Source: Escherichia phage ZCEC14. From it: DNA of 64,000 nt. The translations under genes were made by a program, and so were the position numbers. This document shows, piece by piece, positions 1 to 64,000 of the stretch (positions within the stretch are counted from its first letter, which is position 1; every line of letters starts with the position of its first letter). The stretch lies in the sequence record OP168898.1, one strand, 5' to 3'. The notes beneath the pieces are model-generated. The model did not search any database. It was not told the origin of the DNA and saw only the letters and a list, made by a program, of their open reading frames with translations.

Positions 1-1
1 A

Positions 2-1096
<1,095 letters not shown>

Positions 1097-1098
1097 TT

Positions 1099-1128
1099 GT
1101 TTACTTCCTCCAAGGGTTTTGATATTAT
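1099..1128 (+). promoter_or_regulatory. T4-type early promoter (GTTTAC, 18-bp spacer, TATTAT)
   Basis: GTTTAC 1099-1104, -10 1123-1128; followed by SD GGAGG and ATG 1156. Confidence 0.6.
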
Positions 1129-1155
1129 ACATTCATCAACTACTTGGAGGAAATT

Positions 1156-1296
1156 ATGACCCGTATCAATTTAACACTTGTTTCTGAATTGACCGACCAA
1201 CATCTTATGGCTGAGTATCGTGAATTACCACGCGTATTTGGTGCAGTCCGTGAACATGTTCAAAACGGTTTACGCTTAAGTATTAATATGGTATAA
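1156..1296 (+). pseudogene. truncated duplicate of denV 5' end (46 codons)
   Basis: [35 protein letters not shown] then divergent tail and stop; same N-terminus as full denV at 2306. Confidence 0.6.
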
Positions 1297-1325
1297 TTAC
1301 TCTATCAAAACAAACAAGGAAACAC

Positions 1326-1904
1326 ATGAAAACATATCAAGAATTTATTGCCGAAGCTTCTGTAGTAAAGGCCAAAGGTATTAATAAAGATGAGTGGACC
1401 TACCGATCGGGAAACGGCTTTGACCCTAAAACAGCTCCTATTGAACGGTACTTAGCTACAAAGGCTTCCGACTTTAAAGCTTTCGCTTGGGAAGGACTTC
1501 GCTGGCGTACCGATCTAAATATTGAAGTTGATGGGCTTAAATTTGGCCATATTCAGGATGTTGTTGCTAGTAACTTAGACGCAGCTTTTGTTAAAGCCGA
1601 CGGTGACCTTCGTCGCTGGAATTTAAAACTGTTCTCTAAACAGAAAGGCCCGGTGTTTGTGCCTAAAGCTGGTAAATGGGTTATTGATAACAAATTAGCT
1701 AAGGCTGTCAACTACGCTGGTCTTGAATTTGCCAAGCATAAATCATCATGGAAAGGTCTTGATGCAATGGCTTTCCGTAAAGAATTTGCTGATGTTATGG
1801 CTAAAGGCGGCTTTAAGGCAGAACTAGATACCTCTAAAGGTACGTTTAAAGACGCTAATGTTCAGTACGCTTACGCCGTTGCTAATGCAGCCCGTAATTC
1901 CTAA
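1326..1904 (+). CDS. ipIII: internal protein III
   Basis: 192 aa; MKTYQEFIAEASVVKAKGINKDEWTYRSGNGFDPK... matches T4 IPIII. Confidence 0.9.
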   Translation: MKTYQEFIAEASVVKAKGINKDEWTYRSGNGFDPKTAPIERYLATKASDFKAFAWEGLRWRTDLNIEVDGLKFGHIQDVVASNLDAAFVKADGDLRRWNLKLFSKQKGPVFVPKAGKWVIDNKLAKAVNYAGLEFAKHKSSWKGLDAMAFRKEFADVMAKGGFKAELDTSKGTFKDANVQYAYAVANAARNS

Positions 1905-1945
1905 TAAAGCTAATACTCAGACCTATTTACATTTAAAGGAAACAT

Positions 1946-2248
1946 ATGAAAACATATCAAGAATTTATTACTGAAGCGCGAGTGAGTGCAGGTAAATTAG
2001 AAGCCGCTATAAATAAAAAGGCCCATTCATTTCATGATTTGTCCGATAAAGACCGTAAGAAACTTGTAAGCCTTTATATTGACAAAGAGCGTATTCTCGC
2101 TCTTCCTGGCGCTAATGAAGGTAAACAGGCCAAGCCTTTGAATGCTGTCGAAAAGAAAATTGATAACTTTGCTTCTAAATTCGGTATGTCTATGGATGAC
2201 CTTCAGCAAGCGGCTATCGAAGCAGCTAAAGTAATTAAAGGTAAATAA
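1946..2248 (+). CDS. ipII: internal protein II
   Basis: 100 aa; MKTYQEFITEA N-terminus; size and position of T4 IPII. Confidence 0.8.
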   Translation: MKTYQEFITEARVSAGKLEAAINKKAHSFHDLSDKDRKKLVSLYIDKERILALPGANEGKQAKPLNAVEKKIDNFASKFGMSMDDLQQAAIEAAKVIKGK

Positions 2249-2250
2249 CA

Positions 2251-2280
2251 GTTTACTTTCTCCTAGAATTGTGATAGTAT
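2251..2280 (+). promoter_or_regulatory. T4-type early promoter upstream of denV
   Basis: GTTTAC 2251-2256, -10 TAGTAT 2275-2280, SD GGAGGGG before ATG 2306. Confidence 0.6.
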
Positions 2281-2305
2281 AATCATAATTACTTGGAGGG
2301 GTAAA

Positions 2306-2722
2306 ATGACTCGTATTAATTTGACTTTAGTATCTGAACTTGCTGATCAACATTTAATCGCGGAATACCGTGAATTGCCACGTGTTTTTGGTATAATTCG
2401 TAAACACGTGGCAAATGGTAAACGGGTTAAAGATTTTAAAATATCTTCCGAGTTTATTTTAGGTTCTGGTCATGTTACGTTCTTTTACGATAAGTTAGAA
2501 TTTTTGCGAAAGCGTCAATCAGACATTATAACGGAATGCTTAAAACGCGGGTTTAGTATAAAAGATACTGAAGTTCCTGATATCAGTGATATTCCAGTAG
2601 AATGGAAAAATGATTATAATCCATGCAAATCAGCTATTAAGTTGAGTCAACAACGACTCGATGAAAAAATTTTAATGAAGCCGCACTGGTATAAGTATTA
2701 CGGCAAAAATATTTACATTTAA
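2306..2722 (+). CDS. denV: endonuclease V (pyrimidine dimer DNA glycosylase/AP lyase)
   Basis: 138 aa; [28 protein letters not shown] ... WYKYYGK; catalytic Thr2, Arg22, Glu23, Arg26 present. Confidence 0.95.
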
Positions 2723-2866
2723 ATAACATGGGAACAAGCTGGACCTCATGATTCTGTGAGGGATTCCCGCCAACCTGTAATAAGGTCGAGCCCAAGCGCG
2801 GTAATGGGTAAATACAGAAATGGACAATTCATGCGCCACGGAATGGCCCAAACTTAGAGAGAAGAA

Positions 2867-3406
2867 ATGAGAACATTTTTAACTGGTCCTTATCTATCCC
2901 TGATGAATGCTTTTACACACCATTCTGATGCTAGAGTAGAAGAAATTTGTAAAAACGAATATATCCCGCCATTTGAAGACTTACTTAAACAGTATTGCAC
3001 ACTTCGACTAGACGGTGGACGTCAATCCGGTAAATCAATTGCTGTGACTAACTTTGCTGCTAATTGGCTGTATGATGGCGGAACAGTTATTGTTCTTTCT
3101 AATACTTCAGCTTACGCTAAAATTTCTGCAAATAACATTAAAAAGGAATTTTCGCGTTATTCTAATGATGATATACGTTTTCGTTTATTTACTGATTCTG
3201 TACGCAGTTTTATTGGTAATAAAGGAAGCAAGTTCAGAGGTTTATCGCTTTCGCGAATTTTGTATATAATTGATGAGCCTGTCAAATCTCCTGATATGGA
3301 TAAGATTTATAGTGTCCATATTGACACTGTGCAACACTGCTGCAATAGTAAATGCTGCATTGGTGGTATTACTCGTCCGCAGTTTTTCGTAATCGGAATG
3401 CAATGA
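2867..3406 (+). CDS. hypothetical protein with P-loop NTPase-like motifs
   Basis: 179 aa; Walker A-like GGRQSGKS and Walker B-like IIDEP. Confidence 0.5.
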   Translation: MRTFLTGPYLSLMNAFTHHSDARVEEICKNEYIPPFEDLLKQYCTLRLDGGRQSGKSIAVTNFAANWLYDGGTVIVLSNTSAYAKISANNIKKEFSRYSNDDIRFRLFTDSVRSFIGNKGSKFRGLSLSRILYIIDEPVKSPDMDKIYSVHIDTVQHCCNSKCCIGGITRPQFFVIGMQ

Positions 3407-3732
3407 TGACAGACACACAGCTTTTCGAATATCTTTATTTTTCGCCAAAAACTATTAAAAATAAATTGGTGAATCATTTTGAAATTTTGGCAAAAAATAA
3501 CATTTTAAGTGAATTTTATCCTAAGCAATACAAATTACAAAAAGGAGTATTCAAAGGATGCAGAGTTTTGTGTACTGCTCCTAATGCAAGATTAATGAAT
3601 AAAATTCCATATTTTACCATGGAATTTATTGATGGACCTTTTAAAGGATTAATTACCCAAAGTTTAATGGCATATGATTCTGAGCCATTTTTAATTAAAG
3701 AACAATCTTGGATAAATTTATTTTCTAATTGA
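3403..3732 (+). CDS. hypothetical early protein
   Basis: 109 aa from ATG 3403, overlapping upstream stop. Confidence 0.5.
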
Positions 3733-3739
3733 GGTTTAT

Positions 3740-4102
3740 ATGAAAGCATATCAAATTCTTGAAGGCACACATAAAGGTACTATTTATTTTGAAGATGGTA
3801 TTCAAGCACGAATTATTGTCTCTAAAACCTTCAAAGAGGACTCTTTTGTAGATCCAGAAATTTTCTACGGTTTGCATGCCCGTGAAATTGAAATTGAGCC
3901 ACAACCTACAGTTAAAATTGAAGGTGGTCAACACTTGAACGTTAACGTTCTGCGTCGCGAAACTCTGGAAGATGCAGTTAAGCATCCGGAAAAATATCCG
4001 CAGCTGACCATCCGTGTATCCGGTTATGCAGTTCGCTTTAACTCTCTGACTCCGGAACAGCAGCGCGACGTTATCGCTCGTACCTTTACCGAGAGTTTGT
4101 AA
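3740..4102 (+). CDS. autonomous glycyl-radical cofactor, GrcA/YfiD-like
   Basis: 120 aa; C-terminal [50 protein letters not shown] glycyl-radical motif; 3' half has host-like codon usage. Confidence 0.85.
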
Positions 4103-4323
4103 TGGCAAAGATAATTATTGAAGGTTCTGAAGATGTGCTAAATGCTTTCGCCGAGTGGTTTAGTAATTCAGGCGAACAGCAATTTAATGAAGCGTGGAAT
4201 ATGGGTGATATTGATGGAATTTATCCTACGACAGAAATTTCTGTTCAGGGATATGGCATTCATGAACCTATTCGTTTAGTTGAATATGATTTGGGAACGG
4301 GTGAGGAAGTAGAATATGATTGA
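4102..4323 (+). CDS. hypothetical small early protein
   Basis: 73 aa; ATG overlaps upstream stop. Confidence 0.5.
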   Translation: MAKIIIEGSEDVLNAFAEWFSNSGEQQFNEAWNMGDIDGIYPTTEISVQGYGIHEPIRLVEYDLGTGEEVEYD

Positions 4324-4582
4324 AGATATTAAAGGTTATAAGCCGCACACTGAAGAGAAAATCGATAAAGTGAATGCTATCAAAGACGCTGAAGTTCGTT
4401 TAGGACTTATCTTTGACGCTTTATACGATGAATTCTGGGAAGCACTAGATAATTGTGAAGACTGCGAATTCGCGAAGAATTATGCTGAAAGCCTCGATCA
4501 GTTAACTATTGCTAAAACGAAACTCAAAGAAGCCAGTATGTGGGCTTGTCGTGCCGTGTTCCAACCAGAGGAAAAATACTAA
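4316..4582 (+). CDS. hypothetical small early protein (position of T4 vs.4 by ORF count)
   Basis: 88 aa; fifth of six ORFs between denV and regB. Confidence 0.5.
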
Positions 4583-4860
4583 TGGCTCAATTAAGCGCCG
4601 GGTTTGGTTATGAGTATTATACTGCCCCTCGTCGTGTGTCTGTTGCTCCTAAGAAAATTCAAAGTCTTGATGACTTCCAGGAAGTAGTCCGTAAAGCTTT
4701 CCAGGACTATGCACGTTATCTTAAAGAAGATTCGCAGGACTGTCTCGAAGAAGATGAAATTGCTTACTATGAGCAACGTCTTGAGCAGCTTAAAAACCTA
4801 CATGAGGTCCGTGCAGAAGTTTCAAAGTCTATGAATAAATTGATTAGATTTAAAGAATAA
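4582..4860 (+). CDS. hypothetical small early protein
   Basis: 92 aa from ATG 4582 (TAATG overlap). Confidence 0.5.
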
Positions 4861-4862
4861 CT

Positions 4863-4892
4863 GTTTACTTTTCCTCTTGACTGTGGTATAAT
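4863..4892 (+). promoter_or_regulatory. T4-type early promoter upstream of regB
   Basis: GTTTAC 4863-4868, extended -10 TGGTATAAT ending 4892. Confidence 0.7.
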
Positions 4893-4919
4893 TTTTCTAT
4901 CAGTTAAGAGGAGAACAAC

Positions 4920-5381
4920 ATGACTATCAACACAGAAGTTTTTATCCGTCGAAATAAGCTCCGTCGTCACTTTGAGTCGGAGTTTCGTCAAATTAACAAT
5001 GAGATTCGTGAGGCATCAAAAGCAGCAGGAGTCTCATCGTTTCATCTAAAATATTCTCAGCATCTTCTTGACCGCGCAATTCAACGGGAGATTGATGAGA
5101 CATACGTTTTTGAATTATTCCATAAAATAAAAGACCATGTTTTAGAAGTTAATGAATTCCTAAGTATGCCTCCGCGTCCTGACATTGACGAGGATTTTAT
5201 TGATGGGGTTGAATATCGTCCTGGACGTTTAGAAATCACAGATGGAAATCTTTGGCTTGGATTTACAGTTTGTAAACCTAACGAGAAGTTCAAAGACCCG
5301 TCACTTCAATGTAGGATGGCAATTATCAACAGTCGTCGTTTACCAGGAAAGGCTTCTAAAGCAGTAATTAAAACTCAATGA
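4920..5381 (+). CDS. regB: RegB site-specific endoribonuclease
   Basis: 153 aa; MTINTEVFIRRNKLRRHFESEFRQINNEIREASK... matches T4 RegB. Confidence 0.9.
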   Translation: MTINTEVFIRRNKLRRHFESEFRQINNEIREASKAAGVSSFHLKYSQHLLDRAIQREIDETYVFELFHKIKDHVLEVNEFLSMPPRPDIDEDFIDGVEYRPGRLEITDGNLWLGFTVCKPNEKFKDPSLQCRMAIINSRRLPGKASKAVIKTQ

Positions 5382-5388
5382 GGTAAGC

Positions 5389-5934
5389 ATGAGAAAAGCA
5401 CTACTCGCTGGTCTATTGGCCATTTCAATGATGGCACATAGCTCCGAGCATACTTTCAGTAATGTCCAACTCGATAACATGCGTTACGCGTATCAATTCG
5501 GGGAACAATTTTCTAAGGATGGAAAATATAAAACACATAAAAATATCCACAAGAGCGGATTAGGTCATATAATGGCTGCTATTTTATGGCAAGAAAGCTC
5601 TGGCGGAGTTAATTTAAAATCTAAACCAAAGCATCACGCCTACGGAATGTTCCAAAATTATTTGCCTACTATGCGAGCAAGAGTTAAGGAACTTGGTTAT
5701 AATATGACCGATGCTGAAATAAAAAGAATGTTGAATAAACGATCCAATTCAGCTTCCTGGGCGTACATTGAACTTTCTTATTGGTTAAATATACATAAGG
5801 GCGATATAAGAAAAGCAATATCCTCTTATAATTCGGGATGGAATGTTAAAGCAGGTTCTAAATATGCTTCTGAAGTCCTAGAAAAGGCTAATTACCTTAA
5901 AAATAATAAACTTTTGGAAATAGTAAATGACTAA
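5389..5934 (+). CDS. secreted lytic-transglycosylase-like protein
   Basis: 181 aa; N-terminal signal peptide; QESSGG...GMFQ resembles SLT catalytic motif. Confidence 0.5.
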   Translation: MRKALLAGLLAISMMAHSSEHTFSNVQLDNMRYAYQFGEQFSKDGKYKTHKNIHKSGLGHIMAAILWQESSGGVNLKSKPKHHAYGMFQNYLPTMRARVKELGYNMTDAEIKRMLNKRSNSASWAYIELSYWLNIHKGDIRKAISSYNSGWNVKAGSKYASEVLEKANYLKNNKLLEIVND

Positions 5935-6274
5935 AATTTTGGTTTTATGTATAGGATTAATTTCATTTTCTGCTTCTGCGTCAGCAGATACATCATATAC
6001 TGAAATTAGAGAATATGTAAACCGCACTGCGGCAGATTATTGTGGGAAAAATAAAGCATGCCAAGCTGAATTTGCACAGAAATTAATATATGCATATAAA
6101 GACGGAGAAAGAGATAAATCAAGCAGATACAAAAACGATACATTATTAAAACGATATGCTAAAAAGTGGAATACTTTAGAATGTTCAGTTGCGGAGGAGA
6201 AAGATAAAGCCGCTTGTCATTCAATGGTTGACCGTTTGGTAGATTCTTATAATCGAGGATTGAGTACTAGATGA
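5927..6274 (+). CDS. small secreted protein, position and size of T4 vs
   Basis: 115 aa; signal peptide MTKILVLCIGLISFSASASA; synteny only. Confidence 0.45.
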   Translation: MTKILVLCIGLISFSASASADTSYTEIREYVNRTAADYCGKNKACQAEFAQKLIYAYKDGERDKSSRYKNDTLLKRYAKKWNTLECSVAEEKDKAACHSMVDRLVDSYNRGLSTR

Positions 6275-6738
6275 TTGTAAAATATATCAAGGGCGATATT
6301 GTCGCCCTTTTCGCTGAAGGTAAAAATATTGCGCATGGATGCAATTGTTTTCATACTATGGGTTCAGGCGTAGCGGGTCAATTAACCAAAGCTTTCCCTA
6401 AAATTTTGGAAGCTGATAAATTACAGACTGAATGGGGTGATGTAACTAAACTCGGTTCTTACTCAGTCTATGAAAAATACTTTAGGACTCATAAAGCGTA
6501 TTGCTTCAACCTTTATACTCAATTTCAACCAGGGCCAAATTTTGAGTATTCCGCTTTAATGAATTGTATGTTAGAATTAAATGAGTTTGGTGAAAATAAA
6601 CTGATTAAACCTACAATCTATATGCCTAGGATTGGTGCAGGCATAGGTAAAGGGAACTGGGATATTATTGAGGGGATTTTAGATACGTATTCCTCTAAAT
6701 TAGAAATTGTGATTGTTGATTGGGAACCGTTATTATGA
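6271..6738 (+). CDS. macro-domain-like protein (putative ADP-ribose binding/hydrolase)
   Basis: 155 aa; KGDIVALFAEGKNIAHGCNCFHTMGSGVAGQL resembles macro-domain GDIT...NAAN...GGGV signature. Confidence 0.45.
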   Translation: MIVKYIKGDIVALFAEGKNIAHGCNCFHTMGSGVAGQLTKAFPKILEADKLQTEWGDVTKLGSYSVYEKYFRTHKAYCFNLYTQFQPGPNFEYSALMNCMLELNEFGENKLIKPTIYMPRIGAGIGKGNWDIIEGILDTYSSKLEIVIVDWEPLL

Positions 6739-6947
6739 ATATACATTATCCACATCCATATGACCCAAAGAATAAGGCAGTAATTATTCGTCAATGGGAA
6801 CGCATTTGTCGTACTAAATGTCCAATTAATAGTCCACATGATGTAGATAAAGATTACATTGGAACATTCGTTGAATATACCTTTATTGATAAGAAAGGTC
6901 GTAAACAGCACGTAGAAGAATACTGCTTAAAGGTGACATGGTTATGA
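6735..6947 (+). CDS. hypothetical small protein
   Basis: 70 aa from ATG 6735 (ATGA overlap). Confidence 0.45.
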   Translation: MNIHYPHPYDPKNKAVIIRQWERICRTKCPINSPHDVDKDYIGTFVEYTFIDKKGRKQHVEEYCLKVTWL

Positions 6948-7150
6948 GTCAAACTAGTATTCTTAAAAATGCCCACTGTGAAAAGTGTAAATGGCCGGTT
7001 GTTTTTGCTTTATGCAACGATGAAATGGCTTGTGATTTCGATTATTGGTGCTATTGTTCTAATAAAGGATGCATCAATCATAAAGGTGAAGGATTTTATT
7101 CGGGATTTTATCCTTATCCAGAATTCGTTAAAGAAGGTAAACCGAAATGA
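6938..7150 (+). CDS. hypothetical Cys-rich small protein
   Basis: 70 aa; CEKCKW...CNDEMACDFDYWCYC...GC. Confidence 0.45.
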   Translation: MVMSQTSILKNAHCEKCKWPVVFALCNDEMACDFDYWCYCSNKGCINHKGEGFYSGFYPYPEFVKEGKPK

Positions 7151-7320
7151 ATAGTTCTGAGCTACAATATGAAGTGTCACGTGAACTTGATAATTTAATT
7201 GAACTCGCTGCTAATAAAGGTTTTGCCATTGGAATTGGTCAAAAAGATACTGATCATTTAACTATGGAAATATTTAAGCAAAAGCGAATTATTTTAAAAC
7301 TTCTGGAAATTAATATATGA
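7147..7320 (+). CDS. hypothetical small protein (not in ORF track)
   Basis: 57 aa; ATG 7147 overlaps upstream stop, own stop overlaps next ATG. Confidence 0.4.
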   Translation: MNSSELQYEVSRELDNLIELAANKGFAIGIGQKDTDHLTMEIFKQKRIILKLLEINI

Positions 7321-7502
7321 GCCTAAGCAAAGAACAAAAAGACAAACTCTTTTCTCTTATCCACGAAGTTATGGATAAAAATAGTGAATTGGAAAAAGTT
7401 TGTAATGAATGCGGTCCTTTTAGCGCAAATGAATACGAAGAACTTTCCAAAGAATTTGATAATAAAGAACAAGAACTCATTAATTATATAAATTCCTTAT
7501 GA
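7317..7502 (+). CDS. hypothetical small acidic protein
   Basis: 61 aa; paralog-like to next ORF. Confidence 0.45.
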   Translation: MSLSKEQKDKLFSLIHEVMDKNSELEKVCNECGPFSANEYEELSKEFDNKEQELINYINSL

Positions 7503-7687
7503 TTACTCGCGAACAAAAGAACGAAATATTATTTTTAGTTGGTGAAATTATTAGTTTAGAAAAGGATTTGTCTTTTGAATTATCTTCTGATTATGGAGAT
7601 GCCGAAACATATTACGAATTAGTAAAATCTATCGATAAAGCTGAAAATGATTTAGAAACATATTTAGAAAATTTAACTAAGGACTAA
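7499..7687 (+). CDS. hypothetical small acidic protein
   Basis: 62 aa; similar architecture to 7317-7502. Confidence 0.45.
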   Translation: MITREQKNEILFLVGEIISLEKDLSFELSSDYGDAETYYELVKSIDKAENDLETYLENLTKD

Positions 7688-7688
7688 A

Positions 7689-8270
7689 ATGGCGAGTTTA
7701 ATTTTTACTTATGCAGCAATGAATGCTGGAAAATCTGCTTCTCTTTTGACTGCTGCACATAATTATAAAGAACGCGGAATGAGTGTATTAGTTCTTAAGC
7801 CTGCTATTGATACTCGCGACTCTGTCTGTGAAGTCGTTTCTCGCATTGGAATTAAGCAGGAAGCGAATATTATCACAGATGATATGGATATTTTCGAGTT
7901 CTATAAATGGGCTGAAGCACAAAAAGATATTCATTGTGTATTTGTAGATGAAGCTCAGTTTTTAAAAACTGAACAGGTGCATCAATTAAGCCGAATTGTT
8001 GATACATATAATGTTCCTGTTATGGCTTATGGATTAAGGACTGATTTCGCTGGAAAATTATTTGAAGGTTCTAAAGAACTTTTAGCGATTGCAGATAAAC
8101 TTATTGAACTAAAAGCAGTTTGTCATTGCGGTAAAAAAGCGATTATGACAGCTCGATTAATGGAAGATGGAACACCAGTTAAAGAAGGTAATCAAATCTG
8201 TATTGGTGATGAAATTTATGTTTCTTTGTGTAGAAAACATTGGAATGAATTAACTAAAAAGCTCGGTTAG
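7689..8270 (+). CDS. tk: thymidine kinase
   Basis: 193 aa; P-loop AAMNAGKSASLL, C-terminal CHCGKKA zinc motif. Confidence 0.95.
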   Translation: MASLIFTYAAMNAGKSASLLTAAHNYKERGMSVLVLKPAIDTRDSVCEVVSRIGIKQEANIITDDMDIFEFYKWAEAQKDIHCVFVDEAQFLKTEQVHQLSRIVDTYNVPVMAYGLRTDFAGKLFEGSKELLAIADKLIELKAVCHCGKKAIMTARLMEDGTPVKEGNQICIGDEIYVSLCRKHWNELTKKLG

Positions 8271-8312
8271 TGCAAAAGTTATAAATAGGTTTATCTAACT
8301 AAAGGGGTATAT

Positions 8313-8525
8313 ATGTTACAATTAACTGAAAAGCAACTTCGCAATCTTACTGTGCTTCAATTAGATGAAATTCGTAGGGAAGTTGGAAATATCATTTCAG
8401 CTTTGCGTCGAGAAGTATCACTCAACCAATCTCCGGCAGACTATACTAGATTGCGAAATTTTGAAAAATACCTTGATAAAGTTAAGGCCGTGCATCGGCA
8501 CAAAGTAAATACAGGACAAAAATGA
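8313..8525 (+). CDS. hypothetical protein (rI.1 position)
   Basis: 70 aa ORF immediately upstream of rI. Confidence 0.5.
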
Positions 8526-8537
8526 TAGGAGGCCTTT

Positions 8538-8831
8538 ATGGCCTTAAAAGCAACGGCACTATTTGCCATGCTAGGATTGTCATTTGTTTTATCTCCATCG
8601 ATTGAAGCGAATGTCGATCCTCATTTTGATAAATTTATGGAATCTGGTATTAGGCACGTTTATACACTTTTTGAAAATAAAAGCGTAGAATCGTCTGAAC
8701 AATTCTATAGTTTTATGAGAACGACCTATAAAAATGACCCGTGCTCTTCTGATTTTGAATGTATAGAGCGAGGCGCGGAGATGGCACAATCATACGCTAG
8801 AATTATGAACATTAAATTGGAGACTGAATGA
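8538..8831 (+). CDS. rI: lysis inhibition regulator RI
   Basis: 97 aa; MALKATALFAMLGLSFVLSPSIEANVDPHFDKFMESGIRHVY... matches T4 RI. Confidence 0.85.
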   Translation: MALKATALFAMLGLSFVLSPSIEANVDPHFDKFMESGIRHVYTLFENKSVESSEQFYSFMRTTYKNDPCSSDFECIERGAEMAQSYARIMNIKLETE

Positions 8832-9214
8832 AATTCAGCGACTTTTCACAAAGTGGAAAACCTTCGAAGGCAGATGAATACTTAGGTTTATTAATGGCTG
8901 CACAAGCTTATTTTCATTCTGCGCATTTTGAAACTAAAAATTATGCTAGACACAAAGCATACGATTTTATTTTCTCCGAGTTGCCAGATTTGATTGATAA
9001 ATTTGGTGAACAATATTTGGGGTATTCTGGTAGAAAATACACACCTTCAATTCCAGATGCCAGTAAACTTCCTACCGACACAATTAAAATGATTGATCGC
9101 ATATTAGACCAATCTAACAGCATTTATAAAGAAATGCCTCCAGCCATCCAAAGCACGATAGATGATATTACTGGAATGTTTTACCAGAGTAAGTATCTTC
9201 TTTCCCTCGAATAA
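8828..9214 (+). CDS. hypothetical protein (rI.-1 position)
   Basis: 128 aa; ATGA overlap with rI. Confidence 0.5.
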
Positions 9215-9218
9215 CATT

Positions 9219-9241
9219 AGTCTCCTTCGGGAGACTTTTTT
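9219..9241 (+). terminator. intrinsic terminator, TTCG loop
   Basis: AGTCTCC-TTCG-GGAGACT followed by TTTTT. Confidence 0.7.
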
Positions 9242-9251
9242 CATTTTACCG

Positions 9252-9281
9252 GTTTACTTTCCGTTTGAGCTGTGGTATTAT
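9252..9281 (+). promoter_or_regulatory. T4-type early promoter
   Basis: GTTTAC 9252-9257, TGGTATTAT -10, shared leader repeat TACAACTATC. Confidence 0.65.
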
Positions 9282-9309
9282 ACAACTATCGGATAAAGAG
9301 GAGAACATC

Positions 9310-9498
9310 ATGAAAATTGAAGCACTCAATCAAGAAGGAAATATCTACGTCATCATTAATGGTGATTTTTTCGTCGACATGGATGAAGTTACTAGTGAAG
9401 AACTTGTAGAAGTTCTTAAGAAACGCTATAGTATGTGTGATGAAGCTGCAACTCATATGGCGTGTGCAATATTCTCTCTTTCATATGTGGTGGAATAA
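9310..9498 (+). CDS. hypothetical small early protein
   Basis: 62 aa from ATG 9310 with SD AAGAGGAGAA. Confidence 0.5.
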
Positions 9499-9701
9499 TG
9501 ATTAGTATTGAACAAGCAGATAAAATTAAAGAATTGGTAGCTTTAATTCGCAAAGCAGATGAGGAACTTAGTGACTTTGCTTGGTTTTCGGCAGGCATTG
9601 CAAATAAAGGTATTGAAGAATTTGAAGCTAAAGTTGATAATGCTGTAGAAGCTTTAGATATGTTTCTTGATGAAATTATCGATCACAATACGAGAGTTTA
9701 A
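9498..9701 (+). CDS. hypothetical small early protein
   Basis: 67 aa from ATG 9498 (TAATG overlap). Confidence 0.45.
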   Translation: MISIEQADKIKELVALIRKADEELSDFAWFSAGIANKGIEEFEAKVDNAVEALDMFLDEIIDHNTRV

Positions 9702-9703
9702 GT

Positions 9704-9898
9704 ATGCTGACACACGAACAGTTTGAAAAAATCATTAAATTAGCACGTGATGTTGAAATAGATTCATATCAATTAGCAGTTGAGCATTGTGAAGGATATT
9801 CATACGAAGGTATAGCAGCAGCTAAAAGAGATTTGGATAAATCTAAAGCTAAGTTAGTTCAATATCTTGAAATGATTAGGTGGAATAATGAAAACTGA
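9704..9898 (+). CDS. hypothetical small early protein
   Basis: 64 aa. Confidence 0.45.
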   Translation: MLTHEQFEKIIKLARDVEIDSYQLAVEHCEGYSYEGIAAAKRDLDKSKAKLVQYLEMIRWNNEN

Positions 9899-10061
9899 AA
9901 AGCAGATGTTTTTAATGAAGCTAATTGAAGAATATGCTAATGCAGTTTCTGACTATGAGTGTTCTTCTAGGGAAAGAGGCATAGCTTTTGCAAAGGAAGA
10001 AATGAAAATCATGGTTGATGCTCACACAAAACTCCAGAATTTTATTGAAAACGTCATTTAA
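9888..10061 (+). CDS. hypothetical small protein (not in ORF track)
   Basis: 57 aa; ATG 9888 overlaps upstream ORF end. Confidence 0.35.
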   Translation: MKTEKQMFLMKLIEEYANAVSDYECSSRERGIAFAKEEMKIMVDAHTKLQNFIENVI

Positions 10062-10063
10062 TG

Positions 10064-10106
10064 GTTTACAAGTTGGCAAGGTTATGGTATAGTAATCTTG
10101 CCAACT
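10064..10106 (+). promoter_or_regulatory. early promoter embedded in a perfect 10-bp hairpin (PeSL-like element)
   Basis: GTTTAC 10064-10069, -10 TATAGT 10088-10093; arms AGTTGGCAAG 10071-10080 / CTTGCCAACT 10097-10106. Confidence 0.6.
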
Positions 10107-10225
10107 GCCAAGGAGAAGAGAATGAAAGTTTTGTTTGTTGTGTATGTGATGATTCAATATAATTACCCAATGTTTACTTATAATCTGGTGAACAACATTA
10201 TTGATATTATTCAAAGGAGCATGTA

Positions 10226-10411
10226 ATGACAAGTGAGCAGGCTTTTAAATTAAGAGAATTAATTGAGATGTATAGTAAAGCTGTTCATGCATCAACAGTT
10301 ATTGATGAATCAGCTTTCTCCGGACATGCTAATAAGATTAAATACAAAACTCTTATGGAAGAAGCTAAAGTAAATCTTGATTCTTATATTGAAACTTTAA
10401 TTGGTGAATAA
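10226..10411 (+). CDS. hypothetical small early protein
   Basis: 61 aa; SD AAAGGAG. Confidence 0.5.
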   Translation: MTSEQAFKLRELIEMYSKAVHASTVIDESAFSGHANKIKYKTLMEEAKVNLDSYIETLIGE

Positions 10412-10412
10412 C

Positions 10413-10679
10413 ATGAGCTTTCCTAAATTAGAAGTAGGCGATTTAGTCTTAACAAAATTGTGGAATGATGCTCAATCAGTAGAAATCTGTCAATATCGTG
10501 GAGCAACAGGTAATTTGATGTACACGATTTATAACCCAGAAATTTTGTTAGAGTGTCATTTGGAACGCTTTATAAAAGACACCGATAGTATGCCTTATAG
10601 TGTATCGATTGTACGTAAATCTGATACAAAGGAATACTCTAAAATTTTAGAACAAATTCATGCCAATAAAAAGGATTAA
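10413..10679 (+). CDS. hypothetical protein
   Basis: 88 aa from ATG 10413. Confidence 0.45.
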   Translation: MSFPKLEVGDLVLTKLWNDAQSVEICQYRGATGNLMYTIYNPEILLECHLERFIKDTDSMPYSVSIVRKSDTKEYSKILEQIHANKKD

Positions 10680-10680
10680 T

Positions 10681-11211
10681 ATGAAACGATTAGTACTAGA
10701 AGTTAGTTCACTTTTTGGTGAATTGGCTATAGAAAAAGTAAATAATATGTATCGTTTGACGCAAGAAGACGATATGCTATATTTTACGCCTAGCGAAATT
10801 ATTCATTTAACCCAAATTGAAAAACCATACACTGATAAAATTGTAAGCATTAATGATGAGCATAAAATTCATTTTTATTCTTTATGCCCAGGATTTAATA
10901 TTGAAAGCGAGTCAATATGCTTATCAATTAATAATTGGGATAATTTTATAGCTAAGATTAAATATTTCTATTATTCTAATGAAAGAAAACATGGTTTAAA
11001 ATGGTTTAAAAATTGCAATGCTATTATTACTAACGCTTGTAATCAAAATTATGAAACTGTTTTAAATGTATCAAAATGCTATGAAGAGGGAGATGTCTTA
11101 ACTATTCGTCAATCGGTAAATGATGTTAATGTTGTTGTATTAAACAAAGAAGAAGCTGTTTTATTAAAGACTTATCTTGATTCTGTCATTCCAACTATGA
11201 TTTCAAAGTGA
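10681..11211 (+). CDS. hypothetical protein, paralog of next ORF
   Basis: 176 aa from ATG 10681; C-terminus similar to 11218-11739. Confidence 0.5.
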   Translation: MKRLVLEVSSLFGELAIEKVNNMYRLTQEDDMLYFTPSEIIHLTQIEKPYTDKIVSINDEHKIHFYSLCPGFNIESESICLSINNWDNFIAKIKYFYYSNERKHGLKWFKNCNAIITNACNQNYETVLNVSKCYEEGDVLTIRQSVNDVNVVVLNKEEAVLLKTYLDSVIPTMISK

Positions 11212-11217
11212 GGAAAT

Positions 11218-11739
11218 ATGTTTATTTCAAGTGAAAGTGGTTTAATTCGTGTTGAATTTAAAAATGACATCTTCCTTATTCAAGGAGATGATAATATTAA
11301 AATGAGTTATGACGAAATTAAGAAAATTTGTCATGCTCTTGAAAGTCATGGAAAAGTAAATGCTACTATCGATATAGGCGATTTATGGGTGACACTTTAT
11401 GAAGTATCCGAAGGATTTAACATTGAAGATGAAAACAACATCTTAGCTATTGATAAAAGAAGTGATTTGTTTGATGTGTTAAAAGTTTATGAACAGTCAA
11501 ACGGTGGAAGAAAAGCCGTATTAATTTATCAAAAACCGCATTCATGTGGAACTGCTTCAATCATTTCAAATATTGAAGATGAAACTGATACTTATATGTG
11601 TGTTTTGAAAGCTGGCCGTGACCGTCATCCGGATTTTATTTCTATTCGTCAAAACAATGAAGAAATTTCATTATCAAAATCAGAAGCTGAAGCTATGATT
11701 AAGTATTTAACAACTGTTACACCTTCAATGAAAGGATAA
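11218..11739 (+). CDS. hypothetical protein, paralog of previous ORF
   Basis: 173 aa; shared C-terminal K.EA..L..YL..V.P.M motif. Confidence 0.5.
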   Translation: MFISSESGLIRVEFKNDIFLIQGDDNIKMSYDEIKKICHALESHGKVNATIDIGDLWVTLYEVSEGFNIEDENNILAIDKRSDLFDVLKVYEQSNGGRKAVLIYQKPHSCGTASIISNIEDETDTYMCVLKAGRDRHPDFISIRQNNEEISLSKSEAEAMIKYLTTVTPSMKG

Positions 11740-11741
11740 TT

Positions 11742-12203
11742 ATGATTATTAATGAAAGCTCTTGGCACTATAAATTATTCAAAATGTTTAATGATGAATG
11801 GAAACGGCCTAAGACACTATGCGCGTATTTTTGGTCTATTGTTATTCCTACATTTTTCGTTTCTTTTTTCGGATGTACTATACTCGCAGGTCTAACTATC
11901 ATCTGTGCAGAAATCATACAGAAATGGTTTATTTTTGGTAGTTTATGGACTCTTATTCCATCAGCATTTGTACTTGCCATTTTGCTTGTTTTACTTATTA
12001 TTGGTTCATTTGTTATTCCTGCACAACTGCATGAAAAATATAAAGATTATAAATGGAAAAAGGATTATGCTTTACATGTAGAAAATATTGATAGGGCGTA
12101 TAAAGGTTTACCTCCTATTCAACCCAAGAAATCTATTATCGTCGAATTTTTAAAAGCTCGTAAAGCTAAAGTATGTCCTGTTATTGAATATAAGGCTGAA
12201 TGA
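11742..12203 (+). CDS. hypothetical membrane protein
   Basis: 153 aa; two or three hydrophobic helices. Confidence 0.5.
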   Translation: MIINESSWHYKLFKMFNDEWKRPKTLCAYFWSIVIPTFFVSFFGCTILAGLTIICAEIIQKWFIFGSLWTLIPSAFVLAILLVLLIIGSFVIPAQLHEKYKDYKWKKDYALHVENIDRAYKGLPPIQPKKSIIVEFLKARKAKVCPVIEYKAE

Positions 12204-13213
12204 TGAAAACAGTAATGAAAAGCTATTTTGGTAGTCATCTTTATGGAACTTCTACTCCAGAATCTGATGTAGATTTTAAAGAAATCTTTGTTCCTCCTGC
12301 TCGCGATATTCTTATCGGAAATGTTAAAGAGCATATGAGTAAAAACACTAACAACACATCATCTAAAAACACTAAAGATGATATTGACCATGAACTATAC
12401 AGTCTTAAGTATTTCTTTAAATTAGCAGCAGACGGTGAAACTGTAGCATTGGATATGCTTCACACTCCGCCTGAACTAGTAGTTAAATCTGATTTGCCTG
12501 ATGTATGGAAATTTATCCAAGACAATCGTTCACGGTTTTATACAACTAACATGAAAGCCTATTTAGGATATGTGCGCAAGCAAGCTTCTAAATATGGTGT
12601 TAAGGGTTCTCGTTTGGCTGCATTGCGTAATGTATTGAAAGTAGTTAATCAAATCCCCGATCAGTGGGTTGATTACCGAGAAGATGGAACACAAGGACAA
12701 CGTCGTACTAAAATTGTAGATATTAAACATCGGCTTCCTGAAAACGAGTTCTGTGAATGGGTATTCCATAACCACGAGAAAACAGGTCCTCAAACGTTCT
12801 ATACTGTTCTTGGACGTAAGTACCAAACCACCTTGTCTTTAATCGAGCTCAAGCAATCTCTGAATAAGCTCGATGCGGAATATGGTGAACGTGCTCGTAA
12901 GGCTGAAGCTAATGAAGGTATTGACTGGAAAGCTCTGAGTCATGCTTATCGCGCAGGGTATCAATTGATGGAAATCTACCAAACAGGTGATTTGGTGTTC
13001 CCATTGCGCGAAGCCTCTATCATTAAGCTGATTAAAGCCGGTGAATTACCATTTAAAGAAGTTCAAGAACTTCTTGAAGATACTGTTGATTTGGTTGAAG
13101 TCCTAGCCATCCAGGCAGCTAAGAACGGTATGCCTGATAAGGTAGACATGAAGTTCTGGGACAAGTTCGTTGAAGAGGTATATCTTGAAAACCACCGAAG
13201 TTATTATAAATGA
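12200..13213 (+). CDS. putative Pol-beta-superfamily nucleotidyltransferase
   Basis: 337 aa; N-terminal GSHLYGTSTPESDVDF fits G[SG]-x9-DxD motif, later VALDML acidic residue. Confidence 0.5.
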   Translation: MMKTVMKSYFGSHLYGTSTPESDVDFKEIFVPPARDILIGNVKEHMSKNTNNTSSKNTKDDIDHELYSLKYFFKLAADGETVALDMLHTPPELVVKSDLPDVWKFIQDNRSRFYTTNMKAYLGYVRKQASKYGVKGSRLAALRNVLKVVNQIPDQWVDYREDGTQGQRRTKIVDIKHRLPENEFCEWVFHNHEKTGPQTFYTVLGRKYQTTLSLIELKQSLNKLDAEYGERARKAEANEGIDWKALSHAYRAGYQLMEIYQTGDLVFPLREASIIKLIKAGELPFKEVQELLEDTVDLVEVLAIQAAKNGMPDKVDMKFWDKFVEEVYLENHRSYYK

Positions 13214-13214
13214 T

Positions 13215-13240
13215 AGGGAGCCTTCGGTCTCCCTTTTTGT
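13215..13240 (+). terminator. intrinsic terminator, TTCG loop
   Basis: AGGGAGCC-TTCG-GTCTCCCT followed by TTTTT. Confidence 0.65.
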
Positions 13241-13261
13241 TTAAAATGACGTCACAAAGTT

Positions 13262-13291
13262 GTTTACAAGCATAAAGCTTTATGGTACTAT
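13262..13291 (+). promoter_or_regulatory. T4-type early promoter with shared leader repeat
   Basis: GTTTAC 13262-13267, -10 TACTAT 13286-13291, leader TACAACTATCAACT. Confidence 0.65.
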
Positions 13292-13326
13292 ACAACTATC
13301 AACTGATGTGGATTTGGGGGAATAAA

Positions 13327-13476
13327 ATGAAAACTACGTTAATTGAAGTAAAAAAGTTGATTGACACAGAAGAGATTTCAGCTTGTTTTGAAAATTTCTT
13401 AGAAGATGCAACTGAAGATAACGCAGTTTATCTCGCTCAGAAAATTATAGAAACATATTTGGAGCAGAATCAATGA
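13327..13476 (+). CDS. hypothetical small protein
   Basis: 49 aa from ATG 13327 (SD GGGGG); track ORF started inside the promoter. Confidence 0.4.
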   Translation: MKTTLIEVKKLIDTEEISACFENFLEDATEDNAVYLAQKIIETYLEQNQ

Positions 13477-13736
13477 CAGTTTACGTAGATGTTTTAATGA
13501 ATCATGGATGGAAACTTCGCGGTCATCCAACTAAAAATTGTCATATGTTCACTGATGGAGATATTGAAGAGCTTCATGAAATGGCAGAAGCAATAGGAAT
13601 GAAACGCTCTTGGTTTCAAGATAAACGCATTAAACATTATGACTTACACGCGCGCCGCCGCCAAAAAGCCGTAGAACTTGGAGCTGTAGAAGTATCTCGT
13701 CGCGAAGCAGTAAAAATTTGGCGAACATTAAAATAA
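13473..13736 (+). CDS. conserved hypothetical protein (MTVYVD...EELH...WFQ...HYDL pattern)
   Basis: 87 aa; locally GC-rich segment; no function assigned. Confidence 0.5.
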   Translation: MTVYVDVLMNHGWKLRGHPTKNCHMFTDGDIEELHEMAEAIGMKRSWFQDKRIKHYDLHARRRQKAVELGAVEVSRREAVKIWRTLK

Positions 13737-13739
13737 ATT

Positions 13740-13769
13740 GTTTACAGTAGGGTAGTAGTGTGATACTAT
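13740..13769 (+). promoter_or_regulatory. T4-type early promoter
   Basis: GTTTAC 13740-13745, -10 TACTAT 13764-13769. Confidence 0.6.
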
Positions 13770-13805
13770 TACCCTATCAAAACAAATGTGAAATTGGAGA
13801 ATAAA

Positions 13806-14774
13806 ATGAAAACTGTAACTATCAATAAGGGTATCTACTTCGGTAAAGAAATCTCTGGAACTTTTGAGCTCTTAGGCGAATGGTTCCCAGATAATGCTCC
13901 GGTAGATGCACAAGGAGATGGTAAAGTTTTTGTTGAAATTGACGGTAAACGTCGCGGTGTTTGGGTTTACAAATCAGATATTTCATATGATGGTGTAAAA
14001 GTTGAAGAAGTTAAAGAATCATATGAAGATATGAAAACCCGCATTAATAAAAGATTTAATGTTATGGGAATGATGACGAATGGTATTATTAATGGAAATA
14101 TTCGTTCATTGATTATCTCTGGCGCAGCAGGTATTGGTAAAACGTATTCTTTAGATAAAGCTTTAAATAAAGCAAATGATAATGGATACATTGAATATAA
14201 AAGCATTAACGGTAAAATCTCTGGTATTGGTCTTTATGAACAGCTTTGGAATAATCGTGAAGAGAATTCTGTCCTTTTGATTGATGATGTGGATGTTTTC
14301 TCTGATATGGACATTCTTAATCTTCTAAAAGCTGCTCTGGACACTGGAGAGACCCGTAAAGTCTGCTGGAGCACTGCATCTTCTTACTTAGAAGAAAAAG
14401 GCATTGACCGTGAGTTTGAATTTAAAGGAACGATTGTTTTTATCACAAACGTTGACATTGACCGCGAATTAGACCGTGGTACTAAACTTGCTCCACATTT
14501 ACAAGCATTAGTGTCCCGCTCAGTTTATTTAGATTTGGGTGTTCACACTAATGAAGAAATTATGGTCAGGGTTGAAGATGTTATTCTTTCAACTGACATG
14601 ATGCAAAAGCGCGGTCTTTCTGATGAAGAAACTTATAAAGCATTATCATGGATGAAAGTTAATGTTAATCGTTTACGCAATGTTTCACTGCGTACTGCTC
14701 TTTATCTTGCTGACTTTATTATGACCGACAAAAACGGTTGGGAAGAAATTGCTGAGGTTACTCTTCTGAAATAA
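13806..14774 (+). CDS. AAA+/P-loop ATPase
   Basis: 322 aa from ATG 13806; Walker A GAAGIGKT, Walker B LLIDDVD. Confidence 0.6.
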   Translation: MKTVTINKGIYFGKEISGTFELLGEWFPDNAPVDAQGDGKVFVEIDGKRRGVWVYKSDISYDGVKVEEVKESYEDMKTRINKRFNVMGMMTNGIINGNIRSLIISGAAGIGKTYSLDKALNKANDNGYIEYKSINGKISGIGLYEQLWNNREENSVLLIDDVDVFSDMDILNLLKAALDTGETRKVCWSTASSYLEEKGIDREFEFKGTIVFITNVDIDRELDRGTKLAPHLQALVSRSVYLDLGVHTNEEIMVRVEDVILSTDMMQKRGLSDEETYKALSWMKVNVNRLRNVSLRTALYLADFIMTDKNGWEEIAEVTLLK

Positions 14775-14875
14775 TTCATAAGAGGACTTCTATGACAAAA
14801 AGGCAGTTCAGAAATAGATTATATGGACTGCCATTAAAAAGATGACTAGAATTAAACTGGTGAATGGAGGTAGTG

Positions 14876-15178
14876 ATGTTATACTCAAAGGCTCGTGAAA
14901 TTTACGAAACTAAAATTAAAGAAGCAGTATTTCAGTTCGCAACGACAATGCGATGGACAAATGACTGGGAGTATTCAAAAAATCATAAGAAGCCCATGGT
15001 GACAAGAAAGGCTCATATGTTGGTGTTAATAGACCGTGAGCAGATTAAAGCCCGAGAAGCCCTCCAGAATCATAAAAAGGCTGCCTTTGAATGGTTTATG
15101 GATAACACTGCTCCTGAGACTAAGAAAGCAGTAAGCGCATGGTTCAGTGGAAAAAATTGTGAAAGAAGTTTCTTTTAG
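14876..15178 (+). CDS. hypothetical protein
   Basis: 100 aa from ATG 14876 with SD GGAGG. Confidence 0.45.
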   Translation: MLYSKAREIYETKIKEAVFQFATTMRWTNDWEYSKNHKKPMVTRKAHMLVLIDREQIKAREALQNHKKAAFEWFMDNTAPETKKAVSAWFSGKNCERSFF

Positions 15179-15180
15179 TG

Positions 15181-15235
15181 GTTTACAAGACTGTTCCTCT
15201 GTGGTACTATACAACTATCAACTACGGAGGAACAG
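15181..15235 (+). promoter_or_regulatory. early promoter plus leader hairpin (PeSL-like); 9-bp arms include the SD
   Basis: GTTTAC 15181-15186, -10 TACTAT 15205-15210; CTGTTCCTC 15191-15199 pairs with GAGGAACAG 15227-15235. Confidence 0.6.
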
Positions 15236-15238
15236 AAA

Positions 15239-15766
15239 ATGAACGCTAAAGATATTTTCAACTTGGTAAATTACAACGATGGCAAATTTAAATCTGAAGC
15301 GCAAAGCAAGTTCTTTAACGACATCTCAATCGGAGGTGAAATCACTGTTGATGGAGGACAAATTTACAAATCCCGTTGGAATTGGATCGTTATTATTGAT
15401 GAGATCGGTATTGTAGAAATTTACAAGAATACGAATAAAAATCGTACATTACACTGGTCTCGTGATACTAACGAACAGTACAAAAAGGATAAAGCATCTA
15501 AAATGTCTCGTGTAACTCAAGAAGATATTGAGTTCATCAAGAAAGATATTTTAATGTATGATAACTTAATTGCTGAAGAGCAAGCTGTTATTGATAAATT
15601 TGACGAGATTAAAGCTTCTCGTGAAATTCCTGATTTTATGAAAGAATCAGTAAATGAACGATACTCTCTCATTTCAGAGCGTATTGAAACTTACAAAAAG
15701 CAAAGAGCTGAACGCCAAAATACTCTTCGGAAGTTTGAAGAACGGTTAAAGACGGTACTCGCATAA
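15239..15766 (+). CDS. hypothetical protein
   Basis: 175 aa. Confidence 0.5.
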   Translation: MNAKDIFNLVNYNDGKFKSEAQSKFFNDISIGGEITVDGGQIYKSRWNWIVIIDEIGIVEIYKNTNKNRTLHWSRDTNEQYKKDKASKMSRVTQEDIEFIKKDILMYDNLIAEEQAVIDKFDEIKASREIPDFMKESVNERYSLISERIETYKKQRAERQNTLRKFEERLKTVLA

Positions 15767-15821
15767 CCGCTTTATACCAAGGATGGTATAATGGTTCTAA
15801 GCCCTTTTAATTGAGATTATT

Positions 15822-16229
15822 ATGAAACGGTTGATAATTAAAAGATTGAATTTATTGATATGTTGTTTATGTATAGTAGTTGCATATGGTTATTACGCAA
15901 TTAATGATTATATGCATTATAAAGATTATGATGTTACTGTAGTTAATACTATTACAGGAACTCAAGGAAAAGGGTCTAGTTTATCGTTTATTGCCGTATA
16001 TGAACTCAAAGACGGTTATAGATTTAGTGAATATATTTCCCCAGAGATGTATTCTTCAATAGAAAAAGGTGATAATATTACTGTAAGTTTACGTCCTTTC
16101 GACGTAAAACAGACACTGTTTGATAATATTGTTTGGTTCTTTGGGATGGTATTAGTTCAATCCGTGTGTGGCGCTTATGTAGTTTGTTCAATCATATTCT
16201 GTGTATTTAGTAAAATTGAAATTGAGTGA
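15822..16229 (+). CDS. hypothetical membrane protein
   Basis: 135 aa; N- and C-terminal hydrophobic helices. Confidence 0.5.
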   Translation: MKRLIIKRLNLLICCLCIVVAYGYYAINDYMHYKDYDVTVVNTITGTQGKGSSLSFIAVYELKDGYRFSEYISPEMYSSIEKGDNITVSLRPFDVKQTLFDNIVWFFGMVLVQSVCGAYVVCSIIFCVFSKIEIE

Positions 16230-16236
16230 GGAAAAT

Positions 16237-17127
16237 ATGTCAGTAGTAATTAATAATGTCAATGCAGTAATTAAATCTTTAGTTAATAAAAAAATGATGA
16301 ATGAATGGACTGTACTTCGTCGTGGAGAGCCAGATAAATTTTTTCATAGATTTAACCCAACTTTGGATTTGAATGTTATTGATAAAGATGTTCATGCCGA
16401 AATTTTAGATAAGTTTAAAGTTGATATTGGATTTGGATTAGAAAAACATTTACAGCGAACAAATGGATCTGGAATGAGTTTATCTAATCGCATTATGAAA
16501 GCCCTTAATAAAATTGGAGCATTGTCTCGTATTAACGCGAGTGAAATCCTTCGTAATTATAATAAAGGATACGACCTTTATGGTCGACTAATGCCGAAAT
16601 TATCATTTGACCAAATGATCGCAGATTTGTGGGAAAATCAACGACGATTATTAGCATTAGGCGCTCGATTAGCTAAAGGTCTAGATAAACAAATGATTTT
16701 TAAGACCAATAATACAGAAGACCTTAAATGCTTTAAATTTAGTACTCGTGGAGATGATTATTACGTCAGAGCTCACTCTACAGATTATGTTAATATGGGG
16801 CATCATCTCTGTTTAGCTTTTGAAGTTTTAAAAGAAGCTGGAACATTAGAATATTCATCTGGTGCTAAATGTCCGATTGGTTCAAATTGCATTTTAATTT
16901 ATCGCCCAGATGAATCCAGTTCATCTAAATTACCTACAAAACCTGTACCAGTTCGTAGTAACGAAAAACATTCTGAACAAATTGCTTATTTTAATAAGCA
17001 GATTGAAGAGCTAAATATTTCTATTCAGCAATATGATGATGAAATTTTCAGACTATCTGGATTGAGTAGTAAAGCTAAATCTGAGCGTGAAAAGTTAATT
17101 AAAATTGTCGATTTACTTAAATCTTAA
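16237..17127 (+). CDS. paralog family member 1 (coiled-coil C-terminus)
   Basis: 296 aa from ATG 16237; first of four tandem related ORFs. Confidence 0.5.
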   Translation: MSVVINNVNAVIKSLVNKKMMNEWTVLRRGEPDKFFHRFNPTLDLNVIDKDVHAEILDKFKVDIGFGLEKHLQRTNGSGMSLSNRIMKALNKIGALSRINASEILRNYNKGYDLYGRLMPKLSFDQMIADLWENQRRLLALGARLAKGLDKQMIFKTNNTEDLKCFKFSTRGDDYYVRAHSTDYVNMGHHLCLAFEVLKEAGTLEYSSGAKCPIGSNCILIYRPDESSSSKLPTKPVPVRSNEKHSEQIAYFNKQIEELNISIQQYDDEIFRLSGLSSKAKSEREKLIKIVDLLKS

Positions 17128-17135
17128 GGAACACC

Positions 17136-18158
17136 ATGAAAACTCGTTCTCAAATTGAAGATATGGTTCGTAATGCCAGCTATACCCGTGATGTTATGAC
17201 ATTTTTGTGTGAAAATAATTTAGACCCTGATAAAGTTAATCGTGTTATTCATCACTTTAAGTATACGAATAGCAGTGAATGGGTGCGTAATTTTAGTAAA
17301 GCAGGGTATATTACACAAATGACTGCTCGTGAACAGCTCACCGATTTCTGTAAAACTATTGATTATAAAAATCCTTTGATTGTTCAAGGCGTTGGTCAAA
17401 GTAAGGTCGATTTATCATCTGGATTTTTCAATCCAAATCATTATCGTATTGAATGGAGATTTATTGCTCTGTTCCGTAGACAATTAAAGCAAATTTTGTC
17501 TACTGCTAGTCGATTAAAAGGCTCTGATATTAACTTAAAGAATCTGAAATTTGATGGTTATACTCTTCAGATGGAAGTAAGACCGTTAAAAGAAAATAAT
17601 AGAACTGCGCGAATTAGCTTTAAACCTAATACAAAAAATTCTCTTTCAATTTGTGAATGCCTTAAATCGCAGTTGACAGAAGCATTTAAGTATATGGATG
17701 TTGTTGCTGCTGTTCAATCTAAGATTTTACCTCGTTTTGAGCGAAATTGGGAACATACAACAACATATGAACTTGATATGATCGTTTCATTTAAATACGA
17801 TTTTTTGAGAAAGGACGAAGTCACACAAGAGAAAAAGCAGGAAGTGCAAGATAACTTAAATTTATCCAATTACTCATCAAACGATCCTAAATTTTGGATG
17901 TATAGTTCAGGTAATAAAGATGCATGGAAATTCAATAAAGTGAATTTTCTTCCTATTGAAAATCCGAGTCTTAAACCTGTTGAAAAATGGCATGCAGATG
18001 CGATTGAGAAGTCTATCAAGGCAGTAGATGATGAACTCGTTGAAGCAACTAATGAAGTGTTAGAAGCTGAAAAGGTGTTAGAAAAAGCTCAAGAAAAAGT
18101 CAAAAATCTCACGAAGCAACGTTCTAAACTGAACAATGCACTAAATGCACTGAACTAG
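17136..18158 (+). CDS. paralog family member 2
   Basis: 340 aa; RIEWRFIALFRRQLKQILSTASRLKGSD shared with member 3. Confidence 0.55.
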   Translation: MKTRSQIEDMVRNASYTRDVMTFLCENNLDPDKVNRVIHHFKYTNSSEWVRNFSKAGYITQMTAREQLTDFCKTIDYKNPLIVQGVGQSKVDLSSGFFNPNHYRIEWRFIALFRRQLKQILSTASRLKGSDINLKNLKFDGYTLQMEVRPLKENNRTARISFKPNTKNSLSICECLKSQLTEAFKYMDVVAAVQSKILPRFERNWEHTTTYELDMIVSFKYDFLRKDEVTQEKKQEVQDNLNLSNYSSNDPKFWMYSSGNKDAWKFNKVNFLPIENPSLKPVEKWHADAIEKSIKAVDDELVEATNEVLEAEKVLEKAQEKVKNLTKQRSKLNNALNALN

Positions 18159-18187
18159 TTTACTTTACCACAAGGATGTGGTATAAT
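18158..18187 (+). promoter_or_regulatory. T4-type early promoter
   Basis: GTTTAC 18158-18163, -10 TATAAT 18182-18187; same CCACAAGGATGTGG element as at 61849. Confidence 0.65.
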
Positions 18188-18215
18188 GTTCTTACTTTCT
18201 ACTGAGGAGATTAAT

Positions 18216-19217
18216 ATGACTCGTAACGAATATATCAAATCATTTAATAGCGTTATTGATGATAAAGTTAAACCTATGTCTAGTCAGAATAACGTTATTT
18301 CCATTATCAATCAATGGCTCAATAATATTGATGTAAGCATTGTTTCTTCCAGCAAATTTATTCATGAAGTTCATAAAATTTCTAGTCGCGAAGATAAAGG
18401 TGATATTAAGGAAACCTTTAAAGGTTCTCGTCTTCTTTCATATTTAGTTAATCAGGATATTCTTGGTAATTTTGGGAAAGAAATTAAACGAACCAAAGAT
18501 GTAGTAGGATATAATTGGTTTGGTGATGTTAATTCTTATCATCTTAATAATAAAGAAGACCCTGAGAATATTTTTACTCGTCGTTGGATTAGTAATTTCA
18601 GACTTTTCAAAAAGCAAATTCTAAAATCAGCTTCTAAATTATGCTATGGTGATTATCGTCAAATTCATCCTTGGGCTTCTGACATGATTATCATAAAAGA
18701 ATATGAACTTGATAAAAATAAAGCAGCTATTTTTGTGAATTATGGATTTTTTACACCAGAAGCTAATCAAAAGAACATTAATAAATTTTTCTCAATTGCT
18801 AGTGATATAACTCGTCAATTAGAGACTGCATTATTTTGTATGGAAACGGTAGAAAATATTCATACTTATCCTTTTAAGAATATGTGCGGCTGGGAAGGAT
18901 ATAAAATTGTAGTTAGTCTCCGTGAAGTAAAGTGCGCGTACTCACCGACTGATAAAGAAATTTACCAACAAAAATGTGATGAAATTGTGAATACTCCTAA
19001 AGAAGAAACTACCCTTGAGGAACTAATGGAATGTCTTGATGATTCACTTGAACCGGTAGAAATTCGTCCAGAAGTTATTGCACTAGAAAAAGCTTATAAA
19101 GAAGTTCTAGAAATTTCTAATAAAGCACAGAAAGAATATGAGCAGGCTAAAAGGATTTGGGAAGAATCTGTTAATCGCCTGGATCGTCTTGAACAAGCTT
19201 TACAGTTAATTAAGTAA
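18216..19217 (+). CDS. paralog family member 3
   Basis: 333 aa from ATG 18216; TRRWISNFRLFKKQILKSASKLCYGD. Confidence 0.55.
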   Translation: MTRNEYIKSFNSVIDDKVKPMSSQNNVISIINQWLNNIDVSIVSSSKFIHEVHKISSREDKGDIKETFKGSRLLSYLVNQDILGNFGKEIKRTKDVVGYNWFGDVNSYHLNNKEDPENIFTRRWISNFRLFKKQILKSASKLCYGDYRQIHPWASDMIIIKEYELDKNKAAIFVNYGFFTPEANQKNINKFFSIASDITRQLETALFCMETVENIHTYPFKNMCGWEGYKIVVSLREVKCAYSPTDKEIYQQKCDEIVNTPKEETTLEELMECLDDSLEPVEIRPEVIALEKAYKEVLEISNKAQKEYEQAKRIWEESVNRLDRLEQALQLIK

Positions 19218-19269
19218 TTTAAAGCCAAGGATGGCTCGGAGTATAAATCATTAACCAAGTGAGAAGAAC

Positions 19270-20199
19270 ATGAAAACTCGTAAACATTATATTGATTATT
19301 TTGATAGTCTTATTACTAAACACCGTAATTATCAGATTGGGCACAGAGCAGTAATCAATAATATTCTTCGTGATTTCTTTCAATATGTTGGCCAGGAAAA
19401 TCATATCTGTAAAGATACTCAAAACGCTTATTCTCATTCGTTAGGCAATTTGCTTGAATGGTTTAAACGTTCTCGTCTGTTATCTTCTACTGTAGCTAGT
19501 GATAACATTAAAAACTTTATGAAGCCGAGCTTCATTAAATCTGAGACATCTATAACCGATTTGGTTGAATTTACTATTGTTAACGATGTTAAAAAGACCC
19601 ATTTGGCTGATTGGTTATCTACCATTCCCGAAACTAAATTTGCTGATAAATTCGCTTGTCAATTCAATGACCAAGTGAATATGCTTTTTAAGCATGCTCG
19701 TAAACTATTTACCGCGGGCGATGACCGTACAAATACAGTTCATGTTAAGGATTGGGTTATTGCTGATGAAGTAACACACAAGCCAGGTGGTTCATCAGTA
19801 TTAATTAATATCCAGGTTCCTTATTATTACTCACGTAATCTCGGCACCATGACAGCTAGAGAAATTAATAAGCACAACAAAATTATTCGTTCGTTGTCTT
19901 ATAAACTCTGCACGATGGTGGAGATGATGGACGTAGTGGAAATGTATGACGAAACCGAAGATAATGGTTCAATGCTGTACAGTTCACGCATTCTAATTAA
20001 ACTGAAGAACCCTAATACATATAAGCAAGTTGTAAAAGAACCTAAAGTAGAAAAGGTTGATAACTTGAGCGAAGAACGTGAATATCTCAAATCTCGACTG
20101 GTTGAAGTTGAAGCCCAAATTGCAGAACACACCAAATTGTTAAAAGCTCTTAATGCAAAAGCAAATGGTTTACGTAATGCTATTGAGGTATTGAAATGA
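19270..20199 (+). CDS. paralog family member 4
   Basis: 309 aa; MKTR N-terminus as member 2, C-terminal coiled coil. Confidence 0.5.
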   Translation: MKTRKHYIDYFDSLITKHRNYQIGHRAVINNILRDFFQYVGQENHICKDTQNAYSHSLGNLLEWFKRSRLLSSTVASDNIKNFMKPSFIKSETSITDLVEFTIVNDVKKTHLADWLSTIPETKFADKFACQFNDQVNMLFKHARKLFTAGDDRTNTVHVKDWVIADEVTHKPGGSSVLINIQVPYYYSRNLGTMTAREINKHNKIIRSLSYKLCTMVEMMDVVEMYDETEDNGSMLYSSRILIKLKNPNTYKQVVKEPKVEKVDNLSEEREYLKSRLVEVEAQIAEHTKLLKALNAKANGLRNAIEVLK

Positions 20200-20510
20200 A
20201 AAAGCGTCTATTAGAAGACATTGCAGCTTCAAGTAATTCTAGTCTAATTAAAATTATTATGGCTGGTGAAGAAGACGATTTGGAAATGCGTGGAAAGATT
20301 CATGGTTGTGATGATTATAGCAGCCCTATTAATTGGGATTCTGTAATGGTCATGGTTGAACGCCGCGAACGTGCTTCTAAAAACGTTCCTAATTGCCCTG
20401 AATGTGGAACTGAACAGGTCCAATTGATCCATTGGCAGACTAATAATCTTCGTTATAAATGTCGCCATTGTAAACACCGATTTGACCGAGAAGAAAATGA
20501 CAAAGCGTAA
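20196..20510 (+). CDS. hypothetical zinc-ribbon protein
   Basis: 104 aa; CPECG...CRHCKH. Confidence 0.5.
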
Positions 20511-20739
20511 AGAATATATGGAAACTGCTGAAAAGGCAGTCCGTGAATTAGCAATAGCTTATTATAATGAACATGGTAAATTTCCTGATAGATACAGCGT
20601 GCTTAAATCTGCTTTAACTCGTTCATATAAAAATATGCTATCAGAAGTAAGTGATATTATATACAAACATAAAGAACAAACGGGCCAAAGTCTTGATTAC
20701 GACGAGACTTTTAAACGAGTACTAGGAATTAAGGAATAA
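20482..20739 (+). CDS. hypothetical protein
   Basis: 85 aa; start uncertain (20482 or 20497). Confidence 0.4.
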
Positions 20740-20740
20740 T

Positions 20741-21004
20741 ATGTTTAAAGTATATGGTTATGATAGCAACATTCATAAATGCGTGTATTGTGATAATGCA
20801 AAACGTCTTTTGACCGTGAAGAAACAGCCGTTTGAATTTATCAACATTATGCCGGAAAAAGGTGTTTTTGATGATGAGAAAATTGCTGAGCTTCTGACGA
20901 AACTAGGTCGTGATACTCAAATCGGTTTGACAATGCCACAAGTATTTGCTCCTGATGGAAGTCATATTGGTGGATTTGACCAATTACGGGAATACTTTAA
21001 ATGA
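20741..21004 (+). CDS. nrdC: glutaredoxin/thioredoxin NrdC
   Basis: 87 aa; MFKVYGYDSNIHKCVYCDNAKRLL matches T4 NrdC. Confidence 0.85.
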   Translation: MFKVYGYDSNIHKCVYCDNAKRLLTVKKQPFEFINIMPEKGVFDDEKIAELLTKLGRDTQIGLTMPQVFAPDGSHIGGFDQLREYFK

Positions 21005-21216
21005 TGCTCGAAGGAACTGATTATATTCATGATTACCGCGGAAGCGCGGTATATGTAGGTGATGAGGTTGCAGTTTACTACGGGTATGGAACTTTGATGA
21101 CAGCCAAGGTTATTCAAATTAAAAATAACCGTGCTAAACTTGAAGTTTATTATTCTAATGGTGAAAAGTCTATTTCTAAATGGAAATATGGCGATTGTAT
21201 GGTCAAACTGGGGTAA
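21001..21216 (+). CDS. hypothetical protein
   Basis: 71 aa; ATGA overlap with nrdC. Confidence 0.45.
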   Translation: MMLEGTDYIHDYRGSAVYVGDEVAVYYGYGTLMTAKVIQIKNNRAKLEVYYSNGEKSISKWKYGDCMVKLG

Positions 21217-21218
21217 AT

Positions 21219-21389
21219 ATGATTTACGATATTAGTGTATCAAGAACTCCATCAATGGTTACTATTCCAGCTGAAGAACTAGATCGTCTTCAGAAAATTG
21301 AAGAGCTTCTTTGGGAAATTGAATCTGATTTGCCATCAGGATTAGAATCCTGGATTGATTATGAAGAACTTAATAAGCTTCGGGGTTAA
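21219..21389 (+). CDS. hypothetical small acidic protein
   Basis: 56 aa from ATG 21219. Confidence 0.4.
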   Translation: MIYDISVSRTPSMVTIPAEELDRLQKIEELLWEIESDLPSGLESWIDYEELNKLRG

Positions 21390-21511
21390 ACCCTGGTGGG
21401 CGGCTAGATGGGAAACTGTAGAGCCAGAGCCGGAAGAACCGGTTTACACTGATGAAGAAACAGTATATAATGAACCAACGATAAATGACTTAATTGATAT
21501 GGAGATGGGAC

Positions 21512-21958
21512 ATGATTACAGTAGATAAGTGGTTTAGAATTAATCGTGCTGATACAGGACTGTGTAATTACTGGCCGGAACTTAGTGCAGGTGCTGTCTT
21601 TAAAGTTCGTGAACTTGCAAAAGAATGTGAAGATGATATAGAGCCTGATACTGGAATTATTGAAATTGAACTTTCTGATGGAAAGATTATTAATATCTAC
21701 GATAAGCCAATTACATATTGGTGTTTGTGGAATACTGAATCAGTCGAAAATGGCGAAATTGAAGAAGTTGTAGAGCGAACTAATCAAGTTGTTCAGAAGC
21801 CTAAAGCCGATTTTCAAGGTGAACGTATTTCATACGCATTAGCTAAATTAGCTGCACAAGAAAATAACGATGGCTATGAAGGAAATTTAATGCAAGCTGC
21901 CGCAGAGTACATTGAATGGCTTGAAACTCAAAATTCTTTTTCTGACAGGGCATTTTAA
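21512..21958 (+). CDS. hypothetical protein (between nrdC and 49)
   Basis: 148 aa from ATG 21512 with SD GGAG; track start was TTG. Confidence 0.45.
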   Translation: MITVDKWFRINRADTGLCNYWPELSAGAVFKVRELAKECEDDIEPDTGIIEIELSDGKIINIYDKPITYWCLWNTESVENGEIEEVVERTNQVVQKPKADFQGERISYALAKLAAQENNDGYEGNLMQAAAEYIEWLETQNSFSDRAF

Positions 21959-22134
21959 TGAAAACCGAATTGGTTTATACTGAAAAGTTAAATGGCGGTA
22001 AGGTTTGGAAACTTTTTATTAAAGGACATTCTACGGACCCTCATATGACTACTTGCGTAGGAATCTATTCTCGTCCTACTAAAAAGATGATTCGACAGTA
22101 TAAACGATTGCATCGAATGTTTTACAATACTTGA
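21958..22134 (+). CDS. hypothetical small basic protein (not in ORF track)
   Basis: 58 aa; TAATG overlap with upstream ORF. Confidence 0.35.
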   Translation: MKTELVYTEKLNGGKVWKLFIKGHSTDPHMTTCVGIYSRPTKKMIRQYKRLHRMFYNT

Positions 22135-22138
22135 AAAT

Positions 22139-22175
22139 AATAAATACCCTTATCTATTTAAGGTAAGGGTTTATT
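22139..22175 (+). promoter_or_regulatory. hairpin sequestering the gene 49 SD, with a late-promoter-like AATAAATA
   Basis: ACCCTTA 22146-22152 / TAAGGGT 22164-22170; arrangement resembles reported T4 gene 49 control. Confidence 0.45.
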
Positions 22176-22649
22176 ATGTTATTGACTGGCAAATTATATA
22201 AAGAAGAAAAACAGAAATTTTATGATGCACAAAACGGTAAATGCTTAATTTGCCAACGAGAACTAAATCCTGATGTTCAAGCTAATCACCTCGACCATGA
22301 CCATGAATTAAATGGACCAAAAGCAGGAAAGGTGCGTGGATTGCTTTGTAATCTCTGCAATGCCGCAGAAGGTCAAATGAAACATAAATTTAATCGTTCT
22401 GGCTTAAAGGGACAAGGGGTTGATTATCTTGAATGGTTAGAAAATTTACTTACTTATTTAAAATCCGATTACACCCAAAATAATATTCACCCTAACTTTG
22501 TTGGAGATAAATCAAAGGAATTTTCTCGTTTAGGAAAAGAGGAAATGATGGCTGAGATGCTTCAAAGAGGATTTGAATATAATGAATCTGACACCAAAAC
22601 ACAGTTAATAGCTTCATTTAAGAAGCAGCTTAGAAAGAGTTTAAAATGA
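22176..22649 (+). CDS. 49: endonuclease VII (Holliday junction resolvase)
   Basis: 157 aa; MLLTGKLYKEEKQKFYDAQNGKCLICQRE...HLDHDHELNG. Confidence 0.9.
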   Translation: MLLTGKLYKEEKQKFYDAQNGKCLICQRELNPDVQANHLDHDHELNGPKAGKVRGLLCNLCNAAEGQMKHKFNRSGLKGQGVDYLEWLENLLTYLKSDYTQNNIHPNFVGDKSKEFSRLGKEEMMAEMLQRGFEYNESDTKTQLIASFKKQLRKSLK

Positions 22650-24463
22650 CAATTGAAAAAGAAATTGAAGGATTGATTCATAAAACTAATAAAGACCTTT
22701 TAAACGAGAATGCTAATAAAGATTCTCGTGTTTTTCCAACTCAACGGGACCTTATGGCTGGTATTGTGTCTAAACACATTGCCAAAAATATGGTCCCGTC
22801 TTTTATTATGAAAGCGCATGAAAGCGGAATTATTCATTTCCACGATATTGATTATTCCCCTGCTCTTCCATTTACTAATTGCTGTTTAGTAGATTTAAAA
22901 GGAATGCTTGAGAACGGATTTAAGCTAGGTAATGCACAGATTGAAACTCCTAAATCAATTGGCGTTGCTACTGCAATTATGGCACAAATTACTGCACAGG
23001 TTGCTTCTCACCAATATGGCGGAACGACTTTTGCGAATGTAGATAAAGTACTTTCTCCTTATGTTAAACGCACCTATGCAAAACATATTGAGGATGCAGA
23101 AAAATGGCAAATCACTGATGCGTTGAATTATGCTCAATCTAAAACAGAAAAAGACGTATACGATGCATTCCAAGCTTATGAATATGAAGTAAATACTCTC
23201 TTTAGTTCAAACGGACAAACGCCTTTTGTAACAATTACATTTGGTACGGGAACTGACTGGACTGAACGAATGATTCAGAAAGCAATTCTGAAAAATCGTA
23301 TTAAAGGTCTTGGTCGTGATGGGATAACTCCTATTTTCCCTAAGCTTGTTATGTTCGTTGAAGAAGGTGTTAATCTTTATAAAGACGATCCGAACTATGA
23401 TATTAAGCAGCTTGCTCTAGAGTGTGCAAGCAAAAGGATGTATCCTGATATTATTTCAGCTAAGAACAATAAAGCTATCACTGGTTCATCTGTTCCTGTT
23501 TCTCCAATGGGTTGCCGTAGTTTCTTGAGCGTATGGAAAGATTCGACTGGCAATGAAATTCTTGATGGACGTAATAATCTTGGTGTTGTAACATTGAATC
23601 TTCCTCGCATCGCGTTAGATTCTTATATTGGAACACAGTTCAATGAACAGAAATTTGTTGAATTGTTCAATGAACGAATGGATTTATGTTTTGAAGCTTT
23701 GATGTGTAGAATTAGTTCCTTAAAAGGAGTTAAAGCTACTGTTGCTCCTATTCTTTACCAAGAAGGTGCATTCGGGGTTCGTCTTAAACCTGATGACGAT
23801 ATAATTGAGTTATTTAAAAACGGTAGAAGTTCAGTGTCTTTAGGATACATTGGTATTCACGAATTGAATATTCTTGTCGGTCGTGATATTGGACAGGAAA
23901 TTTTAACTAAAATGAATGCTCATCTTAAACAGTGGACTGAAAGAACCGGATTTGCTTTTAGTTTATATTCGACTCCTGCTGAAAACCTTTGTTATCGCTT
24001 CTGTAAACTTGATACAGAAAAATATGGAAGCGTAAAAGATGTTACCGATAAAGGCTGGTACACTAACAGTTTCCATGTTTCAGTAGAAGAAAATATTACT
24101 CCGTTTGAAAAAATTTCTCGTGAAGCGCCATATCATTTCATTGCGACAGGTGGTCACATTTCTTATGTTGAACTTCCTGATATGAAAAACAATTTAAAAG
24201 GTCTTGAGGCTGTATGGGATTATGCTGCACAACATTTAGATTATTTTGGTGTTAATATGCCAGTAGATAAATGTTTTACATGTGGAAGTACCCATGAAAT
24301 GACTCCTACTGAAAACGGATTTGTTTGTTCTATTTGTGAAGAAACTGATCCTAAAAAGATGAATACTATAAGAAGAACATGTGGTTATTTGGGAAATCCG
24401 AACGAACGCGGATTTAATCTCGGTAAAAATAAAGAAATCATGCATAGGGTTAAGCACCAATGA
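22646..24463 (+). CDS. nrdD: anaerobic ribonucleoside-triphosphate reductase (class III)
   Basis: 605 aa uninterrupted ORF; C-terminal glycyl-radical region RRTCGYLG; no intron. Confidence 0.95.
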   Translation: MTIEKEIEGLIHKTNKDLLNENANKDSRVFPTQRDLMAGIVSKHIAKNMVPSFIMKAHESGIIHFHDIDYSPALPFTNCCLVDLKGMLENGFKLGNAQIETPKSIGVATAIMAQITAQVASHQYGGTTFANVDKVLSPYVKRTYAKHIEDAEKWQITDALNYAQSKTEKDVYDAFQAYEYEVNTLFSSNGQTPFVTITFGTGTDWTERMIQKAILKNRIKGLGRDGITPIFPKLVMFVEEGVNLYKDDPNYDIKQLALECASKRMYPDIISAKNNKAITGSSVPVSPMGCRSFLSVWKDSTGNEILDGRNNLGVVTLNLPRIALDSYIGTQFNEQKFVELFNERMDLCFEALMCRISSLKGVKATVAPILYQEGAFGVRLKPDDDIIELFKNGRSSVSLGYIGIHELNILVGRDIGQEILTKMNAHLKQWTERTGFAFSLYSTPAENLCYRFCKLDTEKYGSVKDVTDKGWYTNSFHVSVEENITPFEKISREAPYHFIATGGHISYVELPDMKNNLKGLEAVWDYAAQHLDYFGVNMPVDKCFTCGSTHEMTPTENGFVCSICEETDPKKMNTIRRTCGYLGNPNERGFNLGKNKEIMHRVKHQ

Positions 24464-24930
24464 ATTATGATAGATTTTATCCTTGCGATTTTGTGAATGG
24501 CCCTGGTTGCAGGGTCGTTCTTTTCGTTACAGGTTGTTTGCATAAATGTGAAGGGTGTTATAATAAATCAACATGGAATGCTAGAAATGGTATTCCATTC
24601 ACTGGTGAAACACTAGAACAATTGATTGAATGTTTGAATAATGATTATATAGAAGGATTAACTATAACTGGAGGAGACCCTCTCTATCCTGACAATCGAG
24701 ATGTTATTCATTGCATTGTTCAAACAGTAAAAAATCTTTATCCCAATAAAAGCATTTGGTTGTGGACAGGATATAAGTTTGAAGATATTAAACAACTAGA
24801 AATGCTTAAATATGTTGATGTTATTATTGATGGGAAGTATGAGAAAAATCTTCCGACTAAAAAGCTGTGGCGAGGATCAGATAATCAGCGACTTTGGTCA
24901 AATACCGATGGGGTGTGGAAACATGATTAA
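24460..24930 (+). CDS. nrdG: anaerobic RNR activating enzyme (radical SAM)
   Basis: 156 aa; CLHKCEGCYN cluster motif; ATGA overlap with nrdD. Confidence 0.9.
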   Translation: MNYDRFYPCDFVNGPGCRVVLFVTGCLHKCEGCYNKSTWNARNGIPFTGETLEQLIECLNNDYIEGLTITGGDPLYPDNRDVIHCIVQTVKNLYPNKSIWLWTGYKFEDIKQLEMLKYVDVIIDGKYEKNLPTKKLWRGSDNQRLWSNTDGVWKHD

Positions 24931-25048
24931 ATTGAATTATATTATGGATACTATAAATGATATGATTTTTCATTTTGGTCCAGAATTTTATTCGCAGTAT
25001 AGTTTAGTGCTTATCAATGCTTGGTTAATTAATTAAAGGTAAAGGTAA

Positions 25049-25264
25049 ATGTATAAATTTCGTAAAGGTTTAGCTGATTTTCTTACAACTGTAACATTCT
25101 TTCTGTTTATGGCAGTTGGAGCTATTTTCCTTATTCCTTTTATTGCTATATTTTTCGTGATTAGTTTGATTTCTCCAGAAAAGGGCTTATCTTCTAGTGA
25201 ATTCAATGAGCGTCTGGATAAAATTACTAACAAGCTGAATGCTGTTCTTGATAAAAAGGCTTAA
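25049..25264 (+). CDS. hypothetical small membrane protein
   Basis: 71 aa; one long hydrophobic segment. Confidence 0.45.
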   Translation: MYKFRKGLADFLTTVTFFLFMAVGAIFLIPFIAIFFVISLISPEKGLSSSEFNERLDKITNKLNAVLDKKA

Positions 25265-25266
25265 TT

Positions 25267-25578
25267 ATGATTAGTTTTGAGCGGTATGTGGTAGAGAGTT
25301 GGAATGGTTTTGATATGTTCGGTAATGACTATTATTTCTATGAATGTAGTCTAAATCCTAGTTTTTGGGCCGGACGTGAACGAGAACTCGAAGAAATTAA
25401 TAATCGTGCTGAATTGTTAGGTGAATTACCTACGGTTTATTTTACCTTTGATGCATCTGGATTTGTTATCCAGGTTTATTTTCCTGAAGAAAATTCTGGC
25501 GATGATTCTGTTAACCCGCCATATTGGGCTTATCAAGGAATTATTTCTCGTGGAACAAAACTCGAACTTAAAGAATAA
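25267..25578 (+). CDS. hypothetical protein
   Basis: 103 aa; stop abuts the glutaredoxin-like domain in the +1 frame. Confidence 0.45.
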   Translation: MISFERYVVESWNGFDMFGNDYYFYECSLNPSFWAGRERELEEINNRAELLGELPTVYFTFDASGFVIQVYFPEENSGDDSVNPPYWAYQGIISRGTKLELKE

Positions 25579-25873
25579 GATTGAAGTCTATGGAATTCCA
25601 GATGAAGTAGGTCGTTGTCCTGGATGTCAATCAGTTACAAAACTTCTAAAGGAGCTCAATGCTCCTTTTACTTTCTATAAAGTTCTTACAAATAATGGTA
25701 AGATTGAGTATGATCGTCCACTGATTGTATCTCTTGCTAAACGCGCTGGATTCACATCTCTTAGTATTCGTTATCCAGTCATTTTCATCAATGATTCTAG
25801 ACAAAAGAACATTAAACACTTCAAAGAAACTCTCATTTCACTTGGATATGATAGAGATATCATAGAAGATTAA
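25550..25873 (+). CDS. glutaredoxin-like protein (NrdH-like), start codon uncertain
   Basis: KIEVYGIPDEVGRCPGCQ redoxin domain; no ATG after upstream stop; candidates GTG 25550, ATG 25502, ATG 25451. Confidence 0.5.
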   Translation: MEQNSNLKNKIEVYGIPDEVGRCPGCQSVTKLLKELNAPFTFYKVLTNNGKIEYDRPLIVSLAKRAGFTSLSIRYPVIFINDSRQKNIKHFKETLISLGYDRDIIED

Positions 25874-25877
25874 GACG

Positions 25878-25897
25878 GGCCCTCTGGGCCTTTCTTT
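25878..25897 (+). terminator. intrinsic terminator
   Basis: GGCCC-TCT-GGGCC followed by TTTCTTTCT. Confidence 0.55.
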
Positions 25898-25971
25898 CTC
25901 ACATTCTGTATATTACCATTCTAAGCTATCGTTCCTTTCTTATCATTCCCTAAAATATTTTTCACAAAGTT

Positions 25972-26001
25972 GTTTACAACAAGTTCAAACCGTGGTATTA
26001 T
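25972..26001 (+). promoter_or_regulatory. T4-type early promoter
   Basis: GTTTAC 25972-25977, -10 TATTAT 25996-26001. Confidence 0.65.
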
Positions 26002-26031
26002 TAACATATGAATTACCTTTGAGGAATTGAT

Positions 26032-26208
26032 ATGGTTGATAAAGAGATTAAAATTGACCAGTATTATCGTGTTAACGGACATATCGTTATTGTTACAGCA
26101 GTCGATGATTTAGATGTTCATTATACTGCGATTAAATGGAACAAACGTATGATTTGTGATCGTGCTGTATTTAGTTCAGTTGCTAAGGAAATTAAACTCC
26201 ATGGGTAA
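26032..26208 (+). CDS. hypothetical small protein (not in ORF track)
   Basis: 58 aa from ATG 26032 with SD GAGGA. Confidence 0.4.
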   Translation: MVDKEIKIDQYYRVNGHIVIVTAVDDLDVHYTAIKWNKRMICDRAVFSSVAKEIKLHG

Positions 26209-26494
26209 AACGTATCGTCGTAAAGACTTAAAAGTGCGTGATTATGACTATTTCGGAAAGCGTAAAGCTCCTGATGGTGTAAGTCATAAAGATATGGTTG
26301 AAAACATTTTTCGCTCAGATAAATGGCGTAGAATGAAAGGCATTGATTCAGAAGTTAAAGATGAGTTAAATCGTCAATTACGCGGTGAAGTAAGAAAGTT
26401 GAAAAAATCAGTTTACATTGACGATGATTTTGATTATAATACTTCTCAACGAGTTGCTAAACGTAAATCAAACGAGTGTTATCGTTACAGCTGA
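26201..26494 (+). CDS. hypothetical basic protein
   Basis: 97 aa from ATG 26201. Confidence 0.45.
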   Translation: MGKTYRRKDLKVRDYDYFGKRKAPDGVSHKDMVENIFRSDKWRRMKGIDSEVKDELNRQLRGEVRKLKKSVYIDDDFDYNTSQRVAKRKSNECYRYS

Positions 26495-26501
26495 GGAAAA
26501 T

Positions 26502-26636
26502 ATGAATATCAAACGAATGCTTTTTAAGCAAGGGCTATACACTTTAAATGTTACTCCAAAAGGCGATACAACTAAGTGGTCAGTAAATGACTGGATTAAA
26601 TTTATTGATGAAAATGGCAATTGGTGGGAAATTTAA
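26502..26636 (+). CDS. hypothetical small protein
   Basis: 44 aa from ATG 26502 with SD GAGGAAAA. Confidence 0.35.
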   Translation: MNIKRMLFKQGLYTLNVTPKGDTTKWSVNDWIKFIDENGNWWEI

Positions 26637-26837
26637 ATGAATCCTGAATCTAAATTATCGCAGCGAATTGCCGAAGCTCGTCGTCAGTTCTTTGAAAATA
26701 TGATAGCCCAAGGTATTGATGATGAAGTTTTTCTGAACTGGTTTTGGAATCACAAATATTCAAGTTGCTCAGGAGCAATATTAATATCAGCCGCAATGAT
26801 GTATGAAGGCTGGAAGGGTGCCAAAAAGTTTAGCTAA
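26637..26837 (+). CDS. hypothetical small protein
   Basis: 66 aa. Confidence 0.45.
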   Translation: MNPESKLSQRIAEARRQFFENMIAQGIDDEVFLNWFWNHKYSSCSGAILISAAMMYEGWKGAKKFS

Positions 26838-26855
26838 GGGCTTCGGCCCTTTTTG
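26837..26855 (+). terminator. intrinsic terminator, TTCG loop
   Basis: AGGGC-TTCG-GCCCT followed by TTTT. Confidence 0.7.
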
Positions 26856-26889
26856 GATAATAAAATTTTAACGTAATTGAGGATAATGT

Positions 26890-27216
26890 ATGACTATTCA
26901 AATTAAAAACGCCATCAATTCTTACGCATATGATAAAGTAGTTTCTTTGCTAGAAAAAGGCGATATTGTAACTCCTCAAATTTTGGATAAATGGGAAAAA
27001 GAGCTTCATCAGACGATGAAACAGAATGATCAGAAGATTGGACGTAATACTGTCCGTGAATTGCTGGTTCAGTATATCTTGTCAGAATTTGATGTTAAAG
27101 CTTTTGGTGTAGAATCTAAAGCTTATCAAAAGCATGAAATTTCCGATAAGACTATTCGTCGCATGAAAAATCAACGCAAGAAAAAATTTGCAGACCTGAA
27201 AATTACTAAGGTATAA
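26890..27216 (+). CDS. hypothetical protein
   Basis: 108 aa. Confidence 0.5.
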   Translation: MTIQIKNAINSYAYDKVVSLLEKGDIVTPQILDKWEKELHQTMKQNDQKIGRNTVRELLVQYILSEFDVKAFGVESKAYQKHEISDKTIRRMKNQRKKKFADLKITKV

Positions 27217-27218
27217 TT

Positions 27219-27434
27219 ATGAACGAAGCTCTTATTAACGATTTGCGTCTTGCTGGATATGAAGTAAATACAAATGGCATTGGTTTAACTCAAATTGAAG
27301 GAAATGGATTCATCCTTGAGTATGAATTTAGCCAATGGTGGTTATATGCTAATTACGGCGAATTGATTGAATATGTTGACCAATTTGATTCACTAGATGC
27401 AGCTCTCGAAGCGGCTAAGTTGATGAATGTATGA
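27219..27434 (+). CDS. hypothetical small protein
   Basis: 71 aa. Confidence 0.45.
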   Translation: MNEALINDLRLAGYEVNTNGIGLTQIEGNGFILEYEFSQWWLYANYGELIEYVDQFDSLDAALEAAKLMNV

Positions 27435-27700
27435 AATTTATTAATATTTCTATTACTATTGAAAATTATGGCATTTTCTATGTTGACCAATACATGAAAA
27501 TTTCATTTTTCCCAAATAAGACTGGTGTTGGATATTGGGAAAGTCATGTTTCTGAATTAAATGAAAGTGAATATGTTAGCACACATGAAAAGTTTTTAGA
27601 CTTTTTATATCATGCTGATTTAACTAGTCATTATATAGATATTCATGAATTTAAAAAGATGATGGAGAAAGTGTTCCAAGCATACTGCTTACTTAGATAA
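27431..27700 (+). CDS. hypothetical protein
   Basis: 89 aa; ATGA overlap. Confidence 0.45.
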   Translation: MKFINISITIENYGIFYVDQYMKISFFPNKTGVGYWESHVSELNESEYVSTHEKFLDFLYHADLTSHYIDIHEFKKMMEKVFQAYCLLR

Positions 27701-27780
27701 CTGATTCATCCTCTATGCTTTAAGATAGATCTTCAAATATTATGATATAATAGATCTATGAATTGAGCTAAGAGGTGAAA

Positions 27781-28338
27781 ATGTCAGAAACTAAGCCTAA
27801 ATATAATTACGTAAACAATAAAGAGCTTTTACAAGCTATTATTGATTGGAAAACAGAATTAGCAAATAATAAAGACCCAAATAAAGTAGTTCGTCAGAAT
27901 GATACTATCGGATTAGCCATTATGCTTATTGCAGAAGGCTTATCTAAACGTTTCAACTTTTCAGGATACACCCAATCCTGGAAACAAGAAATGATTGCAG
28001 ATGGTATAGAAGCTTCTATTAAGGGGCTTCACAATTTTGATGAAACGAAATATAAAAACCCACATGCGTATATAACTCAAGCTTGTTTTAATGCATTCGT
28101 CCAACGTATTAAAAAAGAACGTAAGGAAGTTGCAAAGAAATATAGTTACTTCGTTCACAATGTCTATGACAGTCGTGACGACGATATGGTTGCGTTAGTA
28201 GATGAAACTTTTATTCAAGACATCTATGATAAAATGACGCATTACGAAGAATCAACCTATAGAACACCGGGGGCTGAAAAGAAAAGTGTTGTAGACGATT
28301 CTCCTAGTTTGGATTTTTTATATGAGGCTAACGATTAA
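27781..28338 (+). CDS. 55: late-transcription sigma factor gp55
   Basis: 185 aa from ATG 27781; [24 protein letters not shown] matches T4 gp55. Confidence 0.9.
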
Positions 28339-28540
28339 CCTCTCCGGATTCTTGGAAGAAATACCTGAAGTTGAAGCTATTCCCTATTTACTTAAAATGT
28401 ATCTCAGGGAAGTTTTAGCTCTTGACATTGATATTGATCCAGAAAATCCGTATGATACCGCTTTTAAATCTAATGGTGTAGAATTAAACTATCGGTATCA
28501 TTTAACAGATGATGATTTTTATTTTATATTAGAGAAATAA
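28322..28540 (+). CDS. hypothetical small protein
   Basis: 72 aa; overlaps gene 55 end. Confidence 0.4.
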
Positions 28541-28541
28541 T

Positions 28542-28859
28542 ATGACTGATAAACCCGAAATTAATGATGAAGTGGAAAAGCTTATTTCTTCTATTGAAGA
28601 AAAGAACCGTCTTGAAGCAGAAAGAAAAGCAAATAAGTTATTGTCTAAAAACAAACGCGAACTGAACCGTCTTTATAAGCACGCTCAGATTGCAGCTGAA
28701 AACAATAATTTCGCTCAATACGAATATGCTATCAAGAAAAGTCGGGATATTCTAAAACAGCCATATAACGATGAACTCATTAGTATTCTTTGGAAGACTA
28801 CTAGATCGCAGATTGAGGATATGATTGATGCTTACACGCGTAAAATTCAAGCGTCTTAA
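28542..28859 (+). CDS. hypothetical protein
   Basis: 105 aa. Confidence 0.45.
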   Translation: MTDKPEINDEVEKLISSIEEKNRLEAERKANKLLSKNKRELNRLYKHAQIAAENNNFAQYEYAIKKSRDILKQPYNDELISILWKTTRSQIEDMIDAYTRKIQAS

Positions 28860-29031
28860 AATTAATGCAGGATTTACTGAATCTTTGAATGGTCATCTTT
28901 GCGTGAAAATTTCTGAAAAAGAATACCATGATAGTTCAATTAAAGAAGTTAATCCTCCTATTGTAAGAGCAGACCCTAATATGAAAGTGTGGGTTGATTC
29001 TTATCAAGTCAAAAAATGGTGGCAACTGTGA
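28825..29031 (+). CDS. hypothetical small protein
   Basis: 68 aa; overlaps upstream ORF by 35 nt. Confidence 0.35.
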   Translation: MMLTRVKFKRLKINAGFTESLNGHLCVKISEKEYHDSSIKEVNPPIVRADPNMKVWVDSYQVKKWWQL

Positions 29032-29034
29032 AAG

Positions 29035-29208
29035 ATGAACACCCAGACTTCTGAAATAGATTATAATAAAATTCGTTCCTCTAAAGTAGAAATGATGAGA
29101 CGCTTTAAAGAGTCTCATGATAAAGCTAAAGCAGAAGGAACTATAACATATAAGCGTATAAAATTTAGAAGCTCTAATGAGCCTCTGTATGGCGTATTAT
29201 GCGGATAG
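29035..29208 (+). CDS. hypothetical small protein (not in ORF track)
   Basis: 57 aa from ATG 29035. Confidence 0.35.
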   Translation: MNTQTSEIDYNKIRSSKVEMMRRFKESHDKAKAEGTITYKRIKFRSSNEPLYGVLCG

Positions 29209-29221
29209 GAGCTTCGGCTCC
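29208..29221 (+). terminator. TTCG-loop hairpin, weak terminator or RNA-stability element
   Basis: GGAGC-TTCG-GCTCC without a clean T-run. Confidence 0.4.
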
Positions 29222-29274
29222 TATATTGCTTTATAAATTTTTGGTAAAATAAACCAAAACAATGAGGATATTAA

Positions 29275-30477
29275 ATGAAAGTATGTATTTTTATGGCTCG
29301 AGGTCTTGAAGGTTGCGGTGTAACTAAATTTTCTCTTGAGCAACGTGATTGGTTTATTAAAAATGGTCATGAAGTAACTTTGGTTTATGCTAAAGATAAA
29401 TCATTTACTCGTAATTGCGCACATGATTATAAGTCATTTTCAATTCCGGTTTTATTGGCAAAAGAATACGATAAAACACTTAAACTGGTAAATGATTGCG
29501 ATATTTTAATTATCAATTCAGTTCCTGCTACTTCAGTAGAAGAAGACACCATTAATAACTATAAAAAAATTATTGATAACATTAAACCTTCGGTTCGTGT
29601 TGTAGTTTATCAGCATGACCATTCTTCTCTTTCTTTGCGTCGAAATTTGGGATTAGAAGAAACTGTTCGTCGAGCTGATGTTATTTTTAGCCATTCTGAT
29701 AATGGTGACTTTAATAAAGTTTTGATGAAAGAATGGTATCCGGAAACTGTTTCTCTGTTTGATGATATTGAAGAAGCACCGACCGTATATAACTTTCAGC
29801 CTCCTATGGATATTGCGAAGGTTCGATCAACCTACTGGAAAGATGTTTCTGAAATTAACATGAATATCAACCGTTGGATTGGTCGTACTACTACATGGAA
29901 AGGCTTTTATCAGATGTTTGATTTTCATGAAAAACATCTTAAACCTGCAGGACTAAGTACTATTATGGAAGGTCTGGAACGTTCTCCAGCATTCATTCCT
30001 ATTAAAGAAAAAGGAATTCCATACGAGTATTATCGTCTTCATCAAGTAGACCAAATTAAAATTGCTCCTAATTTGCCAACGCAAATTCTCGACCGTTATG
30101 TAAATAGCGAAATGCTTGAACGCATGAGTAAATCCGGATTTGGTTATCAGCTGAGTAAGTTGGACAAAAAATATCTACAGCGTTCTTTAGAATACACTCA
30201 TCTCGAGCTTGGTGCATGTGGAACAATTCCAGTATTTTGGAAATCTACTGGCGAAAATTTAAAATTCCGTGTTGATAATACTCCATTAATTTCACATGAT
30301 AGCGGTATCGTTTGGTTTGATGAAAATGACATGGAATCAACATTTGAACGTATTAAAGAACTGTCATCTGACCGAGCTCTTTATGATCGCGAACGCGAAA
30401 AAGCTTATGAATTTTTGTATCAGCATCAAGATTCAAGCTTCTGCTTTAAAGAACAGTTTGACATTATTACAAAATAA
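29275..30477 (+). CDS. agt: DNA alpha-glucosyltransferase
   Basis: 400 aa; MKVCIFMARGLEGCGVTKFSLEQRDWFIKNGHEV matches T4 alpha-gt. Confidence 0.85.
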   Translation: MKVCIFMARGLEGCGVTKFSLEQRDWFIKNGHEVTLVYAKDKSFTRNCAHDYKSFSIPVLLAKEYDKTLKLVNDCDILIINSVPATSVEEDTINNYKKIIDNIKPSVRVVVYQHDHSSLSLRRNLGLEETVRRADVIFSHSDNGDFNKVLMKEWYPETVSLFDDIEEAPTVYNFQPPMDIAKVRSTYWKDVSEINMNINRWIGRTTTWKGFYQMFDFHEKHLKPAGLSTIMEGLERSPAFIPIKEKGIPYEYYRLHQVDQIKIAPNLPTQILDRYVNSEMLERMSKSGFGYQLSKLDKKYLQRSLEYTHLELGACGTIPVFWKSTGENLKFRVDNTPLISHDSGIVWFDENDMESTFERIKELSSDRALYDREREKAYEFLYQHQDSSFCFKEQFDIITK

Positions 30478-30493
30478 AGGGCTTCGGCCCTTT
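30478..30493 (+). terminator. intrinsic terminator, TTCG loop
   Basis: GGGC-TTCG-GCCC followed by TTT. Confidence 0.6.
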
Positions 30494-30516
30494 AGCTTTA
30501 TACGGAGTTTGATATA

Positions 30517-30657
30517 ATGATATTTCTTGGATATGTGATACTTTTTCTAGCGTTTTATCTATTCACTAGAGCATGTTGGATTGGATTCTTTAGTACTCCA
30601 GATGGATTTATTTCAATAATTTTATTTTGCATTTCAATGACGGTTCTTGATATATGA
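30517..30657 (+). CDS. hypothetical small membrane peptide (not in ORF track)
   Basis: 46 aa; hydrophobic; ATGA overlap with gene 47. Confidence 0.35.
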   Translation: MIFLGYVILFLAFYLFTRACWIGFFSTPDGFISIILFCISMTVLDI

Positions 30658-31673
30658 AAATTTTAAATTTAGGTGATTGGCATTTAGGTGTTAAAGCCGA
30701 TGATGAGTGGGTTCAATCCATTCAGTTGGATGGAATTAAACAAGCAATAGAATATTCTAAGAAAAATGGAATTACTACATGGATTCAATATGGCGATATT
30801 TTTGATGTGCGAAAAGCAATCACACATAAAACTATGGAGTTCGCTCGTGAAATAGTTCAAATGCTTGATGATGCTGGTATTACCCTACATACTGTTGTAG
30901 GAAACCATGATATGCACTTTAAAAATACTTTAACTCCAAATGCTTCTACTGAACTTTTGGCTAAATATCCTAATGTTAAAGTATATGATAAGCCTACTAC
31001 AGTAGATTTTGACGGATGTTTGATTGATTTAATTCCTTGGATGTGTGAAGAAAATACTGGTGAAATTCTTGAACACATCAAAACTTCATCTGCTTCTTTT
31101 TGTGTTGGCCACTGGGAGCTGAATGGATTTTATTTTTATAAAGGAATGAAATCTCACGGTCTTGAACCCGATTTCCTTAAGACTTATAAAGAGGTGTGGT
31201 CTGGTCACTTCCATACTATCTCTGAGGCTGCTAACGTCAGATATATTGGGACACCATGGACACTAACTGCAGGTGACGAGAATGACCCTCGTGGGTTCTG
31301 GATGTTTGATACAGAAACAGAACGAATGGAATTTATTCCAAACAATACTACCTGGCATCGTAGAATTCATTATCCATTTAAAGGAAAAATTGACTATAAA
31401 GATTTTACAAATCTATCAGTACGTGTTATAGTAACTGAAGTAGACAAAAATCTGACGAAGTTCGAATCTGAACTAGAAAAAGTTGTGCATTCATTACGAG
31501 TTGTGTCAAAGATTGATAACTCTGTCGAGTCAGATGACAGTGAAGAAGTTGAAGTTCAATCGCTTCAGACGTTGATGGAAGAATACATTAATGCAATTCC
31601 AGACATCACTGATTCTGATCGTGAAGCACTTATTCAATATGCAAATCAGCTATATGTAGAGGCAACACAATGA
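30654..31673 (+). CDS. 47: recombination nuclease gp47 (Mre11/SbcD-like)
   Basis: 339 aa; phosphoesterase motifs GDWHLG, GNHD. Confidence 0.9.
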   Translation: MKILNLGDWHLGVKADDEWVQSIQLDGIKQAIEYSKKNGITTWIQYGDIFDVRKAITHKTMEFAREIVQMLDDAGITLHTVVGNHDMHFKNTLTPNASTELLAKYPNVKVYDKPTTVDFDGCLIDLIPWMCEENTGEILEHIKTSSASFCVGHWELNGFYFYKGMKSHGLEPDFLKTYKEVWSGHFHTISEAANVRYIGTPWTLTAGDENDPRGFWMFDTETERMEFIPNNTTWHRRIHYPFKGKIDYKDFTNLSVRVIVTEVDKNLTKFESELEKVVHSLRVVSKIDNSVESDDSEEVEVQSLQTLMEEYINAIPDITDSDREALIQYANQLYVEATQ

Positions 31674-31933
31674 CTTTTGATGAATTTAAAAATGTTATGA
31701 TGAGTCAGCATTTTGAATGCGAAGTGAAAGATGATATTGGGCATAAAGAAATTATTGAATATTGGTTTGAACCGCTAGAGGTTGAAGATAATCGTATTAA
31801 AAAGGTTACGGTCTGCACTGATTGGGCCGTATCTTTTAACTTCAACATTTTAGATAATGACACACCTAAATCATTACAAGATATGGCTGTATCTTGTATT
31901 AAGGATGCATACTGTGAAGTTTTCGACATTTGA
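31670..31933 (+). CDS. hypothetical protein
   Basis: 87 aa; ATGA overlap with 47. Confidence 0.45.
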   Translation: MTFDEFKNVMMSQHFECEVKDDIGHKEIIEYWFEPLEVEDNRIKKVTVCTDWAVSFNFNILDNDTPKSLQDMAVSCIKDAYCEVFDI

Positions 31934-32120
31934 CATTAACGATGAATTCATAGCAAATATTGATTACACCGAAGAAGATTCTAGATATGTTGGAATAATT
32001 TATATCACATCAAAAGCAGCACAAGGTGTTGTTTGCATGGCTGAATTTGATGAATACTTTTTAGATTATGATGATATGATAGAATGGTCTAAAAGATACA
32101 TTAAAAGGAATCTTTTGTGA
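31905..32120 (+). CDS. hypothetical protein
   Basis: 71 aa from ATG 31905; overlaps upstream ORF. Confidence 0.4.
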   Translation: MHTVKFSTFDINDEFIANIDYTEEDSRYVGIIYITSKAAQGVVCMAEFDEYFLDYDDMIEWSKRYIKRNLL

Positions 32121-33799
32121 AGAATTTTAAACTAAACCGAGTTAGGTATCAAAATATAATGTCAGTAGGTGGAAATCCTATTGACATTCAATTAGATAAG
32201 GTTCAAAAAACTCTTATTACTGGACGAAATGGTGGTGGTAAGTCTACTATGTTAGAAGCCATCACATTTGGGCTTTTTGGCAAGCCATTCCGTGATGTAA
32301 AGAAAGGCCAATTAATAAACAGCACAAATAAGAAAGAGCTTTTAGTTGAACTGTGGATGGAATATGATGAGAAAAAGTACTATATCAAAAGAGGACAAAA
32401 ACCAAATGTTTTCGAAATCACCGTTAACGGTACACGTCTTAATGAATCTGCCAGCAGTAAAGATTTCCAAGCAGAATTTGAACAGCTTATCGGAATGTCA
32501 TACGCCAGTTTCAAACAGATCGTCGTACTCGGCACGGCTGGATATACCCCTTTCATGGGCCTATCCACTCCTGCAAGAAGAAAACTCGTCGAAGACCTGC
32601 TCGAGGTAGGAACATTAGCTGAAATGGATAAGCTTAATAAAGCACTAATACGTGAATTAAATTCACAAAACCAAGTGCTTGATGTTAAAAAAGATAGTAT
32701 TATCCAACAAATTAAAATATATAATGATAACGTTGAACGCCAGAAAAAATTAACTGGCGACAACCTTACTCGTCTGCAAAATATGTATGATGATTTGGCA
32801 AAAGAAGCTAGAACGCTAAAATCGGAAATAGAAGAAGCTAATGAAAGATTAGTTAATATTGTTTTAGATGAAGACCCGACTGATGCATTTAATAAAATTG
32901 GTCAAGAAGCAGTTTTAATTAAATCAAAAATTGACTCATATAATAAAGTCATTAATATGTATCACGAAGGTGGATTATGTCCAACCTGCTTGTCACAATT
33001 AAGTTCCGGTGATAAAGTTGTTTCTAAAATTAAAGATAAAGTTTCTGAATGCACGCATTCGTTTGAACAGCTTTCAACACATCGTGATAATTTAAAAGTT
33101 CTTGTTGATGAATACCGAGATAATATTAAAACCCAGCAGACGTTGGCGAATGATATTCGCAATAAAAAGCAATCCTTAATCACGACGGTAGATAAAGCTA
33201 AAAAGGTTAAAGCGGCTATAGAAAAAGCATCATCCGAGTTTATTGACCATGCTGATGAAATAGCACTGCTTCAAGAAGAACTTGATAAAATTGTTAAGAC
33301 GAAAACTAATTTAGTAATGGAAAAATACCACAGAGGAATTTTGACTGACATGCTCAAAGATTCTGGTATTAAAGGTGCTATTATTAAAAAGTACATTCCA
33401 TTATTTAATAAGCAGATTAACCATTATCTTAAAATAATGGAAGCGGATTATGTGTTTACATTAGATGAAGAATTTAATGAGACAATTAAATCCCGTGGTC
33501 GCGAAGATTTTAGTTATGCTTCATTTAGTGAAGGTGAAAAAGCACGAATTGATATTGCTCTTTTATTTACTTGGCGTGATATTGCTTCTATCGTATCTGG
33601 TGTTAGTATTAGTACATTAATTCTTGATGAAGTATTTGATGGGTCATTTGATGCCGAAGGTATTAAAGGCGTAGCTAATATTATAAATTCAATGAAAAAT
33701 ACTAATGTTTTTATAATTTCGCATAAAGACCATGACCCGCAAGAATATGGTCAGCATCTTCAAATGAAGAAAGTCGGTCGATTTACTGTAATGGTTTAA
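32117..33799 (+). CDS. 46: recombination ATPase gp46 (Rad50/SbcC-like)
   Basis: 560 aa; Walker A GRNGGGKST, zinc-hook CPTC; GTG start at 32117. Confidence 0.9.
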   Translation: MKNFKLNRVRYQNIMSVGGNPIDIQLDKVQKTLITGRNGGGKSTMLEAITFGLFGKPFRDVKKGQLINSTNKKELLVELWMEYDEKKYYIKRGQKPNVFEITVNGTRLNESASSKDFQAEFEQLIGMSYASFKQIVVLGTAGYTPFMGLSTPARRKLVEDLLEVGTLAEMDKLNKALIRELNSQNQVLDVKKDSIIQQIKIYNDNVERQKKLTGDNLTRLQNMYDDLAKEARTLKSEIEEANERLVNIVLDEDPTDAFNKIGQEAVLIKSKIDSYNKVINMYHEGGLCPTCLSQLSSGDKVVSKIKDKVSECTHSFEQLSTHRDNLKVLVDEYRDNIKTQQTLANDIRNKKQSLITTVDKAKKVKAAIEKASSEFIDHADEIALLQEELDKIVKTKTNLVMEKYHRGILTDMLKDSGIKGAIIKKYIPLFNKQINHYLKIMEADYVFTLDEEFNETIKSRGREDFSYASFSEGEKARIDIALLFTWRDIASIVSGVSISTLILDEVFDGSFDAEGIKGVANIINSMKNTNVFIISHKDHDPQEYGQHLQMKKVGRFTVMV

Positions 33800-33805
33800 T
33801 TTATA

Positions 33806-33841
33806 AGAGATTATGCTTTAATTTATTAGAGTATAATCTCT
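33806..33841 (+). promoter_or_regulatory. candidate middle promoter (MotA-box-like TGCTTTA + TATAAT) inside a 9-bp inverted repeat
   Basis: TGCTTTA 33814-33820, TATAAT 33832-33837, 11-bp spacer; AGAGATTAT / ATAATCTCT arms. Confidence 0.45.
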
Positions 33842-33854
33842 ACGGAGGAAAAAC

Positions 33855-34043
33855 ATGGAATATTCAACTGGACAGCATCTATTAACTATTCCTGAAATAA
33901 AACGATATATTCTGAGAAATAATTTTTCTAATGAAGAGCATATAGTTACTGAATCTATGCTTAAGAATGCATTTAAATCAGAATATACGAAAATAATGTC
34001 CAACAGGAATGAAGCTTGGACTGTTACTGATTATTATGACTAA
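33855..34043 (+). CDS. hypothetical small protein
   Basis: 62 aa; SD GGAGG. Confidence 0.45.
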   Translation: MEYSTGQHLLTIPEIKRYILRNNFSNEEHIVTESMLKNAFKSEYTKIMSNRNEAWTVTDYYD

Positions 34044-34052
34044 AGGTGTATT

Positions 34053-34442
34053 ATGACTAAAATTACTGTGAATTATACTGTTGATGTAAAAGATATTCAG
34101 CCAAAACACGTGCGTTCTGAATCAAATCCGCAAAACCAAAATAAAATTCGTCGAGCATGGGTTTTGTCTCTTTCTGATAACGCGATGGAAGTTATTCAGA
34201 ACAAAATTAAATCTGCACCTGCTCGTCATGCGTATTATGAAGCTATCGATCGTGAAGTGAGTGATAAATGGATTGAACTGATGCGCAAACATACGGCAGA
34301 ATCTCTAAATGCTGGTGCTAAATTTATTATGACTTCATGTGGTGAACGCCTTGAAGACGATTATTGTGGTAATGCAGATGAACGTCTAATTGTTGCTGCT
34401 CAAATTGTTGCGGAAACAATTGCTGCTGATTTTAATCGTTAA
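34053..34442 (+). CDS. rpbA: RNA polymerase-binding protein RpbA
   Basis: 129 aa; position between 46 and 45 as in T4. Confidence 0.7.
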
Positions 34443-34497
34443 TTGCTTTATTAAATTAGTTATAAAATTAAATCTCATTTGAATTGAAGGAAATTAC

Positions 34498-35184
34498 ATG
34501 AAACTGTCTAAAGATACTACTGCTCTGCTTAAAAATTTCGCTACTATTAACTCTGGCATTATGCTTAAATCTGGTCAATTTATTATGACTCGTGCAGTTA
34601 ATGGTACAACTTATGCGGAAGCAAATATTTCTGACGTTATTGATTTTGATGTAGCAATTTACGATTTGAACGGTTTTCTCGGTATTCTGTCTCTAGTTAA
34701 TGATGATGCAGAAATTTCCCAGTCAGAAGATGGTAATATTAAAATTGCTGATGCCCGTTCAACAATTTTTTGGCCGGCAGCCGATCCGAGTACAGTAGTT
34801 GCTCCTAATAAACCAATTCCATTCCCGGTAGCATCTGTTGTTACTGAAATTAAAGCTGAAGACCTTCAACAGCTGTTGCGTGTATCTCGTGGTCTGCAGA
34901 TTGATACAATTGCTATCACAGTAAAAGAAGGTAAAATCGTAATTAACGGTTTTAATAAAGTAGAAGATTCCGCTTTGACCCGTGTTAAATATTCTTTGAC
35001 TCTTGGTGATTATGATGGTGAAAATACATTTAATTTCATTATCAATATGGCAAATATGAAAATGCAACCAGGAAATTATAAACTTCTGCTCTGGGCAAAA
35101 GGTAAACAAGGCGCTGCTAAATTTGAAGGTGAACACGCGAATTATGTAGTAGCTCTTGAAGCTGATTCTACCCACGACTTTTAA
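34498..35184 (+). CDS. 45: sliding clamp gp45
   Basis: 228 aa; MKLSKDTTALLKNFATINSGIMLKSGQF matches T4 gp45. Confidence 0.93.
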   Translation: MKLSKDTTALLKNFATINSGIMLKSGQFIMTRAVNGTTYAEANISDVIDFDVAIYDLNGFLGILSLVNDDAEISQSEDGNIKIADARSTIFWPAADPSTVVAPNKPIPFPVASVVTEIKAEDLQQLLRVSRGLQIDTIAITVKEGKIVINGFNKVEDSALTRVKYSLTLGDYDGENTFNFIINMANMKMQPGNYKLLLWAKGKQGAAKFEGEHANYVVALEADSTHDF

Positions 35185-35185
35185 T

Positions 35186-35204
35186 AGAGGGCTTCGGCCC
35201 TTTA
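35186..35204 (+). terminator. intrinsic terminator, TTCG loop
   Basis: AGGGC-TTCG-GCCCT followed by TT. Confidence 0.6.
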
Positions 35205-35235
35205 TAATTTGCACTAAAACTTGAATGAGGAAATT

Positions 35236-36195
35236 ATGATTACTGTAAATGAAAAAGAACACATTCTTGAACAGAAATATCGTCCATCTACTATCGATGA
35301 ATGTATTCTTCCCTCCTTTGATAAAGAAACCTTTAAATCTATTACAAGTAAAGGTAAGATTCCACATATTATTCTTCATTCTCCTTCTCCAGGAACAGGT
35401 AAAACAACCGTAGCAAAAGCATTGTGTCATGATGTAAATGCTGATATGATGTTTGTGAATGGGTCAGATTGTAAAATTGATTTCGTTCGTGGTCCTTTGA
35501 CTAATTTTGCTAGTGCAGCTTCATTTGATGGTCGTCAAAAAGTAATCGTCATTGATGAATTTGACCGTTCAGGATTAGCAGAGTCTCAGCGACATCTTCG
35601 TTCCTTTATGGAAGCTTATAGTTCAAACTGTAGTATTATTATTACTGCTAACAATATTGATGGTATTATTAAACCGCTTCAGTCACGCTGCCGAGTTATT
35701 ACGTTCGGTCAACCGACCGATGAAGATAAAATTGAAATGATGAAGCAGATGATTCGTCGATTGACTGAAATCTGTAAGCGTGAAGGAATTGCTATAGCTG
35801 ATATGAAAGTTGTAGCAGCTTTGGTTAAAAAGAATTTTCCTGATTTTCGTAAAACTATCGGCGAGCTCGATAGTTATTCATCTAAAGGTGTTTTGGATGC
35901 TGGTATTTTATCACTGGTTACTAACGATCGTGGTGCTATTGATGATGTTCTTGAGTCTCTCAAAAATAAAGATGTTAAACAACTCAGAGCTTTAGCACCA
36001 AAATATGCGGCTGATTATTCGTGGTTCGTAGGTAAACTTGCCGAAGAAATTTATACACGCGTAACTCCGCAAAGTATTATTCGTATGTATGAAATTGTTG
36101 GTGAAAATAACCAGTATCATGGAATTGCGGCTAATACGGAATTACATTTAGCATATCTTTTCATTCAATTGGCATGCGAAATGCAGTGGAAGTGA
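35236..36195 (+). CDS. 44: clamp loader large subunit gp44 (AAA+)
   Basis: 319 aa from ATG 35236; Walker [11 protein letters not shown]. Confidence 0.93.
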
Positions 36196-36196
36196 T

Positions 36197-36760
36197 ATGA
36201 GCTTATTTGAAGATGATATTCAATTAAACGAGCATCAAGTTGCTTGGTATTCAAAAGATTGGACAGCTGTCCAATCTGCTGCTGATTCTTTTAAAGAAAA
36301 AGCTGAAAATGAGTTTTTTGAAATAATTGGAGCTATTAATAATAAAACTAAATGCTCTATTGCTCAAAAAGATTATTCAAAATACATGGTTGAGAATGCA
36401 TTATCACAATTTCCGGAGTGCATGCCAGCTGTATATGCTATGAATTTAATTGGATCAGGTTTAAGCGATGAAGCCCATTTTAATTATCTGATGGCTGCTG
36501 TTCCTCGTGGTAAAAGATATGGTAAATGGGCAAAACTGGTTGAAGATTCTACCGAAGTATTGATTATTAAGTTACTTGCTAAGCGGTATCAAGTTAATAC
36601 AAATGATGCAATTAACTATAAATCAATTCTTACTAAAAATGGAAAACTTCCTTTAGTATTAAAAGAACTAAAAGGTTTAGTCACGGATGATTTTTTGAAA
36701 GAAGTGACTAAGAACGTAAAAGAACAGAAACAACTCAAAAAACTAGCATTGGAATGGTAA
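36197..36760 (+). CDS. 62: clamp loader small subunit gp62
   Basis: 187 aa; position and size as T4 gp62. Confidence 0.85.
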
Positions 36761-36761
36761 A

Positions 36762-37130
36762 ATGATTGAAATTACTCTTAAAAAACCTGAAGATTTTCTG
36801 AAAGTAAAAGAAACTTTGACTCGTATGGGAATTGCTAATAATAAAGATAAAGTTCTGTATCAGTCCTGTCATATTCTTCAGAAAAAAGGACTATACTATA
36901 TCGTTCATTTTAAAGAAATGCTTCGTATGGATGGTCGCCAAGTTGAAATGACAGAAGAAGATGAAGTTCGTCGTGATTCGATTGCATGGTTGTTAGAAGA
37001 TTGGGGACTGATTGAAATCGTTCCTGGTCAAAGAACTTTTATGAAAGATTTAACTAATAATTTCCGAGTTATTTCTTTTAAACAAAAACATGAATGGAAA
37101 CTCGTTCCTAAATATACGATTGGTAATTAA
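36762..37130 (+). CDS. regA: translational repressor RegA
   Basis: 122 aa; MIEITLKKPEDFLKVKETLTRMGIANNKDKVLYQSCHIL. Confidence 0.9.
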   Translation: MIEITLKKPEDFLKVKETLTRMGIANNKDKVLYQSCHILQKKGLYYIVHFKEMLRMDGRQVEMTEEDEVRRDSIAWLLEDWGLIEIVPGQRTFMKDLTNNFRVISFKQKHEWKLVPKYTIGN

Positions 37131-37132
37131 GC

Positions 37133-37153
37133 AAGGGGCTTCGGCCCCTTAAT
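37133..37153 (+). terminator. intrinsic terminator, TTCG loop
   Basis: GGGGC-TTCG-GCCCC followed by TT. Confidence 0.6.
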
Positions 37154-37208
37154 TGGAGTATAATATATCAAGAGCCTAATAACTCGGGCTATAAACTAAG
37201 GAATATCT

Positions 37209-39905
37209 ATGAAAGAATTTTATATCTCTATCGAAACAGTCGGAAATAACATTATTGAACGTTATATTGATGAAAACGGAAAGGAACGTACTCGTGAAGT
37301 AGAATATCTTCCAACTATGTTTAGGCATTGTAAGGAAGAGTCAAAATATAAAGACATCTATGGTAAAAACTGCGCTCCTCAAAAATTTCCATCAATGAAA
37401 GATGCTCGAGATTGGATGAAGCGAATGGAAGACATCGGTCTCGAAGCTCTCGGTATGAACGATTTTAAACTCGCTTATATCAGTGATACGTATGGTTCAG
37501 AAATTGTTTATGACCGAAAATTTGTTCGTGTAGCTAACTGTGACATTGAGGTTACTGGTGATAAATTTCCTGACCCAATGAAAGCAGAATATGAAATTGA
37601 TGCTATCACTCATTATGATTCAATTGATGATCGTTTTTATGTTTTCGACCTTTTGAATTCAATGTATGGTTCAGTATCAAAATGGGATGCAAAGTTAGCT
37701 GCTAAGCTTGACTGTGAAGGTGGTGATGAAGTTCCTCAAGAAATTCTTGACCGAGTAATTTATATGCCATTTGACAATGAGCGTGATATGCTCATGGAAT
37801 ATATCAATCTCTGGGAACAGAAACGACCTGCTATTTTTACTGGTTGGAATATTGAGGGGTTTGACGTTCCGTATATCATGAATCGCGTTAAAATGGTTCT
37901 CGGCGAACGCAGTATGAAACGCTTCTCTCCAATCGGTCGAGTAAAATCTAAACTAATTCAAAATATGTACGGTAGCAAAGAAATTTATTCTATTGATGGC
38001 GTATCTATTCTTGATTATTTAGATTTGTACAAGAAATTCGCATTTACTAATTTGCCATCGTTCTCTTTGGAATCAGTTGCTCAGCATGAAACCAAAAAAG
38101 GTAAATTACCATACGACGGTCCTATTAATAAACTTCGTGAGACTAATCATCAACGATACATTAGTTATAACATCATTGACGTAGAATCAGTTCAAGCAAT
38201 TGATAAAATTCGTGGGTTTATCGATCTAGTTTTAAGTATGTCTTATTACGCTAAAATGCCTTTTTCTGGTGTAATGAGTCCTATTAAAACTTGGGATGCT
38301 ATTATTTTTAACTCATTGAAAGGTGAACATAAGGTTATTCCTCAACAAGGTTCGCACGTTAAACAGAGTTTTCCGGGTGCATTTGTGTTTGAACCTAAAC
38401 CAATTGCTCGTCGATATATTATGAGTTTTGACTTGACGTCTCTGTATCCTAGCATTATTCGTCAGGTTAACATTAGTCCTGAAACTATTCGTGGTCAGTT
38501 CAAAGTTCATCCAATTCATGAATATATCGCAGGAACAGCTCCTAAACCGAGTGATGAATATTCTTGTTCTCCGAATGGATGGATGTATGATAAGCATCAA
38601 GAAGGTATCATTCCAAAGGAAATCGCTAAAGTATTTTTCCAGCGTAAAGATTGGAAAAAGAAAATGTTCGCGGAAGAAATGAATGCCGAAGCTATTAAAA
38701 AGATTATTATGAAAGGAGCAGGGTCTTGTTCAACTAAACCAGAAGTTGAACGATATGTTAAGTTCAATGATGATTTCTTAAACGAATTATCGAATTACAC
38801 CGAATCTGTTCTTAATAGTCTGATTGAAGAATGTGAAAAAGCAGCTACACTTGCTAACACAAATCAGCTGAACCGTAAAATTCTCATTAACAGTCTTTAT
38901 GGTGCTCTTGGTAATATTCATTTCCGTTACTATGATTTGCGAAATGCTACTGCTATCACAATTTTTGGTCAAGTCGGTATTCAGTGGATTGCTCGTAAAA
39001 TTAATGAATATCTGAATAAAGTATGCGGAACTAATGATGAAGATTTCATTGCAGCAGGTGATACTGATTCGGTATATGTTTGCGTAGATAAAGTAATTGA
39101 AAAAGTAGGTCTTGACCGCTTTAAAGAACAAAATGATTTAGTTGAATTCATGAATCAGTTTGGTAAGAAAAAGATGGAACCTATGATTGATGTTGCATAT
39201 CGTGAGTTATGTGATTATATGAATAACCGCGAGCATCTGATGCATATGGACCGTGAAGCTATTTCTTGCCCTCCGCTTGGTTCAAAGGGTGTCGGTGGAT
39301 TTTGGAAAGCGAAAAAACGTTATGCTCTGAACGTTTATGATATGGAAGATAAGCGATTTGCTGAACCGCATCTAAAAATCATGGGCATGGAAACTCAGCA
39401 GAGTTCAACACCAAAAGCAGTACAAGAAGCTCTCGAAGAAAGTATTCGTCGTATTCTCCAGGAAGGTGAAGAGTCTGTCCAAGAATATTACAAGAACTTC
39501 GAGAAAGAATATCGTCAACTTGACTATAAAGTTATTGCTGAAGTAAAAACTGCGAACGATATAGCGAAATATGATGATAAAGGTTGGCCAGGATTTAAAT
39601 GCCCGTTCCATATTCGTGGTGTGCTAACTTATCGTCGAGCTGTTAGTGGTCTAGGTGTAGCTCCAATTTTGGATGGAAATAAAGTAATGGTTCTTCCATT
39701 ACGTGAAGGAAATCCATTTGGTGACAAGTGTATTGCTTGGCCGTCGGGCACAGAACTTCCAAAAGAAATTCGTTCTGACGTACTGTCTTGGATTGACTAC
39801 TCAACCTTGTTCCAAAAATCGTTTGTTAAACCGCTTGCGGGTATGTGTGAATCGGCAGGTATGGACTATGAAGAAAAAGCTTCGTTAGACTTCCTGTTTG
39901 GCTGA
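37209..39905 (+). CDS. 43: DNA polymerase gp43 (family B)
   Basis: 898 aa; exonuclease and polymerase motifs (DxE, YGDTDS); T4 gp43 length. Confidence 0.97.
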   Translation: MKEFYISIETVGNNIIERYIDENGKERTREVEYLPTMFRHCKEESKYKDIYGKNCAPQKFPSMKDARDWMKRMEDIGLEALGMNDFKLAYISDTYGSEIVYDRKFVRVANCDIEVTGDKFPDPMKAEYEIDAITHYDSIDDRFYVFDLLNSMYGSVSKWDAKLAAKLDCEGGDEVPQEILDRVIYMPFDNERDMLMEYINLWEQKRPAIFTGWNIEGFDVPYIMNRVKMVLGERSMKRFSPIGRVKSKLIQNMYGSKEIYSIDGVSILDYLDLYKKFAFTNLPSFSLESVAQHETKKGKLPYDGPINKLRETNHQRYISYNIIDVESVQAIDKIRGFIDLVLSMSYYAKMPFSGVMSPIKTWDAIIFNSLKGEHKVIPQQGSHVKQSFPGAFVFEPKPIARRYIMSFDLTSLYPSIIRQVNISPETIRGQFKVHPIHEYIAGTAPKPSDEYSCSPNGWMYDKHQEGIIPKEIAKVFFQRKDWKKKMFAEEMNAEAIKKIIMKGAGSCSTKPEVERYVKFNDDFLNELSNYTESVLNSLIEECEKAATLANTNQLNRKILINSLYGALGNIHFRYYDLRNATAITIFGQVGIQWIARKINEYLNKVCGTNDEDFIAAGDTDSVYVCVDKVIEKVGLDRFKEQNDLVEFMNQFGKKKMEPMIDVAYRELCDYMNNREHLMHMDREAISCPPLGSKGVGGFWKAKKRYALNVYDMEDKRFAEPHLKIMGMETQQSSTPKAVQEALEESIRRILQEGEESVQEYYKNFEKEYRQLDYKVIAEVKTANDIAKYDDKGWPGFKCPFHIRGVLTYRRAVSGLGVAPILDGNKVMVLPLREGNPFGDKCIAWPSGTELPKEIRSDVLSWIDYSTLFQKSFVKPLAGMCESAGMDYEEKASLDFLFG

Positions 39906-39916
39906 TAGAATAAATC

Positions 39917-39940
39917 TAGGGACCTCCGGGTCCCTTTTTC
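39917..39940 (+). terminator. intrinsic terminator
   Basis: GGGACC-TCCG-GGTCCC followed by TTTTT. Confidence 0.75.
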
Positions 39941-40022
39941 ATACAAGTAATATAAATCTATACTTAGGAAAAATAGATGATTCTAGGTCCTGTAAATTTA
40001 TTAAAAATTTTTTCACAAAACT

Positions 40023-40077
40023 GTTTACATCCCTGTTCTTCCATGGTACTATACAACTATCAACTACGGAGGAACAC
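40023..40077 (+). promoter_or_regulatory. early promoter plus leader repeat (PeSL-like), near-copy of the 15181 element
   Basis: GTTTAC 40023-40028, -10 TACTAT 40047-40052, leader TACAACTATCAACTACGGAGGAACA. Confidence 0.65.
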
Positions 40078-40080
40078 AAA

Positions 40081-40332
40081 ATGAAAAACATTCAAACTAA
40101 TTTTATTCAAAATTTAAAAGTTGTTAATGCAGAAAAAGCTAATAAATTCTTTAAAGTTAAAGAATTCGAAAATGAAGGTAATACTTATGGTATTATAGAA
40201 CAAAATGGAATGGTGACTGGATTAGAAATTTATAATGGCAAAGGAAAATTTCAGTCACAGCCAATTTCTGTTATGGGTGTAAGAAAAGGAATTAAAACTG
40301 AAGATGCTTTAAAATTATTTGTTAAGTTTTAA
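40081..40332 (+). CDS. hypothetical protein
   Basis: 83 aa from ATG 40081; track ORF extended through the promoter. Confidence 0.5.
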   Translation: MKNIQTNFIQNLKVVNAEKANKFFKVKEFENEGNTYGIIEQNGMVTGLEIYNGKGKFQSQPISVMGVRKGIKTEDALKLFVKF

Positions 40333-40344
40333 GAGGAAATTGTT

Positions 40345-40725
40345 ATGAAAATCGCTATTTTGGTTATTGCATTAGGTCTTACTGGTTGTGTAGCTCAAGG
40401 ACCGGTAGTAAATCAGTCTGATGTAGGAAAAATTGTAAACTGTTCAAGCAAATTTTATAATCCTAATGTCAAGTGTTATAAAGAAGCTCCAAAGCAAACA
40501 GTAGAACAAATGCAGGCGAATTTTGACGAAGCTATTCGTCCAGATGAATCTGCTCAAGCATATCGTAATTCGGATGTAATTACACGCGAAGAAAAAATTG
40601 AAAATTACTGTGCCGTGCTTTGGGCAAATTGGGCTAATAATTACCAGTGGCGTACAGGTAAAAATGCTCCGATGGAGTATGTAGTGAATTCTTATAATTC
40701 ATGCGTAAAAAATTTGACTAAGTGA
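40345..40725 (+). CDS. putative lipoprotein
   Basis: 126 aa; signal peptide with lipobox LTGC. Confidence 0.55.
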   Translation: MKIAILVIALGLTGCVAQGPVVNQSDVGKIVNCSSKFYNPNVKCYKEAPKQTVEQMQANFDEAIRPDESAQAYRNSDVITREEKIENYCAVLWANWANNYQWRTGKNAPMEYVVNSYNSCVKNLTK

Positions 40726-40732
40726 GGAAAAC

Positions 40733-40984
40733 ATGGAAACTTTAGTAGCGGGTTCAATTTTTATGGTTTTAGTTTCAGGCGTGTTGGCTATTATTATATA
40801 CATGCTTCCGTGGTTCATCGCCTTGATGCGTGGGTCAAAATCGACAGTAGGAATCTTTTTCACGTCTTTACTGTTTAACTGGTCAATTATTGGTTGGTTT
40901 ATTACATTTATTTGGTCAATTGCTGGTGAAACTAAAAAGTCTGCGCAGCCAAATCAGGTAATTATCATCAGAGAGAAGGAATGA
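40733..40984 (+). CDS. imm: membrane immunity protein (Imm-like, superinfection exclusion)
   Basis: 83 aa; two TM helices; size and position of T4 Imm. Confidence 0.6.
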   Translation: METLVAGSIFMVLVSGVLAIIIYMLPWFIALMRGSKSTVGIFFTSLLFNWSIIGWFITFIWSIAGETKKSAQPNQVIIIREKE

Positions 40985-41130
40985 AAAGCAAAATTATAGC
41001 AGCATTGCTTTTAATCTTGATGATTATAATAAGTATATACTATAGTGTAACGGTTCCTCTTATGATTCCAACTATTATTTTAGGTTGGAGTTTATTACTG
41101 TTACAAGTTAAATATGAATGTATCAATTGA
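40981..41130 (+). CDS. hypothetical small membrane peptide (not in ORF track)
   Basis: 49 aa; two hydrophobic segments; ATGA overlap with imm. Confidence 0.35.
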   Translation: MKSKIIAALLLILMIIISIYYSVTVPLMIPTIILGWSLLLLQVKYECIN

Positions 41131-41137
41131 GGTTTAA

Positions 41138-41878
41138 ATGATTAGTGACTCTATGACAGTTGAAGAAATCCGTCTTCATTTGGGGCTTGCATTAAAAGAA
41201 AAAGATTTCGTAGTTGATAAAACTGGTGTCAAAACTATTGAAATTATTGGCGCATCATTTGTAGCAGATGAACCGTTTATTTTTGGCGCTCTTAATGATG
41301 AATACATTCAGCGTGAACTTGAATGGTATAAATCTAAAAGCTTGTTCGTTAAAGATATTCCGGGTGAAACACCGAAGATTTGGCAACAAGTAGCATCTTC
41401 TAAAGGTGAAATTAACTCGAATTATGGTTGGGCTATCTGGTCAGAAGATAACTATGCCCAGTATGATATGTGTTTAGCTGAACTTGGTCAAAATCCTGAT
41501 TCTCGGCGCGGTATCATGATTTATACTCGTCCATCTATGCAGTTTGACTACAATAAAGATGGTATGTCAGATTTCATGTGTACTAATACAGTACAGTACT
41601 TGATTCGTGATAAGAAAGTCAATGCAGTAGTAAGCATGCGCTCAAATGACGTGGTCTTCGGATTCCGTAATGATTATGCATGGCAAAAATACGTATTAGA
41701 TAAATTAGTATCTGATTTGAATGCAGGCGATTCAACTCGTCAGTATAAAGCAGGTTCTATTATATGGAATGTTGGAAGTCTTCATGTATATTCTCGTCAT
41801 TTTTACTTGGTTGATCATTGGTGGAATACTGGCGAAACTCATATTGTGAAAAAAGACTATAAAGGTGAGTGGAAATGA
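41138..41878 (+). CDS. 42: dCMP hydroxymethylase gp42
   Basis: 246 aa; thymidylate-synthase-like fold; matches T4 gp42. Confidence 0.95.
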   Translation: MISDSMTVEEIRLHLGLALKEKDFVVDKTGVKTIEIIGASFVADEPFIFGALNDEYIQRELEWYKSKSLFVKDIPGETPKIWQQVASSKGEINSNYGWAIWSEDNYAQYDMCLAELGQNPDSRRGIMIYTRPSMQFDYNKDGMSDFMCTNTVQYLIRDKKVNAVVSMRSNDVVFGFRNDYAWQKYVLDKLVSDLNAGDSTRQYKAGSIIWNVGSLHVYSRHFYLVDHWWNTGETHIVKKDYKGEWK

Positions 41879-42717
41879 TTCAATTCGTAATTCCGAGCTA
41901 TCAACGTGTAGGGGCAGTTTCTGCCCTTGATATGTTTCCGACTGATTATGAACCGCATATTGTAGTACGTGAACATGAAGAAAAAGCTTATTACGATGCC
42001 TATGGGTCTAGAGCTAAAATTATAACTATTCCTGATGATGTAAATGGAATTGCTGGAACTCGTAAAGCAATTACTGATATGTATGCAGGTCAACGAATCT
42101 GGATGATTGACGATGATACTACTATTCGTATGAGTTCAATGCGAAAAAGAGATGATCGTCGTTGCGTAGATAAAGTCAATCAATTGACTCGTGAACAGTT
42201 CTATGAATTGATTCAATATGTTGAGGATGCCATGGATTGCGGGTATTATCATGGCCATGCTCGTCTACCTATTTTTAAAATTACTTCATCTTGGGGTAAT
42301 TATCGTGAAAATTCATATGGATTCACGAATACATGGTATGACCTCGGAAAACTTACGACAGAACAAATTGGGTATGGAAAAATTGATTTATGTGAAGATA
42401 TGTATGCATTTCTCAATTTAATTAATCAAGGTTATCCGCATTTGGCCTTGTTCAAATATCTAGTTGTATCTGGAAAAGCACAAGCTCCTGGCGGATGCAG
42501 TTCAATTCGTAGTAATTCTAAACATAATAGAGCGCTTGAGCAAATCAATAGAGAGTTTCCAGATCAAGCTCGTTGGAAAACTTCTAATATTGAAAAACGA
42601 AAATCGTTGGGTGAAGAAGATGAACCACTAAAGGTTCTTCGTATGTGTGTTTCGCGTAAAGAAAAATCAGAAGCATTTCATAAGTTTAATGCTATTCATC
42701 CAATAGCAGTTGATTAA
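41875..42717 (+). CDS. putative GT-A glycosyltransferase in the beta-gt position (beta-alpha-gt-like)
   Basis: 280 aa from ATG 41875; DDD motif (WMIDDDTT); unlike T4 beta-gt. Confidence 0.5.
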   Translation: MIQFVIPSYQRVGAVSALDMFPTDYEPHIVVREHEEKAYYDAYGSRAKIITIPDDVNGIAGTRKAITDMYAGQRIWMIDDDTTIRMSSMRKRDDRRCVDKVNQLTREQFYELIQYVEDAMDCGYYHGHARLPIFKITSSWGNYRENSYGFTNTWYDLGKLTTEQIGYGKIDLCEDMYAFLNLINQGYPHLALFKYLVVSGKAQAPGGCSSIRSNSKHNRALEQINREFPDQARWKTSNIEKRKSLGEEDEPLKVLRMCVSRKEKSEAFHKFNAIHPIAVD

Positions 42718-42794
42718 TGCCTAAATTTATTGTGTTATAATTACTCTATCTTTAACCAGTGAGGAAAATATAATGATGCCTATGGAAAAAATGA

Positions 42795-43976
42795 ATGTCT
42801 ATTGCAGATTTAAAATCCCGTTTGATTAAAGCTTCCACTTCTAAAATGACTGCTGAACTGACTACATCTAAATTCTTTAATGAAAAGGATGTAATCCGTA
42901 CAAAAATCCCAATGCTTAATATCGCTATTTCTGGTGCGATTGATGGCGGTATGCAGTCTGGTTTAACTATTTTCGCAGGGCCTTCTAAACACTTTAAATC
43001 AAATATGTCTTTGACTATGGTTGCGGCGTATTTGAACAAATATCCTGACGCGGTTTGTCTATTCTATGATAGCGAATTTGGTATTACTCCTGCTTATTTG
43101 CGATCCATGGGAGTTGACCCGGAACGAGTAATTCATACACCAATTCAGTCAGTTGAACAGCTGAAAATTGATATGGTGAATCAGCTTGAAGCTATTGAGC
43201 GTGGTGAAAAAGTTATTGTATTCATCGACTCAATCGGTAATATGGCTTCTAAGAAAGAAACTGAAGATGCCTTGAATGAAAAATCTGTGGCAGATATGAC
43301 TCGTGCTAAATCGCTGAAGTCATTATTTCGTATTGTTACTCCTTATTTTAGTATTAAAAACATTCCGTGCGTTGCGGTTAACCATACAATTGAAACAATT
43401 GAAATGTTTAGTAAAACCGTGATGACAGGTGGTACAGGCGTAATGTATTCGGCTGATACTGTATTCATTATCGGTAAGCGCCAGATTAAAGATGGTTCTG
43501 ATCTTCAGGGGTATCAATTTGTTCTAAATGTAGAAAAATCTCGTACCGTTAAAGAAAAAAGTAAATTCTTTATTGATGTTAAATTTGACGGTGGTATCGA
43601 TCCTTATTCTGGATTGTTAGATATGGCTCTAGAATTAGGATTTGTAGTAAAACCTAAGAATGGTTGGTATGCTCGTGAATTTCTTGACGAAGAAACCGGC
43701 GAGATGATTCGCGAAGAAAAATCTTGGCGTGCAAAAGATACCAACTGCACTACATTCTGGGGTCCTTTATTTAAGCATCAACCATTCCGAGATGCTATTA
43801 AACGCGCTTATCAGTTAGGTGCTATTGATAGTAATGAAATTGTTGAAGCTGAAGTTGATGAATTGATTAACTCAAAGGTTGAAAAATTTAAATCTCCAGA
43901 AAGTAAAAGTAAATCAGCATCTGATTTAGAAACTGACCTCGAACAGTTAAGTGATATGGAAGAATTTAATGAATAA
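42795..43976 (+). CDS. uvsX: RecA-like recombinase UvsX
   Basis: 393 aa; Walker A GPSKHFKS; near-identical to T4 UvsX. Confidence 0.95.
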   Translation: MSIADLKSRLIKASTSKMTAELTTSKFFNEKDVIRTKIPMLNIAISGAIDGGMQSGLTIFAGPSKHFKSNMSLTMVAAYLNKYPDAVCLFYDSEFGITPAYLRSMGVDPERVIHTPIQSVEQLKIDMVNQLEAIERGEKVIVFIDSIGNMASKKETEDALNEKSVADMTRAKSLKSLFRIVTPYFSIKNIPCVAVNHTIETIEMFSKTVMTGGTGVMYSADTVFIIGKRQIKDGSDLQGYQFVLNVEKSRTVKEKSKFFIDVKFDGGIDPYSGLLDMALELGFVVKPKNGWYAREFLDEETGEMIREEKSWRAKDTNCTTFWGPLFKHQPFRDAIKRAYQLGAIDSNEIVEAEVDELINSKVEKFKSPESKSKSASDLETDLEQLSDMEEFNE

Positions 43977-44313
43977 AGATGATTTAGATTTAGATCTAGA
44001 AATTATCGATGAATCCCCCTCTTCGGAGGGGGAAGAAGAAAGAAAAGAACGTCTTTTTAATGAGTCTCTTAAGATAATTAAATCCGCTATGGAAAATGTT
44101 ATCCAGGAGATTGTCATTAAACTAGAAGATGGTTCTACACACATTGTGTATGTGACAAAATTAGATTGGGTTGATGGAAAAGTCGTAATGGACTTTGCTG
44201 TTCTTGACCAAGAAAGAAAAGCTGAGTTAGCTCCTCATGTAGAAAAATGTATTACAATGCAACTACAAGATGCATTTAATAAAAGGTCAAAGAAAAAATT
44301 TAAATTCTTTTAA
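43969..44313 (+). CDS. 40: head vertex assembly chaperone gp40
   Basis: 114 aa from ATG 43969; position between uvsX and 41. Confidence 0.6.
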   Translation: MNKDDLDLDLEIIDESPSSEGEEERKERLFNESLKIIKSAMENVIQEIVIKLEDGSTHIVYVTKLDWVDGKVVMDFAVLDQERKAELAPHVEKCITMQLQDAFNKRSKKKFKFF

Positions 44314-44322
44314 GGAGTAAGT

Positions 44323-45750
44323 GTGGTAGAAATTATTCTTTCTCATCTCATATTTGATCAAGCTTATTTTTCAAAAGTTTGGCCATATATGGATTCAGAA
44401 TATTTTGAAAGTGGTCCAGCTAAAAATACATTCAAATTAATTAAATCTCATGTCAATGAGTATCATAGCGTTCCATCTATTAATGCGTTAAATGTTGCAT
44501 TAGAAAATAGTTCATTTACTGAAACAGAATATTCTGGTGTAAAAACACTTATTTCAAAACTAGCTGATTCTCCGGAAGACCACAGTTGGTTAATAAAAGA
44601 AACAGAAAAATATGTTCAGCAAAGGGCGATGTTTAATGCTACGTCTAAAATAATCGAAATTCAAACTAATGCTGAGCTTCCTCCGGAAAAACGAAATAAG
44701 AAAATGCCGGATGTTGGTGCTATTCCTGACATCATGCGTCAAGCATTATCAATTTCATTTGATAGTTACGTTGGTCATGATTGGATGGATGACTACGAAG
44801 CACGTTGGCTATCTTATATGAATAAAGCGCGTAAGGTTCCATTTAAACTCAAAATTCTAAACAAAATTACTAAAGGCGGAGCTGAAACTGGAACACTGAA
44901 TGTTTTAATGGCTGGTGTTAACGTTGGTAAGTCATTAGGATTGTGTTCATTAGCAGCAGATTATTTGCAGCTCGGACATAATGTTCTTTACATTTCCATG
45001 GAAATGGCAGAAGAAGTCTGTGCTAAACGTATTGACGCTAATATGCTTGATGTTTCTCTTGATGACATTGATGATGGGCATATTTCTTACGCTGAGTATA
45101 AAGGAAAAATGGAAAAATGGCGTGAGAAATCTACTCTCGGTCGTTTAATCGTTAAACAGTATCCTACTGGCGGAGCAGATGCTAATACATTTCGATCACT
45201 TTTAAACGAATTGAAGCTCAAAAAGAATTTTGTTCCAACAATCATTATTGTCGACTATCTAGGTATTTGTAAATCTTGCCGCATCAGAGTTTATTCAGAA
45301 AATAGTTACACAACTGTTAAAGCTATTGCAGAGGAATTGCGTGCTTTGGCTGTTGAAACCGAAACTGTTCTTTGGACTGCAGCACAGGTTGGTAAACAAG
45401 CTTGGGACTCTTCCGATGTTAACATGAGCGATATTGCAGAATCTGCCGGTCTTCCAGCAACAGCCGATTTTATGCTTGCAGTCATTGAAACCGAGGAGTT
45501 AGCAGCTGCTGAACAACAACTCATTAAGCAAATCAAATCACGATATGGCGATAAGAACAAATGGAATAAGTTTTTGATGGGTGTTCAAAAAGGAAATCAG
45601 AAATGGGTAGAAATTGAACAAGATTCTACTCCAACTGAAGTGAGTGAAGTAGCAGGTTCACAACAGATTCAGGCTGAGCAGAATCGCTATCAAAGAAATG
45701 AATCCACTCGAGCTCAGTTAGATGCTTTGGCAAATGAATTAAAATTTTAG
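44323..45750 (+). CDS. 41: replicative DNA helicase gp41 (DnaB-like)
   Basis: 475 aa; Walker A GVNVGKS; GTG start. Confidence 0.95.
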   Translation: MVEIILSHLIFDQAYFSKVWPYMDSEYFESGPAKNTFKLIKSHVNEYHSVPSINALNVALENSSFTETEYSGVKTLISKLADSPEDHSWLIKETEKYVQQRAMFNATSKIIEIQTNAELPPEKRNKKMPDVGAIPDIMRQALSISFDSYVGHDWMDDYEARWLSYMNKARKVPFKLKILNKITKGGAETGTLNVLMAGVNVGKSLGLCSLAADYLQLGHNVLYISMEMAEEVCAKRIDANMLDVSLDDIDDGHISYAEYKGKMEKWREKSTLGRLIVKQYPTGGADANTFRSLLNELKLKKNFVPTIIIVDYLGICKSCRIRVYSENSYTTVKAIAEELRALAVETETVLWTAAQVGKQAWDSSDVNMSDIAESAGLPATADFMLAVIETEELAAAEQQLIKQIKSRYGDKNKWNKFLMGVQKGNQKWVEIEQDSTPTEVSEVAGSQQIQAEQNRYQRNESTRAQLDALANELKF

Positions 45751-45792
45751 TTTACAAGCTGACAAGACTATGGTATAGTAGTCTTGTTGGTT
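45750..45792 (+). promoter_or_regulatory. early promoter within hairpin (PeSL-like)
   Basis: GTTTAC 45750-45755, -10 TATAGT 45774-45779; arms ACAAGACT / AGTCTTGT. Confidence 0.6.
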
Positions 45793-45808
45793 AAATGAGG
45801 AGATTGTT

Positions 45809-45991
45809 ATGGAATTGGTAAAGGTAGTTTTTATGGGGTGGTTTAAGAACGAAAGCATGTTTACTAAAGAAATCACAATGATGAAAGATGACGTTCAATG
45901 GGCTACTACTCAATATGCTGAAGTTAATAAAGCATTAGTTAAAGCTTTCATTGATGACAAGAAAGTATGTGAAGTAGATTGCCGAGGATAA
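45809..45991 (+). CDS. dmd: Dmd, antitoxin against host RnlA/LsoA
   Basis: 60 aa; MELVKVVFMGWFKNESMFTKEITMMKDDVQW; adjacent to gene 41. Confidence 0.7.
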   Translation: MELVKVVFMGWFKNESMFTKEITMMKDDVQWATTQYAEVNKALVKAFIDDKKVCEVDCRG

Positions 45992-45992
45992 T

Positions 45993-46235
45993 ATGCATAT
46001 TGTTTTATTTAAACCTACTCCGTATAACGTCAGGAAAAATACACAATTCAAAGCACTTATTGCAGATACGTGGGAATTGGTGCTAGATATTCCAGCAGAA
46101 GAAAGTCCTCCATTTGGTCGAGTGGAATTTATTAAGTTTGCTGTGCGCCCTACGAAGCGACAGATTCGCCAATGCAAAAGATACTTTCGTAAAATCGTCA
46201 AATTAGAGAAACAGTTATTGATGCTAGTAAAATAG
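45993..46235 (+). CDS. hypothetical small basic protein (position of T4 61.4)
   Basis: 80 aa; immediately downstream of dmd. Confidence 0.5.
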   Translation: MHIVLFKPTPYNVRKNTQFKALIADTWELVLDIPAEESPPFGRVEFIKFAVRPTKRQIRQCKRYFRKIVKLEKQLLMLVK

Positions 46236-46237
46236 TA

Positions 46238-46280
46238 GTTTACAAGCTGATAGAGTTGTGTTATAGTAATTCTATCAGCT
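46238..46280 (+). promoter_or_regulatory. early promoter within hairpin (PeSL-like)
   Basis: GTTTAC 46238-46243, -10 TATAGT 46262-46267; arms AGCTGATAGA / TCTATCAGCT. Confidence 0.6.
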
Positions 46281-46298
46281 AATCGCGGAGAAAAGAAA

Positions 46299-46553
46299 AT
46301 GATGCTAGTTAATAGAGAATATCAGTTTAAATCAGAAGAAGATTTGGAAAAATTCGCAAGTGGTTGTGAACTGAATAGACGCACAGCTAAAGTCATAGGA
46401 TTAAAACCCTTTACAGTTCTAGATTGTGAAGTTTCTAAATTCCGCAGAGGGTGTTCTATTAGCGGTCATGCTCTGGTTGATGGGAACACATTTTTCTTTG
46501 TTTTTAGCGTCAGAGAACTTTTATTGATTAACGAACTTGAGGAAATAAAATAG
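46299..46553 (+). CDS. hypothetical protein
   Basis: 84 aa. Confidence 0.45.
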   Translation: MMLVNREYQFKSEEDLEKFASGCELNRRTAKVIGLKPFTVLDCEVSKFRRGCSISGHALVDGNTFFFVFSVRELLLINELEEIK

Positions 46554-46582
46554 TTTACTTTTGTTGGAAATTGAGATACTAT
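46553..46582 (+). promoter_or_regulatory. T4-type early promoter
   Basis: GTTTAC 46553-46558, -10 TACTAT 46577-46582. Confidence 0.6.
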
Positions 46583-46610
46583 ATAAACATAAACTACTGA
46601 GGAGATTATC

Positions 46611-46904
46611 ATGAAAAAATTTATCTTTGCTACAATTTTTGCTTTAGCTTCTTGCGCTGCTCAGCCTGCTATGGCAGGTTATGATAAAGATTTGTGCGAA
46701 TGGTCTATGACTGCGGATCAGACTGAGGTTGAAACCCAAATTGAAGCAGATATTATGAATATCGTTGAGCGTGATCGTCCTGAAATGAAAGATGAAGTAC
46801 AAAAACAACTTAAGTCTGGCGGTGTAATGCAGTATAATTATGTTCTGTATTGCGATAAAAACTTTAATAATAAAAATATCATCGCTGAAGTGGTAGGTGA
46901 ATAA
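46611..46904 (+). CDS. sp: periplasmic spackle protein Sp
   Basis: 97 aa; signal peptide MKKFIFATIFALASCAAQPAMA; size and position of T4 sp. Confidence 0.6.
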   Translation: MKKFIFATIFALASCAAQPAMAGYDKDLCEWSMTADQTEVETQIEADIMNIVERDRPEMKDEVQKQLKSGGVMQYNYVLYCDKNFNNKNIIAEVVGE

Positions 46905-46916
46905 TTAGAGGTTGAT

Positions 46917-47273
46917 ATGTATAGTTCTGAATTTTCATATTTAAAAATGGAAAAAATTTCATACGATTTTATAGATGAAAAGGTTTATTACAGTTTCCAT
47001 GAACCACGTTTTAATAGTGAGGTTGGGTTTATTGTAGTAAAAGACAATTTCATTTTAAAAATATATTCGGCATTAAAGGATTTTCACTACGAAAATATTA
47101 ACCTAAAATTTAATAAAGAAAACGTTCGTAATTGCGCAGTAACAATTACAGGAAATAAAGGTACATGTGTTATGCTATCTGATGAAATTAATGATTTGCT
47201 AAATGATGCAGAAAATATTACTGCACCATCTATTGATGACCAAATTTTTAACGCTTTTATGAATAGAGGTTAA
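46917..47273 (+). CDS. hypothetical protein
   Basis: 118 aa. Confidence 0.45.
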   Translation: MYSSEFSYLKMEKISYDFIDEKVYYSFHEPRFNSEVGFIVVKDNFILKIYSALKDFHYENINLKFNKENVRNCAVTITGNKGTCVMLSDEINDLLNDAENITAPSIDDQIFNAFMNRG

Positions 47274-47274
47274 T

Positions 47275-47439
47275 ATGAAAACATATAAAGAATTTATCAA
47301 AGAAGATATGGTTGCTGGAGATTCAGGTGGTAATCCTGAAAATATCTCTACTGGAACAACATCAGGTGCTGCAGTAAATAAAGGTCCTGAACAGATTCCT
47401 AAAAAGAAAAAAGAGGAATCTAAAGAAAAAGAAGAGTAA
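47275..47439 (+). CDS. small protein with capsid-targeting-sequence-like N-terminus (not in ORF track)
   Basis: 54 aa; MKTYKEFIKE then Gly/Ser-rich and Lys/Glu-rich tail. Confidence 0.4.
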   Translation: MKTYKEFIKEDMVAGDSGGNPENISTGTTSGAAVNKGPEQIPKKKKEESKEKEE

Positions 47440-47441
47440 AA

Positions 47442-48470
47442 ATGTCATCAATACCTTGGATTGATAATGAGTTTGCGTATCGTGCATTAGCTCATTTACC
47501 TAAATTTACACAAGTAAATAATAGTTCAACTTTTAAATTACGGTTTAGATGCCCTGTTTGTGGAGATTCAAAAACCGACCAGAATAAAGCTCGTGGATGG
47601 TATTATGGTGATAATAATGAAGGAAATATTCATTGTTATAACTGTAACTATCATGCACCAATCGGAATATATTTAAAGGAGTTTGAACCTGATTTATATC
47701 GTGAGTATATCTTTGAAATAAGAAAAGAAAAAGGTAAAAGTCGTCCAGTAGAAAAACCTAAAGAACTTCCTAAACAACCTGAGAAGAAAATAATTAAATC
47801 TCTTCCGTCATGTATTAGATTAGATAAACTGGTGGAAGACCATCCAATTATAAAATATGTAAAAGCTCGTTGTATTCCAAAGGATAAATGGAAATATCTT
47901 TGGTTTACAACCGAATGGCCTAAATTAGTTAATAGCATAGCACCGGGAACATATAAAAAGGAAATACCTGAGCCTCGTCTTGTTATTCCAATTTATAATG
48001 CTAATGGAAAAGCTGAGTCTTTTCAAGGACGTGCATTAAAGAAAGATGCTCCTCAAAAATATATCACCATCAAAGCTTATCCTGAGGCAACAAAAATCTA
48101 TGGAGTCGAACGAGTTAAAGATGGTGATGTATATGTTCTAGAAGGACCTATAGATTCACTTTTTATTGAAAATGGTATAGCTATTACGGGTGGTCAATTA
48201 GACCTAGAAGTTGTTCCATTTAAAGATAGACGCGTGTGGGTCTTAGATAATGAACCTCGTCACCCTGACACTATCAAACGAATGACTAAATTAGTTGATG
48301 CAGGAGAAAGGGTTATGTTTTGGGATAAATCTCCCTGGAAATCAAAAGATGTTAATGATATGATTAGAAAGGAAGGTGCAACCCCTGAACAAATTATGGA
48401 ATATATGAAAAATAATATTGCCCAGGGGTTAATGGCTAAAATGCGGTTATCTAAATATGCTAAGATTTAA
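47442..48470 (+). CDS. 61: DNA primase gp61
   Basis: 342 aa; zinc ribbon CPVCGDS...CYNC; matches T4 gp61. Confidence 0.93.
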   Translation: MSSIPWIDNEFAYRALAHLPKFTQVNNSSTFKLRFRCPVCGDSKTDQNKARGWYYGDNNEGNIHCYNCNYHAPIGIYLKEFEPDLYREYIFEIRKEKGKSRPVEKPKELPKQPEKKIIKSLPSCIRLDKLVEDHPIIKYVKARCIPKDKWKYLWFTTEWPKLVNSIAPGTYKKEIPEPRLVIPIYNANGKAESFQGRALKKDAPQKYITIKAYPEATKIYGVERVKDGDVYVLEGPIDSLFIENGIAITGGQLDLEVVPFKDRRVWVLDNEPRHPDTIKRMTKLVDAGERVMFWDKSPWKSKDVNDMIRKEGATPEQIMEYMKNNIAQGLMAKMRLSKYAKI

Positions 48471-48667
48471 ATTAACCCAACTAAAGCAAATGCTAAATCT
48501 ACAAATGTATCAAGAGTAACTACTGGAATATTAACACCATGAGCAATAGCAATTGGTGATAAAACAAAATTCCAGAGTAAAATTCCTACCATAGCAGAAA
48601 TAGTAAAAGCTATACGCTTTTTATTACCTTTGATGGCATTAACAAGTGCCATTAATTTTTGTACCAT
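48467..48667 (-). CDS. hypothetical small membrane protein, convergent with gene 61
   Basis: 66 aa on minus strand; strong SD AAGGAGG 7 nt before ATG; two hydrophobic helices. Confidence 0.45.
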   Translation of the reverse strand: MVQKLMALVNAIKGNKKRIAFTISAMVGILLWNFVLSPIAIAHGVNIPVVTLDTFVDLAFALVGLI

Positions 48668-48738
48668 ATGTCCTCCTTATTGCTTTATATATTTATTGTA
48701 TAATTAATCTACTAACCCATGAATTGAAAGGAAAAATA

Positions 48739-49257
48739 ATGGCATACTTTAACGAATGTAGTCAACTGATTGAAGGCGCTGATAAAGCTCAAAATGAATA
48801 TTGGGATATTCTTGGTGATGAAAAAGACCCGCTGCAGGTTATGCTTGATATGCAGAAATCTCTACAGGTTCGTTTAGCTAAAGATAAACCTGAATATAAT
48901 CGTCATCCTGATGACTTGGCTACTGCAGGCGAAGTTGTTGATTGGCTGCGCAATCAGAAAGATTATATTGATGATGAATTCCGTGAACTTCTGACTTCTC
49001 TTGGTGGTATGAGCAATGGTGAAAAAGATGCATCTGCTGTATGGAAGCCTTGGAAGTCGCAACATGGTGAACGTCGTGAAACTCTAATTACTGATTTGTC
49101 TCCGCAAGATCAATTGGAAATTAAATTTGAAATGATTGATATTCTCCATTTCGTTCTGAACATGTTCCAAGGTCTTGGTCTTACAGCAGAAGAAATCTTT
49201 AAACTTTATTATCTGAAAAATGCTGAAAACTTTGCTCGTCAAGACCGAGGTTATTAA
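48739..49257 (+). CDS. 56: dCTP/dCDP pyrophosphatase gp56
   Basis: 172 aa from ATG 48739; NEYWDILGDEKDPLQVMLDMQ...FKLYYLKN matches T4 gp56. Confidence 0.85.
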   Translation: MAYFNECSQLIEGADKAQNEYWDILGDEKDPLQVMLDMQKSLQVRLAKDKPEYNRHPDDLATAGEVVDWLRNQKDYIDDEFRELLTSLGGMSNGEKDASAVWKPWKSQHGERRETLITDLSPQDQLEIKFEMIDILHFVLNMFQGLGLTAEEIFKLYYLKNAENFARQDRGY

Positions 49258-49287
49258 CAGCTCGTCTTAAAAGCCGCGAGAATTTAT

Positions 49288-49295
49288 TATAAATA
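49288..49295 (+). promoter_or_regulatory. T4 late promoter TATAAATA upstream of soc
   Basis: exact octamer about 30 nt before soc ATG. Confidence 0.7.
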
Positions 49296-49325
49296 ATCAT
49301 GTAATTTAAATAAAAGGAGAATTAC

Positions 49326-49571
49326 ATGGCTAGTACTCGCGGTTATGTTAATATCAAAACATTTGAGCAGAAATTAGATGGAAATAAGAAAATTGAAGGA
49401 AAGGAAATTTCAGTAGCTTTCCCTCTTTATTCTGACGTTCACAAAATTTCTGGTGCTCATTACCAGACGTTCCCTTCAGAAAAAGCAGCATATACTACTG
49501 TATATGAAGAAAATCAGCGTACTGAATGGATTGCTGCAAACGAAGATTTGTGGAAAGTAACTGGTGGTTAA
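49326..49571 (+). CDS. soc: small outer capsid protein Soc
   Basis: 81 aa; MASTRGYVNIKTFEQKLDGNKKIEGKEISVAFPLYSD matches T4 Soc. Confidence 0.9.
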   Translation: MASTRGYVNIKTFEQKLDGNKKIEGKEISVAFPLYSDVHKISGAHYQTFPSEKAAYTTVYEENQRTEWIAANEDLWKVTGG

Positions 49572-49578
49572 TAATTCA

Positions 49579-49604
49579 AGGACTCCTTCGGGAGTCCTTT
49601 TTTC
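49579..49604 (+). terminator. intrinsic terminator, TTCG loop
   Basis: AGGACTCC-TTCG-GGAGTCCT followed by TTTTTT. Confidence 0.8.
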
Positions 49605-49623
49605 ATTTAAACGGTTTACTTTC

Positions 49624-49653
49624 CAAAATGAGTATGGTATAATAGATTTATCT
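49624..49653 (+). promoter_or_regulatory. T4-type early promoter
   Basis: GTTTAC 49624-49629, extended -10 TGGTATAAT ending 49653. Confidence 0.7.
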
Positions 49654-49669
49654 TATAGAGGAGAGCACT

Positions 49670-49882
49670 ATGTTAAATCGCTGGATTAAACCAAATGAAG
49701 ACCTCCAGAAGGTTCTTGATAAAGCTATCTCTGATAAATGGGGTATGAAAAGCTGGGATTGTGATGTCGTCACGCATTCATTCATGATGCATGCAGATGG
49801 TTCAGTCGAGTTCAATGCTGAAATGCGATACACTGACTGGGGTGGATTTCAAAGAGTCGAATTTCAAAGAGGCTTTTTATAA
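49670..49882 (+). CDS. hypothetical protein
   Basis: 70 aa. Confidence 0.45.
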   Translation: MLNRWIKPNEDLQKVLDKAISDKWGMKSWDCDVVTHSFMMHADGSVEFNAEMRYTDWGGFQRVEFQRGFL

Positions 49883-50223
49883 TGTTTATCTTTAATTGGT
49901 TTAAAAGTTTCTTTACGGATTTTTTCTCTACAACTCCCGGAGAAGGTGTAGTTCCTATTTCAAACGATTACCTTCCTTTAACTGTAGTTGAATATGTTTA
50001 TATGGGAGATGGAACAGTAGAAGCAGTTACTATGACTTATGAAGAAGCCCAAGAATATTATAAAAATCCTTGGCGCTGGTCAGTACCTACTACATCATCT
50101 AACACACAGAATACACAGTCTAGTTCTGATTCATATGATACTAATGTTCCTGTTCATGTATGGACGGGCGATTCATGTGGAAGTTCTTGTGATTCTAGTT
50201 GTTCATCTACATCTTGTGATTGA
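49882..50223 (+). CDS. hypothetical protein with Cys/Ser-rich C-terminal tail
   Basis: 113 aa; ends [18 protein letters not shown]. Confidence 0.45.
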
Positions 50224-50231
50224 GGAAAATT

Positions 50232-50717
50232 ATGGAAGCGATTTTGTTTGAAATGTATATTAGCAGTAATAGTATGTCGTTTGCTAAAGATGTTCCAATT
50301 ACCGTAGCAGTAATGATTGATAAGGGTTATTGTGACCCAATGTATCTCGTAGAAAATTTCGTTTCAATGCCAGTTCCAGAAGATGCTGAAATAAAACTTA
50401 AAAAGATTGGTATTATTGAAACTGTACCAAATATTCCGTTTAGAGCAATTGAAGCATTTACTAAATCCGAATACATTAATGTTAGCGCAGAACAATATAA
50501 TGATAAACCATTATCTTTTTATTCGTACGATTCAGTATATAGTTGGAAAATAGATAAAGGAAATAAATTTATAATTGCAAGTGAAGATGCTTTATCATAC
50601 TTTATTTCTTCTGTGTGGAATAGTTTACATCCAAATTTGCTAAAAATTCATGAATTTGATGATGCTCCTACTGTTGTTTTAGGTAAAACAAATGAAAGTT
50701 CTGAAGAAGATGCTTGA
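50232..50717 (+). CDS. hypothetical protein
   Basis: 161 aa from ATG 50232 with SD GAGGAAAA. Confidence 0.5.
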
Positions 50718-50895
50718 ATGGTTCAATAGACCAAACTCAATGTATATTGACGATGGTTGGGTTGAACAAGCAAATAAAGAAATGCAGAACGAATCAGAAG
50801 AATGGATGAAATCAATGATTAGTGCTGAGAAAGAAAAGAAATTAGAACGCTCAGCGCTTAAATTGATGAGAGACATCTATGGGGATAAATCGTGA
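50692..50895 (+). CDS. hypothetical protein
   Basis: 67 aa; overlaps upstream ORF by 26 nt. Confidence 0.4.
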
Positions 50896-50903
50896 ACAGA
50901 GAT

Positions 50904-51056
50904 ATGACATTAGAAGAGGCTAAAGCTAAAGCAAATGAAGCCTTAGATTTGCTTCTTAAAATCGGTAGTAAAATGATGGAAGAAAATGAGAAATATATCC
51001 AGGAAAACAAAATTCCTGACGGTCCGTTAGTAGGCAAGAGGAAATCGCATGATTGA
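50904..51056 (+). CDS. hypothetical small protein (not in ORF track)
   Basis: 50 aa from ATG 50904 (or GTG 50892). Confidence 0.3.
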
Positions 51057-51519
51057 AGTAGCAAAACATTATTCAATAGAATTTATGTCTAAAGAAGGTA
51101 AATCAGTAAATACACTTGATAAAAAGTGCTCATTAATTATTCCTTTAGCAGAAAATCCGGATATTTTAATTAAAGATATAAAAGAAAGAAAATATCCAGA
51201 AAATGTTATTCTAATTATAAAGCATACTGAAGATATTTTGCAGAATACTGATTCACCGTTTTCTTCTTCTGAAGCTTTAACTATTAAAGGCTATAAAAGA
51301 GCTCATGAATATGGTCTTTTTGACCTGTTTGAAGACGATAAAGTTAAATTAGCTAGTCAACCTTATAAAAGTAAAACATTCATTATTGAAGATATTAAAG
51401 ATATAAATGCATTTGTTAAGATGGTCTGGGCTCATTTTGATGTTGGACTACGCTGGAGAATGTCCGAAGAAGAAAGAAAGATTATTGAAGCTAATCGTCA
51501 ATTTGGTTTTTATCGCTAG
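51049..51519 (+). CDS. hypothetical protein
   Basis: 156 aa. Confidence 0.5.
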
Positions 51520-51527
51520 GAATTAAT

Positions 51528-51710
51528 ATGGATTTATTTGAGATGTTAGAAGATAATCATTCTACGAATATCCAGAATGATTCTAGTGATTATAAGAAAG
51601 AGTACCGTATAGTATTACAGAATTATGGAATTGAAGCCCCAGATGCTCTTCTAGAAGAACTAGCTTCATACCACCTTGACCCTCCGCCTTGGGCTCCCTG
51701 GGCAAAATAA
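51528..51710 (+). CDS. hypothetical small protein
   Basis: 60 aa. Confidence 0.4.
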   Translation: MDLFEMLEDNHSTNIQNDSSDYKKEYRIVLQNYGIEAPDALLEELASYHLDPPPWAPWAK

Positions 51711-51721
51711 TTCAAAAAGTT

Positions 51722-51751
51722 GTTTACTTTCCTTCCTAACGATGATATGAT
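51722..51751 (+). promoter_or_regulatory. T4-type early promoter
   Basis: GTTTAC 51722-51727, -10 TATGAT 51746-51751. Confidence 0.6.
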
Positions 51752-51777
51752 AGCTTCTGAAGTATACGGAGGCTATC

Positions 51778-52401
51778 ATGATTATTAATCTTGTAGATGT
51801 TGAACAGTTATCTATAAAAGCTGAAAGTGTTGATTTTCAATATGATATGTATAAAAAGGTCTGTGAAAAATTTACTGACTTTGAACAGTCAATTCTTTGG
51901 CAATGTATGGAAGCCAAAAAGAATGAAGCTCTTCATCAGCAGTTGAATAAAATCATTAAAAAGCATTTAACTAAATCACCTTATCAGCTATATCGTGGTA
52001 TATCAAAATCGACAAAAGAACTCATTAAAGATTTACAAGTCGGAGAAGTGTTTTCAACGAACAGGGTAGATTCATTTACTACTAGTTTGCATACAGCGTG
52101 TTCTTTTTCTTATGCCGAATATTTCACTGACACAATACTTCGCTTAAAAACTGATAAAGCTTTTAATTACTCTGACCATATCAGCGATATTATACTTTCT
52201 TCTCCTAATACTGAGTTTAAGTACACGTATGAAGATACTGATGGATTAGATTCAGAACGTACTGATAACTTAATGATGATTGTACGTGAACAAGAATGGA
52301 TGATTCCAATTGGAAAGTATAGAATAACTTCTATTTCAAAAGAAAAATTACACGATTCATTTGGAACATTTAAAGTTTATGATATTGAGGTAGTTGAATG
52401 A
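51778..52401 (+). CDS. modB: Mod-family ADP-ribosyltransferase (ModB-like by length and order)
   Basis: 207 aa; R-S-E signature: LYRGIS, TTS, EQEWMIP. Confidence 0.65.
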   Translation: MIINLVDVEQLSIKAESVDFQYDMYKKVCEKFTDFEQSILWQCMEAKKNEALHQQLNKIIKKHLTKSPYQLYRGISKSTKELIKDLQVGEVFSTNRVDSFTTSLHTACSFSYAEYFTDTILRLKTDKAFNYSDHISDIILSSPNTEFKYTYEDTDGLDSERTDNLMMIVREQEWMIPIGKYRITSISKEKLHDSFGTFKVYDIEVVE

Positions 52402-53000
52402 AATACTCAGTAATGCAATTAAAAGATTTTAAAATCAAATCAATGGATGCATCGGTGCGTGCTTCTATTCGTGAGGAATTGCTTTCTGAAGGGTTTAATT
52501 TATCTGAAATTGAACTTTTAATTCATTGTATTACCAACAAACCAGATGACCATACTTGGTTAAATGAAATAATCAAATCTCGTTTGGTTCCAAACGATAA
52601 ACCTCTTTGGAGAGGTGTTCCAGCTGAGACTAAACAAGTATTAAATCAAGGAATTGATATTATTACATTTGATAAAGTCGTATCAGCTTCATATGATAAA
52701 AATATAGCTCTACATTTTGCTTCCGGTTTAGAATATAACACACAAGTTATTTTTGAATTCAAAGCTCCTATGGTATTCAATTTCCAGGAGTATGCTATAA
52801 AAGCTCTACGCTGTAAAGAATACAATCCAAACTTTAAGTTTCCGGATAGTCATCGTTATCGTAATATGGAATTAGTTTCAGATGAACAAGAAGTAATGAT
52901 ACCAGCTGGAAGTGTATTTAGAATTGCGGATAGATATGAGTATAAAAAGTATTCAACATACACTATCTATACTCTTGATTTTGAAGGATTTAATCTATAA
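52398..53000 (+). CDS. modA: Mod-family ADP-ribosyltransferase (ModA-like by length and order)
   Basis: 200 aa; R-S-E signature: LWRGVP, SASY, EQEVMIP. Confidence 0.65.
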   Translation: MKYSVMQLKDFKIKSMDASVRASIREELLSEGFNLSEIELLIHCITNKPDDHTWLNEIIKSRLVPNDKPLWRGVPAETKQVLNQGIDIITFDKVVSASYDKNIALHFASGLEYNTQVIFEFKAPMVFNFQEYAIKALRCKEYNPNFKFPDSHRYRNMELVSDEQEVMIPAGSVFRIADRYEYKKYSTYTIYTLDFEGFNL

Positions 53001-53056
53001 TGGAAGGACTTAGATTCATTATACCACGAAAGTTTTAAAGCATTTTTCATAAAGTT

Positions 53057-53086
53057 GTTTACAAACTGAAGTAAAAATGTTATAGT
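53057..53086 (+). promoter_or_regulatory. T4-type early promoter
   Basis: GTTTAC 53057-53062, -10 TATAGT 53081-53086. Confidence 0.6.
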
Positions 53087-53116
53087 ATAAGTAGTTAACC
53101 CGTCCGTGAGAAAAAT

Positions 53117-53863
53117 ATGAAACTGTCTAAAAATCAAATTCGTAAAATTACACGTCGTCTAGAGCATACTCAGGCATCTGCAAAAAGACGTTCTAAAGAT
53201 TTTAACTTAGACTTCAATTACATTAAGAACATTTTAGATCAAAAAGTTTGCGCTTACTCGGGAGAACCTTTTGATAATCGTATTGAAGGAGAGAAATTAT
53301 CATTAGAACGTTTTGATAATAACGTTGGATACATTAAAGGGAACGTTATTGCAGTAAAGAAAAAGTATAATACATTTCGCTCTGATTATACTTTAGAGGA
53401 GTTAATTGAAAAACGTGATTTGTTTGCTTTGCGAATTGGTCGTTCATCTGCGAAAAAAGTTCATAAACTAAATTTAGATGAAAAGAAATGGGCTAAAATC
53501 AAAAAGACTTATAATCAAATTAAAGCTATACAGAAAAAACGTGAAAACCGAATTGAACACATTTCTCAGCTTTCTAAATCAAAACAGACCTCTGACATTA
53601 AGCTAACGATTATAGCGCTTAAAGCTCGTATTGATGGTTCTCGTATAGCAGAAGGCGCTGAAGTTGTTAAACTGAACGTTCTTCTTAAAGGCTCGGATTG
53701 GAAAACCGTGAAAAAGTTGTCAGAAGCAGAAATGCAATATGATATGTGTGATAAAATTATTCAAGGTGTAGAGCGGTATCAAAACTTGTCTTTTATTGAT
53801 AAACTTAAACTGAAAAGAGGATACCCGCTAAATTGCTCAATTTTTAAACTTATCCGAGGATAA
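53117..53863 (+). CDS. Srd-like protein (position of T4 srd)
   Basis: 248 aa, basic; between mod genes and dda; synteny only. Confidence 0.45.
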   Translation: MKLSKNQIRKITRRLEHTQASAKRRSKDFNLDFNYIKNILDQKVCAYSGEPFDNRIEGEKLSLERFDNNVGYIKGNVIAVKKKYNTFRSDYTLEELIEKRDLFALRIGRSSAKKVHKLNLDEKKWAKIKKTYNQIKAIQKKRENRIEHISQLSKSKQTSDIKLTIIALKARIDGSRIAEGAEVVKLNVLLKGSDWKTVKKLSEAEMQYDMCDKIIQGVERYQNLSFIDKLKLKRGYPLNCSIFKLIRG

Positions 53864-53864
53864 T

Positions 53865-54176
53865 ATGGTTTATGTATACGCGATAGTTTACCGAGACAAA
53901 GACGGATTTACGGCGCCAGTTCCGCTTGATGAACATCGTCCTGCTGTATTTTTTGAATGGAAGATTGCTGATAAAGTATTTACCACTCTTAAAGAGCAGT
54001 ATCAACTAGCTTTAGGTAAGGGAATTCCAAGATTAGTTGAGACTCCACGTAAATTTTGGTTTAATAAAATAGAAGTTAAACATGTTAAGCCTGACGTAGA
54101 CACACAAAGATTATATCAGCGAATTTTAGATACTGGGCGTATTGTTAGTATACCAATTGCAGGGAATTTACGATGA
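53865..54176 (+). CDS. hypothetical protein (dda.1 position)
   Basis: 103 aa. Confidence 0.45.
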   Translation: MVYVYAIVYRDKDGFTAPVPLDEHRPAVFFEWKIADKVFTTLKEQYQLALGKGIPRLVETPRKFWFNKIEVKHVKPDVDTQRLYQRILDTGRIVSIPIAGNLR

Positions 54177-55492
54177 CATTTGATGATTTGACAGAAGGCC
54201 AGAAAAATGCCTTTAACATTGTTATGAAGGCTATTAAAGAAAAGAAACATCATGTAACTATTAATGGACCTGCTGGTACTGGTAAGACTACTCTTACCAA
54301 GTTCATTATTGAAGCCCTAATATCTACAGGTGAAACTGGTATTATTTTAGCAGCTCCTACACATGCAGCTAAAAAGATTCTTTCAAAACTGTCAGGGAAA
54401 GAAGCGAGTACTATTCACAGTATTCTCAAAATTAACCCGGTAACATATGAAGAAAATGTTCTTTTTGAACAAAAAGAAGTACCAGATTTAGCTAAATGCA
54501 GGGTATTAATCTGTGATGAAGTGTCAATGTATGATAGAAAGCTATTTAAAATTCTGCTTTCAACTATCCCGCCGTGGTGTACTATAATTGGAATAGGGGA
54601 TAATAAGCAAATTAGACCTGTTGATCCAGGAGAAAATACTGCTTATATCAGTCCATTCTTTACGCATAAAGATTTTTATCAGTGCGAACTCACTGAAGTT
54701 AAACGCAGTAATGCTCCTATTATTGATGTAGCTACTGATGTTCGTAACGGTAAGTGGATTTATGATAAAATTGTTGACGGGCATGGAGTACGTGGATTTA
54801 CAGGTGATACCGCTTTACGCGATTTTATGGTAAATTATTTTTCAATCGTAAAATCACTAGATGATTTGTTTGAAAATCGCGTAATGGCATTTACGAATAA
54901 ATCTGTTGATAAGTTAAATAGCATTATTCGCAAAAAGATTTTTGAAACTGATAAAGATTTTATCGTTGGTGAAATTATCGTAATGCAGGAACCATTAATT
55001 AAAACATACAAAATTGATGGAAAGCCTGTGTCAGAAATTATTTTTAATAACGGACAATTAGTTCGTATTATAGAAGCAGAGTATACATCAACGTTTGTTA
55101 AAGCTCGTGGTGTTCCCGGAGAATATCTAATTCGTCATTGGGATTTAACAGTAGAAACTTACGGCGATGATGAATATTATCGTGAAAAGATTAAAATAAT
55201 TTCGTCTGATGAAGAGCTATATAAGTTTAACCTATTTTTAGGTAAAACGGCAGAAACGTATAAAAATTGGAACAAAGGCGGAAAAGCTCCGTGGAGTGAT
55301 TTTTGGGATGCTAAATCACAGTTTAGTAAAGTGAAAGCACTTCCTGCATCAACATTCCATAAAGCTCAGGGCATGTCTGTAGATCGTGCTTTCATCTATA
55401 CACCTTGTATTCATTATGCAGATGCTGAATTGGCTCAACAGCTTCTTTATGTTGGTGTTACCCGTGGTCGTTATGATGTATTTTATGTATGA
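54173..55492 (+). CDS. dda: Dda DNA helicase (SF1)
   Basis: 439 aa; Walker A GPAGTGKTT, DEVSM; matches T4 Dda. Confidence 0.93.
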   Translation: MTFDDLTEGQKNAFNIVMKAIKEKKHHVTINGPAGTGKTTLTKFIIEALISTGETGIILAAPTHAAKKILSKLSGKEASTIHSILKINPVTYEENVLFEQKEVPDLAKCRVLICDEVSMYDRKLFKILLSTIPPWCTIIGIGDNKQIRPVDPGENTAYISPFFTHKDFYQCELTEVKRSNAPIIDVATDVRNGKWIYDKIVDGHGVRGFTGDTALRDFMVNYFSIVKSLDDLFENRVMAFTNKSVDKLNSIIRKKIFETDKDFIVGEIIVMQEPLIKTYKIDGKPVSEIIFNNGQLVRIIEAEYTSTFVKARGVPGEYLIRHWDLTVETYGDDEYYREKIKIISSDEELYKFNLFLGKTAETYKNWNKGGKAPWSDFWDAKSQFSKVKALPASTFHKAQGMSVDRAFIYTPCIHYADAELAQQLLYVGVTRGRYDVFYV

Positions 55493-55513
55493 TTAAATTT
55501 GAGGAAGCTATTC

Positions 55514-55759
55514 GTGGAAATAACTAAAGATCAGTTTTATCTTCTTCAAGATAAAGTAAGCGAAATTTATGAAATAGCTTATAGCAAAAATCGCAAAAAT
55601 GTGAAAACTGAATCAGGCAAGTTAATGCTTCAATTAGAAGAAATTGAACGAGATTTGATTGCGTTAGAATTCTTTTGTGGTGAAGTGAAAACTGTTACAA
55701 TCAGTGATTACATTTTAGGTGAAATTAGCCATCTTTATAAGGCGGTTATTAATGATTGA
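55514..55759 (+). CDS. hypothetical protein, paralog of next ORF
   Basis: 81 aa from GTG 55514 with SD GAGGAAG. Confidence 0.4.
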   Translation: MEITKDQFYLLQDKVSEIYEIAYSKNRKNVKTESGKLMLQLEEIERDLIALEFFCGEVKTVTISDYILGEISHLYKAVIND

Positions 55760-55994
55760 ATTAAGTTGGTGTCAGTTTAAATCTCTTATGACAAATGTTA
55801 AAGCTGTCATTGAGAAAAATTCTGGTCCTGAAAATATTACTATTCGCGAAAAAGCTTTAAAGGTAATATACAGTCTTGAAGAGATGCAAAAAGATATTGA
55901 ATCTATGGCAAAATTTATTGATGAACCTATTAATAAAGTTTATATTCAAGACTATACTGTAGGCCAAATTTGCGATTTAGCGAGGAAAGTTTAA
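55752..55994 (+). CDS. hypothetical protein, paralog of previous ORF
   Basis: 80 aa from ATG 55752; shared SLEEM/LQLEEIERD and C-terminal motifs. Confidence 0.45.
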   Translation: MIELSWCQFKSLMTNVKAVIEKNSGPENITIREKALKVIYSLEEMQKDIESMAKFIDEPINKVYIQDYTVGQICDLARKV

Positions 55995-56677
55995 TGTTTG
56001 ATTTTATTATAGATTTTGAAACAATGGGAAGTGGTGAAAAAGCAGCTGTTATTGATTTGGCTGTAATTGCTTTTGACCCTAATCCAGAAGTCGTTGAAAC
56101 GTTTGATGAATTAGTTTCACGTGGCATTAAAATCAAATTTGATTTAAAAAGCCAAAAAGGACATCGTCTTTTTACTAAAAGCACTATCGAATGGTGGAAA
56201 AATCAATCTCCTGAAGCTCGAAAAAATATTGCACCATCCGATGAAGATGTAAGCACTATTGATGGTATTGCAAAATTTAATGATTACATCAATGCGCATA
56301 ATATCGATCCTTGGAAATCTCAAGGCTGGTGCCGCGGAATGTCGTTTGATTTTCCAATTTTAGTCGATCTCATTCGTGATATTCAACGTCTTAATGGCGT
56401 TTCTGAGAATGAGCTTGACACATTTAAGTTAGAACCGTGTAAATTCTGGAATCAGCGTGATATTCGTACTAGAATTGAAGCACTTCTGCTTGTTCGTGAT
56501 ATGACCACATGTCCTCTTCCAAAGGGAACTTTAGATGGATTCGTTGCGCATGATTCTATTCATGACTGTGCAAAAGACATCCTGATGATGAAGTATGCTT
56601 TGCGATATGCTATGGGTCTTGAAGATGCTCCGTCAGAGGAAGAGTGCGATCCTCTATCTCTTCCAACAAAACGATAA
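55994..56677 (+). CDS. dexA: exonuclease A (DexA, DEDD family)
   Basis: 227 aa from ATG 55994; MFDFIIDFETMGSGE DEDD motif. Confidence 0.85.
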   Translation: MFDFIIDFETMGSGEKAAVIDLAVIAFDPNPEVVETFDELVSRGIKIKFDLKSQKGHRLFTKSTIEWWKNQSPEARKNIAPSDEDVSTIDGIAKFNDYINAHNIDPWKSQGWCRGMSFDFPILVDLIRDIQRLNGVSENELDTFKLEPCKFWNQRDIRTRIEALLLVRDMTTCPLPKGTLDGFVAHDSIHDCAKDILMMKYALRYAMGLEDAPSEEECDPLSLPTKR

Positions 56678-56683
56678 AAAGTT

Positions 56684-56713
56684 GTTTACTTCCTCGGTTA
56701 GTTGTGGTATTAT
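56684..56713 (+). promoter_or_regulatory. T4-type early promoter
   Basis: GTTTAC 56684-56689, extended -10 TGGTATTAT ending 56713. Confidence 0.65.
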
Positions 56714-56740
56714 AACACCATAGCTACTGAGGATAATAAA

Positions 56741-57241
56741 ATGAAAATTTATCGTGTTGAATCATCGTTTAGTATTCTTGATTATGAAGATGCTATAACA
56801 ATACGTCGAAATCTTTGTGTTCAAATAACGCCGTACAGGAGTATAATAGATTCATGGAGCGAAGAGTGGCTATTACACGTAGGTTATGACAGACCTAATT
56901 TTATGCATCATAGCGATAATAATAAAAGAATTCCTTTACCACACGAAGATAAACTATTAGTTAAAAACGCTAATATAGTAATTAATACTAAGTTCAAGAA
57001 AGATTATGTTGGAGTAGAATATCATATTCCAGGATGGTTTATAGCTCTTTATCATTTTGCTTTCGCTAGCGAATATGATATGATGAGATGGTTCACACGA
57101 GAAGAGCGGGAAGAATTATCTTCTAAAGGATTTTATCTCGCTGTATACGAAGTTCCTGAAGATGAAGTTATCATTGGTGGGCACCAAGTAATGTTCCGCA
57201 AATCGCATGCTGAACTCGTAGATTTTATTGAAATGAGATAA
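56741..57241 (+). CDS. hypothetical protein
   Basis: 166 aa from ATG 56741. Confidence 0.5.
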   Translation: MKIYRVESSFSILDYEDAITIRRNLCVQITPYRSIIDSWSEEWLLHVGYDRPNFMHHSDNNKRIPLPHEDKLLVKNANIVINTKFKKDYVGVEYHIPGWFIALYHFAFASEYDMMRWFTREEREELSSKGFYLAVYEVPEDEVIIGGHQVMFRKSHAELVDFIEMR

Positions 57242-57243
57242 TT

Positions 57244-57777
57244 ATGAAATTTAATTATAATCCTGAATACATACCAAATCCGGTAGCTAAACTGATTGAT
57301 TTTGATGTTGTAAGCACTTATGTATGCCCTGTTAAACCACTGGAAATTAAGGAACCTACTATGACTACCGCTATTGAAATCGGCAAAACCTACAAATTGG
57401 TTGAACCTGAAATTAAAACTAATGCCTTGATTTCTGGCCATAAAACTCTGACTGATGTTTTTGGCGAAGGTGAATTTATTGTTGAAGATTTTGAAAAAAG
57501 TAAATGGTTTACTAAATCTTATATTGTCCACGGTCGTCGTTTAGACAATAACAAAATAGAGAAAATCCTGGTTTATGAAGCAGAGTTCATCCTCTTTCAA
57601 GAATGCGATCCTACTGACCTTCTAACTCATGCGGTAGCTATTAAGACCCCATTTATTTCGGTCTGTGGTTGGGTAACAGATCAGTGGATTGAAGATGGTG
57701 TTGAACTTCTGAACGTTGTTCATGCAGGTGATTTTAGCGTAGTACCTCGTAGTGCAGTGGTAGCTATTTTGAATTAA
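57244..57777 (+). CDS. hypothetical protein, paralog of 57854-58351
   Basis: 177 aa; C-terminal TDQWIEDGVELLNVVHAGDF shared. Confidence 0.5.
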   Translation: MKFNYNPEYIPNPVAKLIDFDVVSTYVCPVKPLEIKEPTMTTAIEIGKTYKLVEPEIKTNALISGHKTLTDVFGEGEFIVEDFEKSKWFTKSYIVHGRRLDNNKIEKILVYEAEFILFQECDPTDLLTHAVAIKTPFISVCGWVTDQWIEDGVELLNVVHAGDFSVVPRSAVVAILN

Positions 57778-57779
57778 TA

Positions 57780-57822
57780 GTTTACAAACTCTTGGGACCA
57801 GAGTATAATGGTCCCGTGGAGT
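57780..57822 (+). promoter_or_regulatory. early promoter within hairpin (PeSL-like)
   Basis: GTTTAC 57780-57785, -10 TATAAT 57804-57809; arms GGGACCA / TGGTCCC. Confidence 0.6.
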
Positions 57823-57853
57823 ATAAAATCTTTTTAACAAGTGAGAGATAACT

Positions 57854-58351
57854 ATGATTATTAATATTGGTGAAATTGCTCGTGTATCTGATAAATCCCG
57901 TTCTAAAGCAGCAGGAAAATTGGTTGAAATTGTAAGCATTCAGCTTAAACATGGTGTTAAAGATGAAGATTCTGAAGTAAAAGTGCGTATCATTCCTAAA
58001 GATGGAAAGTCTAAACCTCAGTTTGGTTATGTTCGTGCGAAATTTCTTGAATCTGCGTTTTTGAAAGCTGTTCCTGCTAAAGGAATTGAAACGATTGATA
58101 CTTCACATGTAGGCGTAGACTTTAAGTGGAAACTCGGTCAAGCTATTAAGTTCGTCGCTCCTTATGAATTTGAATTTACCGAAGACGAAGAAGGGGTTGT
58201 TCAAAAACATCGTACTCGCGCTATGTGTGCATACATTACCGATCAATGGGTAGAAGATGGCGTTAAGTTGTACAACGCGGTATTTTTAGGAACATACAAA
58301 GTCATTCCTGAAAGTTGGATTAAACATTATAGCAAAGCTCGCTGTGCATAA
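57854..58351 (+). CDS. hypothetical protein (position and size of T4 motB), paralog of previous
   Basis: 165 aa; C-terminal TDQWVEDGVKLYNAVFLGTY. Confidence 0.5.
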   Translation: MIINIGEIARVSDKSRSKAAGKLVEIVSIQLKHGVKDEDSEVKVRIIPKDGKSKPQFGYVRAKFLESAFLKAVPAKGIETIDTSHVGVDFKWKLGQAIKFVAPYEFEFTEDEEGVVQKHRTRAMCAYITDQWVEDGVKLYNAVFLGTYKVIPESWIKHYSKARCA

Positions 58352-58523
58352 AGTTTAAAATTTTTTCATAAAACTATATACATCAGTAGTTGATTATGGT
58401 ACTATATTAATATCAACTACTGATATAGAAAATAACTTGGAGAATAAAATGGAAAATTTGCCAAAGGTGCTGCTACTCTTCTGAAACGCATCGCTCCAAT
58501 GTTCAATTAATGAGGAAATTGTA

Positions 58524-58739
58524 ATGAAACGCAAAATTGTTCAGAACTGCACTAATGACGAATTTGAAGACGTGTTATTCGATCCAGATTTGGTAGTAGT
58601 TCAAAAGGAACACACTGCTAAGTTTACTCACTTGACTTCGGTTTATGTGTATGAAAAGGTTGGTGATAAACAACCGATTTATGGTGTATTCCGTGAAATC
58701 ACTGAAGACGGTACAACTTACTGGAAGGAAATTTATTAA
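58524..58739 (+). CDS. hypothetical small protein (position and size of T4 cef)
   Basis: 71 aa. Confidence 0.45.
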
Positions 58740-59143
58740 TGGCTATTAGATTTGAAGTTAATAAATGGTATCAATTTAAAAATAAACAAGCTCAAGAAAA
58801 TTTTATTAAAGACCATACTGATAACGGAATCTATGCACGACGTTTAGGTATGGAACCTTTTAAAATTTTAGATGCTGATTATCTTGGGCGTCCTACTAAA
58901 ATTGTGACATCCACAGGTGTACTCAAACGTTGTGCCGGCGCTGATATCCTTGACGAAAACTTTATCTGGCTCTCTACTAACGAAGCTGGGTTCTTTGATG
59001 AAGTGGAAAATCCATACCAAGCTTCTGAAGAGCAAGAACAAATAGAAGATTTCACAGAATTCCCTGTCATGAAAGTTACTATTGAAAATAATGAACAGGC
59101 ATGGTCCTTGTATCAGATGTTGAAAGCACACTTTAAGGAATAA
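58739..59143 (+). CDS. hypothetical protein
   Basis: 134 aa; ATGG overlap with upstream stop. Confidence 0.45.
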
Positions 59144-59145
59144 TT

Positions 59146-59322
59146 ATGCCAATGTATGATTATAAATGCCAATCTGAAGATTGCGGGCATGAATATGAAA
59201 AAATTAAAAAGATTTCTGAACGAGAAAATGATGTTTGCCCTAAATGTCATCGTTTGTCTACTCGTCGGCCTTCTGCTCCTAAGCATGTGAATGGTGGATT
59301 TTACGACTTACTTAAAGGGTGA
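59146..59322 (+). CDS. zinc-ribbon small protein, FmdB-like (not in ORF track)
   Basis: 58 aa; MPMYDYKCQSEDCGHEYE...CPKCH two CxxC pairs. Confidence 0.45.
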   Translation: MPMYDYKCQSEDCGHEYEKIKKISERENDVCPKCHRLSTRRPSAPKHVNGGFYDLLKG

Positions 59323-59324
59323 TT

Positions 59325-59696
59325 ATGTTTAAAATCGGTAAGAAATATCGTGTTCGCGAAGGTGAAGAAAAGAAATATCTACTTTCTTCTATTTATAGGA
59401 ATGGTTCTATTAATGCCGTAATATCTTCAAGCGAATTTATCGTTGAAGATATGAAAGGCCATAATGTTACAATGATTAGTACAGCATCTGGAAATGATGG
59501 AAAAATTCTTCACAGTTTTCAGAGTAATGTTCTAATTTATGATGAAGAATTTGACTTCTTCGAAGAAGTTCCTGAAGATTTTGATTTTGAATGCACTATC
59601 ACTATGAAATCTGGCGACCCTATTTCTTTTACAGTTAAAGATGAAAGAAGTCGCTTGAGAATTATTAGTCTTCTTCAAGCCATTAAATTTAAGTGA
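59325..59696 (+). CDS. hypothetical protein
   Basis: 123 aa from ATG 59325. Confidence 0.45.
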   Translation: MFKIGKKYRVREGEEKKYLLSSIYRNGSINAVISSSEFIVEDMKGHNVTMISTASGNDGKILHSFQSNVLIYDEEFDFFEEVPEDFDFECTITMKSGDPISFTVKDERSRLRIISLLQAIKFK

Positions 59697-59701
59697 AAAT
59701 T

Positions 59702-59962
59702 ATGAAATATGTTAATCGTTCTATCGCGGCATTAGTATTAGCAGTATCTTTAGTAGGATGTACTGATGCTGATAATGCAACTAAAGTTTTGTCTTCAAGT
59801 GGTTTTACTAATATTGAAATCACTGGATATAACTGGTTCGGTTGCTCTGAAAATGATTTCCAACATACTGGATTTCGTGCTATTGGACCTACTGGGCAGA
59901 AAGTAGAAGGAACGGTATGTTCTGGTCTATTCTTCAAGGATTCGACTATCCGTTTTAAATAA
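59702..59962 (+). CDS. putative lipoprotein
   Basis: 86 aa from ATG 59702; signal peptide with lipobox LVGC. Confidence 0.5.
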   Translation: MKYVNRSIAALVLAVSLVGCTDADNATKVLSSSGFTNIEITGYNWFGCSENDFQHTGFRAIGPTGQKVEGTVCSGLFFKDSTIRFK

Positions 59963-59985
59963 AAGGCCTTCGGGCCTTTAGCTTT
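59963..59985 (+). terminator. intrinsic terminator, TTCG loop
   Basis: AGGCC-TTCG-GGCCT followed by TT. Confidence 0.6.
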
Positions 59986-60031
59986 ATGATTGCCGGAGTA
60001 TAATATTCCCGAAACCAAACGAGGATAAGTG

Positions 60032-61849
60032 ATGATTAAGAATGAAATTAAAATTCTGAGCGATATTGAACATATCAAAAAGCGTAGCGGCATGTACATT
60101 GGCTCTTCAGCTAATGAAATGCATGAGCGCTTTCTGTTTGGTAAATGGGAAAGTGTTCAGTATGTACCTGGTCTTGTTAAGCTTATTGATGAAATTATCG
60201 ATAACTCAGTAGATGAAGGTATTCGTACTAAGTTTAAATTCGCAAATAAAATTAATGTTACTATCAAAAACAATCAAGTAACAGTTGAAGATAACGGTCG
60301 TGGTATTCCACAAGCGATGGTTAAAACACCTACCGGTGAAGAAATTCCTGGTCCTGTTGCTGCGTGGACTATTCCAAAAGCAGGTGGTAACTTTGGTGAT
60401 GATAAAGAACGCGTCACTGGCGGTATGAATGGTGTTGGTTCTAGTTTGACAAACATTTTTTCTGTGATGTTTGTTGGTGAAACTGGCGACGGTGAAAATA
60501 ATATTGTAGTTCGTTGTTCAAATGGCATGGAAAATAAATCATGGGAAGATATTCCTGGAAAATGGAAAGGAACCCGTGTTACTTTCATTCCTGATTTTAT
60601 GTCATTTGAAACTAATGAGCTGTCCCAAGTTTATCTTGACATTACACTAGATCGTCTCCAGACACTTGCTGTTGTTTATCCTGATATTCAATTTACCTTT
60701 AATGGTAAAAAGGTTCAGGGCAATTTTAAGAAATATGCACGCCAATATGATGAGCATGCTATCGTTCAAGAACAAGAAAATTGTTCTATTGCGGTTGGTC
60801 GTTCACCGGATGGTTTTCGTCAATTAACATACGTGAATAACATTCATACTAAGAATGGTGGCCATCACATTGACTGCGTTATGGATGATATTTGTGAAGA
60901 CCTTATTCCACAAATCAAACGTAAGTTCAAAATTGATGTAACTAAAGCACGCGTTAAAGAATGTTTGACTATCGTTATGTTTGTTCGTGATATGAAAAAC
61001 ATGCGATTTGATTCTCAAACTAAAGAGCGTTTGACTTCTCCATTTGGCGAAATTCGTAGTCATATTCAACTTGATGCTAAAAAGATTTCACGTGCTATTC
61101 TAAATAATGAAGCGATTTTGATGCCGATTATTGAAGCTGCTTTGGCTCGTAAATTGGCGGCAGAAAAAGCAGCAGAAACTAAAGCAGCTAAAAAGGCTTC
61201 TAAAGCTAAGGTTCATAAACATATTAAAGCGAATCTTTGTGGTAAAGATGCTGATACTACTCTTTTCTTGACTGAGGGTGATTCTGCTATCGGATATCTT
61301 ATTGATGTTCGTGATAAAGAACTTCACGGTGGTTATCCATTGCGTGGTAAAGTTCTTAATAGCTGGGGTATGTCTTATGCCGATATGCTTAAAAACAAAG
61401 AACTGTTTGATATTTGCGCAATCACTGGATTAGTTCTTGGTGAAAAAGCCGAAAACTTGAATTATCATAATATTGCAATTATGACTGATGCTGACCATGA
61501 TGGTCTAGGAAGCATTTATCCTTCTCTGCTCGGATTTTTTAGTAATTGGCCAGAACTGTTTGAACAAGGAAGAATTCGTTTTGTCAAAACTCCTGTAATC
61601 ATCGCTCAGGTCGGTAAAAAACAAGAATGGTTTTATACAGTCGCTGAATATGAGAGTGCCAAAGATGCTCTACCTAAACATAGCATCCGTTATATTAAGG
61701 GACTTGGCTCTTTGGAAAAATCTGAATATCGTGAGATGATTCAAAACCCAGTATATGATGTTGTTAAACTTCCTGAGAACTGGAAAGAGCTTTTTGAAAT
61801 GCTCATGGGAGATAATGCTGACCTTCGTAAAGAATGGATGAGCCAGTAG
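60032..61849 (+). CDS. 39: DNA topoisomerase II large (ATPase, GyrB-like) subunit, uninterrupted
   Basis: 605 aa from ATG 60032; GHKL ATPase and TOPRIM in one ORF, no split into 39 and 60. Confidence 0.9.
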   Translation: MIKNEIKILSDIEHIKKRSGMYIGSSANEMHERFLFGKWESVQYVPGLVKLIDEIIDNSVDEGIRTKFKFANKINVTIKNNQVTVEDNGRGIPQAMVKTPTGEEIPGPVAAWTIPKAGGNFGDDKERVTGGMNGVGSSLTNIFSVMFVGETGDGENNIVVRCSNGMENKSWEDIPGKWKGTRVTFIPDFMSFETNELSQVYLDITLDRLQTLAVVYPDIQFTFNGKKVQGNFKKYARQYDEHAIVQEQENCSIAVGRSPDGFRQLTYVNNIHTKNGGHHIDCVMDDICEDLIPQIKRKFKIDVTKARVKECLTIVMFVRDMKNMRFDSQTKERLTSPFGEIRSHIQLDAKKISRAILNNEAILMPIIEAALARKLAAEKAAETKAAKKASKAKVHKHIKANLCGKDADTTLFLTEGDSAIGYLIDVRDKELHGGYPLRGKVLNSWGMSYADMLKNKELFDICAITGLVLGEKAENLNYHNIAIMTDADHDGLGSIYPSLLGFFSNWPELFEQGRIRFVKTPVIIAQVGKKQEWFYTVAEYESAKDALPKHSIRYIKGLGSLEKSEYREMIQNPVYDVVKLPENWKELFEMLMGDNADLRKEWMSQ

Positions 61850-61878
61850 TTTACTTTACCACAAGGATGTGGTAAAAT
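61849..61878 (+). promoter_or_regulatory. T4-type early promoter
   Basis: GTTTAC 61849-61854, -10 TAAAAT 61873-61878; CCACAAGGATGTGG element. Confidence 0.6.
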
Positions 61879-61903
61879 TAATTGGGCAAATGAGGATATT
61901 GAA

Positions 61904-62107
61904 ATGAAATCATACAAAGTAAATTTAGAACTTTTTGATAAAGCAGTTCATCGAGAATATAGAATCATTCAACGCTTTTTCGATATGGGAGAAGCCGAAG
62001 AGTTTAAAAACCGCTTTAAGGATATTAGAGATAAAATTCAATCCGATACCGCAACTAAAGATGAACTACTAGAAGTTGCTGAAGTTATTAAACGCAATAT
62101 GAATTAA
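61904..62107 (+). CDS. hypothetical small protein (rIIA.1 position)
   Basis: 67 aa. Confidence 0.45.
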
Positions 62108-62117
62108 TGAGGAAATT

Positions 62118-64000
62118 ATGATTATCACCACTGAAAAAGAAACAATTCTTGGTAATGGTTCTAAATCAAAAGCATTTAGCATCACAGCATCTCCTAAAGT
62201 ATTCAAAATTCTGTCATCTGATTTGTATACAAACAAGATTCGCGCAGTAGTCCGTGAATTGATTACTAACATGATTGATGCCCATGCTCTCAATGGAAAT
62301 CCTGAAAAATTTATCATTCAAGTTCCAGGACGATTAGATCCTCGATTTGTTTGTCGAGATTTTGGTCCAGGTATGAGCGATTTTGATATTCAGGGTGATG
62401 ATAATTCTCCTGGGTTGTATAATTCATACTTTAGTTCATCTAAGGCTGAATCTAACGATTTCATTGGTGGATTTGGTTTAGGTTCTAAATCTCCGTTTAG
62501 TTATACTGATACATTTAGTATTACTTCATATCATAAAGGCGAAATTCGTGGTTATGTAGCTTACATGGATGGTGATGGCCCACAGATTAAACCTACATTC
62601 GTAAAAGAAATGGGTCCAGATGATAAAACTGGTATTGAAATCGTAGTTCCAGTTGAAGAAAAAGACTTTAGAAACTTTGCTTATGAAGTTTCTTATATCA
62701 TGCGGCCGTTCAAAGATTTGGCTATCATTAATGGTCTTGACCGCGAAATTGATTATTTTCCGGATTTCGATGACTATTACGGCGTAAATCCAGAAAGATA
62801 CTGGCCTGATCGTGGTGGATTATATGCTATCTATGGCGGTATTGTTTATCCTATTGATGGTGTTATTAGAGACCGTAACTGGTTAAGCATTCGCAATGAA
62901 GTGAATTATATTAAGTTTCCAATGGGTTCACTTGATATTGCTCCATCACGTGAAGCTCTTTCATTAGATGATCGTACTCGTAAAAATATTATTGAGCGTG
63001 TTAAAGAACTCAGTGAGAAGGCATTCAATGAAGATGTAAAACGATTTAAAGAATCTACATCTCCTCGTCATACATACCGTGAATTGATGAAGATGGGATA
63101 TTCTGCTCGAGATTATATGATTAGTAATTCAGTCAAATTTACGACTAAAAATCTGTCATATAAGAAGATGCAAAGCATGTTTGAACCTGACAGTAAGTTA
63201 TGCAATGCAGGGGTTGTATATGAAGTAAATCTTGACCCTCGGCTGAAACGCATTAAGCAAAGCCATGAAACTTCAGCCGTTGCATCAAGTTATCGTCTGT
63301 TTGGTATTAATACAACAAAAATTAATATCGTTATTGATGATATTAAAAATCGTGTTAATATTGTTCGTGGATTAGCACATGCGTTAGATGATAGTGAATT
63401 TAATAACACTTTGAATATTCATCACAATGAGCGTCTTCTGTTTATTAATCCAGAAGTAGAATCGCAGATTGATTTACTCCCTGATATTATGGCGATGTTT
63501 GAAAGTGATGAAGTTAACATTCATTATTTGTCAGAAATTGAAGCTTTAGTTAAAAGCTATATTCCAAAGGTAGTTAAAAGTAAAGCTCCTCGTCCTAAAG
63601 CTGCTACAGCATTTAAGTTTGAAATTAAAGACGGGCGGTGGGAAAAAGAGGAATTATTTACGCTCACATCAGAAGCAGATGAAATTACTGGGTATGTAGC
63701 GTATATGCATCGTTCTGATATTTTCTCTATGGATGGTACTACATCTCTTTGTCATCCATCTATGAATATTTTGATTCGTATGGCTAATCTTATTGGCATT
63801 AATGAATTTTATGTTATTCGTCCGCTTTTACAGAAAAAGGTAAAAGAACTCGGTCAGTGCCAATGTATTTTTGAAGCTTTGCGTGATTTATATGTAGATG
63901 CTTTTGATGATGTAGATTATGATAAGTATGTAGGTTATTCAAGTTCAGCTAAACGATATATTGATAAAATTATCAAGTATCCTGAGTTAGATTTTATGAT
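62118..64000 (+). CDS. rIIA: rIIA, partial (3' end beyond window)
   Basis: ATG 62118 with SD GAGGAAA; open to window end (about 627 codons); [20 protein letters not shown] matches T4 RIIA. Confidence 0.85.

Follow-up and report, generated by a model that had tools for sequence, protein, structure and literature searches.

A segment of host grcA within the T4-type phage gene vs.6

The vs.6 gene and its closest known relatives

The closest described relatives of the gene analysed here are Vs.6 (Y06I) of phage T4 and the small stand-alone protein GrcA of E. coli (YfiD; TIGR04365 / IPR011140). T4 Y06I is reported to be activated by PFL-AE and to rescue O2-cleaved pyruvate formate-lyase (PFL) in vitro (Wagner 2001, as cited in PMC8683613), and E. 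coli GrcA is described in the same source as having the same in vitro activity (PMC8683613). The gene and its biochemistry are already known. Both proteins share their fold family and motif with the C-terminal glycyl-radical domain of PflB, which they replace after oxygen cleavage. A second precedent comes from cyanophages, T4-like phages in which the host-derived metabolic genes psbA and psbD have exchanged segments with the host copy; in these genes intragenic host-phage exchange has been described with patchy G+C content, statistical support and clustering by host (Zeidner 2005; Sullivan 2006, PMC1484495). Like psbA and psbD, vs.6 is a metabolic gene of a T4-like phage in which a segment has been exchanged with the host copy. 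In contrast to them, vs.6 carries one clean patch whose exact identity to an identifiable host species extends over up to 154-158 bp. Transfer was unambiguously from host to phage, and the gene belongs to enterobacterial T-even phages, T4 included, and encodes a repair cofactor instead of a photosystem subunit. Neither the vs.6/grcA nucleotide mosaic nor patches specific to a host came up in the searchable literature, although they may have been mentioned before.

The window (the whole 64-kb stretch of sequence record OP168898.1 that was analysed) comes from a T4-type phage of the genus Tequatrovirus, and positions 3300-4400 are 94-97% identical to many Tequatrovirus genomes. The gene order around vs.6 is the same as in T4 (denV, vs.8, vs.7, vs.6, vs.5, vs.4, vs.3, regB). 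The features of the window that we refer to are:

330-818, lysozyme gene e
2306-2722, denV
3731..3734, + strand, putative Shine-Dalgarno sequence GAGG, read from the sequence, 5 nt before the ATG of vs.6 and overlapping the vs.7 stop codon TGA (3730-3732)
3740..4102, + strand, vs.6, whole gene, encoding a 120-aa GrcA-like autonomous glycyl-radical cofactor, ortholog of T4 vs.6 (Y06I)
7689-8270, tk
22646-24930, NrdD/NrdG genes

We found that the 120-aa product is identical to T4 Vs.6. The initial annotation had mentioned Y06I as a reported T4 counterpart and had treated the gene itself as not new; the gene is indeed not new, but Y06I is more than a counterpart, since it is the same protein. The T4 gene has the same neighbours and shares the E. 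coli-type tract, which in T4 is 98.4-98.9% identical to grcA, and it differs from the gene in the window at a few synonymous sites, where the window has CGC against CGT in T4, TTG at 3935 and ACC GAG at the 3' edge.

By all sequence hallmarks Vs.6 is GrcA and is predicted to work like GrcA, yet it sits on a phage-specific branch (PHROG 1209, whose match spans its full length). At 120 aa, with PF01228 as essentially its one domain, it is a small stand-alone glycyl-radical protein of the ~14 kDa kind. The Pfam Gly_radical domain (PF01228) lies at residues 61-101 with a score of 66.8 bits (cut-off 22.2), the PFL-type radical motif RVSGY is present with its Gly at residue 95, and the protein also aligns with positions 680-744, at the C-terminal end of the PFL model TIGR01255. 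The best NCBIfam match is the GrcA family TIGR04365, which aligns with residues 20-120 at 153.3 bits. This score falls below the curated equivalog cut-off of 170 bits because the N-terminal half is divergent; for comparison, E. coli GrcA scores 234 bits and an RB16-like phage copy 155.5 bits. Vs.6 and E. coli GrcA share the C-terminal 59 residues, RVSGY included, without a difference. In contrast, the N-terminal half of Vs.6 is ~33% identical to that of GrcA, the phage protein is 7 residues shorter, and its gene lies in a phage gene cluster and is not under the host grcA promoter and regulation.

In this cluster the genes are tightly packed: the vs.6 stop codon overlaps the vs.5 start codon (TAATG, 4100-4104), and the vs.7 stop codon overlaps the ribosome-binding site of vs.6 (3730-3740), where GAGG is probably the Shine-Dalgarno sequence. 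Such packing suggests that translation may be coupled along vs.8 to vs.3. We found no RNA in an Rfam search of 3300-4500, and promoter- and terminator-like sites in 2200-5400 were in no excess over chance. On the opposite strand, a 127-aa ORF with a TTG start (3725-4108, - strand) covers all of vs.6; it is probably a shadow ORF, because 86 of the 87 long ORFs in the window lie on the + strand.

The host-identical tract and its junctions

When vs.6 was compared by blastn with 5,426 complete E. coli genomes, we found that query positions 179-363 (window 3918-4102) alone gave a match, which was to grcA, at 97.3% identity, and was present in 5,426 of the 5,426 genomes. The 5' part of the gene (3740-3917) had no nucleotide match in the E. 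coli genomes, and the rest of the 64-kb window had no other match to them, leaving the vs.6 tract as the sole host-like segment. The initial annotation had placed the breakpoint of a chimeric gene at about 3915-3920, and this was accurate, since the match starts at 3918. In a base-by-base alignment with K-12 grcA there is a 154-bp exact run at 3936-4089. The alignment contains five mismatches in total, all of them at the edges of the tract: one at 3935, where the window has TTG and K-12 has CTG (TTG is the state found in unconverted phage relatives), and four synonymous mismatches at 4090, 4093, 4096 and 4097. With five synonymous mismatches placed at random, a clean run of 154 bp has a probability of P = 3e-4. 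There is no DNA similarity to K-12 grcA past the stop codon or 5' of 3918. At the protein level, residues 62-120 of Vs.6 are all identical to residues 69-127 of K-12 GrcA, and at residue 61 the phage has I where the host has V, so the C-terminal ~60 residues are as close to GrcA as the initial annotation had stated. The gene divides into three parts:

3740..3917, + strand, phage-type 5' portion (residues 1-59), homologous to the N-terminal half of GrcA but strongly diverged from it
3918..4089, + strand, host-derived conversion tract from E. coli grcA, encoding the glycyl-radical domain including RVSGY
4090..4102, + strand, residual phage-type 3' end (last four codons and TAA), beyond the 3' junction

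The last four codons are placed outside the patch because they are genus-specific and resemble those of unconverted relatives. They read ACC GAG AGT TTG in the window as compared to ACT GAA AGC CTG in E. coli, and unconverted relatives end in ACA GAG AGT CTA. The ending is AGT TTG in Tequatrovirus and AG(T/C) CTA in Mosigvirus.

We then have a statistical measure of the two junction-bounded parts from a triplet test, in which the phage parent was represented by a CC31-like unconverted relative and the host parent by K-12. In the 5' flank, 64 of the 68 informative sites are phage-like and 4 are host-like, whereas in the tract 0 are phage-like and 31 are host-like (Fisher p = 4.5e-20). Over a 168-nt core, the window tract differs from E. 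coli at 1 position, from Citrobacter at 15 and from Klebsiella at 21-23. A segment with species-level identity to the host is enclosed by phage-type sequence in the same reading frame. The tract is of host origin, with the junctions at the positions mapped above, and its donor is grcA. As a possible donor, pflB had been named alongside grcA; it is ruled out, as its DNA is just 80% identical to the vs.6 tract.

The composition of the gene changes at the same place, so that the compositional patch coincides with the recombinant segment, as in psbA. GC content is 34.5% in the whole window, 34.5% in the 5' part of vs.6 and 49.2% in the 3' tract, and GC3 is 20.3% in the 5' part and 45.9% in the tract. 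As controls we used 1,198 windows of 61 codons from other ORFs, which have a mean GC of 35.2% (sd 3.9) and a mean GC3 of 24.5% (sd 6.4). None of the 1,198 reaches the GC of the tract and 0.33% of them reach its GC3, and both values of the 5' part are typical for the phage. The tract contains CTG four times and CCG, CAG and CGC three times each; the phage itself seldom chooses CTG (8%), CGC (14%) or CCG (18%), and for Gln it uses CAG (36%) less often than the alternative codon. The contrast that had been seen by reading the letters, between an AT-rich phage-like 5' half and a GC-richer 3' part with E. coli-type codons, is thus upheld by the computed values, and the composition is not uniform across the ORF.

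The 5' half is itself a distant homolog of grcA: its protein is 33% identical to the N-terminal half of K-12 GrcA over 40 residues (E = 2e-5). When it is compared with T4-like homologs, it is 98% identical to T4 and 88-89% identical to the Mosigvirus copies. Because the 5' half is a distant grcA homolog, the phage must already have had a full-length diverged copy, which was patched later. We consider it very likely that vs.6 is a long-resident phage gene of the GrcA 'spare part' type in which the 3' ~170 bp were overwritten by gene conversion with host grcA.

Three other explanations of the mosaic would do without such a conversion. If there had been no transfer at all, extreme protein conservation together with convergent codon optimisation of a highly expressed domain would have to produce the match, an account to which we give next to no probability. 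The C-terminal 61 residues are in fact identical across many Enterobacterales and several phage lineages, and in unconverted copies, too, the 3' halves are somewhat GC-richer than the 5' halves. However, copies that encode the same protein show how much nucleotide identity such conservation leaves. Over the last 61 codons, identity to K-12 grcA is 96.7% in the window (dS 0.12) and 97.8% in T4 (dS 0.07), as compared to 88.5% in Serratia grcA (dS 0.70) and 83% in the RB16-like phage copy L013 (dS 1.79), both of which encode the same 61 aa. The values are 91.8% for Citrobacter (dS 0.42) and 83.6% for Salmonella (dS 1.06), and the window tract is nearer to E. coli grcA than the grcA of any other genus is. 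Because copies with the same 61 aa are just 83-88.5% identical, with saturated dS (0.7-1.8), protein constraint cannot explain the match in the window, whose identity is higher than protein-level conservation gives. The 154-bp exact run also includes codons that are non-optimal in the host, CAA and GTA, and in the Klebsiella phages the codons at these places are Klebsiella's CAG and GTT, following Klebsiella codon choices.

A single old capture of the whole of grcA, after which the 5' half decayed fast and the 3' half was kept, would agree with the homology of the whole gene to grcA, including the weak but significant similarity of the N-terminal halves. It is nevertheless very improbable, since protein-level selection cannot keep synonymous sites and the core has a dS of ~0 next to a 5' half without DNA similarity; moreover, sister lineages hold the same gene with an unconverted 3' half, and Tequatrovirus and Mosigvirus have 0 core differences against a 5'-half dS of 0.36-0.45. 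The chance that the mosaic is an assembly or contamination artefact, in which host reads were merged into the phage contig, is negligible: the junctions recur identically in T4 and across hundreds of phages that were sequenced independently, and they lie in-frame within an intact reading frame. That the gene is a chimera made by recombination with host grcA, as the initial annotation had proposed, is decisively supported by the low dS of the tract (0.07-0.12), the position of the differences at its edges and the triplet test.

Direction, age and recurrence of the exchange

The direction of transfer is host to phage. In E. coli grcA, the two halves are equally diverged from their relatives, with identities of 98.0% and 98.4% to Escherichia sp., 88.9% and 91.8% to Citrobacter, and 84.3% and 83.6% to Salmonella, and the gene lies in a conserved ung-grcA context. 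The equal divergence of the two halves, this context and the host-like composition of the tract together give the direction. A reverse transfer, in which E. coli grcA received its 3' end from a phage, would recall the two-way exchange claimed for cyanophage psbA (PMC1484495). It is extremely unlikely here, as one half of E. coli grcA is no more diverged than the other from any of the three relatives and the tract is of host-type and not of phage-type composition, likewise in the Klebsiella case described below.

Members of the gene family occur widely among phages: a blastn search with grcA has matches in 1,507 phage records, and 496 records, T4 included, are 95-99% identical to it. To compare tracts we used a sample of thirteen copies taken from phages of E. 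coli, Shigella and Yersinia. Their tract consensus is E. coli grcA, and each phage has a few private changes; taken together, 34 of these are synonymous and 1 is non-synonymous. In T4 and the Mosigvirus RPN187, we found 0 differences in the core, although their 5' halves are 88.7% identical (dS 0.36). Because the core is unchanged despite this divergence of the 5' halves, the patch is younger than the split between Tequatrovirus and Mosigvirus. It could have arisen twice, or it could have arisen once and then spread from phage to phage. The recombination had been called recent, and this holds in the sense that it postdates the separation of Tequatrovirus and Mosigvirus and is no older than the species E. 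coli; it does not hold in the sense of an event within this isolate. The site with CGC in the window and CGT in T4 is also polymorphic in E. coli, and about half of evenly sampled E. coli genomes match the T4 tract at 98.9%.

In Tequatrovirus, private mutations accrue in the tract at about the rate of the 5' half, and Killian has 12 mismatches to K-12. Since divergence in the tract roughly keeps pace with that in the 5' half, conversion is episodic and not continuous, and these private mutations rule out continuous re-homogenisation as the main mode. We also considered a different breakpoint in Mosigvirus, where the BLAST match is 230 nt long (88-91%); in the alignment the junction is the same, and BLAST had run into weakly similar sequence.

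In Jiaodavirus (Klebsiella phages), we found a phage-type 5' half and phage-type last codons, together with a GC-rich tract that encodes the Klebsiella-type residues TLLDAVEH. In the 168-nt core, these copies have 3-8 mismatches to the common Klebsiella-type grcA and 18-22 to E. coli. In the E. coli phages the pattern is the reverse, with 1 mismatch to E. coli and 20-23 to Klebsiella. One Klebsiella-phage contig has a 158-bp exact run with Klebsiella grcA that begins at gene position 180, which is the junction seen in the E. coli phages. The Klebsiella-type grcA DNA used in these comparisons came from loci, located by protein search, for the protein listed at NCBI as K. variicola GrcA, and from 23 bacterial metagenome contigs; a metagenome scan with an exact 58-mer of the phage tract gave 24 matches, which were the 23 bacterial grcA genes and 1 phage. 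Thus, an E. coli-type tract is present in Tequatrovirus and Mosigvirus and a Klebsiella-type tract in Jiaodavirus, and there were at least two independent host-to-phage gene conversions, with E. coli and Klebsiella as donors. In Pseudotevenvirus (RB16/RB43-like phages, Cronobacter phage leE and Enterobacter phage HK6), we found no host matching. These phages encode the same C-terminus, and over 168 nt they differ from every bacterial grcA, that of Cronobacter included, at 25-32 positions.

Several further copies were seen among metagenomic and other phage sequences. In two KP15-like contigs of 174 kb (L018 and L019), the gene at 1501-1863 encodes the TLLDAVEH residues and has 29-32 differences from Klebsiella grcA in the 168-nt core; this may be an old conversion whose synonymous sites have since decayed, or it may be the outcome of selection for host-type residues. 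In a Jiaodavirus-like viral contig of 167 kb (L027, gene 1626-1862), just a 78-aa 3' ORF is open, and the Klebsiella-type tract is undamaged and has 4 mismatches in the core; the 5' part appears to be frameshifted or truncated. GrcA-like genes are also present in T5-like contigs (L043-L069, 104-122 kb), in jumbo-phage contigs (L026, L028 and L029, 345-357 kb) and in a 235-kb contig (L049). These have a phage-type N-terminus, often starting with MKAYQ, and their tracts are 70-77% identical to any bacterial grcA. In two independent low-GC metagenomic viral contigs (L036 and L038), the GrcA-like ORF at about 1450-1827 has an in-frame stop (ARCIC*VNGK), and it could be a pseudogene, a gene with a recoded stop or a split gene. 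A partial genome annotated as phage ('Peduoviridae', ON470623.1, L199) contains a full-length pflB followed by pflA, which is most likely host chromosome flanking a prophage and not a phage-encoded PFL.

Mechanism, selection and role in infection

T4 is the textbook virulent phage and degrades host DNA, and short homologous DNA in the cell is an efficient recombination partner for T-even phages, for example in marker rescue from plasmids. During infection, homologous recombination with chromosomal grcA would have replaced the 3' ~170 bp that encode the radical domain, and the sequence pattern points to UvsX-type phage recombination with fragments of host DNA. The radical domain is the only part of the gene conserved enough to provide DNA homology between phage and host. 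Both exchange points must then fall within this homology, which would explain why the patch starts at a conserved ten-residue motif and stops a few codons before the stop codon, and since exchange would be confined to the same stretch, the junctions would recur in independent events.

Because the patch leaves the E. coli-type protein unchanged, the event need not have been selected, and the patch in the E. coli phages may be neutral. Alternatively, it may be kept by selection, if a host-matched radical domain stays compatible with host PflA and PflB and is favoured after host shifts; we regard this as possible but doubtful. The Klebsiella patch did bring two host-specific residues (TLLDAVEH instead of TLEDAVKH), the KP15-like copy in L018 has Klebsiella-type residues despite its non-host codons, and the private mutations in the tract are nearly all synonymous, each of which is consistent with selection. 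In the E. coli phages, however, the protein is the same as in unconverted RB16-like copies, so that the patch can be neutral, and the Pseudotevenviruses of Cronobacter and Enterobacter do without host matching at the DNA level. A wider reading, which we put forward tentatively, is that the vs.6 tract might be a recurrent hotspot of recombination between lytic T-even phages and their hosts, in which host lineages would leave their grcA alleles and matching would be favoured for PflA/PflB compatibility. If this is true, the tract would record recent host use, including host residues such as Klebsiella LLDAVEH, the 150-185 bp of perfect homology installed by one exchange would ease further exchange, and gene conversion from host to virulent phage would be measurable in the best-studied phage.

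The physiological role of Vs.6 in infection, which we infer to be that of a spare part for PFL, would follow from the biochemistry of its relatives. The host PFL-activating enzyme PflA would install the radical on the free-standing Vs.6 domain, and activated Vs.6 would dock on host pyruvate formate-lyase whose radical domain has been cut by oxygen and restore its activity. Vs.6 is probably supplied early in infection because the phage shuts off host expression, including that of grcA, and would still depend on fermentative energy and acetyl-CoA from the host under low or fluctuating oxygen. The mosaic supports the view that the phage keeps vs.6 to sustain the fermentative metabolism of the host under oxygen stress.

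A different partner had been suggested in the initial annotation, where a spare glycyl-radical domain was thought to fit beside the phage's own oxygen-sensitive NrdD/NrdG. The window does encode NrdD and NrdG, and NrdD is likewise an oxygen-sensitive glycyl-radical enzyme, but this suggestion is not supported, and it is very unlikely that Vs.6 serves as a spare radical domain for the phage anaerobic ribonucleotide reductase NrdD. A distance of 18.5 kb separates the two loci, the C-terminus of Vs.6 has no significant similarity to NrdD (E = 2.4), and the radical motif of NrdD (RRTCGYLG) differs from the one around RVSGY in Vs.6. In addition, the domain is identical to that of host GrcA and closest to PflB, and the published activity, as it is cited in PMC8683613, is the rescue of PFL.

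With respect to phage evolution, this host-identical patch of 154-185 bp, repeated with another donor in Klebsiella phages, shows that recombination of virulent T-even phages with chromosomal genes of their hosts does occur in nature where a conserved domain gives enough homology, and vs.6 is an experimentally tractable locus for measuring exchange between phage and host. The tract might also serve as a sequence marker of the recent host genus, both in Tevenvirinae genomes and in metagenomic contigs. Caution is needed in annotation and contamination filtering, where pipelines might flag the tract as host DNA.

Elsewhere in the window, we observed a second, diverged copy of the 5' end of denV at 1141-1296 (+ strand), which includes the ribosome-binding site TACTTGGAGG and ~40 codons. 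With the genuine denV start at 2306 it shares ~75-80% DNA identity, and it is flanked by an internal-protein-like ORF and ipIII; recombination with a different T-even lineage probably left this remnant behind. In the same region, three adjacent ORFs (800-1096, 1326-1904 and 1946-2248, + strand) start with MKTY(S/Q)EF, a sequence resembling the leader by which T4 internal proteins (ipIII, ipII and a variable third) are targeted to the capsid.

Follow-up and report, generated by a model that had tools for sequence, protein, structure and literature searches.

Several proteins that act against DarT toxins have been described, and the closest to the gene treated here is tk.4 of phage T4. When a T4 transposon library was grown on DarTG2-expressing E. 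coli (HIDEN-SEQ), tk.4 was the single significant hit, and a clean tk.4 knockout made T4 sensitive to DarTG2 (bioRxiv 10.1101/2025.11.20.689424). The gene was renamed adfM, for anti-DarT factor Macrodomain, and a structural similarity of its product to M. tuberculosis DarG was noted; of enzymatic removal of ADP-ribose from DNA the authors of this November 2025 preprint, which is not peer reviewed, say that it 'seems likely', and no more (bioRxiv 10.1101/2025.11.20.689424). In the literature we found no biochemical assay or enzymatic activity of the T4 Tk.4 protein. An A1pp (macro) match of tk.4 orthologues in CDD had been published in 2006 (PMC1524935). The macrodomain of Tk.4 and its role against DarTG2 are already known, the domain from 2006 and the function from 2025.

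Two other phage enzymes and two bacterial ones frame the comparison. T4 AdfN (gp30.3) is a NADAR enzyme that removes the guanine adducts made by DarT1 (PMC11825919). A macrodomain of phage PhiKZ, gp104, also named AdfM, takes ADP-ribose off DarT2-modified DNA in vitro (PMC13309987). DarG is inactivated by K80A, and SCO6735 has Gln85 at the position of that Lys; SCO6735 removes ADP-ribose linked to thymidine on DNA and gives protection from DarT, and its activity is abolished by Q85A and by Q85E (PMC9967889, PMC9411070). The mechanism proposed for SCO6735 starts from a water that the Val25 backbone positions, with Gln85 keeping the distal ribose in place (PMC9967889, PMC9411070), and a longer mobile loop with Lys89 is the proposed cause of its high DNA activity and processivity (PMC9411070). 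The inactive variants SCO6735 Q85A, DarG K80A and TARG1 K84A nevertheless inhibit DarT in vitro, SCO6735 most strongly (PMC9411070).

We analysed a 64,000-nucleotide stretch of DNA from Escherichia phage ZCEC14 (OP168898.1), referred to as the window. An initial annotation, made from the sequence, had pointed to a 155-aa ORF at 6271-6738 with a macro-domain-like peptide; both ORF and peptide are exactly as it described. Among the functions it listed was the countering of DarT, and the published genetics back this option: tk.4 is the sole hit on the DarTG2 host and its knockout is sensitised. Our reading, to which we give a probability of roughly three in four, is that Tk.4/AdfM is an early macrodomain that shields replicating phage DNA from DarTG2 by Gln-assisted hydrolysis of thymine-ADP-ribose.

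Identity of the ORF: tk.4 of a T4-type phage

The ORF has an ATG start and encodes 155 aa at 6271..6738 on the + strand, according to both the ORF list of the window and the raw sequence. It lies inside a tightly packed same-strand operon that runs from regB through vs.1, vs, tk.4 and tk.3 on to tk, with the following features:

4864..4892, + strand: promoter-like site (TTTACT, 17 nt, TATAAT, with TG) upstream of regB, from a consensus scan
4920-5381, + strand: regB
5389-5934, + strand: vs.1, with an SLT transglycosylase domain
5927-6274, + strand: vs, PHROG 'valyl tRNA synthetase modifier'
6271..6274, + strand: ATGA, overlap of the vs stop and the tk.4 start, read directly from the sequence
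6271..6738, + strand: tk.4 / adfM CDS, stand-alone macrodomain protein of 155 aa
6735..6738, + strand: ATGA, overlap of the tk.4 stop and the tk.3 start, read directly; a 4-nt overlap in the T4 annotation
downstream of tk.4, + strand: tk.3 (DUF7202), after which come two small ORFs and then tk.2 and tk.1
7689-8270, + strand: thymidine kinase (tk)

This block is the regB-to-tk region of T4, read in the direction of early transcription; a zinc-binding ORF is also among the neighbours of tk.4. The encoded protein is identical to T4 Tk.4 at 155 of 155 residues (100%; AAD42667.1). At the DNA level the two genes differ at seven sites, and all seven differences are synonymous, which shows that tk.4 is under purifying selection. 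The initial annotation had proposed looking for the gene in T4, T2 and T6, and all three carry it (protein identity 100%, 100% and 99%, respectively); the RB69 orthologue is 84% identical. Synteny is alike in T4, T2, T6 and RB69, where tk.4 sits between vs and tk.3 or tk.2. ZCEC14 differs from T4 by two additional small ORFs between tk.3 and tk.2, and T2 and T6 have them likewise. With an identical protein and the same vs-tk.4-tk.3 order, the ORF is orthologous to the gene of T4 AdfM, and we identify it as tk.4 (adfM) in a phage of the T4 type.

The arrangement also bears on expression. The ATGA shared by vs and tk.4 suggests that translation of the two may be coupled. The promoter-like site at 4864..4892, at a place where a promoter is annotated in phage DalCa, is probably the early promoter of a regB-vs.1-vs-tk.4 transcript. 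A consensus scan of the + strand from this site downstream as far as tk gave no terminator-like site, and around tk.4 the + strand has no match to the MotA box; with neither match nearby, we rejected tk.4 as a separate transcription unit. Early expression of tk.4 is thus plausible from the sequence. A hairpin at 6289-6309 was dismissed as a significant RNA structure, since shuffled sequences fold just as well as its 81-nt context (z = -1.0).

Tk.4 groups with TARG1/ALC1-like macrodomains

The profile search and the structure comparison that the initial annotation had proposed both point to a macrodomain. In Pfam, residues 22-132 of Tk.4 match positions 2-113 of the 118 in Macro (PF01661) at 27.7 bits, above the gathering score of 22 (E-value 2.9e-6), and PHROG 335, labelled 'phosphatase', matches at 1.3e-65. 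The PADLOC DarG model is matched at 1.3e-9 in its macro part only (model positions 2-145 of 329). NCBIfam antitoxin_DarG gives 30.3 bits against a cutoff of 250, a low score because only the N-terminal 146 model positions are matched (2-146 of 338). Against PDB sequences, phmmer found BT1257 (1.3e-9) and yeast Poa1p (2.8e-6) and also SCO6735, DarG and TARG1; when a profile of 80 relatives was used, the E-values of the macrodomains improved to between 2.7e-18 and 2.4e-11. An AlphaFold2 model computed from the alignment of the same relatives (pLDDT 95.2, pTM 0.91) has a three-layer alpha/beta/alpha fold with a central mixed sheet. Its closest structures by Foldseek are TARG1 (2e-10), Poa1p (1.6e-9), BT1257 and DarG macrodomains (E-values from 2e-10 to 1e-7). 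Taken together, the profile, PDB-sequence and Foldseek matches indicate that Tk.4 is a stand-alone macrodomain of the TARG1/ALC1-like clade. The macro-domain likeness proposed initially is therefore real (PF01661 above its gathering score, PHROG 335, PDB matches down to 1.3e-9), and the caveat attached to it, that it depended on a short motif, is superseded now that profile, fold and literature evidence agree.

Database names hint at a different activity. In many GenBank records the gene is a 'macro domain protein', 'Poa1p-like' or an 'ADP-ribose binding module protein', and the PHROG 335 label, the CDD A1pp match on record since 2006 and the place of Poa1p among the top neighbours in both sequence and fold, with an HxCNC motif in common, could all be taken to mean that Tk.4 is a small-molecule phosphatase (Poa1p-like, acting on ADP-ribose-1''-phosphate) or an O-acetyl-ADP-ribose deacetylase that clears NAD-derived metabolites during infection or RNA repair. 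The homologue on one T4-like metagenomic contig, which adjoins RNA ligase 1 and is near Pnk, would fit the RNA-repair version. The labels, though, are homology transfers, and the sole recorded phenotype of the phage gene is DarTG2-specific. No 2'-phosphate remains after T4 Pnk/Rnl1 repair, which therefore yields neither Appr>p nor Appr1p as a substrate. We consider this explanation very unlikely as the main role; such side activities are common in macrodomains and compatible with another main role, and Appr1p phosphatase or OAADPr deacetylase activity in Tk.4 would be a side activity at most.

A conserved ADP-ribose pocket with a Gln-type active site

We aligned Tk.4 and its relatives (120 + 141 sequences, n=262 with Tk.4) to the profile and compared them with characterised macrodomains. 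The M. tuberculosis DarG sequence used is identical to the 5M3I chain, that of T. aquaticus was taken from the same search, and that of SCO6735 was recovered via a Streptomyces-phage homologue; the TARG1 sequence agrees with the PDB chains in the profile-to-PDB alignment. The candidate pocket and active-site residues are encoded as follows:

6295..6297, + strand: codon of D9 (KGD motif), aligned with TARG1 D20; D or N in 259 of 262 members
6334..6345, + strand: codons of H22-G23-C24-N25 (H-x-x-N motif), corresponding to SCO6735 H24/V25/N27 and Poa1p H23/N26
6355..6375, + strand: codons of T29-A35 (TMGSGVA), putative phosphate-binding loop 1 with a GxG motif, aligned with TARG1 RMGAGIA and DarG VMGKGIA
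6520..6522, + strand: codon CAA of Q84, at the site of the catalytic Lys of TARG1 (K84), DarG (K80) and PhiKZ AdfM; corresponds to SCO6735 Q85
6625..6648, + strand: codons of P119-G126 (PRIGAGIG), putative substrate/diphosphate-binding loop 2, from the alignments; G126 replaces TARG1 D125

D9, T29-A35 and P119-G126 match segments of TARG1, DarG and SCO6735 by alignment and are conserved throughout the family, in which G33, A35, P119, I121, G122 and G124 are invariant. We take TARG1 D20, the counterpart of D9, to be the Asp that contacts adenine in the TARG1-ADP-ribose complex. These alignments show that a predicted ADP-ribose pocket is present and conserved in Tk.4.

At the site of the catalytic Lys, which in TARG1 and DarG follows strand beta-5, the family is uniform: position 84 is Q in all 261 residues aligned there and never Lys. 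N25, D49 and Y82 are each found in 261 of the 262 members and H22 in 249, while the position of TARG1 D125, the Asp by which the lysyl intermediate is resolved, is G126 in Tk.4 and holds A or G across the family. The register is the same in two alignments. MAFFT places DarG K80 (FPTKKHW) and TARG1 K84 (LITKKRA) over Tk.4 Q84 (NLYTQFQ), and the profile-to-PDB alignment sets nlYtQf against yLITKk of TARG1 and nMIGQh of BT1257. H22, G23, N25 and Q84 of Tk.4 correspond to H24, V25, N27 and Q85 of SCO6735, with the same residues in BT1257. In the phmmer alignment, H22, N25 and T29 also align with residues of Poa1p, which has an HxCNC motif and a Ser ahead of the GxG loop; for Poa1p we use what we take to be native numbering (H23/N26), and the importance of H23 and S30 is suggested only by the names of mutant PDB entries. 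Tk.4 and its relatives do not have the insertion of five to six residues that follows the Gln in SCO6735, BT1257 and gp135 of Streptomyces phage Wakanda, and neither SCO6735 (with Tyr and Ile instead) nor DarG or TARG1 has an equivalent of the invariant D49 and Y82 of the family. We show here, at the level of alignment, that the putative active site is of the Gln type rather than DarG-like and that Tk.4 has no Lys-type catalytic residue; H22, N25 and Q84 may have roles like those of the matching SCO6735 residues.

The missing Lys also fits a rival mechanism. Tk.4 might neutralise DarT2 chiefly through binding to the toxin itself, or by covering the ssDNA that the toxin targets, with the pocket as a docking surface and without hydrolysis of the adduct as the main activity. 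The dead variants SCO6735 Q85A, DarG K80A and TARG1 K84A inhibit DarT in vitro (PMC9411070), and the phage anti-DarT factors AdfB of ICP1 and AdfA of RB69 are thought to bind directly. Two observations argue the other way. Across 262 diverged relatives from many phage groups, the whole ADP-ribose pocket is invariant, as is the H/N/Q triad; this would be expected of an enzyme whose substrate is a universal adduct rather than of a protein that binds a single fast-evolving toxin. Moreover, the C-terminal DarT-binding domain of DarG is absent from the 155-aa Tk.4 (30 bits against the cutoff of 250). We therefore regard toxin binding as an unlikely main mode of action.

Tk.4 relatives are spread more widely than ModB

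By tblastn, relatives of Tk.4 occur in 2,846 of 50,697 phage records. Their carriers extend beyond T4-like phages to 85-180-kb genomes of phages of Escherichia, Salmonella, Pseudomonas, Vibrio, Acinetobacter and Aeromonas. A profile search of 1.84 billion representatives returned 1,205 clusters (50% identity) at E<=1e-30 and 9,072 at E<=1e-10, and nearly all of the best 150 of 18,296 profile matches are stand-alone proteins of 145-190 aa. Two homologues from nominal 'bacterial MAGs' lie on T4-like phage contigs with Rnl1, Pnk, a Dda-like helicase and dCMP deaminase; on neither of these two metagenomic contigs is there a DarT near the homologue. The homologues that we inspected are phage-borne.

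The initial annotation had set the macrodomain beside ADP-ribosyltransferases at 51778-53000. These enzymes are real, matching PHROG 832 (RNA polymerase ADP-ribosylase):

51778-52401: ModB, 96.6% identical to T4 ModB
52398-53000: ModA, 99% identical to T4 ModA

Proteins like ModB are found in 1,071 phage records, almost all of T4-like enterobacterial phages, and Pseudomonas, Vibrio, Acinetobacter and Aeromonas are not among the ten commonest names for the ModB matches. One record of a ModB homologue is named NAD:arginine ADP-ribosyltransferase.

With both enzymes in the same window, Tk.4 could be imagined to erase or read the phage's own Alt, ModA and ModB marks on host proteins, or the RNAylation made by ModB, for tuning or recycling. 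Macrodomains are generic ADP-ribose erasers and readers, and ones specific for arginine do exist, for example Legionella MavL (cited in PMC13036486). However, the genes lie ~45 kb apart, show no linkage and are not co-distributed, with 2,846 phage records for Tk.4-like proteins against 1,071 for ModB-like ones. Since the ModB-like transferases are limited to these records, mainly of T4-like enterobacterial phages, the macrodomain is not tied to the Mod enzymes. The linkage differs as well. The residue that Alt and Mod enzymes modify is arginine; the nearest characterised relatives of Tk.4 act on thymine/uracil-linked and Asp/Glu-linked ADP-ribose (PMC9967889, PMC9411070, PMC13036486). The suggested link to ModA and ModB thus finds no support, and a role on the phage's own marks seems highly improbable.

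Proposed mechanism of protection from DarTG2

Hydrolysis of the DarT2 adduct, the reading that we prefer, would proceed as follows. DarT2 modifies N3 of thymidine with ADP-ribose in TNTC motifs (TCT/TTT in E. coli) of ssDNA, and replication is blocked. Tk.4, presumably produced early within the regB-vs.1-vs-tk.4 transcript and translationally coupled, would bind the ADP-ribose on thymidine of phage ssDNA through its two glycine-rich loops and Asp9. It would then hydrolyse the N-glycosidic bond between thymine and ribose, which would restore normal DNA and let replication continue in DarTG2 hosts. The chemistry would resemble that of SCO6735 and probably not that of DarG, with the Gln positioning the distal ribose and an activated water as the attacking group.

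That the T4 protein enzymatically removes ADP-ribose from dT is something we infer by analogy. Hydrolysis is favoured because H22, N25 and Q84 align with residues of SCO6735, which cleaves dT-ADPr on DNA, and because PhiKZ AdfM strips ADP-ribose from DarT2-modified DNA. It is weakened by the fact that Tk.4 has neither the Lys essential in DarG and TARG1 nor the loop of SCO6735 and carries invariant residues, D49 and Y82, that those three proteins lack, and the inhibition of DarT by inactive SCO6735 Q85A leaves room for protection through direct toxin binding.

The same features permit a broader proposal, which we put forward tentatively and consider rather doubtful: the Tk.4 family may represent a third mechanism by which ADP-ribose is erased from nucleic acids, of the Gln type, without the DNA-binding loop of SCO6735 and with an Asp49 and a Tyr82 of its own, whose substrates possibly reach beyond DarT2 adducts, for example to uracil-ADP-ribose in RNA or to adducts of undescribed defences. 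If this were true, the wider substrate range would explain why the gene is retained in thousands of phages whose hosts mostly do not have DarTG2.

Implications

Because gene, domain and phenotype have already been published, our findings add no new biology. New here are only the Gln-for-Lys site common to Tk.4 and SCO6735 and the separate lineages of the T4 and PhiKZ AdfM proteins. The first matters for the design of a catalytically dead control of T4 AdfM, which should change Q84 or N25 and not a lysine. The second calls for caution when annotations are transferred between two "AdfM" families that share one name and are unrelated in lineage. More broadly, anti-defence genes account for a large part of the "dark matter" left unannotated in model phages and are predictive of host range, and T-even phages would have two separate erasers of DNA ADP-ribosylation: AdfN (NADAR) for DarT1 guanine adducts and AdfM/Tk.4 (macrodomain) for DarT2 thymine adducts.

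Comparison with known macrodomains

PhiKZ gp104 AdfM (Cell Rep 2026, PMC13309987) is likewise a stand-alone phage macrodomain that counters DarT2, under the same name, and it enters the phage nucleus by import (PMC13309987). It keeps the DarG-type lysine in FPTK (FPTKDNW), where Tk.4 has LYTQ. With 18% identity, a BLASTP E-value of 0.005 over 23 residues and a Lys-type site, it was rejected as a member of the Tk.4 family; on sequence, T4 AdfM and PhiKZ AdfM are different macrodomain lineages. ICP1 AdfB was also rejected as a relative of Tk.4, being a 77-aa DarT binder with no macrodomain.

Human TARG1/OARD1 and yeast Poa1p share two loops with Tk.4, GxG and PRIGxG, along with the KGD motif and the His at position 22. 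They differ in that TARG1 K84 and D125 are replaced by Q84 and G126 in Tk.4, and Poa1p has a Ser at the position of Q84 (phmmer alignment) and a large insertion. Physiological substrates are a further difference.

The DarG macrodomain (T. aquaticus 5M31/5M3E, M. tuberculosis 5M3I) is ~20% identical to Tk.4, in which DarG K80 is replaced by Gln. Tk.4 has 155 aa against ~340 and is without the C-terminal DarT-binding domain, and tk.4 does not adjoin a darT gene, its neighbours being regB, vs.1, vs, tk.3 and the zinc-binding ORF. An "orphan DarG" in the strict sense was thus rejected, as Tk.4 lacks both the catalytic Lys and the C-terminal domain, its gene has no darT beside it, and the best 150 of the 18,296 profile matches are nearly all stand-alone proteins.

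SCO6735 of Streptomyces coelicolor (PDB 5E3B) and BT1257 of Bacteroides (2FG1/2AFC) are Gln-type TARG1-like proteins with only 21-29% identity to Tk.4, which is viral rather than chromosomal and lacks their Lys89-bearing loop, longer by five to six residues. In its biology, then, Tk.4 is DarG-like; by its residues it is chemically nearest to the Gln-type SCO6735 enzymes, and it forms a subfamily of its own.

Gene content around tk.4 and a diverged gp61.2

The macrodomain gene tk.4 lies within a block of plus-strand genes running from regB to tk. Between tk.3 and tk.2, the interval 6938-7320 of the window is occupied by two small ORFs, neither of which is found in T4:

6938-7150, plus strand, small ORF of 70 aa with Pfam domain PF23895, a phage zinc-binding domain
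7147-7320, plus strand, small ORF of 57 aa

Both T2 and T6 carry ORFs of similar size at the same place. Because these two ORFs lack a T4 counterpart and resemble the arrangement in T2 and T6, the window derives from a relative of T4 rather than from T4 itself.

A gene related to counter-defence lies elsewhere in the window:

46863-47270, homologue of T4 gp61.2 (known from RB69 as AdfA, an anti-DarT1 factor)

The encoded protein shares only ~32% identity with its T4 equivalent over 142 aa, and the nearby dmd is 100% identical to that of T4. gp61.2 is a known counter-defence gene, and the window carries a strongly diverged allele.

Immediately before tk.4 is vs:

5927-6274, plus strand, vs, annotated as 'valyl-tRNA synthetase modifier'

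The N-terminus of Vs, MTKILVLCIGLISFSASASA, reads like a signal peptide, and an exported location would sit oddly with the annotated cytoplasmic function. The protein encoded by its upstream neighbour, vs.1, is likewise hydrophobic at the N-terminus and contains an SLT transglycosylase domain. In minimal medium, vs is reported to be the most depleted gene in the HIDEN-SEQ preprint on T4 (bioRxiv 10.1101/2025.11.20.689424).

A hairpin within tk.4 and middle-promoter-like matches

The tk.4 coding sequence itself contains a perfect hairpin, 18 nt into the gene, which covers the codons for KGDIVALF and has a short run of U residues after it:

6289-6309, 9-bp hairpin, AAGGGCGAU-AUU-GUCGCCCUU

The corresponding hairpin in phage DalCa is annotated as a rho-independent terminator, and a terminator consensus scan of the window detected the hairpin on the minus strand. 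The 81-nt stretch around it folded no better than shuffled sequences (z = -1.0).

We also scanned the window for sites that resemble middle promoters with a MotA box, using the pattern TGCTTNA, 11-13 nt, TANNNT. There were 15 matches compared to 4.7 expected, a number reached by none of 100 shuffles; ten of the 15 lie on the plus strand between 22.5 and 48.7 kb (22558-48704).

Comparison of Tk.4 with its relatives and other macrodomains

On a T4-like metagenomic contig (L008 344-3739), the Tk.4 homologue has other neighbours than in T-even phages, where the gene lies in the vs/tk block: RNA ligase 1 is encoded two genes upstream, a Dda-like helicase directly downstream, and Pnk ~2.5 kb away.

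Tk.4 of phage T6 (L005 7135-7599) differs from those of T4 and T2 only by G31K and S32A, both within the phosphate-binding loop TMGSG. Lys is also present at position 31 in 9 of the 262 members of the Tk.4 family. Two further positions are nearly invariant in the profile alignment of this family:

6415-6417, plus strand, D49 codon of tk.4 (Asp in 261/262)
6514-6516, plus strand, Y82 codon of tk.4 (Tyr in 261/262)

In contrast, the macrodomains of SCO6735 (Streptomyces), BT1257 (Bacteroides), the antitoxin DarG and human TARG1 have Tyr at the Asp49 position, and Ile or Pro at that of Tyr82.

Follow-up and report, generated by a model that had tools for sequence, protein, structure and literature searches.

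Recurring early-promoter cassettes in the T4-like Escherichia phage ZCEC14 carry inverted repeats that may mask the ribosome-binding site in a subset of genes

INTRODUCTION

Several early genes of Escherichia phage ZCEC14 are preceded by closely similar promoter sequences, some of which lie within inverted repeats. Is this likeness greater than a promoter consensus alone would give, and what might the repeats do? We addressed this in a 64-kb stretch of the genome (64,000 nucleotides of OP168898.1), here called the window. An initial annotation had described the elements as dispersed repeats resembling promoter-early stem-loop (PeSL) cassettes; its repeat coordinates are all correct, and the observation was confirmed in the window.

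RESULTS

Early promoters of the window

The window derives from a T4-like Tequatrovirus (99% identity with Tequatrovirus records) and is colinear with the reverse complement of T4 from 67.3 to 0.3 kb. It contains 23 early promoters of the form GTTTAC-N18-TAnnnT, all on the plus strand, where 0.83 would be expected, and the repeats are strong sigma-70-type early promoters of a T4-like phage, set in short cassettes. The consensus of 22 promoters comprises an UP element, the -35, TGn, the -10, and, further downstream, ..TATCAA.TA..; past the -10, the positions a....TATcaa.Ta have an information content of 0.5 to 0.9 bits over all 22. For T4 early promoters, a review by Hinton mentions "additional regions of consensus" (PMC2988021). 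The following members are referred to below.

1268-1328, plus strand: ipIII promoter; 17 of the 22 nt after the -10 match promoter 13740
18158-18218, plus strand: nrdC.4 promoter; internal stem 18166-18183, entirely inside the promoter
25972-26034, plus strand: 55.6 promoter; upstream block TTTTTCACAAA(G/A)(T/C)T common to promoter 40023
46553-46613, plus strand: sp promoter
49614-49672, plus strand: mrh.2 promoter; generic TTTCC anti-Shine-Dalgarno (anti-SD) after the -35
53057-53119, plus strand: srd promoter
61849-61906, plus strand: rIIA.1 promoter; stem 61855-61863/61868-61876 pairs the -35 with the extended -10

The nrdC.4 and rIIA.1 promoters have an identical 18-nt spacer, and a related upstream block (TTTTTCATAAA...) links the 55.6 promoter with promoters 53057 and 58376.

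A near-identical core beyond the consensus

The exact 22-mer TGGTACTATACAACTATCAACT occurs three times in the window, at 13283, 15202, and 40044 (0 expected by chance), with variants at 58397 (3 mismatches) and 9273 (4 mismatches).

13262-13329, plus strand: copy 1; -35 13262-13267, -10 (TACTAT) 13286-13291, core 13283-13304, SD 13315-13320, ATG 13327
15181-15241, plus strand: copy 2, nrdC.8 promoter; -35 15181-15186, -10 15205-15210, core 15202-15223, SD 15225-15230, ATG 15239
40023-40083, plus strand: copy 3, downstream of gene 43; core 40044-40065, ATG 40081
9252-9312, plus strand: degenerate copy, mobD.5 promoter, directly after a terminator; core match 18/22
58376-58451, plus strand: degenerate copy with a weakened -35 (ATATAC); core match 19/22

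Copies 2 and 3 are identical over all 22 nt after the -10 and over 33 nt from the TGG. When alignment columns were shuffled among the 22 promoters, which keeps the consensus, the best match in 2,000 runs was 19/22 (mean, 14.8), so that the 22/22 match exceeds what promoter consensus provides; this comparison had been set beforehand as the one that could refute the observation. Mismatch counts of the copies cluster at 0, the next being at least 3. The "near-identical leader" of the initial annotation thus holds for the exact 22-mer in three copies, but copy 1 has only this core in common with the others and diverges after it. Likewise, the repeat is real, but "leader" describes it poorly: its bulk is the extended -10, -10, and discriminator, and only about 9 nt of the core lie past the inferred start site.

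The proteins encoded downstream of the copies are unrelated to each other. Copy 1 is the ortholog of the T4 nrdC.10 promoter and here drives two small inserted open reading frames (ORFs; 49 and 87 aa), and copy 3 drives orf83 and then imm.1. At 58376, a 13-bp perfect hairpin (58382-58394/58412-58424) surrounds the -10; after it come an SD, an ATG, and an ORF of just 11 codons. This copy, which lies upstream of cef, looks like a relic of a T4 e.8-type cassette.

Cassette borders and gene content

T4 carries the core upstream of e.8, nrdC.10, nrdC.8, and imm.1. Comparison of cassette boundaries across T4-like contigs and T4 placed it before at least nine different, unrelated ORFs, with the flanking spacer and leader modules re-assorted; because the contigs were searched with the exact 22-mer, the core is necessarily invariant among them. 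Parts of cassettes delimit three insertions relative to T4.

13335-13794, plus strand: orf49, orf87, and promoter 13740; flanked by the direct repeat GG(G/A)GAATAAAATGAAAACT, the SD-ATG end of the cassette
40070-40345, plus strand: nrdC.8-type leader and orf83; left junction exactly where the conserved core ends (...TATCAACTAC), right junction at the imm.1 ATG
46216-46546, plus strand: promoter 46238 and orf84; extends between two successive UP/-35 (GTTTAC) elements, the second belonging to the sp promoter at 46553

The orf87 product is a DUF4031 protein according to the annotation of related records. Alignment breakpoints relative to T4 fell inside promoter elements in 8 of 46 cases (1.9 expected; p=6e-4), an enrichment that is partly expected since gene-sized indels must end in intergenic DNA. 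The regB cassette of the comparison sequence L044 is nearly identical to the T4 denV cassette, and whole cassettes, judging from such likeness, also move between genes.

Hairpins around the -10

Inverted repeats span the -10 in about 13 of the 22 promoters. The 64 kb contain 76 perfect stems with 8 bp or more; a promoter -10 lies within 6 of them, against about 0.5 by a rough estimate of chance. Native promoter-plus-leader sequences folded at -17.3 kcal/mol compared with -12.3 for swapped ones (p=5e-5). Translation start regions associated with promoters were more structured than others (-17.9 vs -11.3, p=2.7e-4) and more often had a mostly paired SD (57% vs 18%), in a comparison that recovered the known gene e hairpin as a positive control.

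10064-10124, plus strand: mobD.2 promoter; hairpin 10071-10084/10093-10106 flanks the -10, SD free
13740-13808, plus strand: second promoter before nrdC.10; hairpin 13748-13757/13767-13776 around the -10
45750-45811, plus strand: dmd promoter; hairpin 45762-45770/45779-45787 around the -10
46238-46301, plus strand: promoter of the inserted 84-aa ORF; hairpin 46245-46257/46268-46280 around the -10
57780-57856, plus strand: motB promoter; hairpin core 57794-57800/57809-57815, 7 bp perfect, extension imperfect

Hairpins previously described as perfect are so at 10071-10106, 45762-45787, and 46245-46280 (arms of 9 to 10 bp), but the one at 57794-57815 is imperfect beyond its 7-bp core. In about half of the hairpins (10064, 13740, 45750, 46238, 57780, and 58376), the SD remains free, which rules out masking as the general function of the inverted repeats; a free GGAG follows each of these hairpins.

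Pairing between spacer and SD

In a subset of genes (regB, motB.2, denV, nrdC.8, and orf83), the spacer between -35 and -10 pairs with the SD.

15191-15235, plus strand: copy 2 spacer-to-SD hairpin; arms CTGTTCCTCTGTGGT/ACTACGGAGGAACAG, 9 outer pairs perfect
40034-40076, plus strand: copy 3 spacer-to-SD hairpin; arms TGTTCTTCCATGGT/ACTACGGAGGAACA, with G.U wobbles
4863-4922, plus strand: regB promoter; spacer-SD hairpin 4869-4883/4901-4915 (TTTTCCTCTTGACTG/CAGTTAAGAGGAGAA)
1099-1158, plus strand: duplicated denV-type promoter, driving a 46-codon denV 5' fragment; perfect 10-bp spacer-SD stem 1105-1114/1143-1152
2251-2308, plus strand: denV promoter; two-part hairpin of inner helix 2267-2275/2282-2290 and CTCC/GGAG pairing
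56684-56743, plus strand: motB.2 promoter; hairpin about 56691-56708/56717-56733, SD included
51722-51784, plus strand: modB promoter; -10 region pairs with the start-codon region, perfect over 8 bp (51747-51754/51772-51779)

The 9-bp stem reported for copy 2 is exact (15191-15199/15227-15235). When read-through and promoter-initiated leaders of ten promoters were folded, the predicted unpaired fraction of the SD was 0 to 0.29 in the former and 0.5 to 0.93 in the latter; for copy 2, the unpaired probability was 0.00 and 0.77, respectively. The masking on read-through RNA proposed by the initial annotation is thus supported in these models for ten promoters, and by the covariation described below, but not for the other hairpins, which leave the SD free. 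In a window-wide swap test, SD pairing was not partner specific (native 0.458, swapped 0.463; p=0.56), because many spacers carry a generic TTCC or CTCC anti-SD. A strict scan of RB69 (7 promoters) gave no excess structure (p=0.26); a relaxed scan found 6/11 masked compared with 19/82 (p=0.038), with no difference in minimum free energy, and this replicate is weak.

Covariation across lineages

Partner specificity of SD pairing is visible only across lineages. The regB spacer-SD helix has five different sequences in five lineages, with compensatory changes, and the native arrangement ranks first among 120 permutations. Three different helices occur at motB.2, where JS98-like and RB69 stems differ at the same gene, and two at nrdC.8. 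In an alignment of ten cassettes, 98% of cells are paired, against only 40 to 57% in slid registers; both sides changed in 4 of 10 pairs, and the covariation score was 0.356 compared with 0.139, reached in 0 of 500 shuffles. The changes include a single-base swap (CTCC[T]GTAG/CTAC[A]GGAG vs CTCC[A]GTAG/CTAC[T]GGAG) and a paired A/T indel. Given the L044 regB cassette, part of the covariation at single genes is cassette replacement, not stepwise compensation. Non-Watson-Crick positions inside the helices are G.T in 10 cases, A.C in 1, and other in 0, which favors sense-strand RNA over DNA. To our reading of these alignments, the compensatory changes in the spacer-SD helix would support masking more convincingly than does folding.

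Terminators beside promoters

Canonical intrinsic terminators lie just upstream of five promoters.

9219-9243, plus strand: 9 nt upstream of promoter 9252
13215-13241, plus strand: 21 nt upstream of promoter 13262
25877-25898, plus strand: 74 nt upstream of promoter 25972 (gene 55.6)
39918-39942, plus strand: after gene 43, 81 nt upstream of promoter 40023
49578-49606, plus strand: 8 nt upstream of promoter 49614 (mrh.2)

At promoter 40023, a masking stem coexists with the terminator 81 nt upstream, which we count against masking.

DISCUSSION

We lean toward the view that these are recombining cassettes of the PeSL type whose inverted repeats mask the SD in a subset. Each cassette would consist of an optional upstream terminator, an A/T-rich UP element, the GTTTAC -35, an 18-nt spacer, TGn and the -10, a conserved start region (..CTATCAACTAC..), and then SD-ATG. 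The near-identical subfamily at several loci likely stems from recombination between copies, for which we infer homologous exchange or gene conversion; upstream and downstream modules would re-assort around the common core, and cassette borders would be where ORFs are acquired or lost. In one class, the spacer may pair with the SD region as an anti-SD made up of CTCC or CCTC and gene-specific bases. Promoter geometry places the putative transcription start between the two arms, and RNA from a gene's own promoter would then lack the 5' arm and leave the SD free. Read-through RNA from upstream promoters, in contrast, would fold so that the SD is out of reach for ribosomes, and probably for RegB too.

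Such masking is plausible for the subset of promoters only, and the models suggest that these genes are translated only from their own promoter. If so, regB, motB.2, denV, and nrdC.8 would be translated only during their own early-promoter burst, and modB would be restricted likewise via start-codon masking. By extension, Rho might gain access to untranslated read-through RNA and so insulate the cassettes.

Possibly, though we consider it doubtful, the hairpins govern RNA decay rather than translation. Helices containing the SD would then shield GGAG from RegB on long transcripts, and SD-free helices, once RegB had cut the GGAG that follows them, would be left as protective stem-loops at the 3' end of the message upstream. 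RegB is known to cleave the GGAG of early SDs; secondary structure inhibits the enzyme, and transcripts of the middle and late classes resist it (PMC3014915, PMC1702504). Consistent with this, a free GGAG follows every SD-free hairpin, several leaders, including that of promoter 13740, end in GGAGAATAAAATG, which fits the canonical 11-nt RegB/S1 site (PMC1702504), and the best-conserved helix belongs to regB itself. However, the argument is purely inferential and compatible with translational masking, regB is dispensable in the laboratory, and the modB and motB RNAs, although structured, are cleaved in vivo all the same, perhaps before they fold (Durand et al., PMC1702504). By analogy, cotranscriptional events could likewise defeat masking.

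It is unlikely that the stem-loops act chiefly as transcription terminators or attenuators that insulate cassettes, the function proposed for PeSL stem-loops, and not as translational masks. The RB49/phi1 PeSL stem-loop does lower downstream lacZ like a strong terminator (Arbiol et al., PMC2839356), and the -10-spanning helices are rarer at the five terminator-bearing promoters (1/5 vs 12/17 elsewhere; Fisher test, about 0.07), as expected if terminator and helix are alternatives. Yet no U-tract follows the -10-spanning hairpins, which are thus not canonical intrinsic terminators, and stems of the T4 type have a higher AT content than those assayed in RB49, which were G/C stems. In the covarying class, moreover, the 3' arm is specifically the SD, which termination does not need. 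An indirect route, in which blocked translation leads to Rho polarity, would merge with the masking that we favor.

Translational coupling, in which a ribosome terminating at the upstream stop melts the SD hairpin so that on long transcripts the downstream gene is translated only together with the upstream one, appears improbable. Upstream stop codons do lie just before the -35 (the stop preceding regB is about 10 nt, and that of nrdC.9 about 15 nt, from the 5' arm), but with its usual footprint the terminating ribosome would presumably reach at most the first pairs of the 9- to 15-bp helices.

A role of the inverted repeats as DNA is very improbable. As cruciforms or protein-binding palindromes they might serve recombination, as suggested for a PeSL recombinase target, or promoter opening; they are centered on the -10, the melting region, the cassettes mark indel junctions, and Arbiol et al. 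speculated on a DNA-binding protein that targets the stem-loop (PMC2839356). But duplex or cruciform DNA predicts symmetry, which the excess of G.T over A.C lacks, the arms vary between cassettes and so offer no common protein site, and the junctions of the three insertions fall at the -35, the core end, and the SD-ATG, not at stems. Finally, consensus alone with chance hairpins is scarcely credible: part of the shared sequence is indeed general consensus and the larger part of the 22-mer precedes the inferred start, but the 22/22 and 33/33 identities surpass all 2,000 shuffles, the copies cluster as described, and neither the advantage of native folds nor the covariation fits.

In conclusion, the cassettes of ZCEC14 are of a type already published. 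A PeSL is defined by an AT-rich upstream region followed by early promoter, stem-loop, and SD-ATG, and such elements are concentrated beside variable ORFs (Arbiol 2010, PMC2839356); the concept has been expressly widened to T4/PST, where the promoter reads TTTACW-N17-TAYWAT (Comeau 2014, PMC4122927). All of these parts are present in the ZCEC14 cassettes, and with three insertions bounded by cassettes, the proposed likeness to PeSLs is borne out. The cassette shuffling suggested by our comparative patterns would thus be the published PeSL picture. The masking, in turn, would follow the logic of T4 e, soc, 49, and I-TevI, in which a promoter inside a hairpin goes with sequestration of the SD (PMC3014915), here with early promoters.

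Early promoters and the shared leader

Compared over 3 kb, the window matches Escherichia phage vB_EcoM_P8 at 99% identity and several hundred Tequatrovirus records at 95-99%. Along its entire length, it is colinear with the T4 genome (NC_000866, ~67.3 to 0.3 kb) read in reverse complement, mostly at 90-98% identity, which accounts for the location of all early genes on the + strand. By this alignment, the region studied is the prereplicative region of a T4-like phage.

A generic sigma-70 scan of the window was uninformative (92 sites versus 80 expected), so a T4-specific pattern was needed. The pattern GTTTAC-N18-TAnnnT gave 23 matches, every one on the + strand and most with a TGn motif, where 0.83 were expected. 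We analyzed 22 promoters, each named here by the window position at which its -35 starts; all 22 are followed by a Shine-Dalgarno sequence (SD) and an ATG located 28-47 nt after the -10. The matching T4 genes are denV, ipIII, regB, mobD.5, mobD.2, nrdC.10, nrdC.8, nrdC.4, 55.6, imm.1, dmd, sp, mrh.2, modB, srd, motB.2, motB, and rIIA.1. Aligned, the 22 promoters yield the expected UP/-35/TGn/-10 consensus, with an A/T-rich stretch from -30 to -1 relative to the -35 and an upstream block, AAAAATTTTTTCACAAA, common to several copies of the cassette. The region after the -10 is moderately conserved (a....TATcaa.Ta, 0.5-0.9 bits) across the whole set, and part of the "shared leader" is therefore general consensus.

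Cassette copies in the window (+ strand)
13262: copy 1, ortholog of the T4 nrdC.10 promoter; exact 22-mer core at 13283
15181: copy 2, upstream of nrdC.8; exact core at 15202
40023: copy 3, at orf83 and imm.1; exact core at 40044
58376: degenerate copy; core with 3 mismatches at 58397
9252: degenerate copy; core with 4 mismatches at 9273

The sequences reported in the initial annotation are present where it placed them. The 22-mer core is TGGTACTATACAACTATCAACT, for which no exact occurrence is expected by chance. The three exact copies resemble each other well beyond what the promoter consensus gives. The description of that leader as near-identical holds for 15181 and 40023, which agree at 22/22 positions after the -10 (at most 19 in the 2000 consensus-keeping shuffles), and has to be narrowed for 13262, which shares the core only. 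With a start ~7 nt after the -10, as promoter geometry suggests, only ~9 nt of the 22-mer would be transcribed, most of it being promoter. The proteins encoded downstream of the copies are unrelated; the repeat is therefore regulatory, and gene duplication is ruled out as its source.

Three further observations concern individual promoters. Those of nrdC.4 and rIIA.1, 43.7 kb apart, have an identical 18-nt spacer, TTTACCACAAGGATGTGG (18164-18181 and 61855-61872), which forms a small stem with the -35 paired to the extended -10; they are a second near-identical promoter sub-family. Exact GTTTAC-N18-TATAAT matches at 21442-21471 and 26411-26440 lie in coding sequence with no SD-ATG nearby and may be internal promoters or chance occurrences; the RB69 homolog of the second lies upstream of the RB69 55.4 gene. 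Finally, in the degenerate cassette at 58376-58523, upstream of cef, the -35 is weakened (ATATAC) and a perfect 13-bp hairpin is present; the SD is good, but the ORF that begins at the ATG has only 11 codons. T4 is arranged in the same way, and the leader and first codons (ATGGAnAAT) match the T4 e.8 cassette; the element is a cassette fossil or else encodes a tiny leader peptide.

Cassettes at indel junctions

The exact core is found in T4 upstream of e.8, nrdC.10, nrdC.8, and imm.1, and across T4-like IMG/VR contigs, T4, and the window it precedes at least nine unrelated ORFs, with spacer and leader modules variously combined around it. This search was keyed on the exact core, whose invariance there is by construction, so that only the mosaic flanks are informative. 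A comparison of cassette boundaries with T4 identified three insertions in the window, each bounded by cassette parts.

Insertions in the window relative to T4 (small inserted ORFs, + strand promoters)
Insertion 1: orf49, orf87, and promoter 13740; a copy of GG(G/A)GAATAAAATGAAAACT on each side
Insertion 2: nrdC.8-type leader and orf83; exactly after ...TATCAACTAC, ending at the imm.1 ATG
Insertion 3: promoter 46238 and orf84; from one GTTTAC to the next

Breakpoints of the T4 alignment fall in promoter elements in 8 of 46 cases (1.9 expected, p=6e-4), a comparison made against a lenient null, since gene-sized indels must end in intergenic DNA anyway. The insert orf83 occurs in 30 records, including T2, RB27, and RB51, and apparently lies downstream of gene 43 in all 30 (record coordinates, one match per record). 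Movement between loci was accordingly rejected for this ORF; from these records it is a presence/absence polymorphism rather than a demonstrated transposition.

Other differences from T4 were apparent in the same alignment. Several T4 segments have no counterpart in the window, namely the nrdD intron with I-TevII, mobC, mobB, dam, segF, and the mobA/60.1/gene 60 insertion including the translational bypass region. Going by alignment coordinates, ZCEC14 appears to be devoid of most T4 homing-endonuclease genes and of dam, with an unsplit topoisomerase gene 39. Four other T4 segments are replaced in the window by unrelated sequence of different length; the 49.2/49.3 exchange has been mentioned for phage PST too (PMC4122927).

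Other alignment features (window coordinates)
23181-23184, 24460-24480, 29259-29284, 48678-48699, 49257-49288, 61449-61514: junctions of the missing T4 segments (nrdD intron to gene 60 insertion)
41860-42807, 21005-21388, 11236-12199, 46905-47229: replaced T4 segments (beta-gt plus segA, 49.2/49.3, mobD, 61.2)
1087-1296: second denV-type promoter, leader, and first 46 denV codons, 74% identical to the T4 denV start
2306-2722: intact denV

The denV-start duplicate is situated between an internal-protein-like ORF (about 815-1096) and ipIII, ends inside the ipIII promoter, and looks like a recombination scar in the internal-protein locus.

Hairpins spanning the -10

The four promoter hairpins that had been annotated as perfect all exist; three have perfect 9-10 bp arms, while the one at 57794-57815 has only a 7-bp perfect core. 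The 64 kb contain 76 perfect stems that are 8 bp or longer and have 4-32 nt loops; 6 of them enclose a promoter -10, where a rough estimate predicts ~0.5. When each promoter region was folded with its own leader or with the leaders of the other 21, the native combinations were more stable (-17.3 versus -12.3 kcal/mol swapped, p=5e-5). A helix spans the -10 in ~13 of the 22 promoters.

Predicted helices, by promoter (+ strand)
1099, 4863, 15181, 40023, 56684: 3' arm is the SD region
2251, 51722: more complex versions of the SD-region pairing
10064, 13740, 45750, 46238, 57780, 58376: arms flank the -10, SD free
18158, 61849: stem wholly inside the promoter

The 5' arm resides in the -35/-10 spacer and should by geometry lie upstream of +1, so that it would be part of read-through RNA from an upstream promoter and absent from the short RNA initiated at the cassette's own promoter. 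In folds of 10 promoters, the SD is predicted to be unpaired with a probability of 0-0.29 in read-through RNA versus 0.5-0.93 in promoter-initiated RNA. Promoter-bearing translation starts are predicted to be more structured than the other 67 starts in the window (-17.9 versus -11.3 kcal/mol, p=2.7e-4), and their SD is mostly paired in 57% of cases versus 18% of the others. The same fold test recovered the known gene e hairpin (ATG at 330, SD unpaired 0.00), which served as a positive control. Masking of the SD on read-through transcripts, as proposed in the initial annotation, is thus supported by predicted folding at these 10 promoters, but would apply to a subset only, the window-wide swap test of SD pairing giving no partner specificity (native 0.458, swapped 0.463, p=0.56). 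Swapped pairing equals native pairing because many spacers begin with a generic TTCC/CTCC after the -35, which complements any GGAG. Tuning of individual spacers to their own SDs inside a single genome was therefore rejected; specificity is seen only across lineages.

None of the -10-spanning hairpins is followed by a T-run, and hence they are not intrinsic terminators by the usual definition. Non-Watson-Crick positions in the window helices (10 G.T, one A.C, no others) favor a sense-strand RNA over a DNA cruciform. Canonical terminators were identified 8-81 nt upstream of five promoters. A -10-spanning helix is found at one of these five terminator-preceded promoters versus 12 of the 17 elsewhere, a difference that is suggestive only. 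A scan of the whole window with Rfam 15 covariance models gave no match at gathering score. No perfect stem in the window is longer than the 13-bp inverted repeat at 2375-2414 (TTGCCACGTGTTT ... AAACACGTGGCAA), whose arms are within the denV coding region, on either side of an extended -10-like motif, TGGTATAAT.

Covariation of the spacer-SD helix across lineages

We compared promoter regions of orthologous genes from other T4-like lineages. A single metagenome scan provided only 10 regB loci and added two new lineages. The MAFFT alignment of regB (A2) was out of structural register, and an offset-based pair table was used instead. For regB, five lineages have five different helices.

Spacer-SD helices at regB (5' arm/3' arm)
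Lineage 1: CCTCTTGACTG/CAGTTAAGAGG
Lineage 2: CTCCTCTAGTTG/CAACTAGAGGAG
Lineage 3: CTCCTGTAAG/CTTACAGGAG
Lineage 4: CCTCTCTG/CAGAGAGG
Lineage 5: CTCCTGTAG/CTACAGGAG

The native spacer-leader duplexes range from -18.5 to -23.2 kcal/mol (swapped mean, -12.8), the native arrangement is the best among all 120 permutations, and eight helix positions carry different standard pairs between lineages. A second alignment, of ten equal-geometry cassettes from five genes, is paired in 98% of its cells, with 4 of 10 pairs changed on both sides; its covariation score is 0.356 versus 0.139 after shuffling (reached in 0/500 shuffles), and pairing drops to 40-57% in slid registers. Three different helices are found at motB.2 in the T4-type, JS98-like, and RB69 lineages. 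At nrdC.8 there are two helices that would mask the SD, and one lineage has a hairpin over the -10 alone. In otherwise near-identical cassettes, CTCC[T]GTAG/CTAC[A]GGAG is exchanged for CTCC[A]GTAG/CTAC[T]GGAG by a single-base swap, and a paired A/T insertion also occurs; both argue for stepwise compensation.

Replacement of entire cassettes also contributes. The regB cassette of a distant phage (metagenome contig L044, OERM01001636.1, ~220-300) is nearly that of T4 denV (T4 65393 region), GTTTACatCTCCTGTAGg.atgaTACTATa.acctatcaaCTACAGGAG, and whole promoter-hairpin cassettes are thus common to different genes in different phages. With cassettes moving between genes, some of the differences at single genes are replacements, not compensations.

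Replication across the RB69 genome was weak. A strict scan of RB69 retrieved only 7 promoters, with no excess structure; support from a relaxed scan was weak (Fisher p=0.038), the MFE showing no difference. Variant -35 boxes or 17-nt spacers are frequent in RB69 promoters and cause the scan to pass over motB.2 and ORF040, among other cases that are evident by eye; clear helices do occur singly, at motB.2, ORF040, ORF041, and modB. Masking thus would seem to be a property of particular genes or cassettes, not of all early promoters.

Proposed isoform-specific translation from early promoters

On the predicted folds and the covariation, we judge functional SD masking at a subset of early promoters somewhat more probable than its absence. 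A wider proposal is more doubtful and is put forward tentatively: the early-promoter spacer might act as a transcript-isoform switch in T4-type phages, such that the genes are translated only from their own promoter and read-through RNA is left to Rho. Some of the long-known "extra consensus" (C-rich bases behind the -35, CTAC ahead of the SD) would on this view serve as a signal in the RNA and not as a polymerase contact, and the covarying anti-SD/SD helix would form on any read-through transcript initiated upstream. For a cassette gene, both translation and exposure to RegB would depend on initiation at its own promoter. Rho would act on the untranslated read-through RNA, and the cassette would in this way gain, with no U-tract, the insulation proposed for PeSL stem-loops. 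The module would provide self-contained, portable "own promoter only" expression and could help to explain how dozens of small, possibly toxic early genes are shuffled safely.

The hairpins may, instead or in addition, protect from RegB or stabilize upstream messages. Early SDs are cut by RegB at GGAG, and RNA structure inhibits the enzyme (PMC1702504); the RegB/S1 target is a GGAG/U with an A-rich 7-mer, canonically AAUAAAA, behind it in RNA free of structure (Durand et al. 2006, PMC1702504). Leaders ending in GGAGAATAAAATG (13740 and 58376; T4 e.8 and nrdC.10) match the canonical 11-nt S1-dependent site at the sequence level, and the T4 imm.1 leader carries a variant, GGAGAATGAAATG. The match would account for some of the leader's 3'-end conservation. 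The promoter-side arm is not explained by it, and the 15181/40023 leader (GGAGGAACAG/C) differs from the canonical A-rich site, with GGAGGAACA at the RegB-site position in both.

The cassettes themselves are not news, being textbook T4 early promoters within the published PeSL concept. What the analysis adds is the covarying spacer-SD helix at a subset of early promoters, which turns isoform-specific translation into a concrete, testable hypothesis. If it acts as predicted, the pairing would give a reason why some early proteins appear only in the first minutes despite continued upstream transcription, and would connect cassette insulation with RegB sensitivity and Rho polarity in a way open to experiment. 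The conserved covarying pairing of promoter spacer and ribosome-binding site at genes such as regB, motB.2, denV, and nrdC.8 may be of use; it would also amount to a simple design rule for portable phage expression modules. The literature searched, in which older T4 work is poorly covered, gave no account of hairpins that sequester the SD at early promoters of T4; spacer-SD pairing at individual genes may already have been noted in that older work.

Comparison with known systems

The window promoters have the UP/-35(GTTTAC)/TGn/-10 organization of T4 early promoters and lie upstream of counterparts of T4 early genes such as regB, motB, modB, dmd, and denV (PMC2988021). "Additional regions of consensus" in T4 early promoters (Liebig & Ruger 1989) are regarded as possible RNA polymerase contacts in the review of Hinton (2010, PMC2988021); in contrast, part of this consensus, namely the C-rich stretch behind the -35 together with the CTAC that precedes the SD, appears to behave as RNA helix arms here.

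For T4 genes e, soc, 49, and I-TevI, the SD is sequestered on long transcripts, with the promoter in the hairpin (Uzan & Miller 2010, PMC3014915, section 29). These are the sole cases given in that review; their promoters are late (TATAAATA), and translation is delayed to late infection (PMC3014915). Likewise, the window elements have a promoter in or beside the 5' arm, and the long RNA is predicted to hide the SD/AUG while promoter-proximal RNA is translated. Unlike in the gene e type, the proximal promoters are not late (TATAAATA) but early sigma-70-type, and the predicted timing is reversed, with translation confined to the immediate-early burst. We therefore regard the window elements as putative analogs of the gene e type, not members of the late-promoter set. 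If the pairing works as predicted, gene e/soc/49/I-TevI control would be extended from late to early promoters.

At the level of the cassette, the elements match promoter-early stem-loops (PeSLs) of T4-like phages (PMC2839356; PMC4122927), to which the initial annotation had likened them. The promoter, AT-rich region, stem-loop, SD-ATG, and association with variable ORFs and indels were all found, and by sequence the cassettes fit the PeSL definition of Arbiol et al. (2010, PMC2839356). This supports the PeSL interpretation, which is already published and at that level ordinary for a T4-like phage. The PeSL concept also includes promoter and terminator activity shown by experiment and mini-circles formed between adjacent cassettes. 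Like PeSLs, the composite cassettes (AT-rich region, strong early promoter, stem-loop, SD-ATG) are repeated many times in early, hyperplastic regions, adjoin small variable ORFs, and mark indel junctions between close relatives. Comeau, Arbiol & Krisch (2014, PMC4122927) explicitly describe PeSLs in T4 and PST, where the promoter takes the form TTTACW-N17-TAYWAT; the window promoters match it. A stem-loop lies beside or over the promoter here as five upstream terminators and ~13/22 -10-spanning helices. The former correspond to T4/PST stem-loops, described just upstream of the promoter (PMC4122927), and the latter to RB49/phi1, where some stem-loops overlap the -10 (PMC2839356). In contrast to the PST/T4 description, the window has -10-spanning hairpins and covarying spacer-SD pairing; the stems in the PeSL papers were given a terminator role, not one in SD masking (PMC2839356; PMC4122927). 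Finally, the cassettes resemble morons and linkers (Hendrix 2000; Botstein 1980, as discussed in PMC2839356), in which a single ORF with its own promoter and terminator lies between conserved genes, but differ in that the flanking regulatory sequence is itself the junction homology and the inserts are co-oriented with their neighbors.
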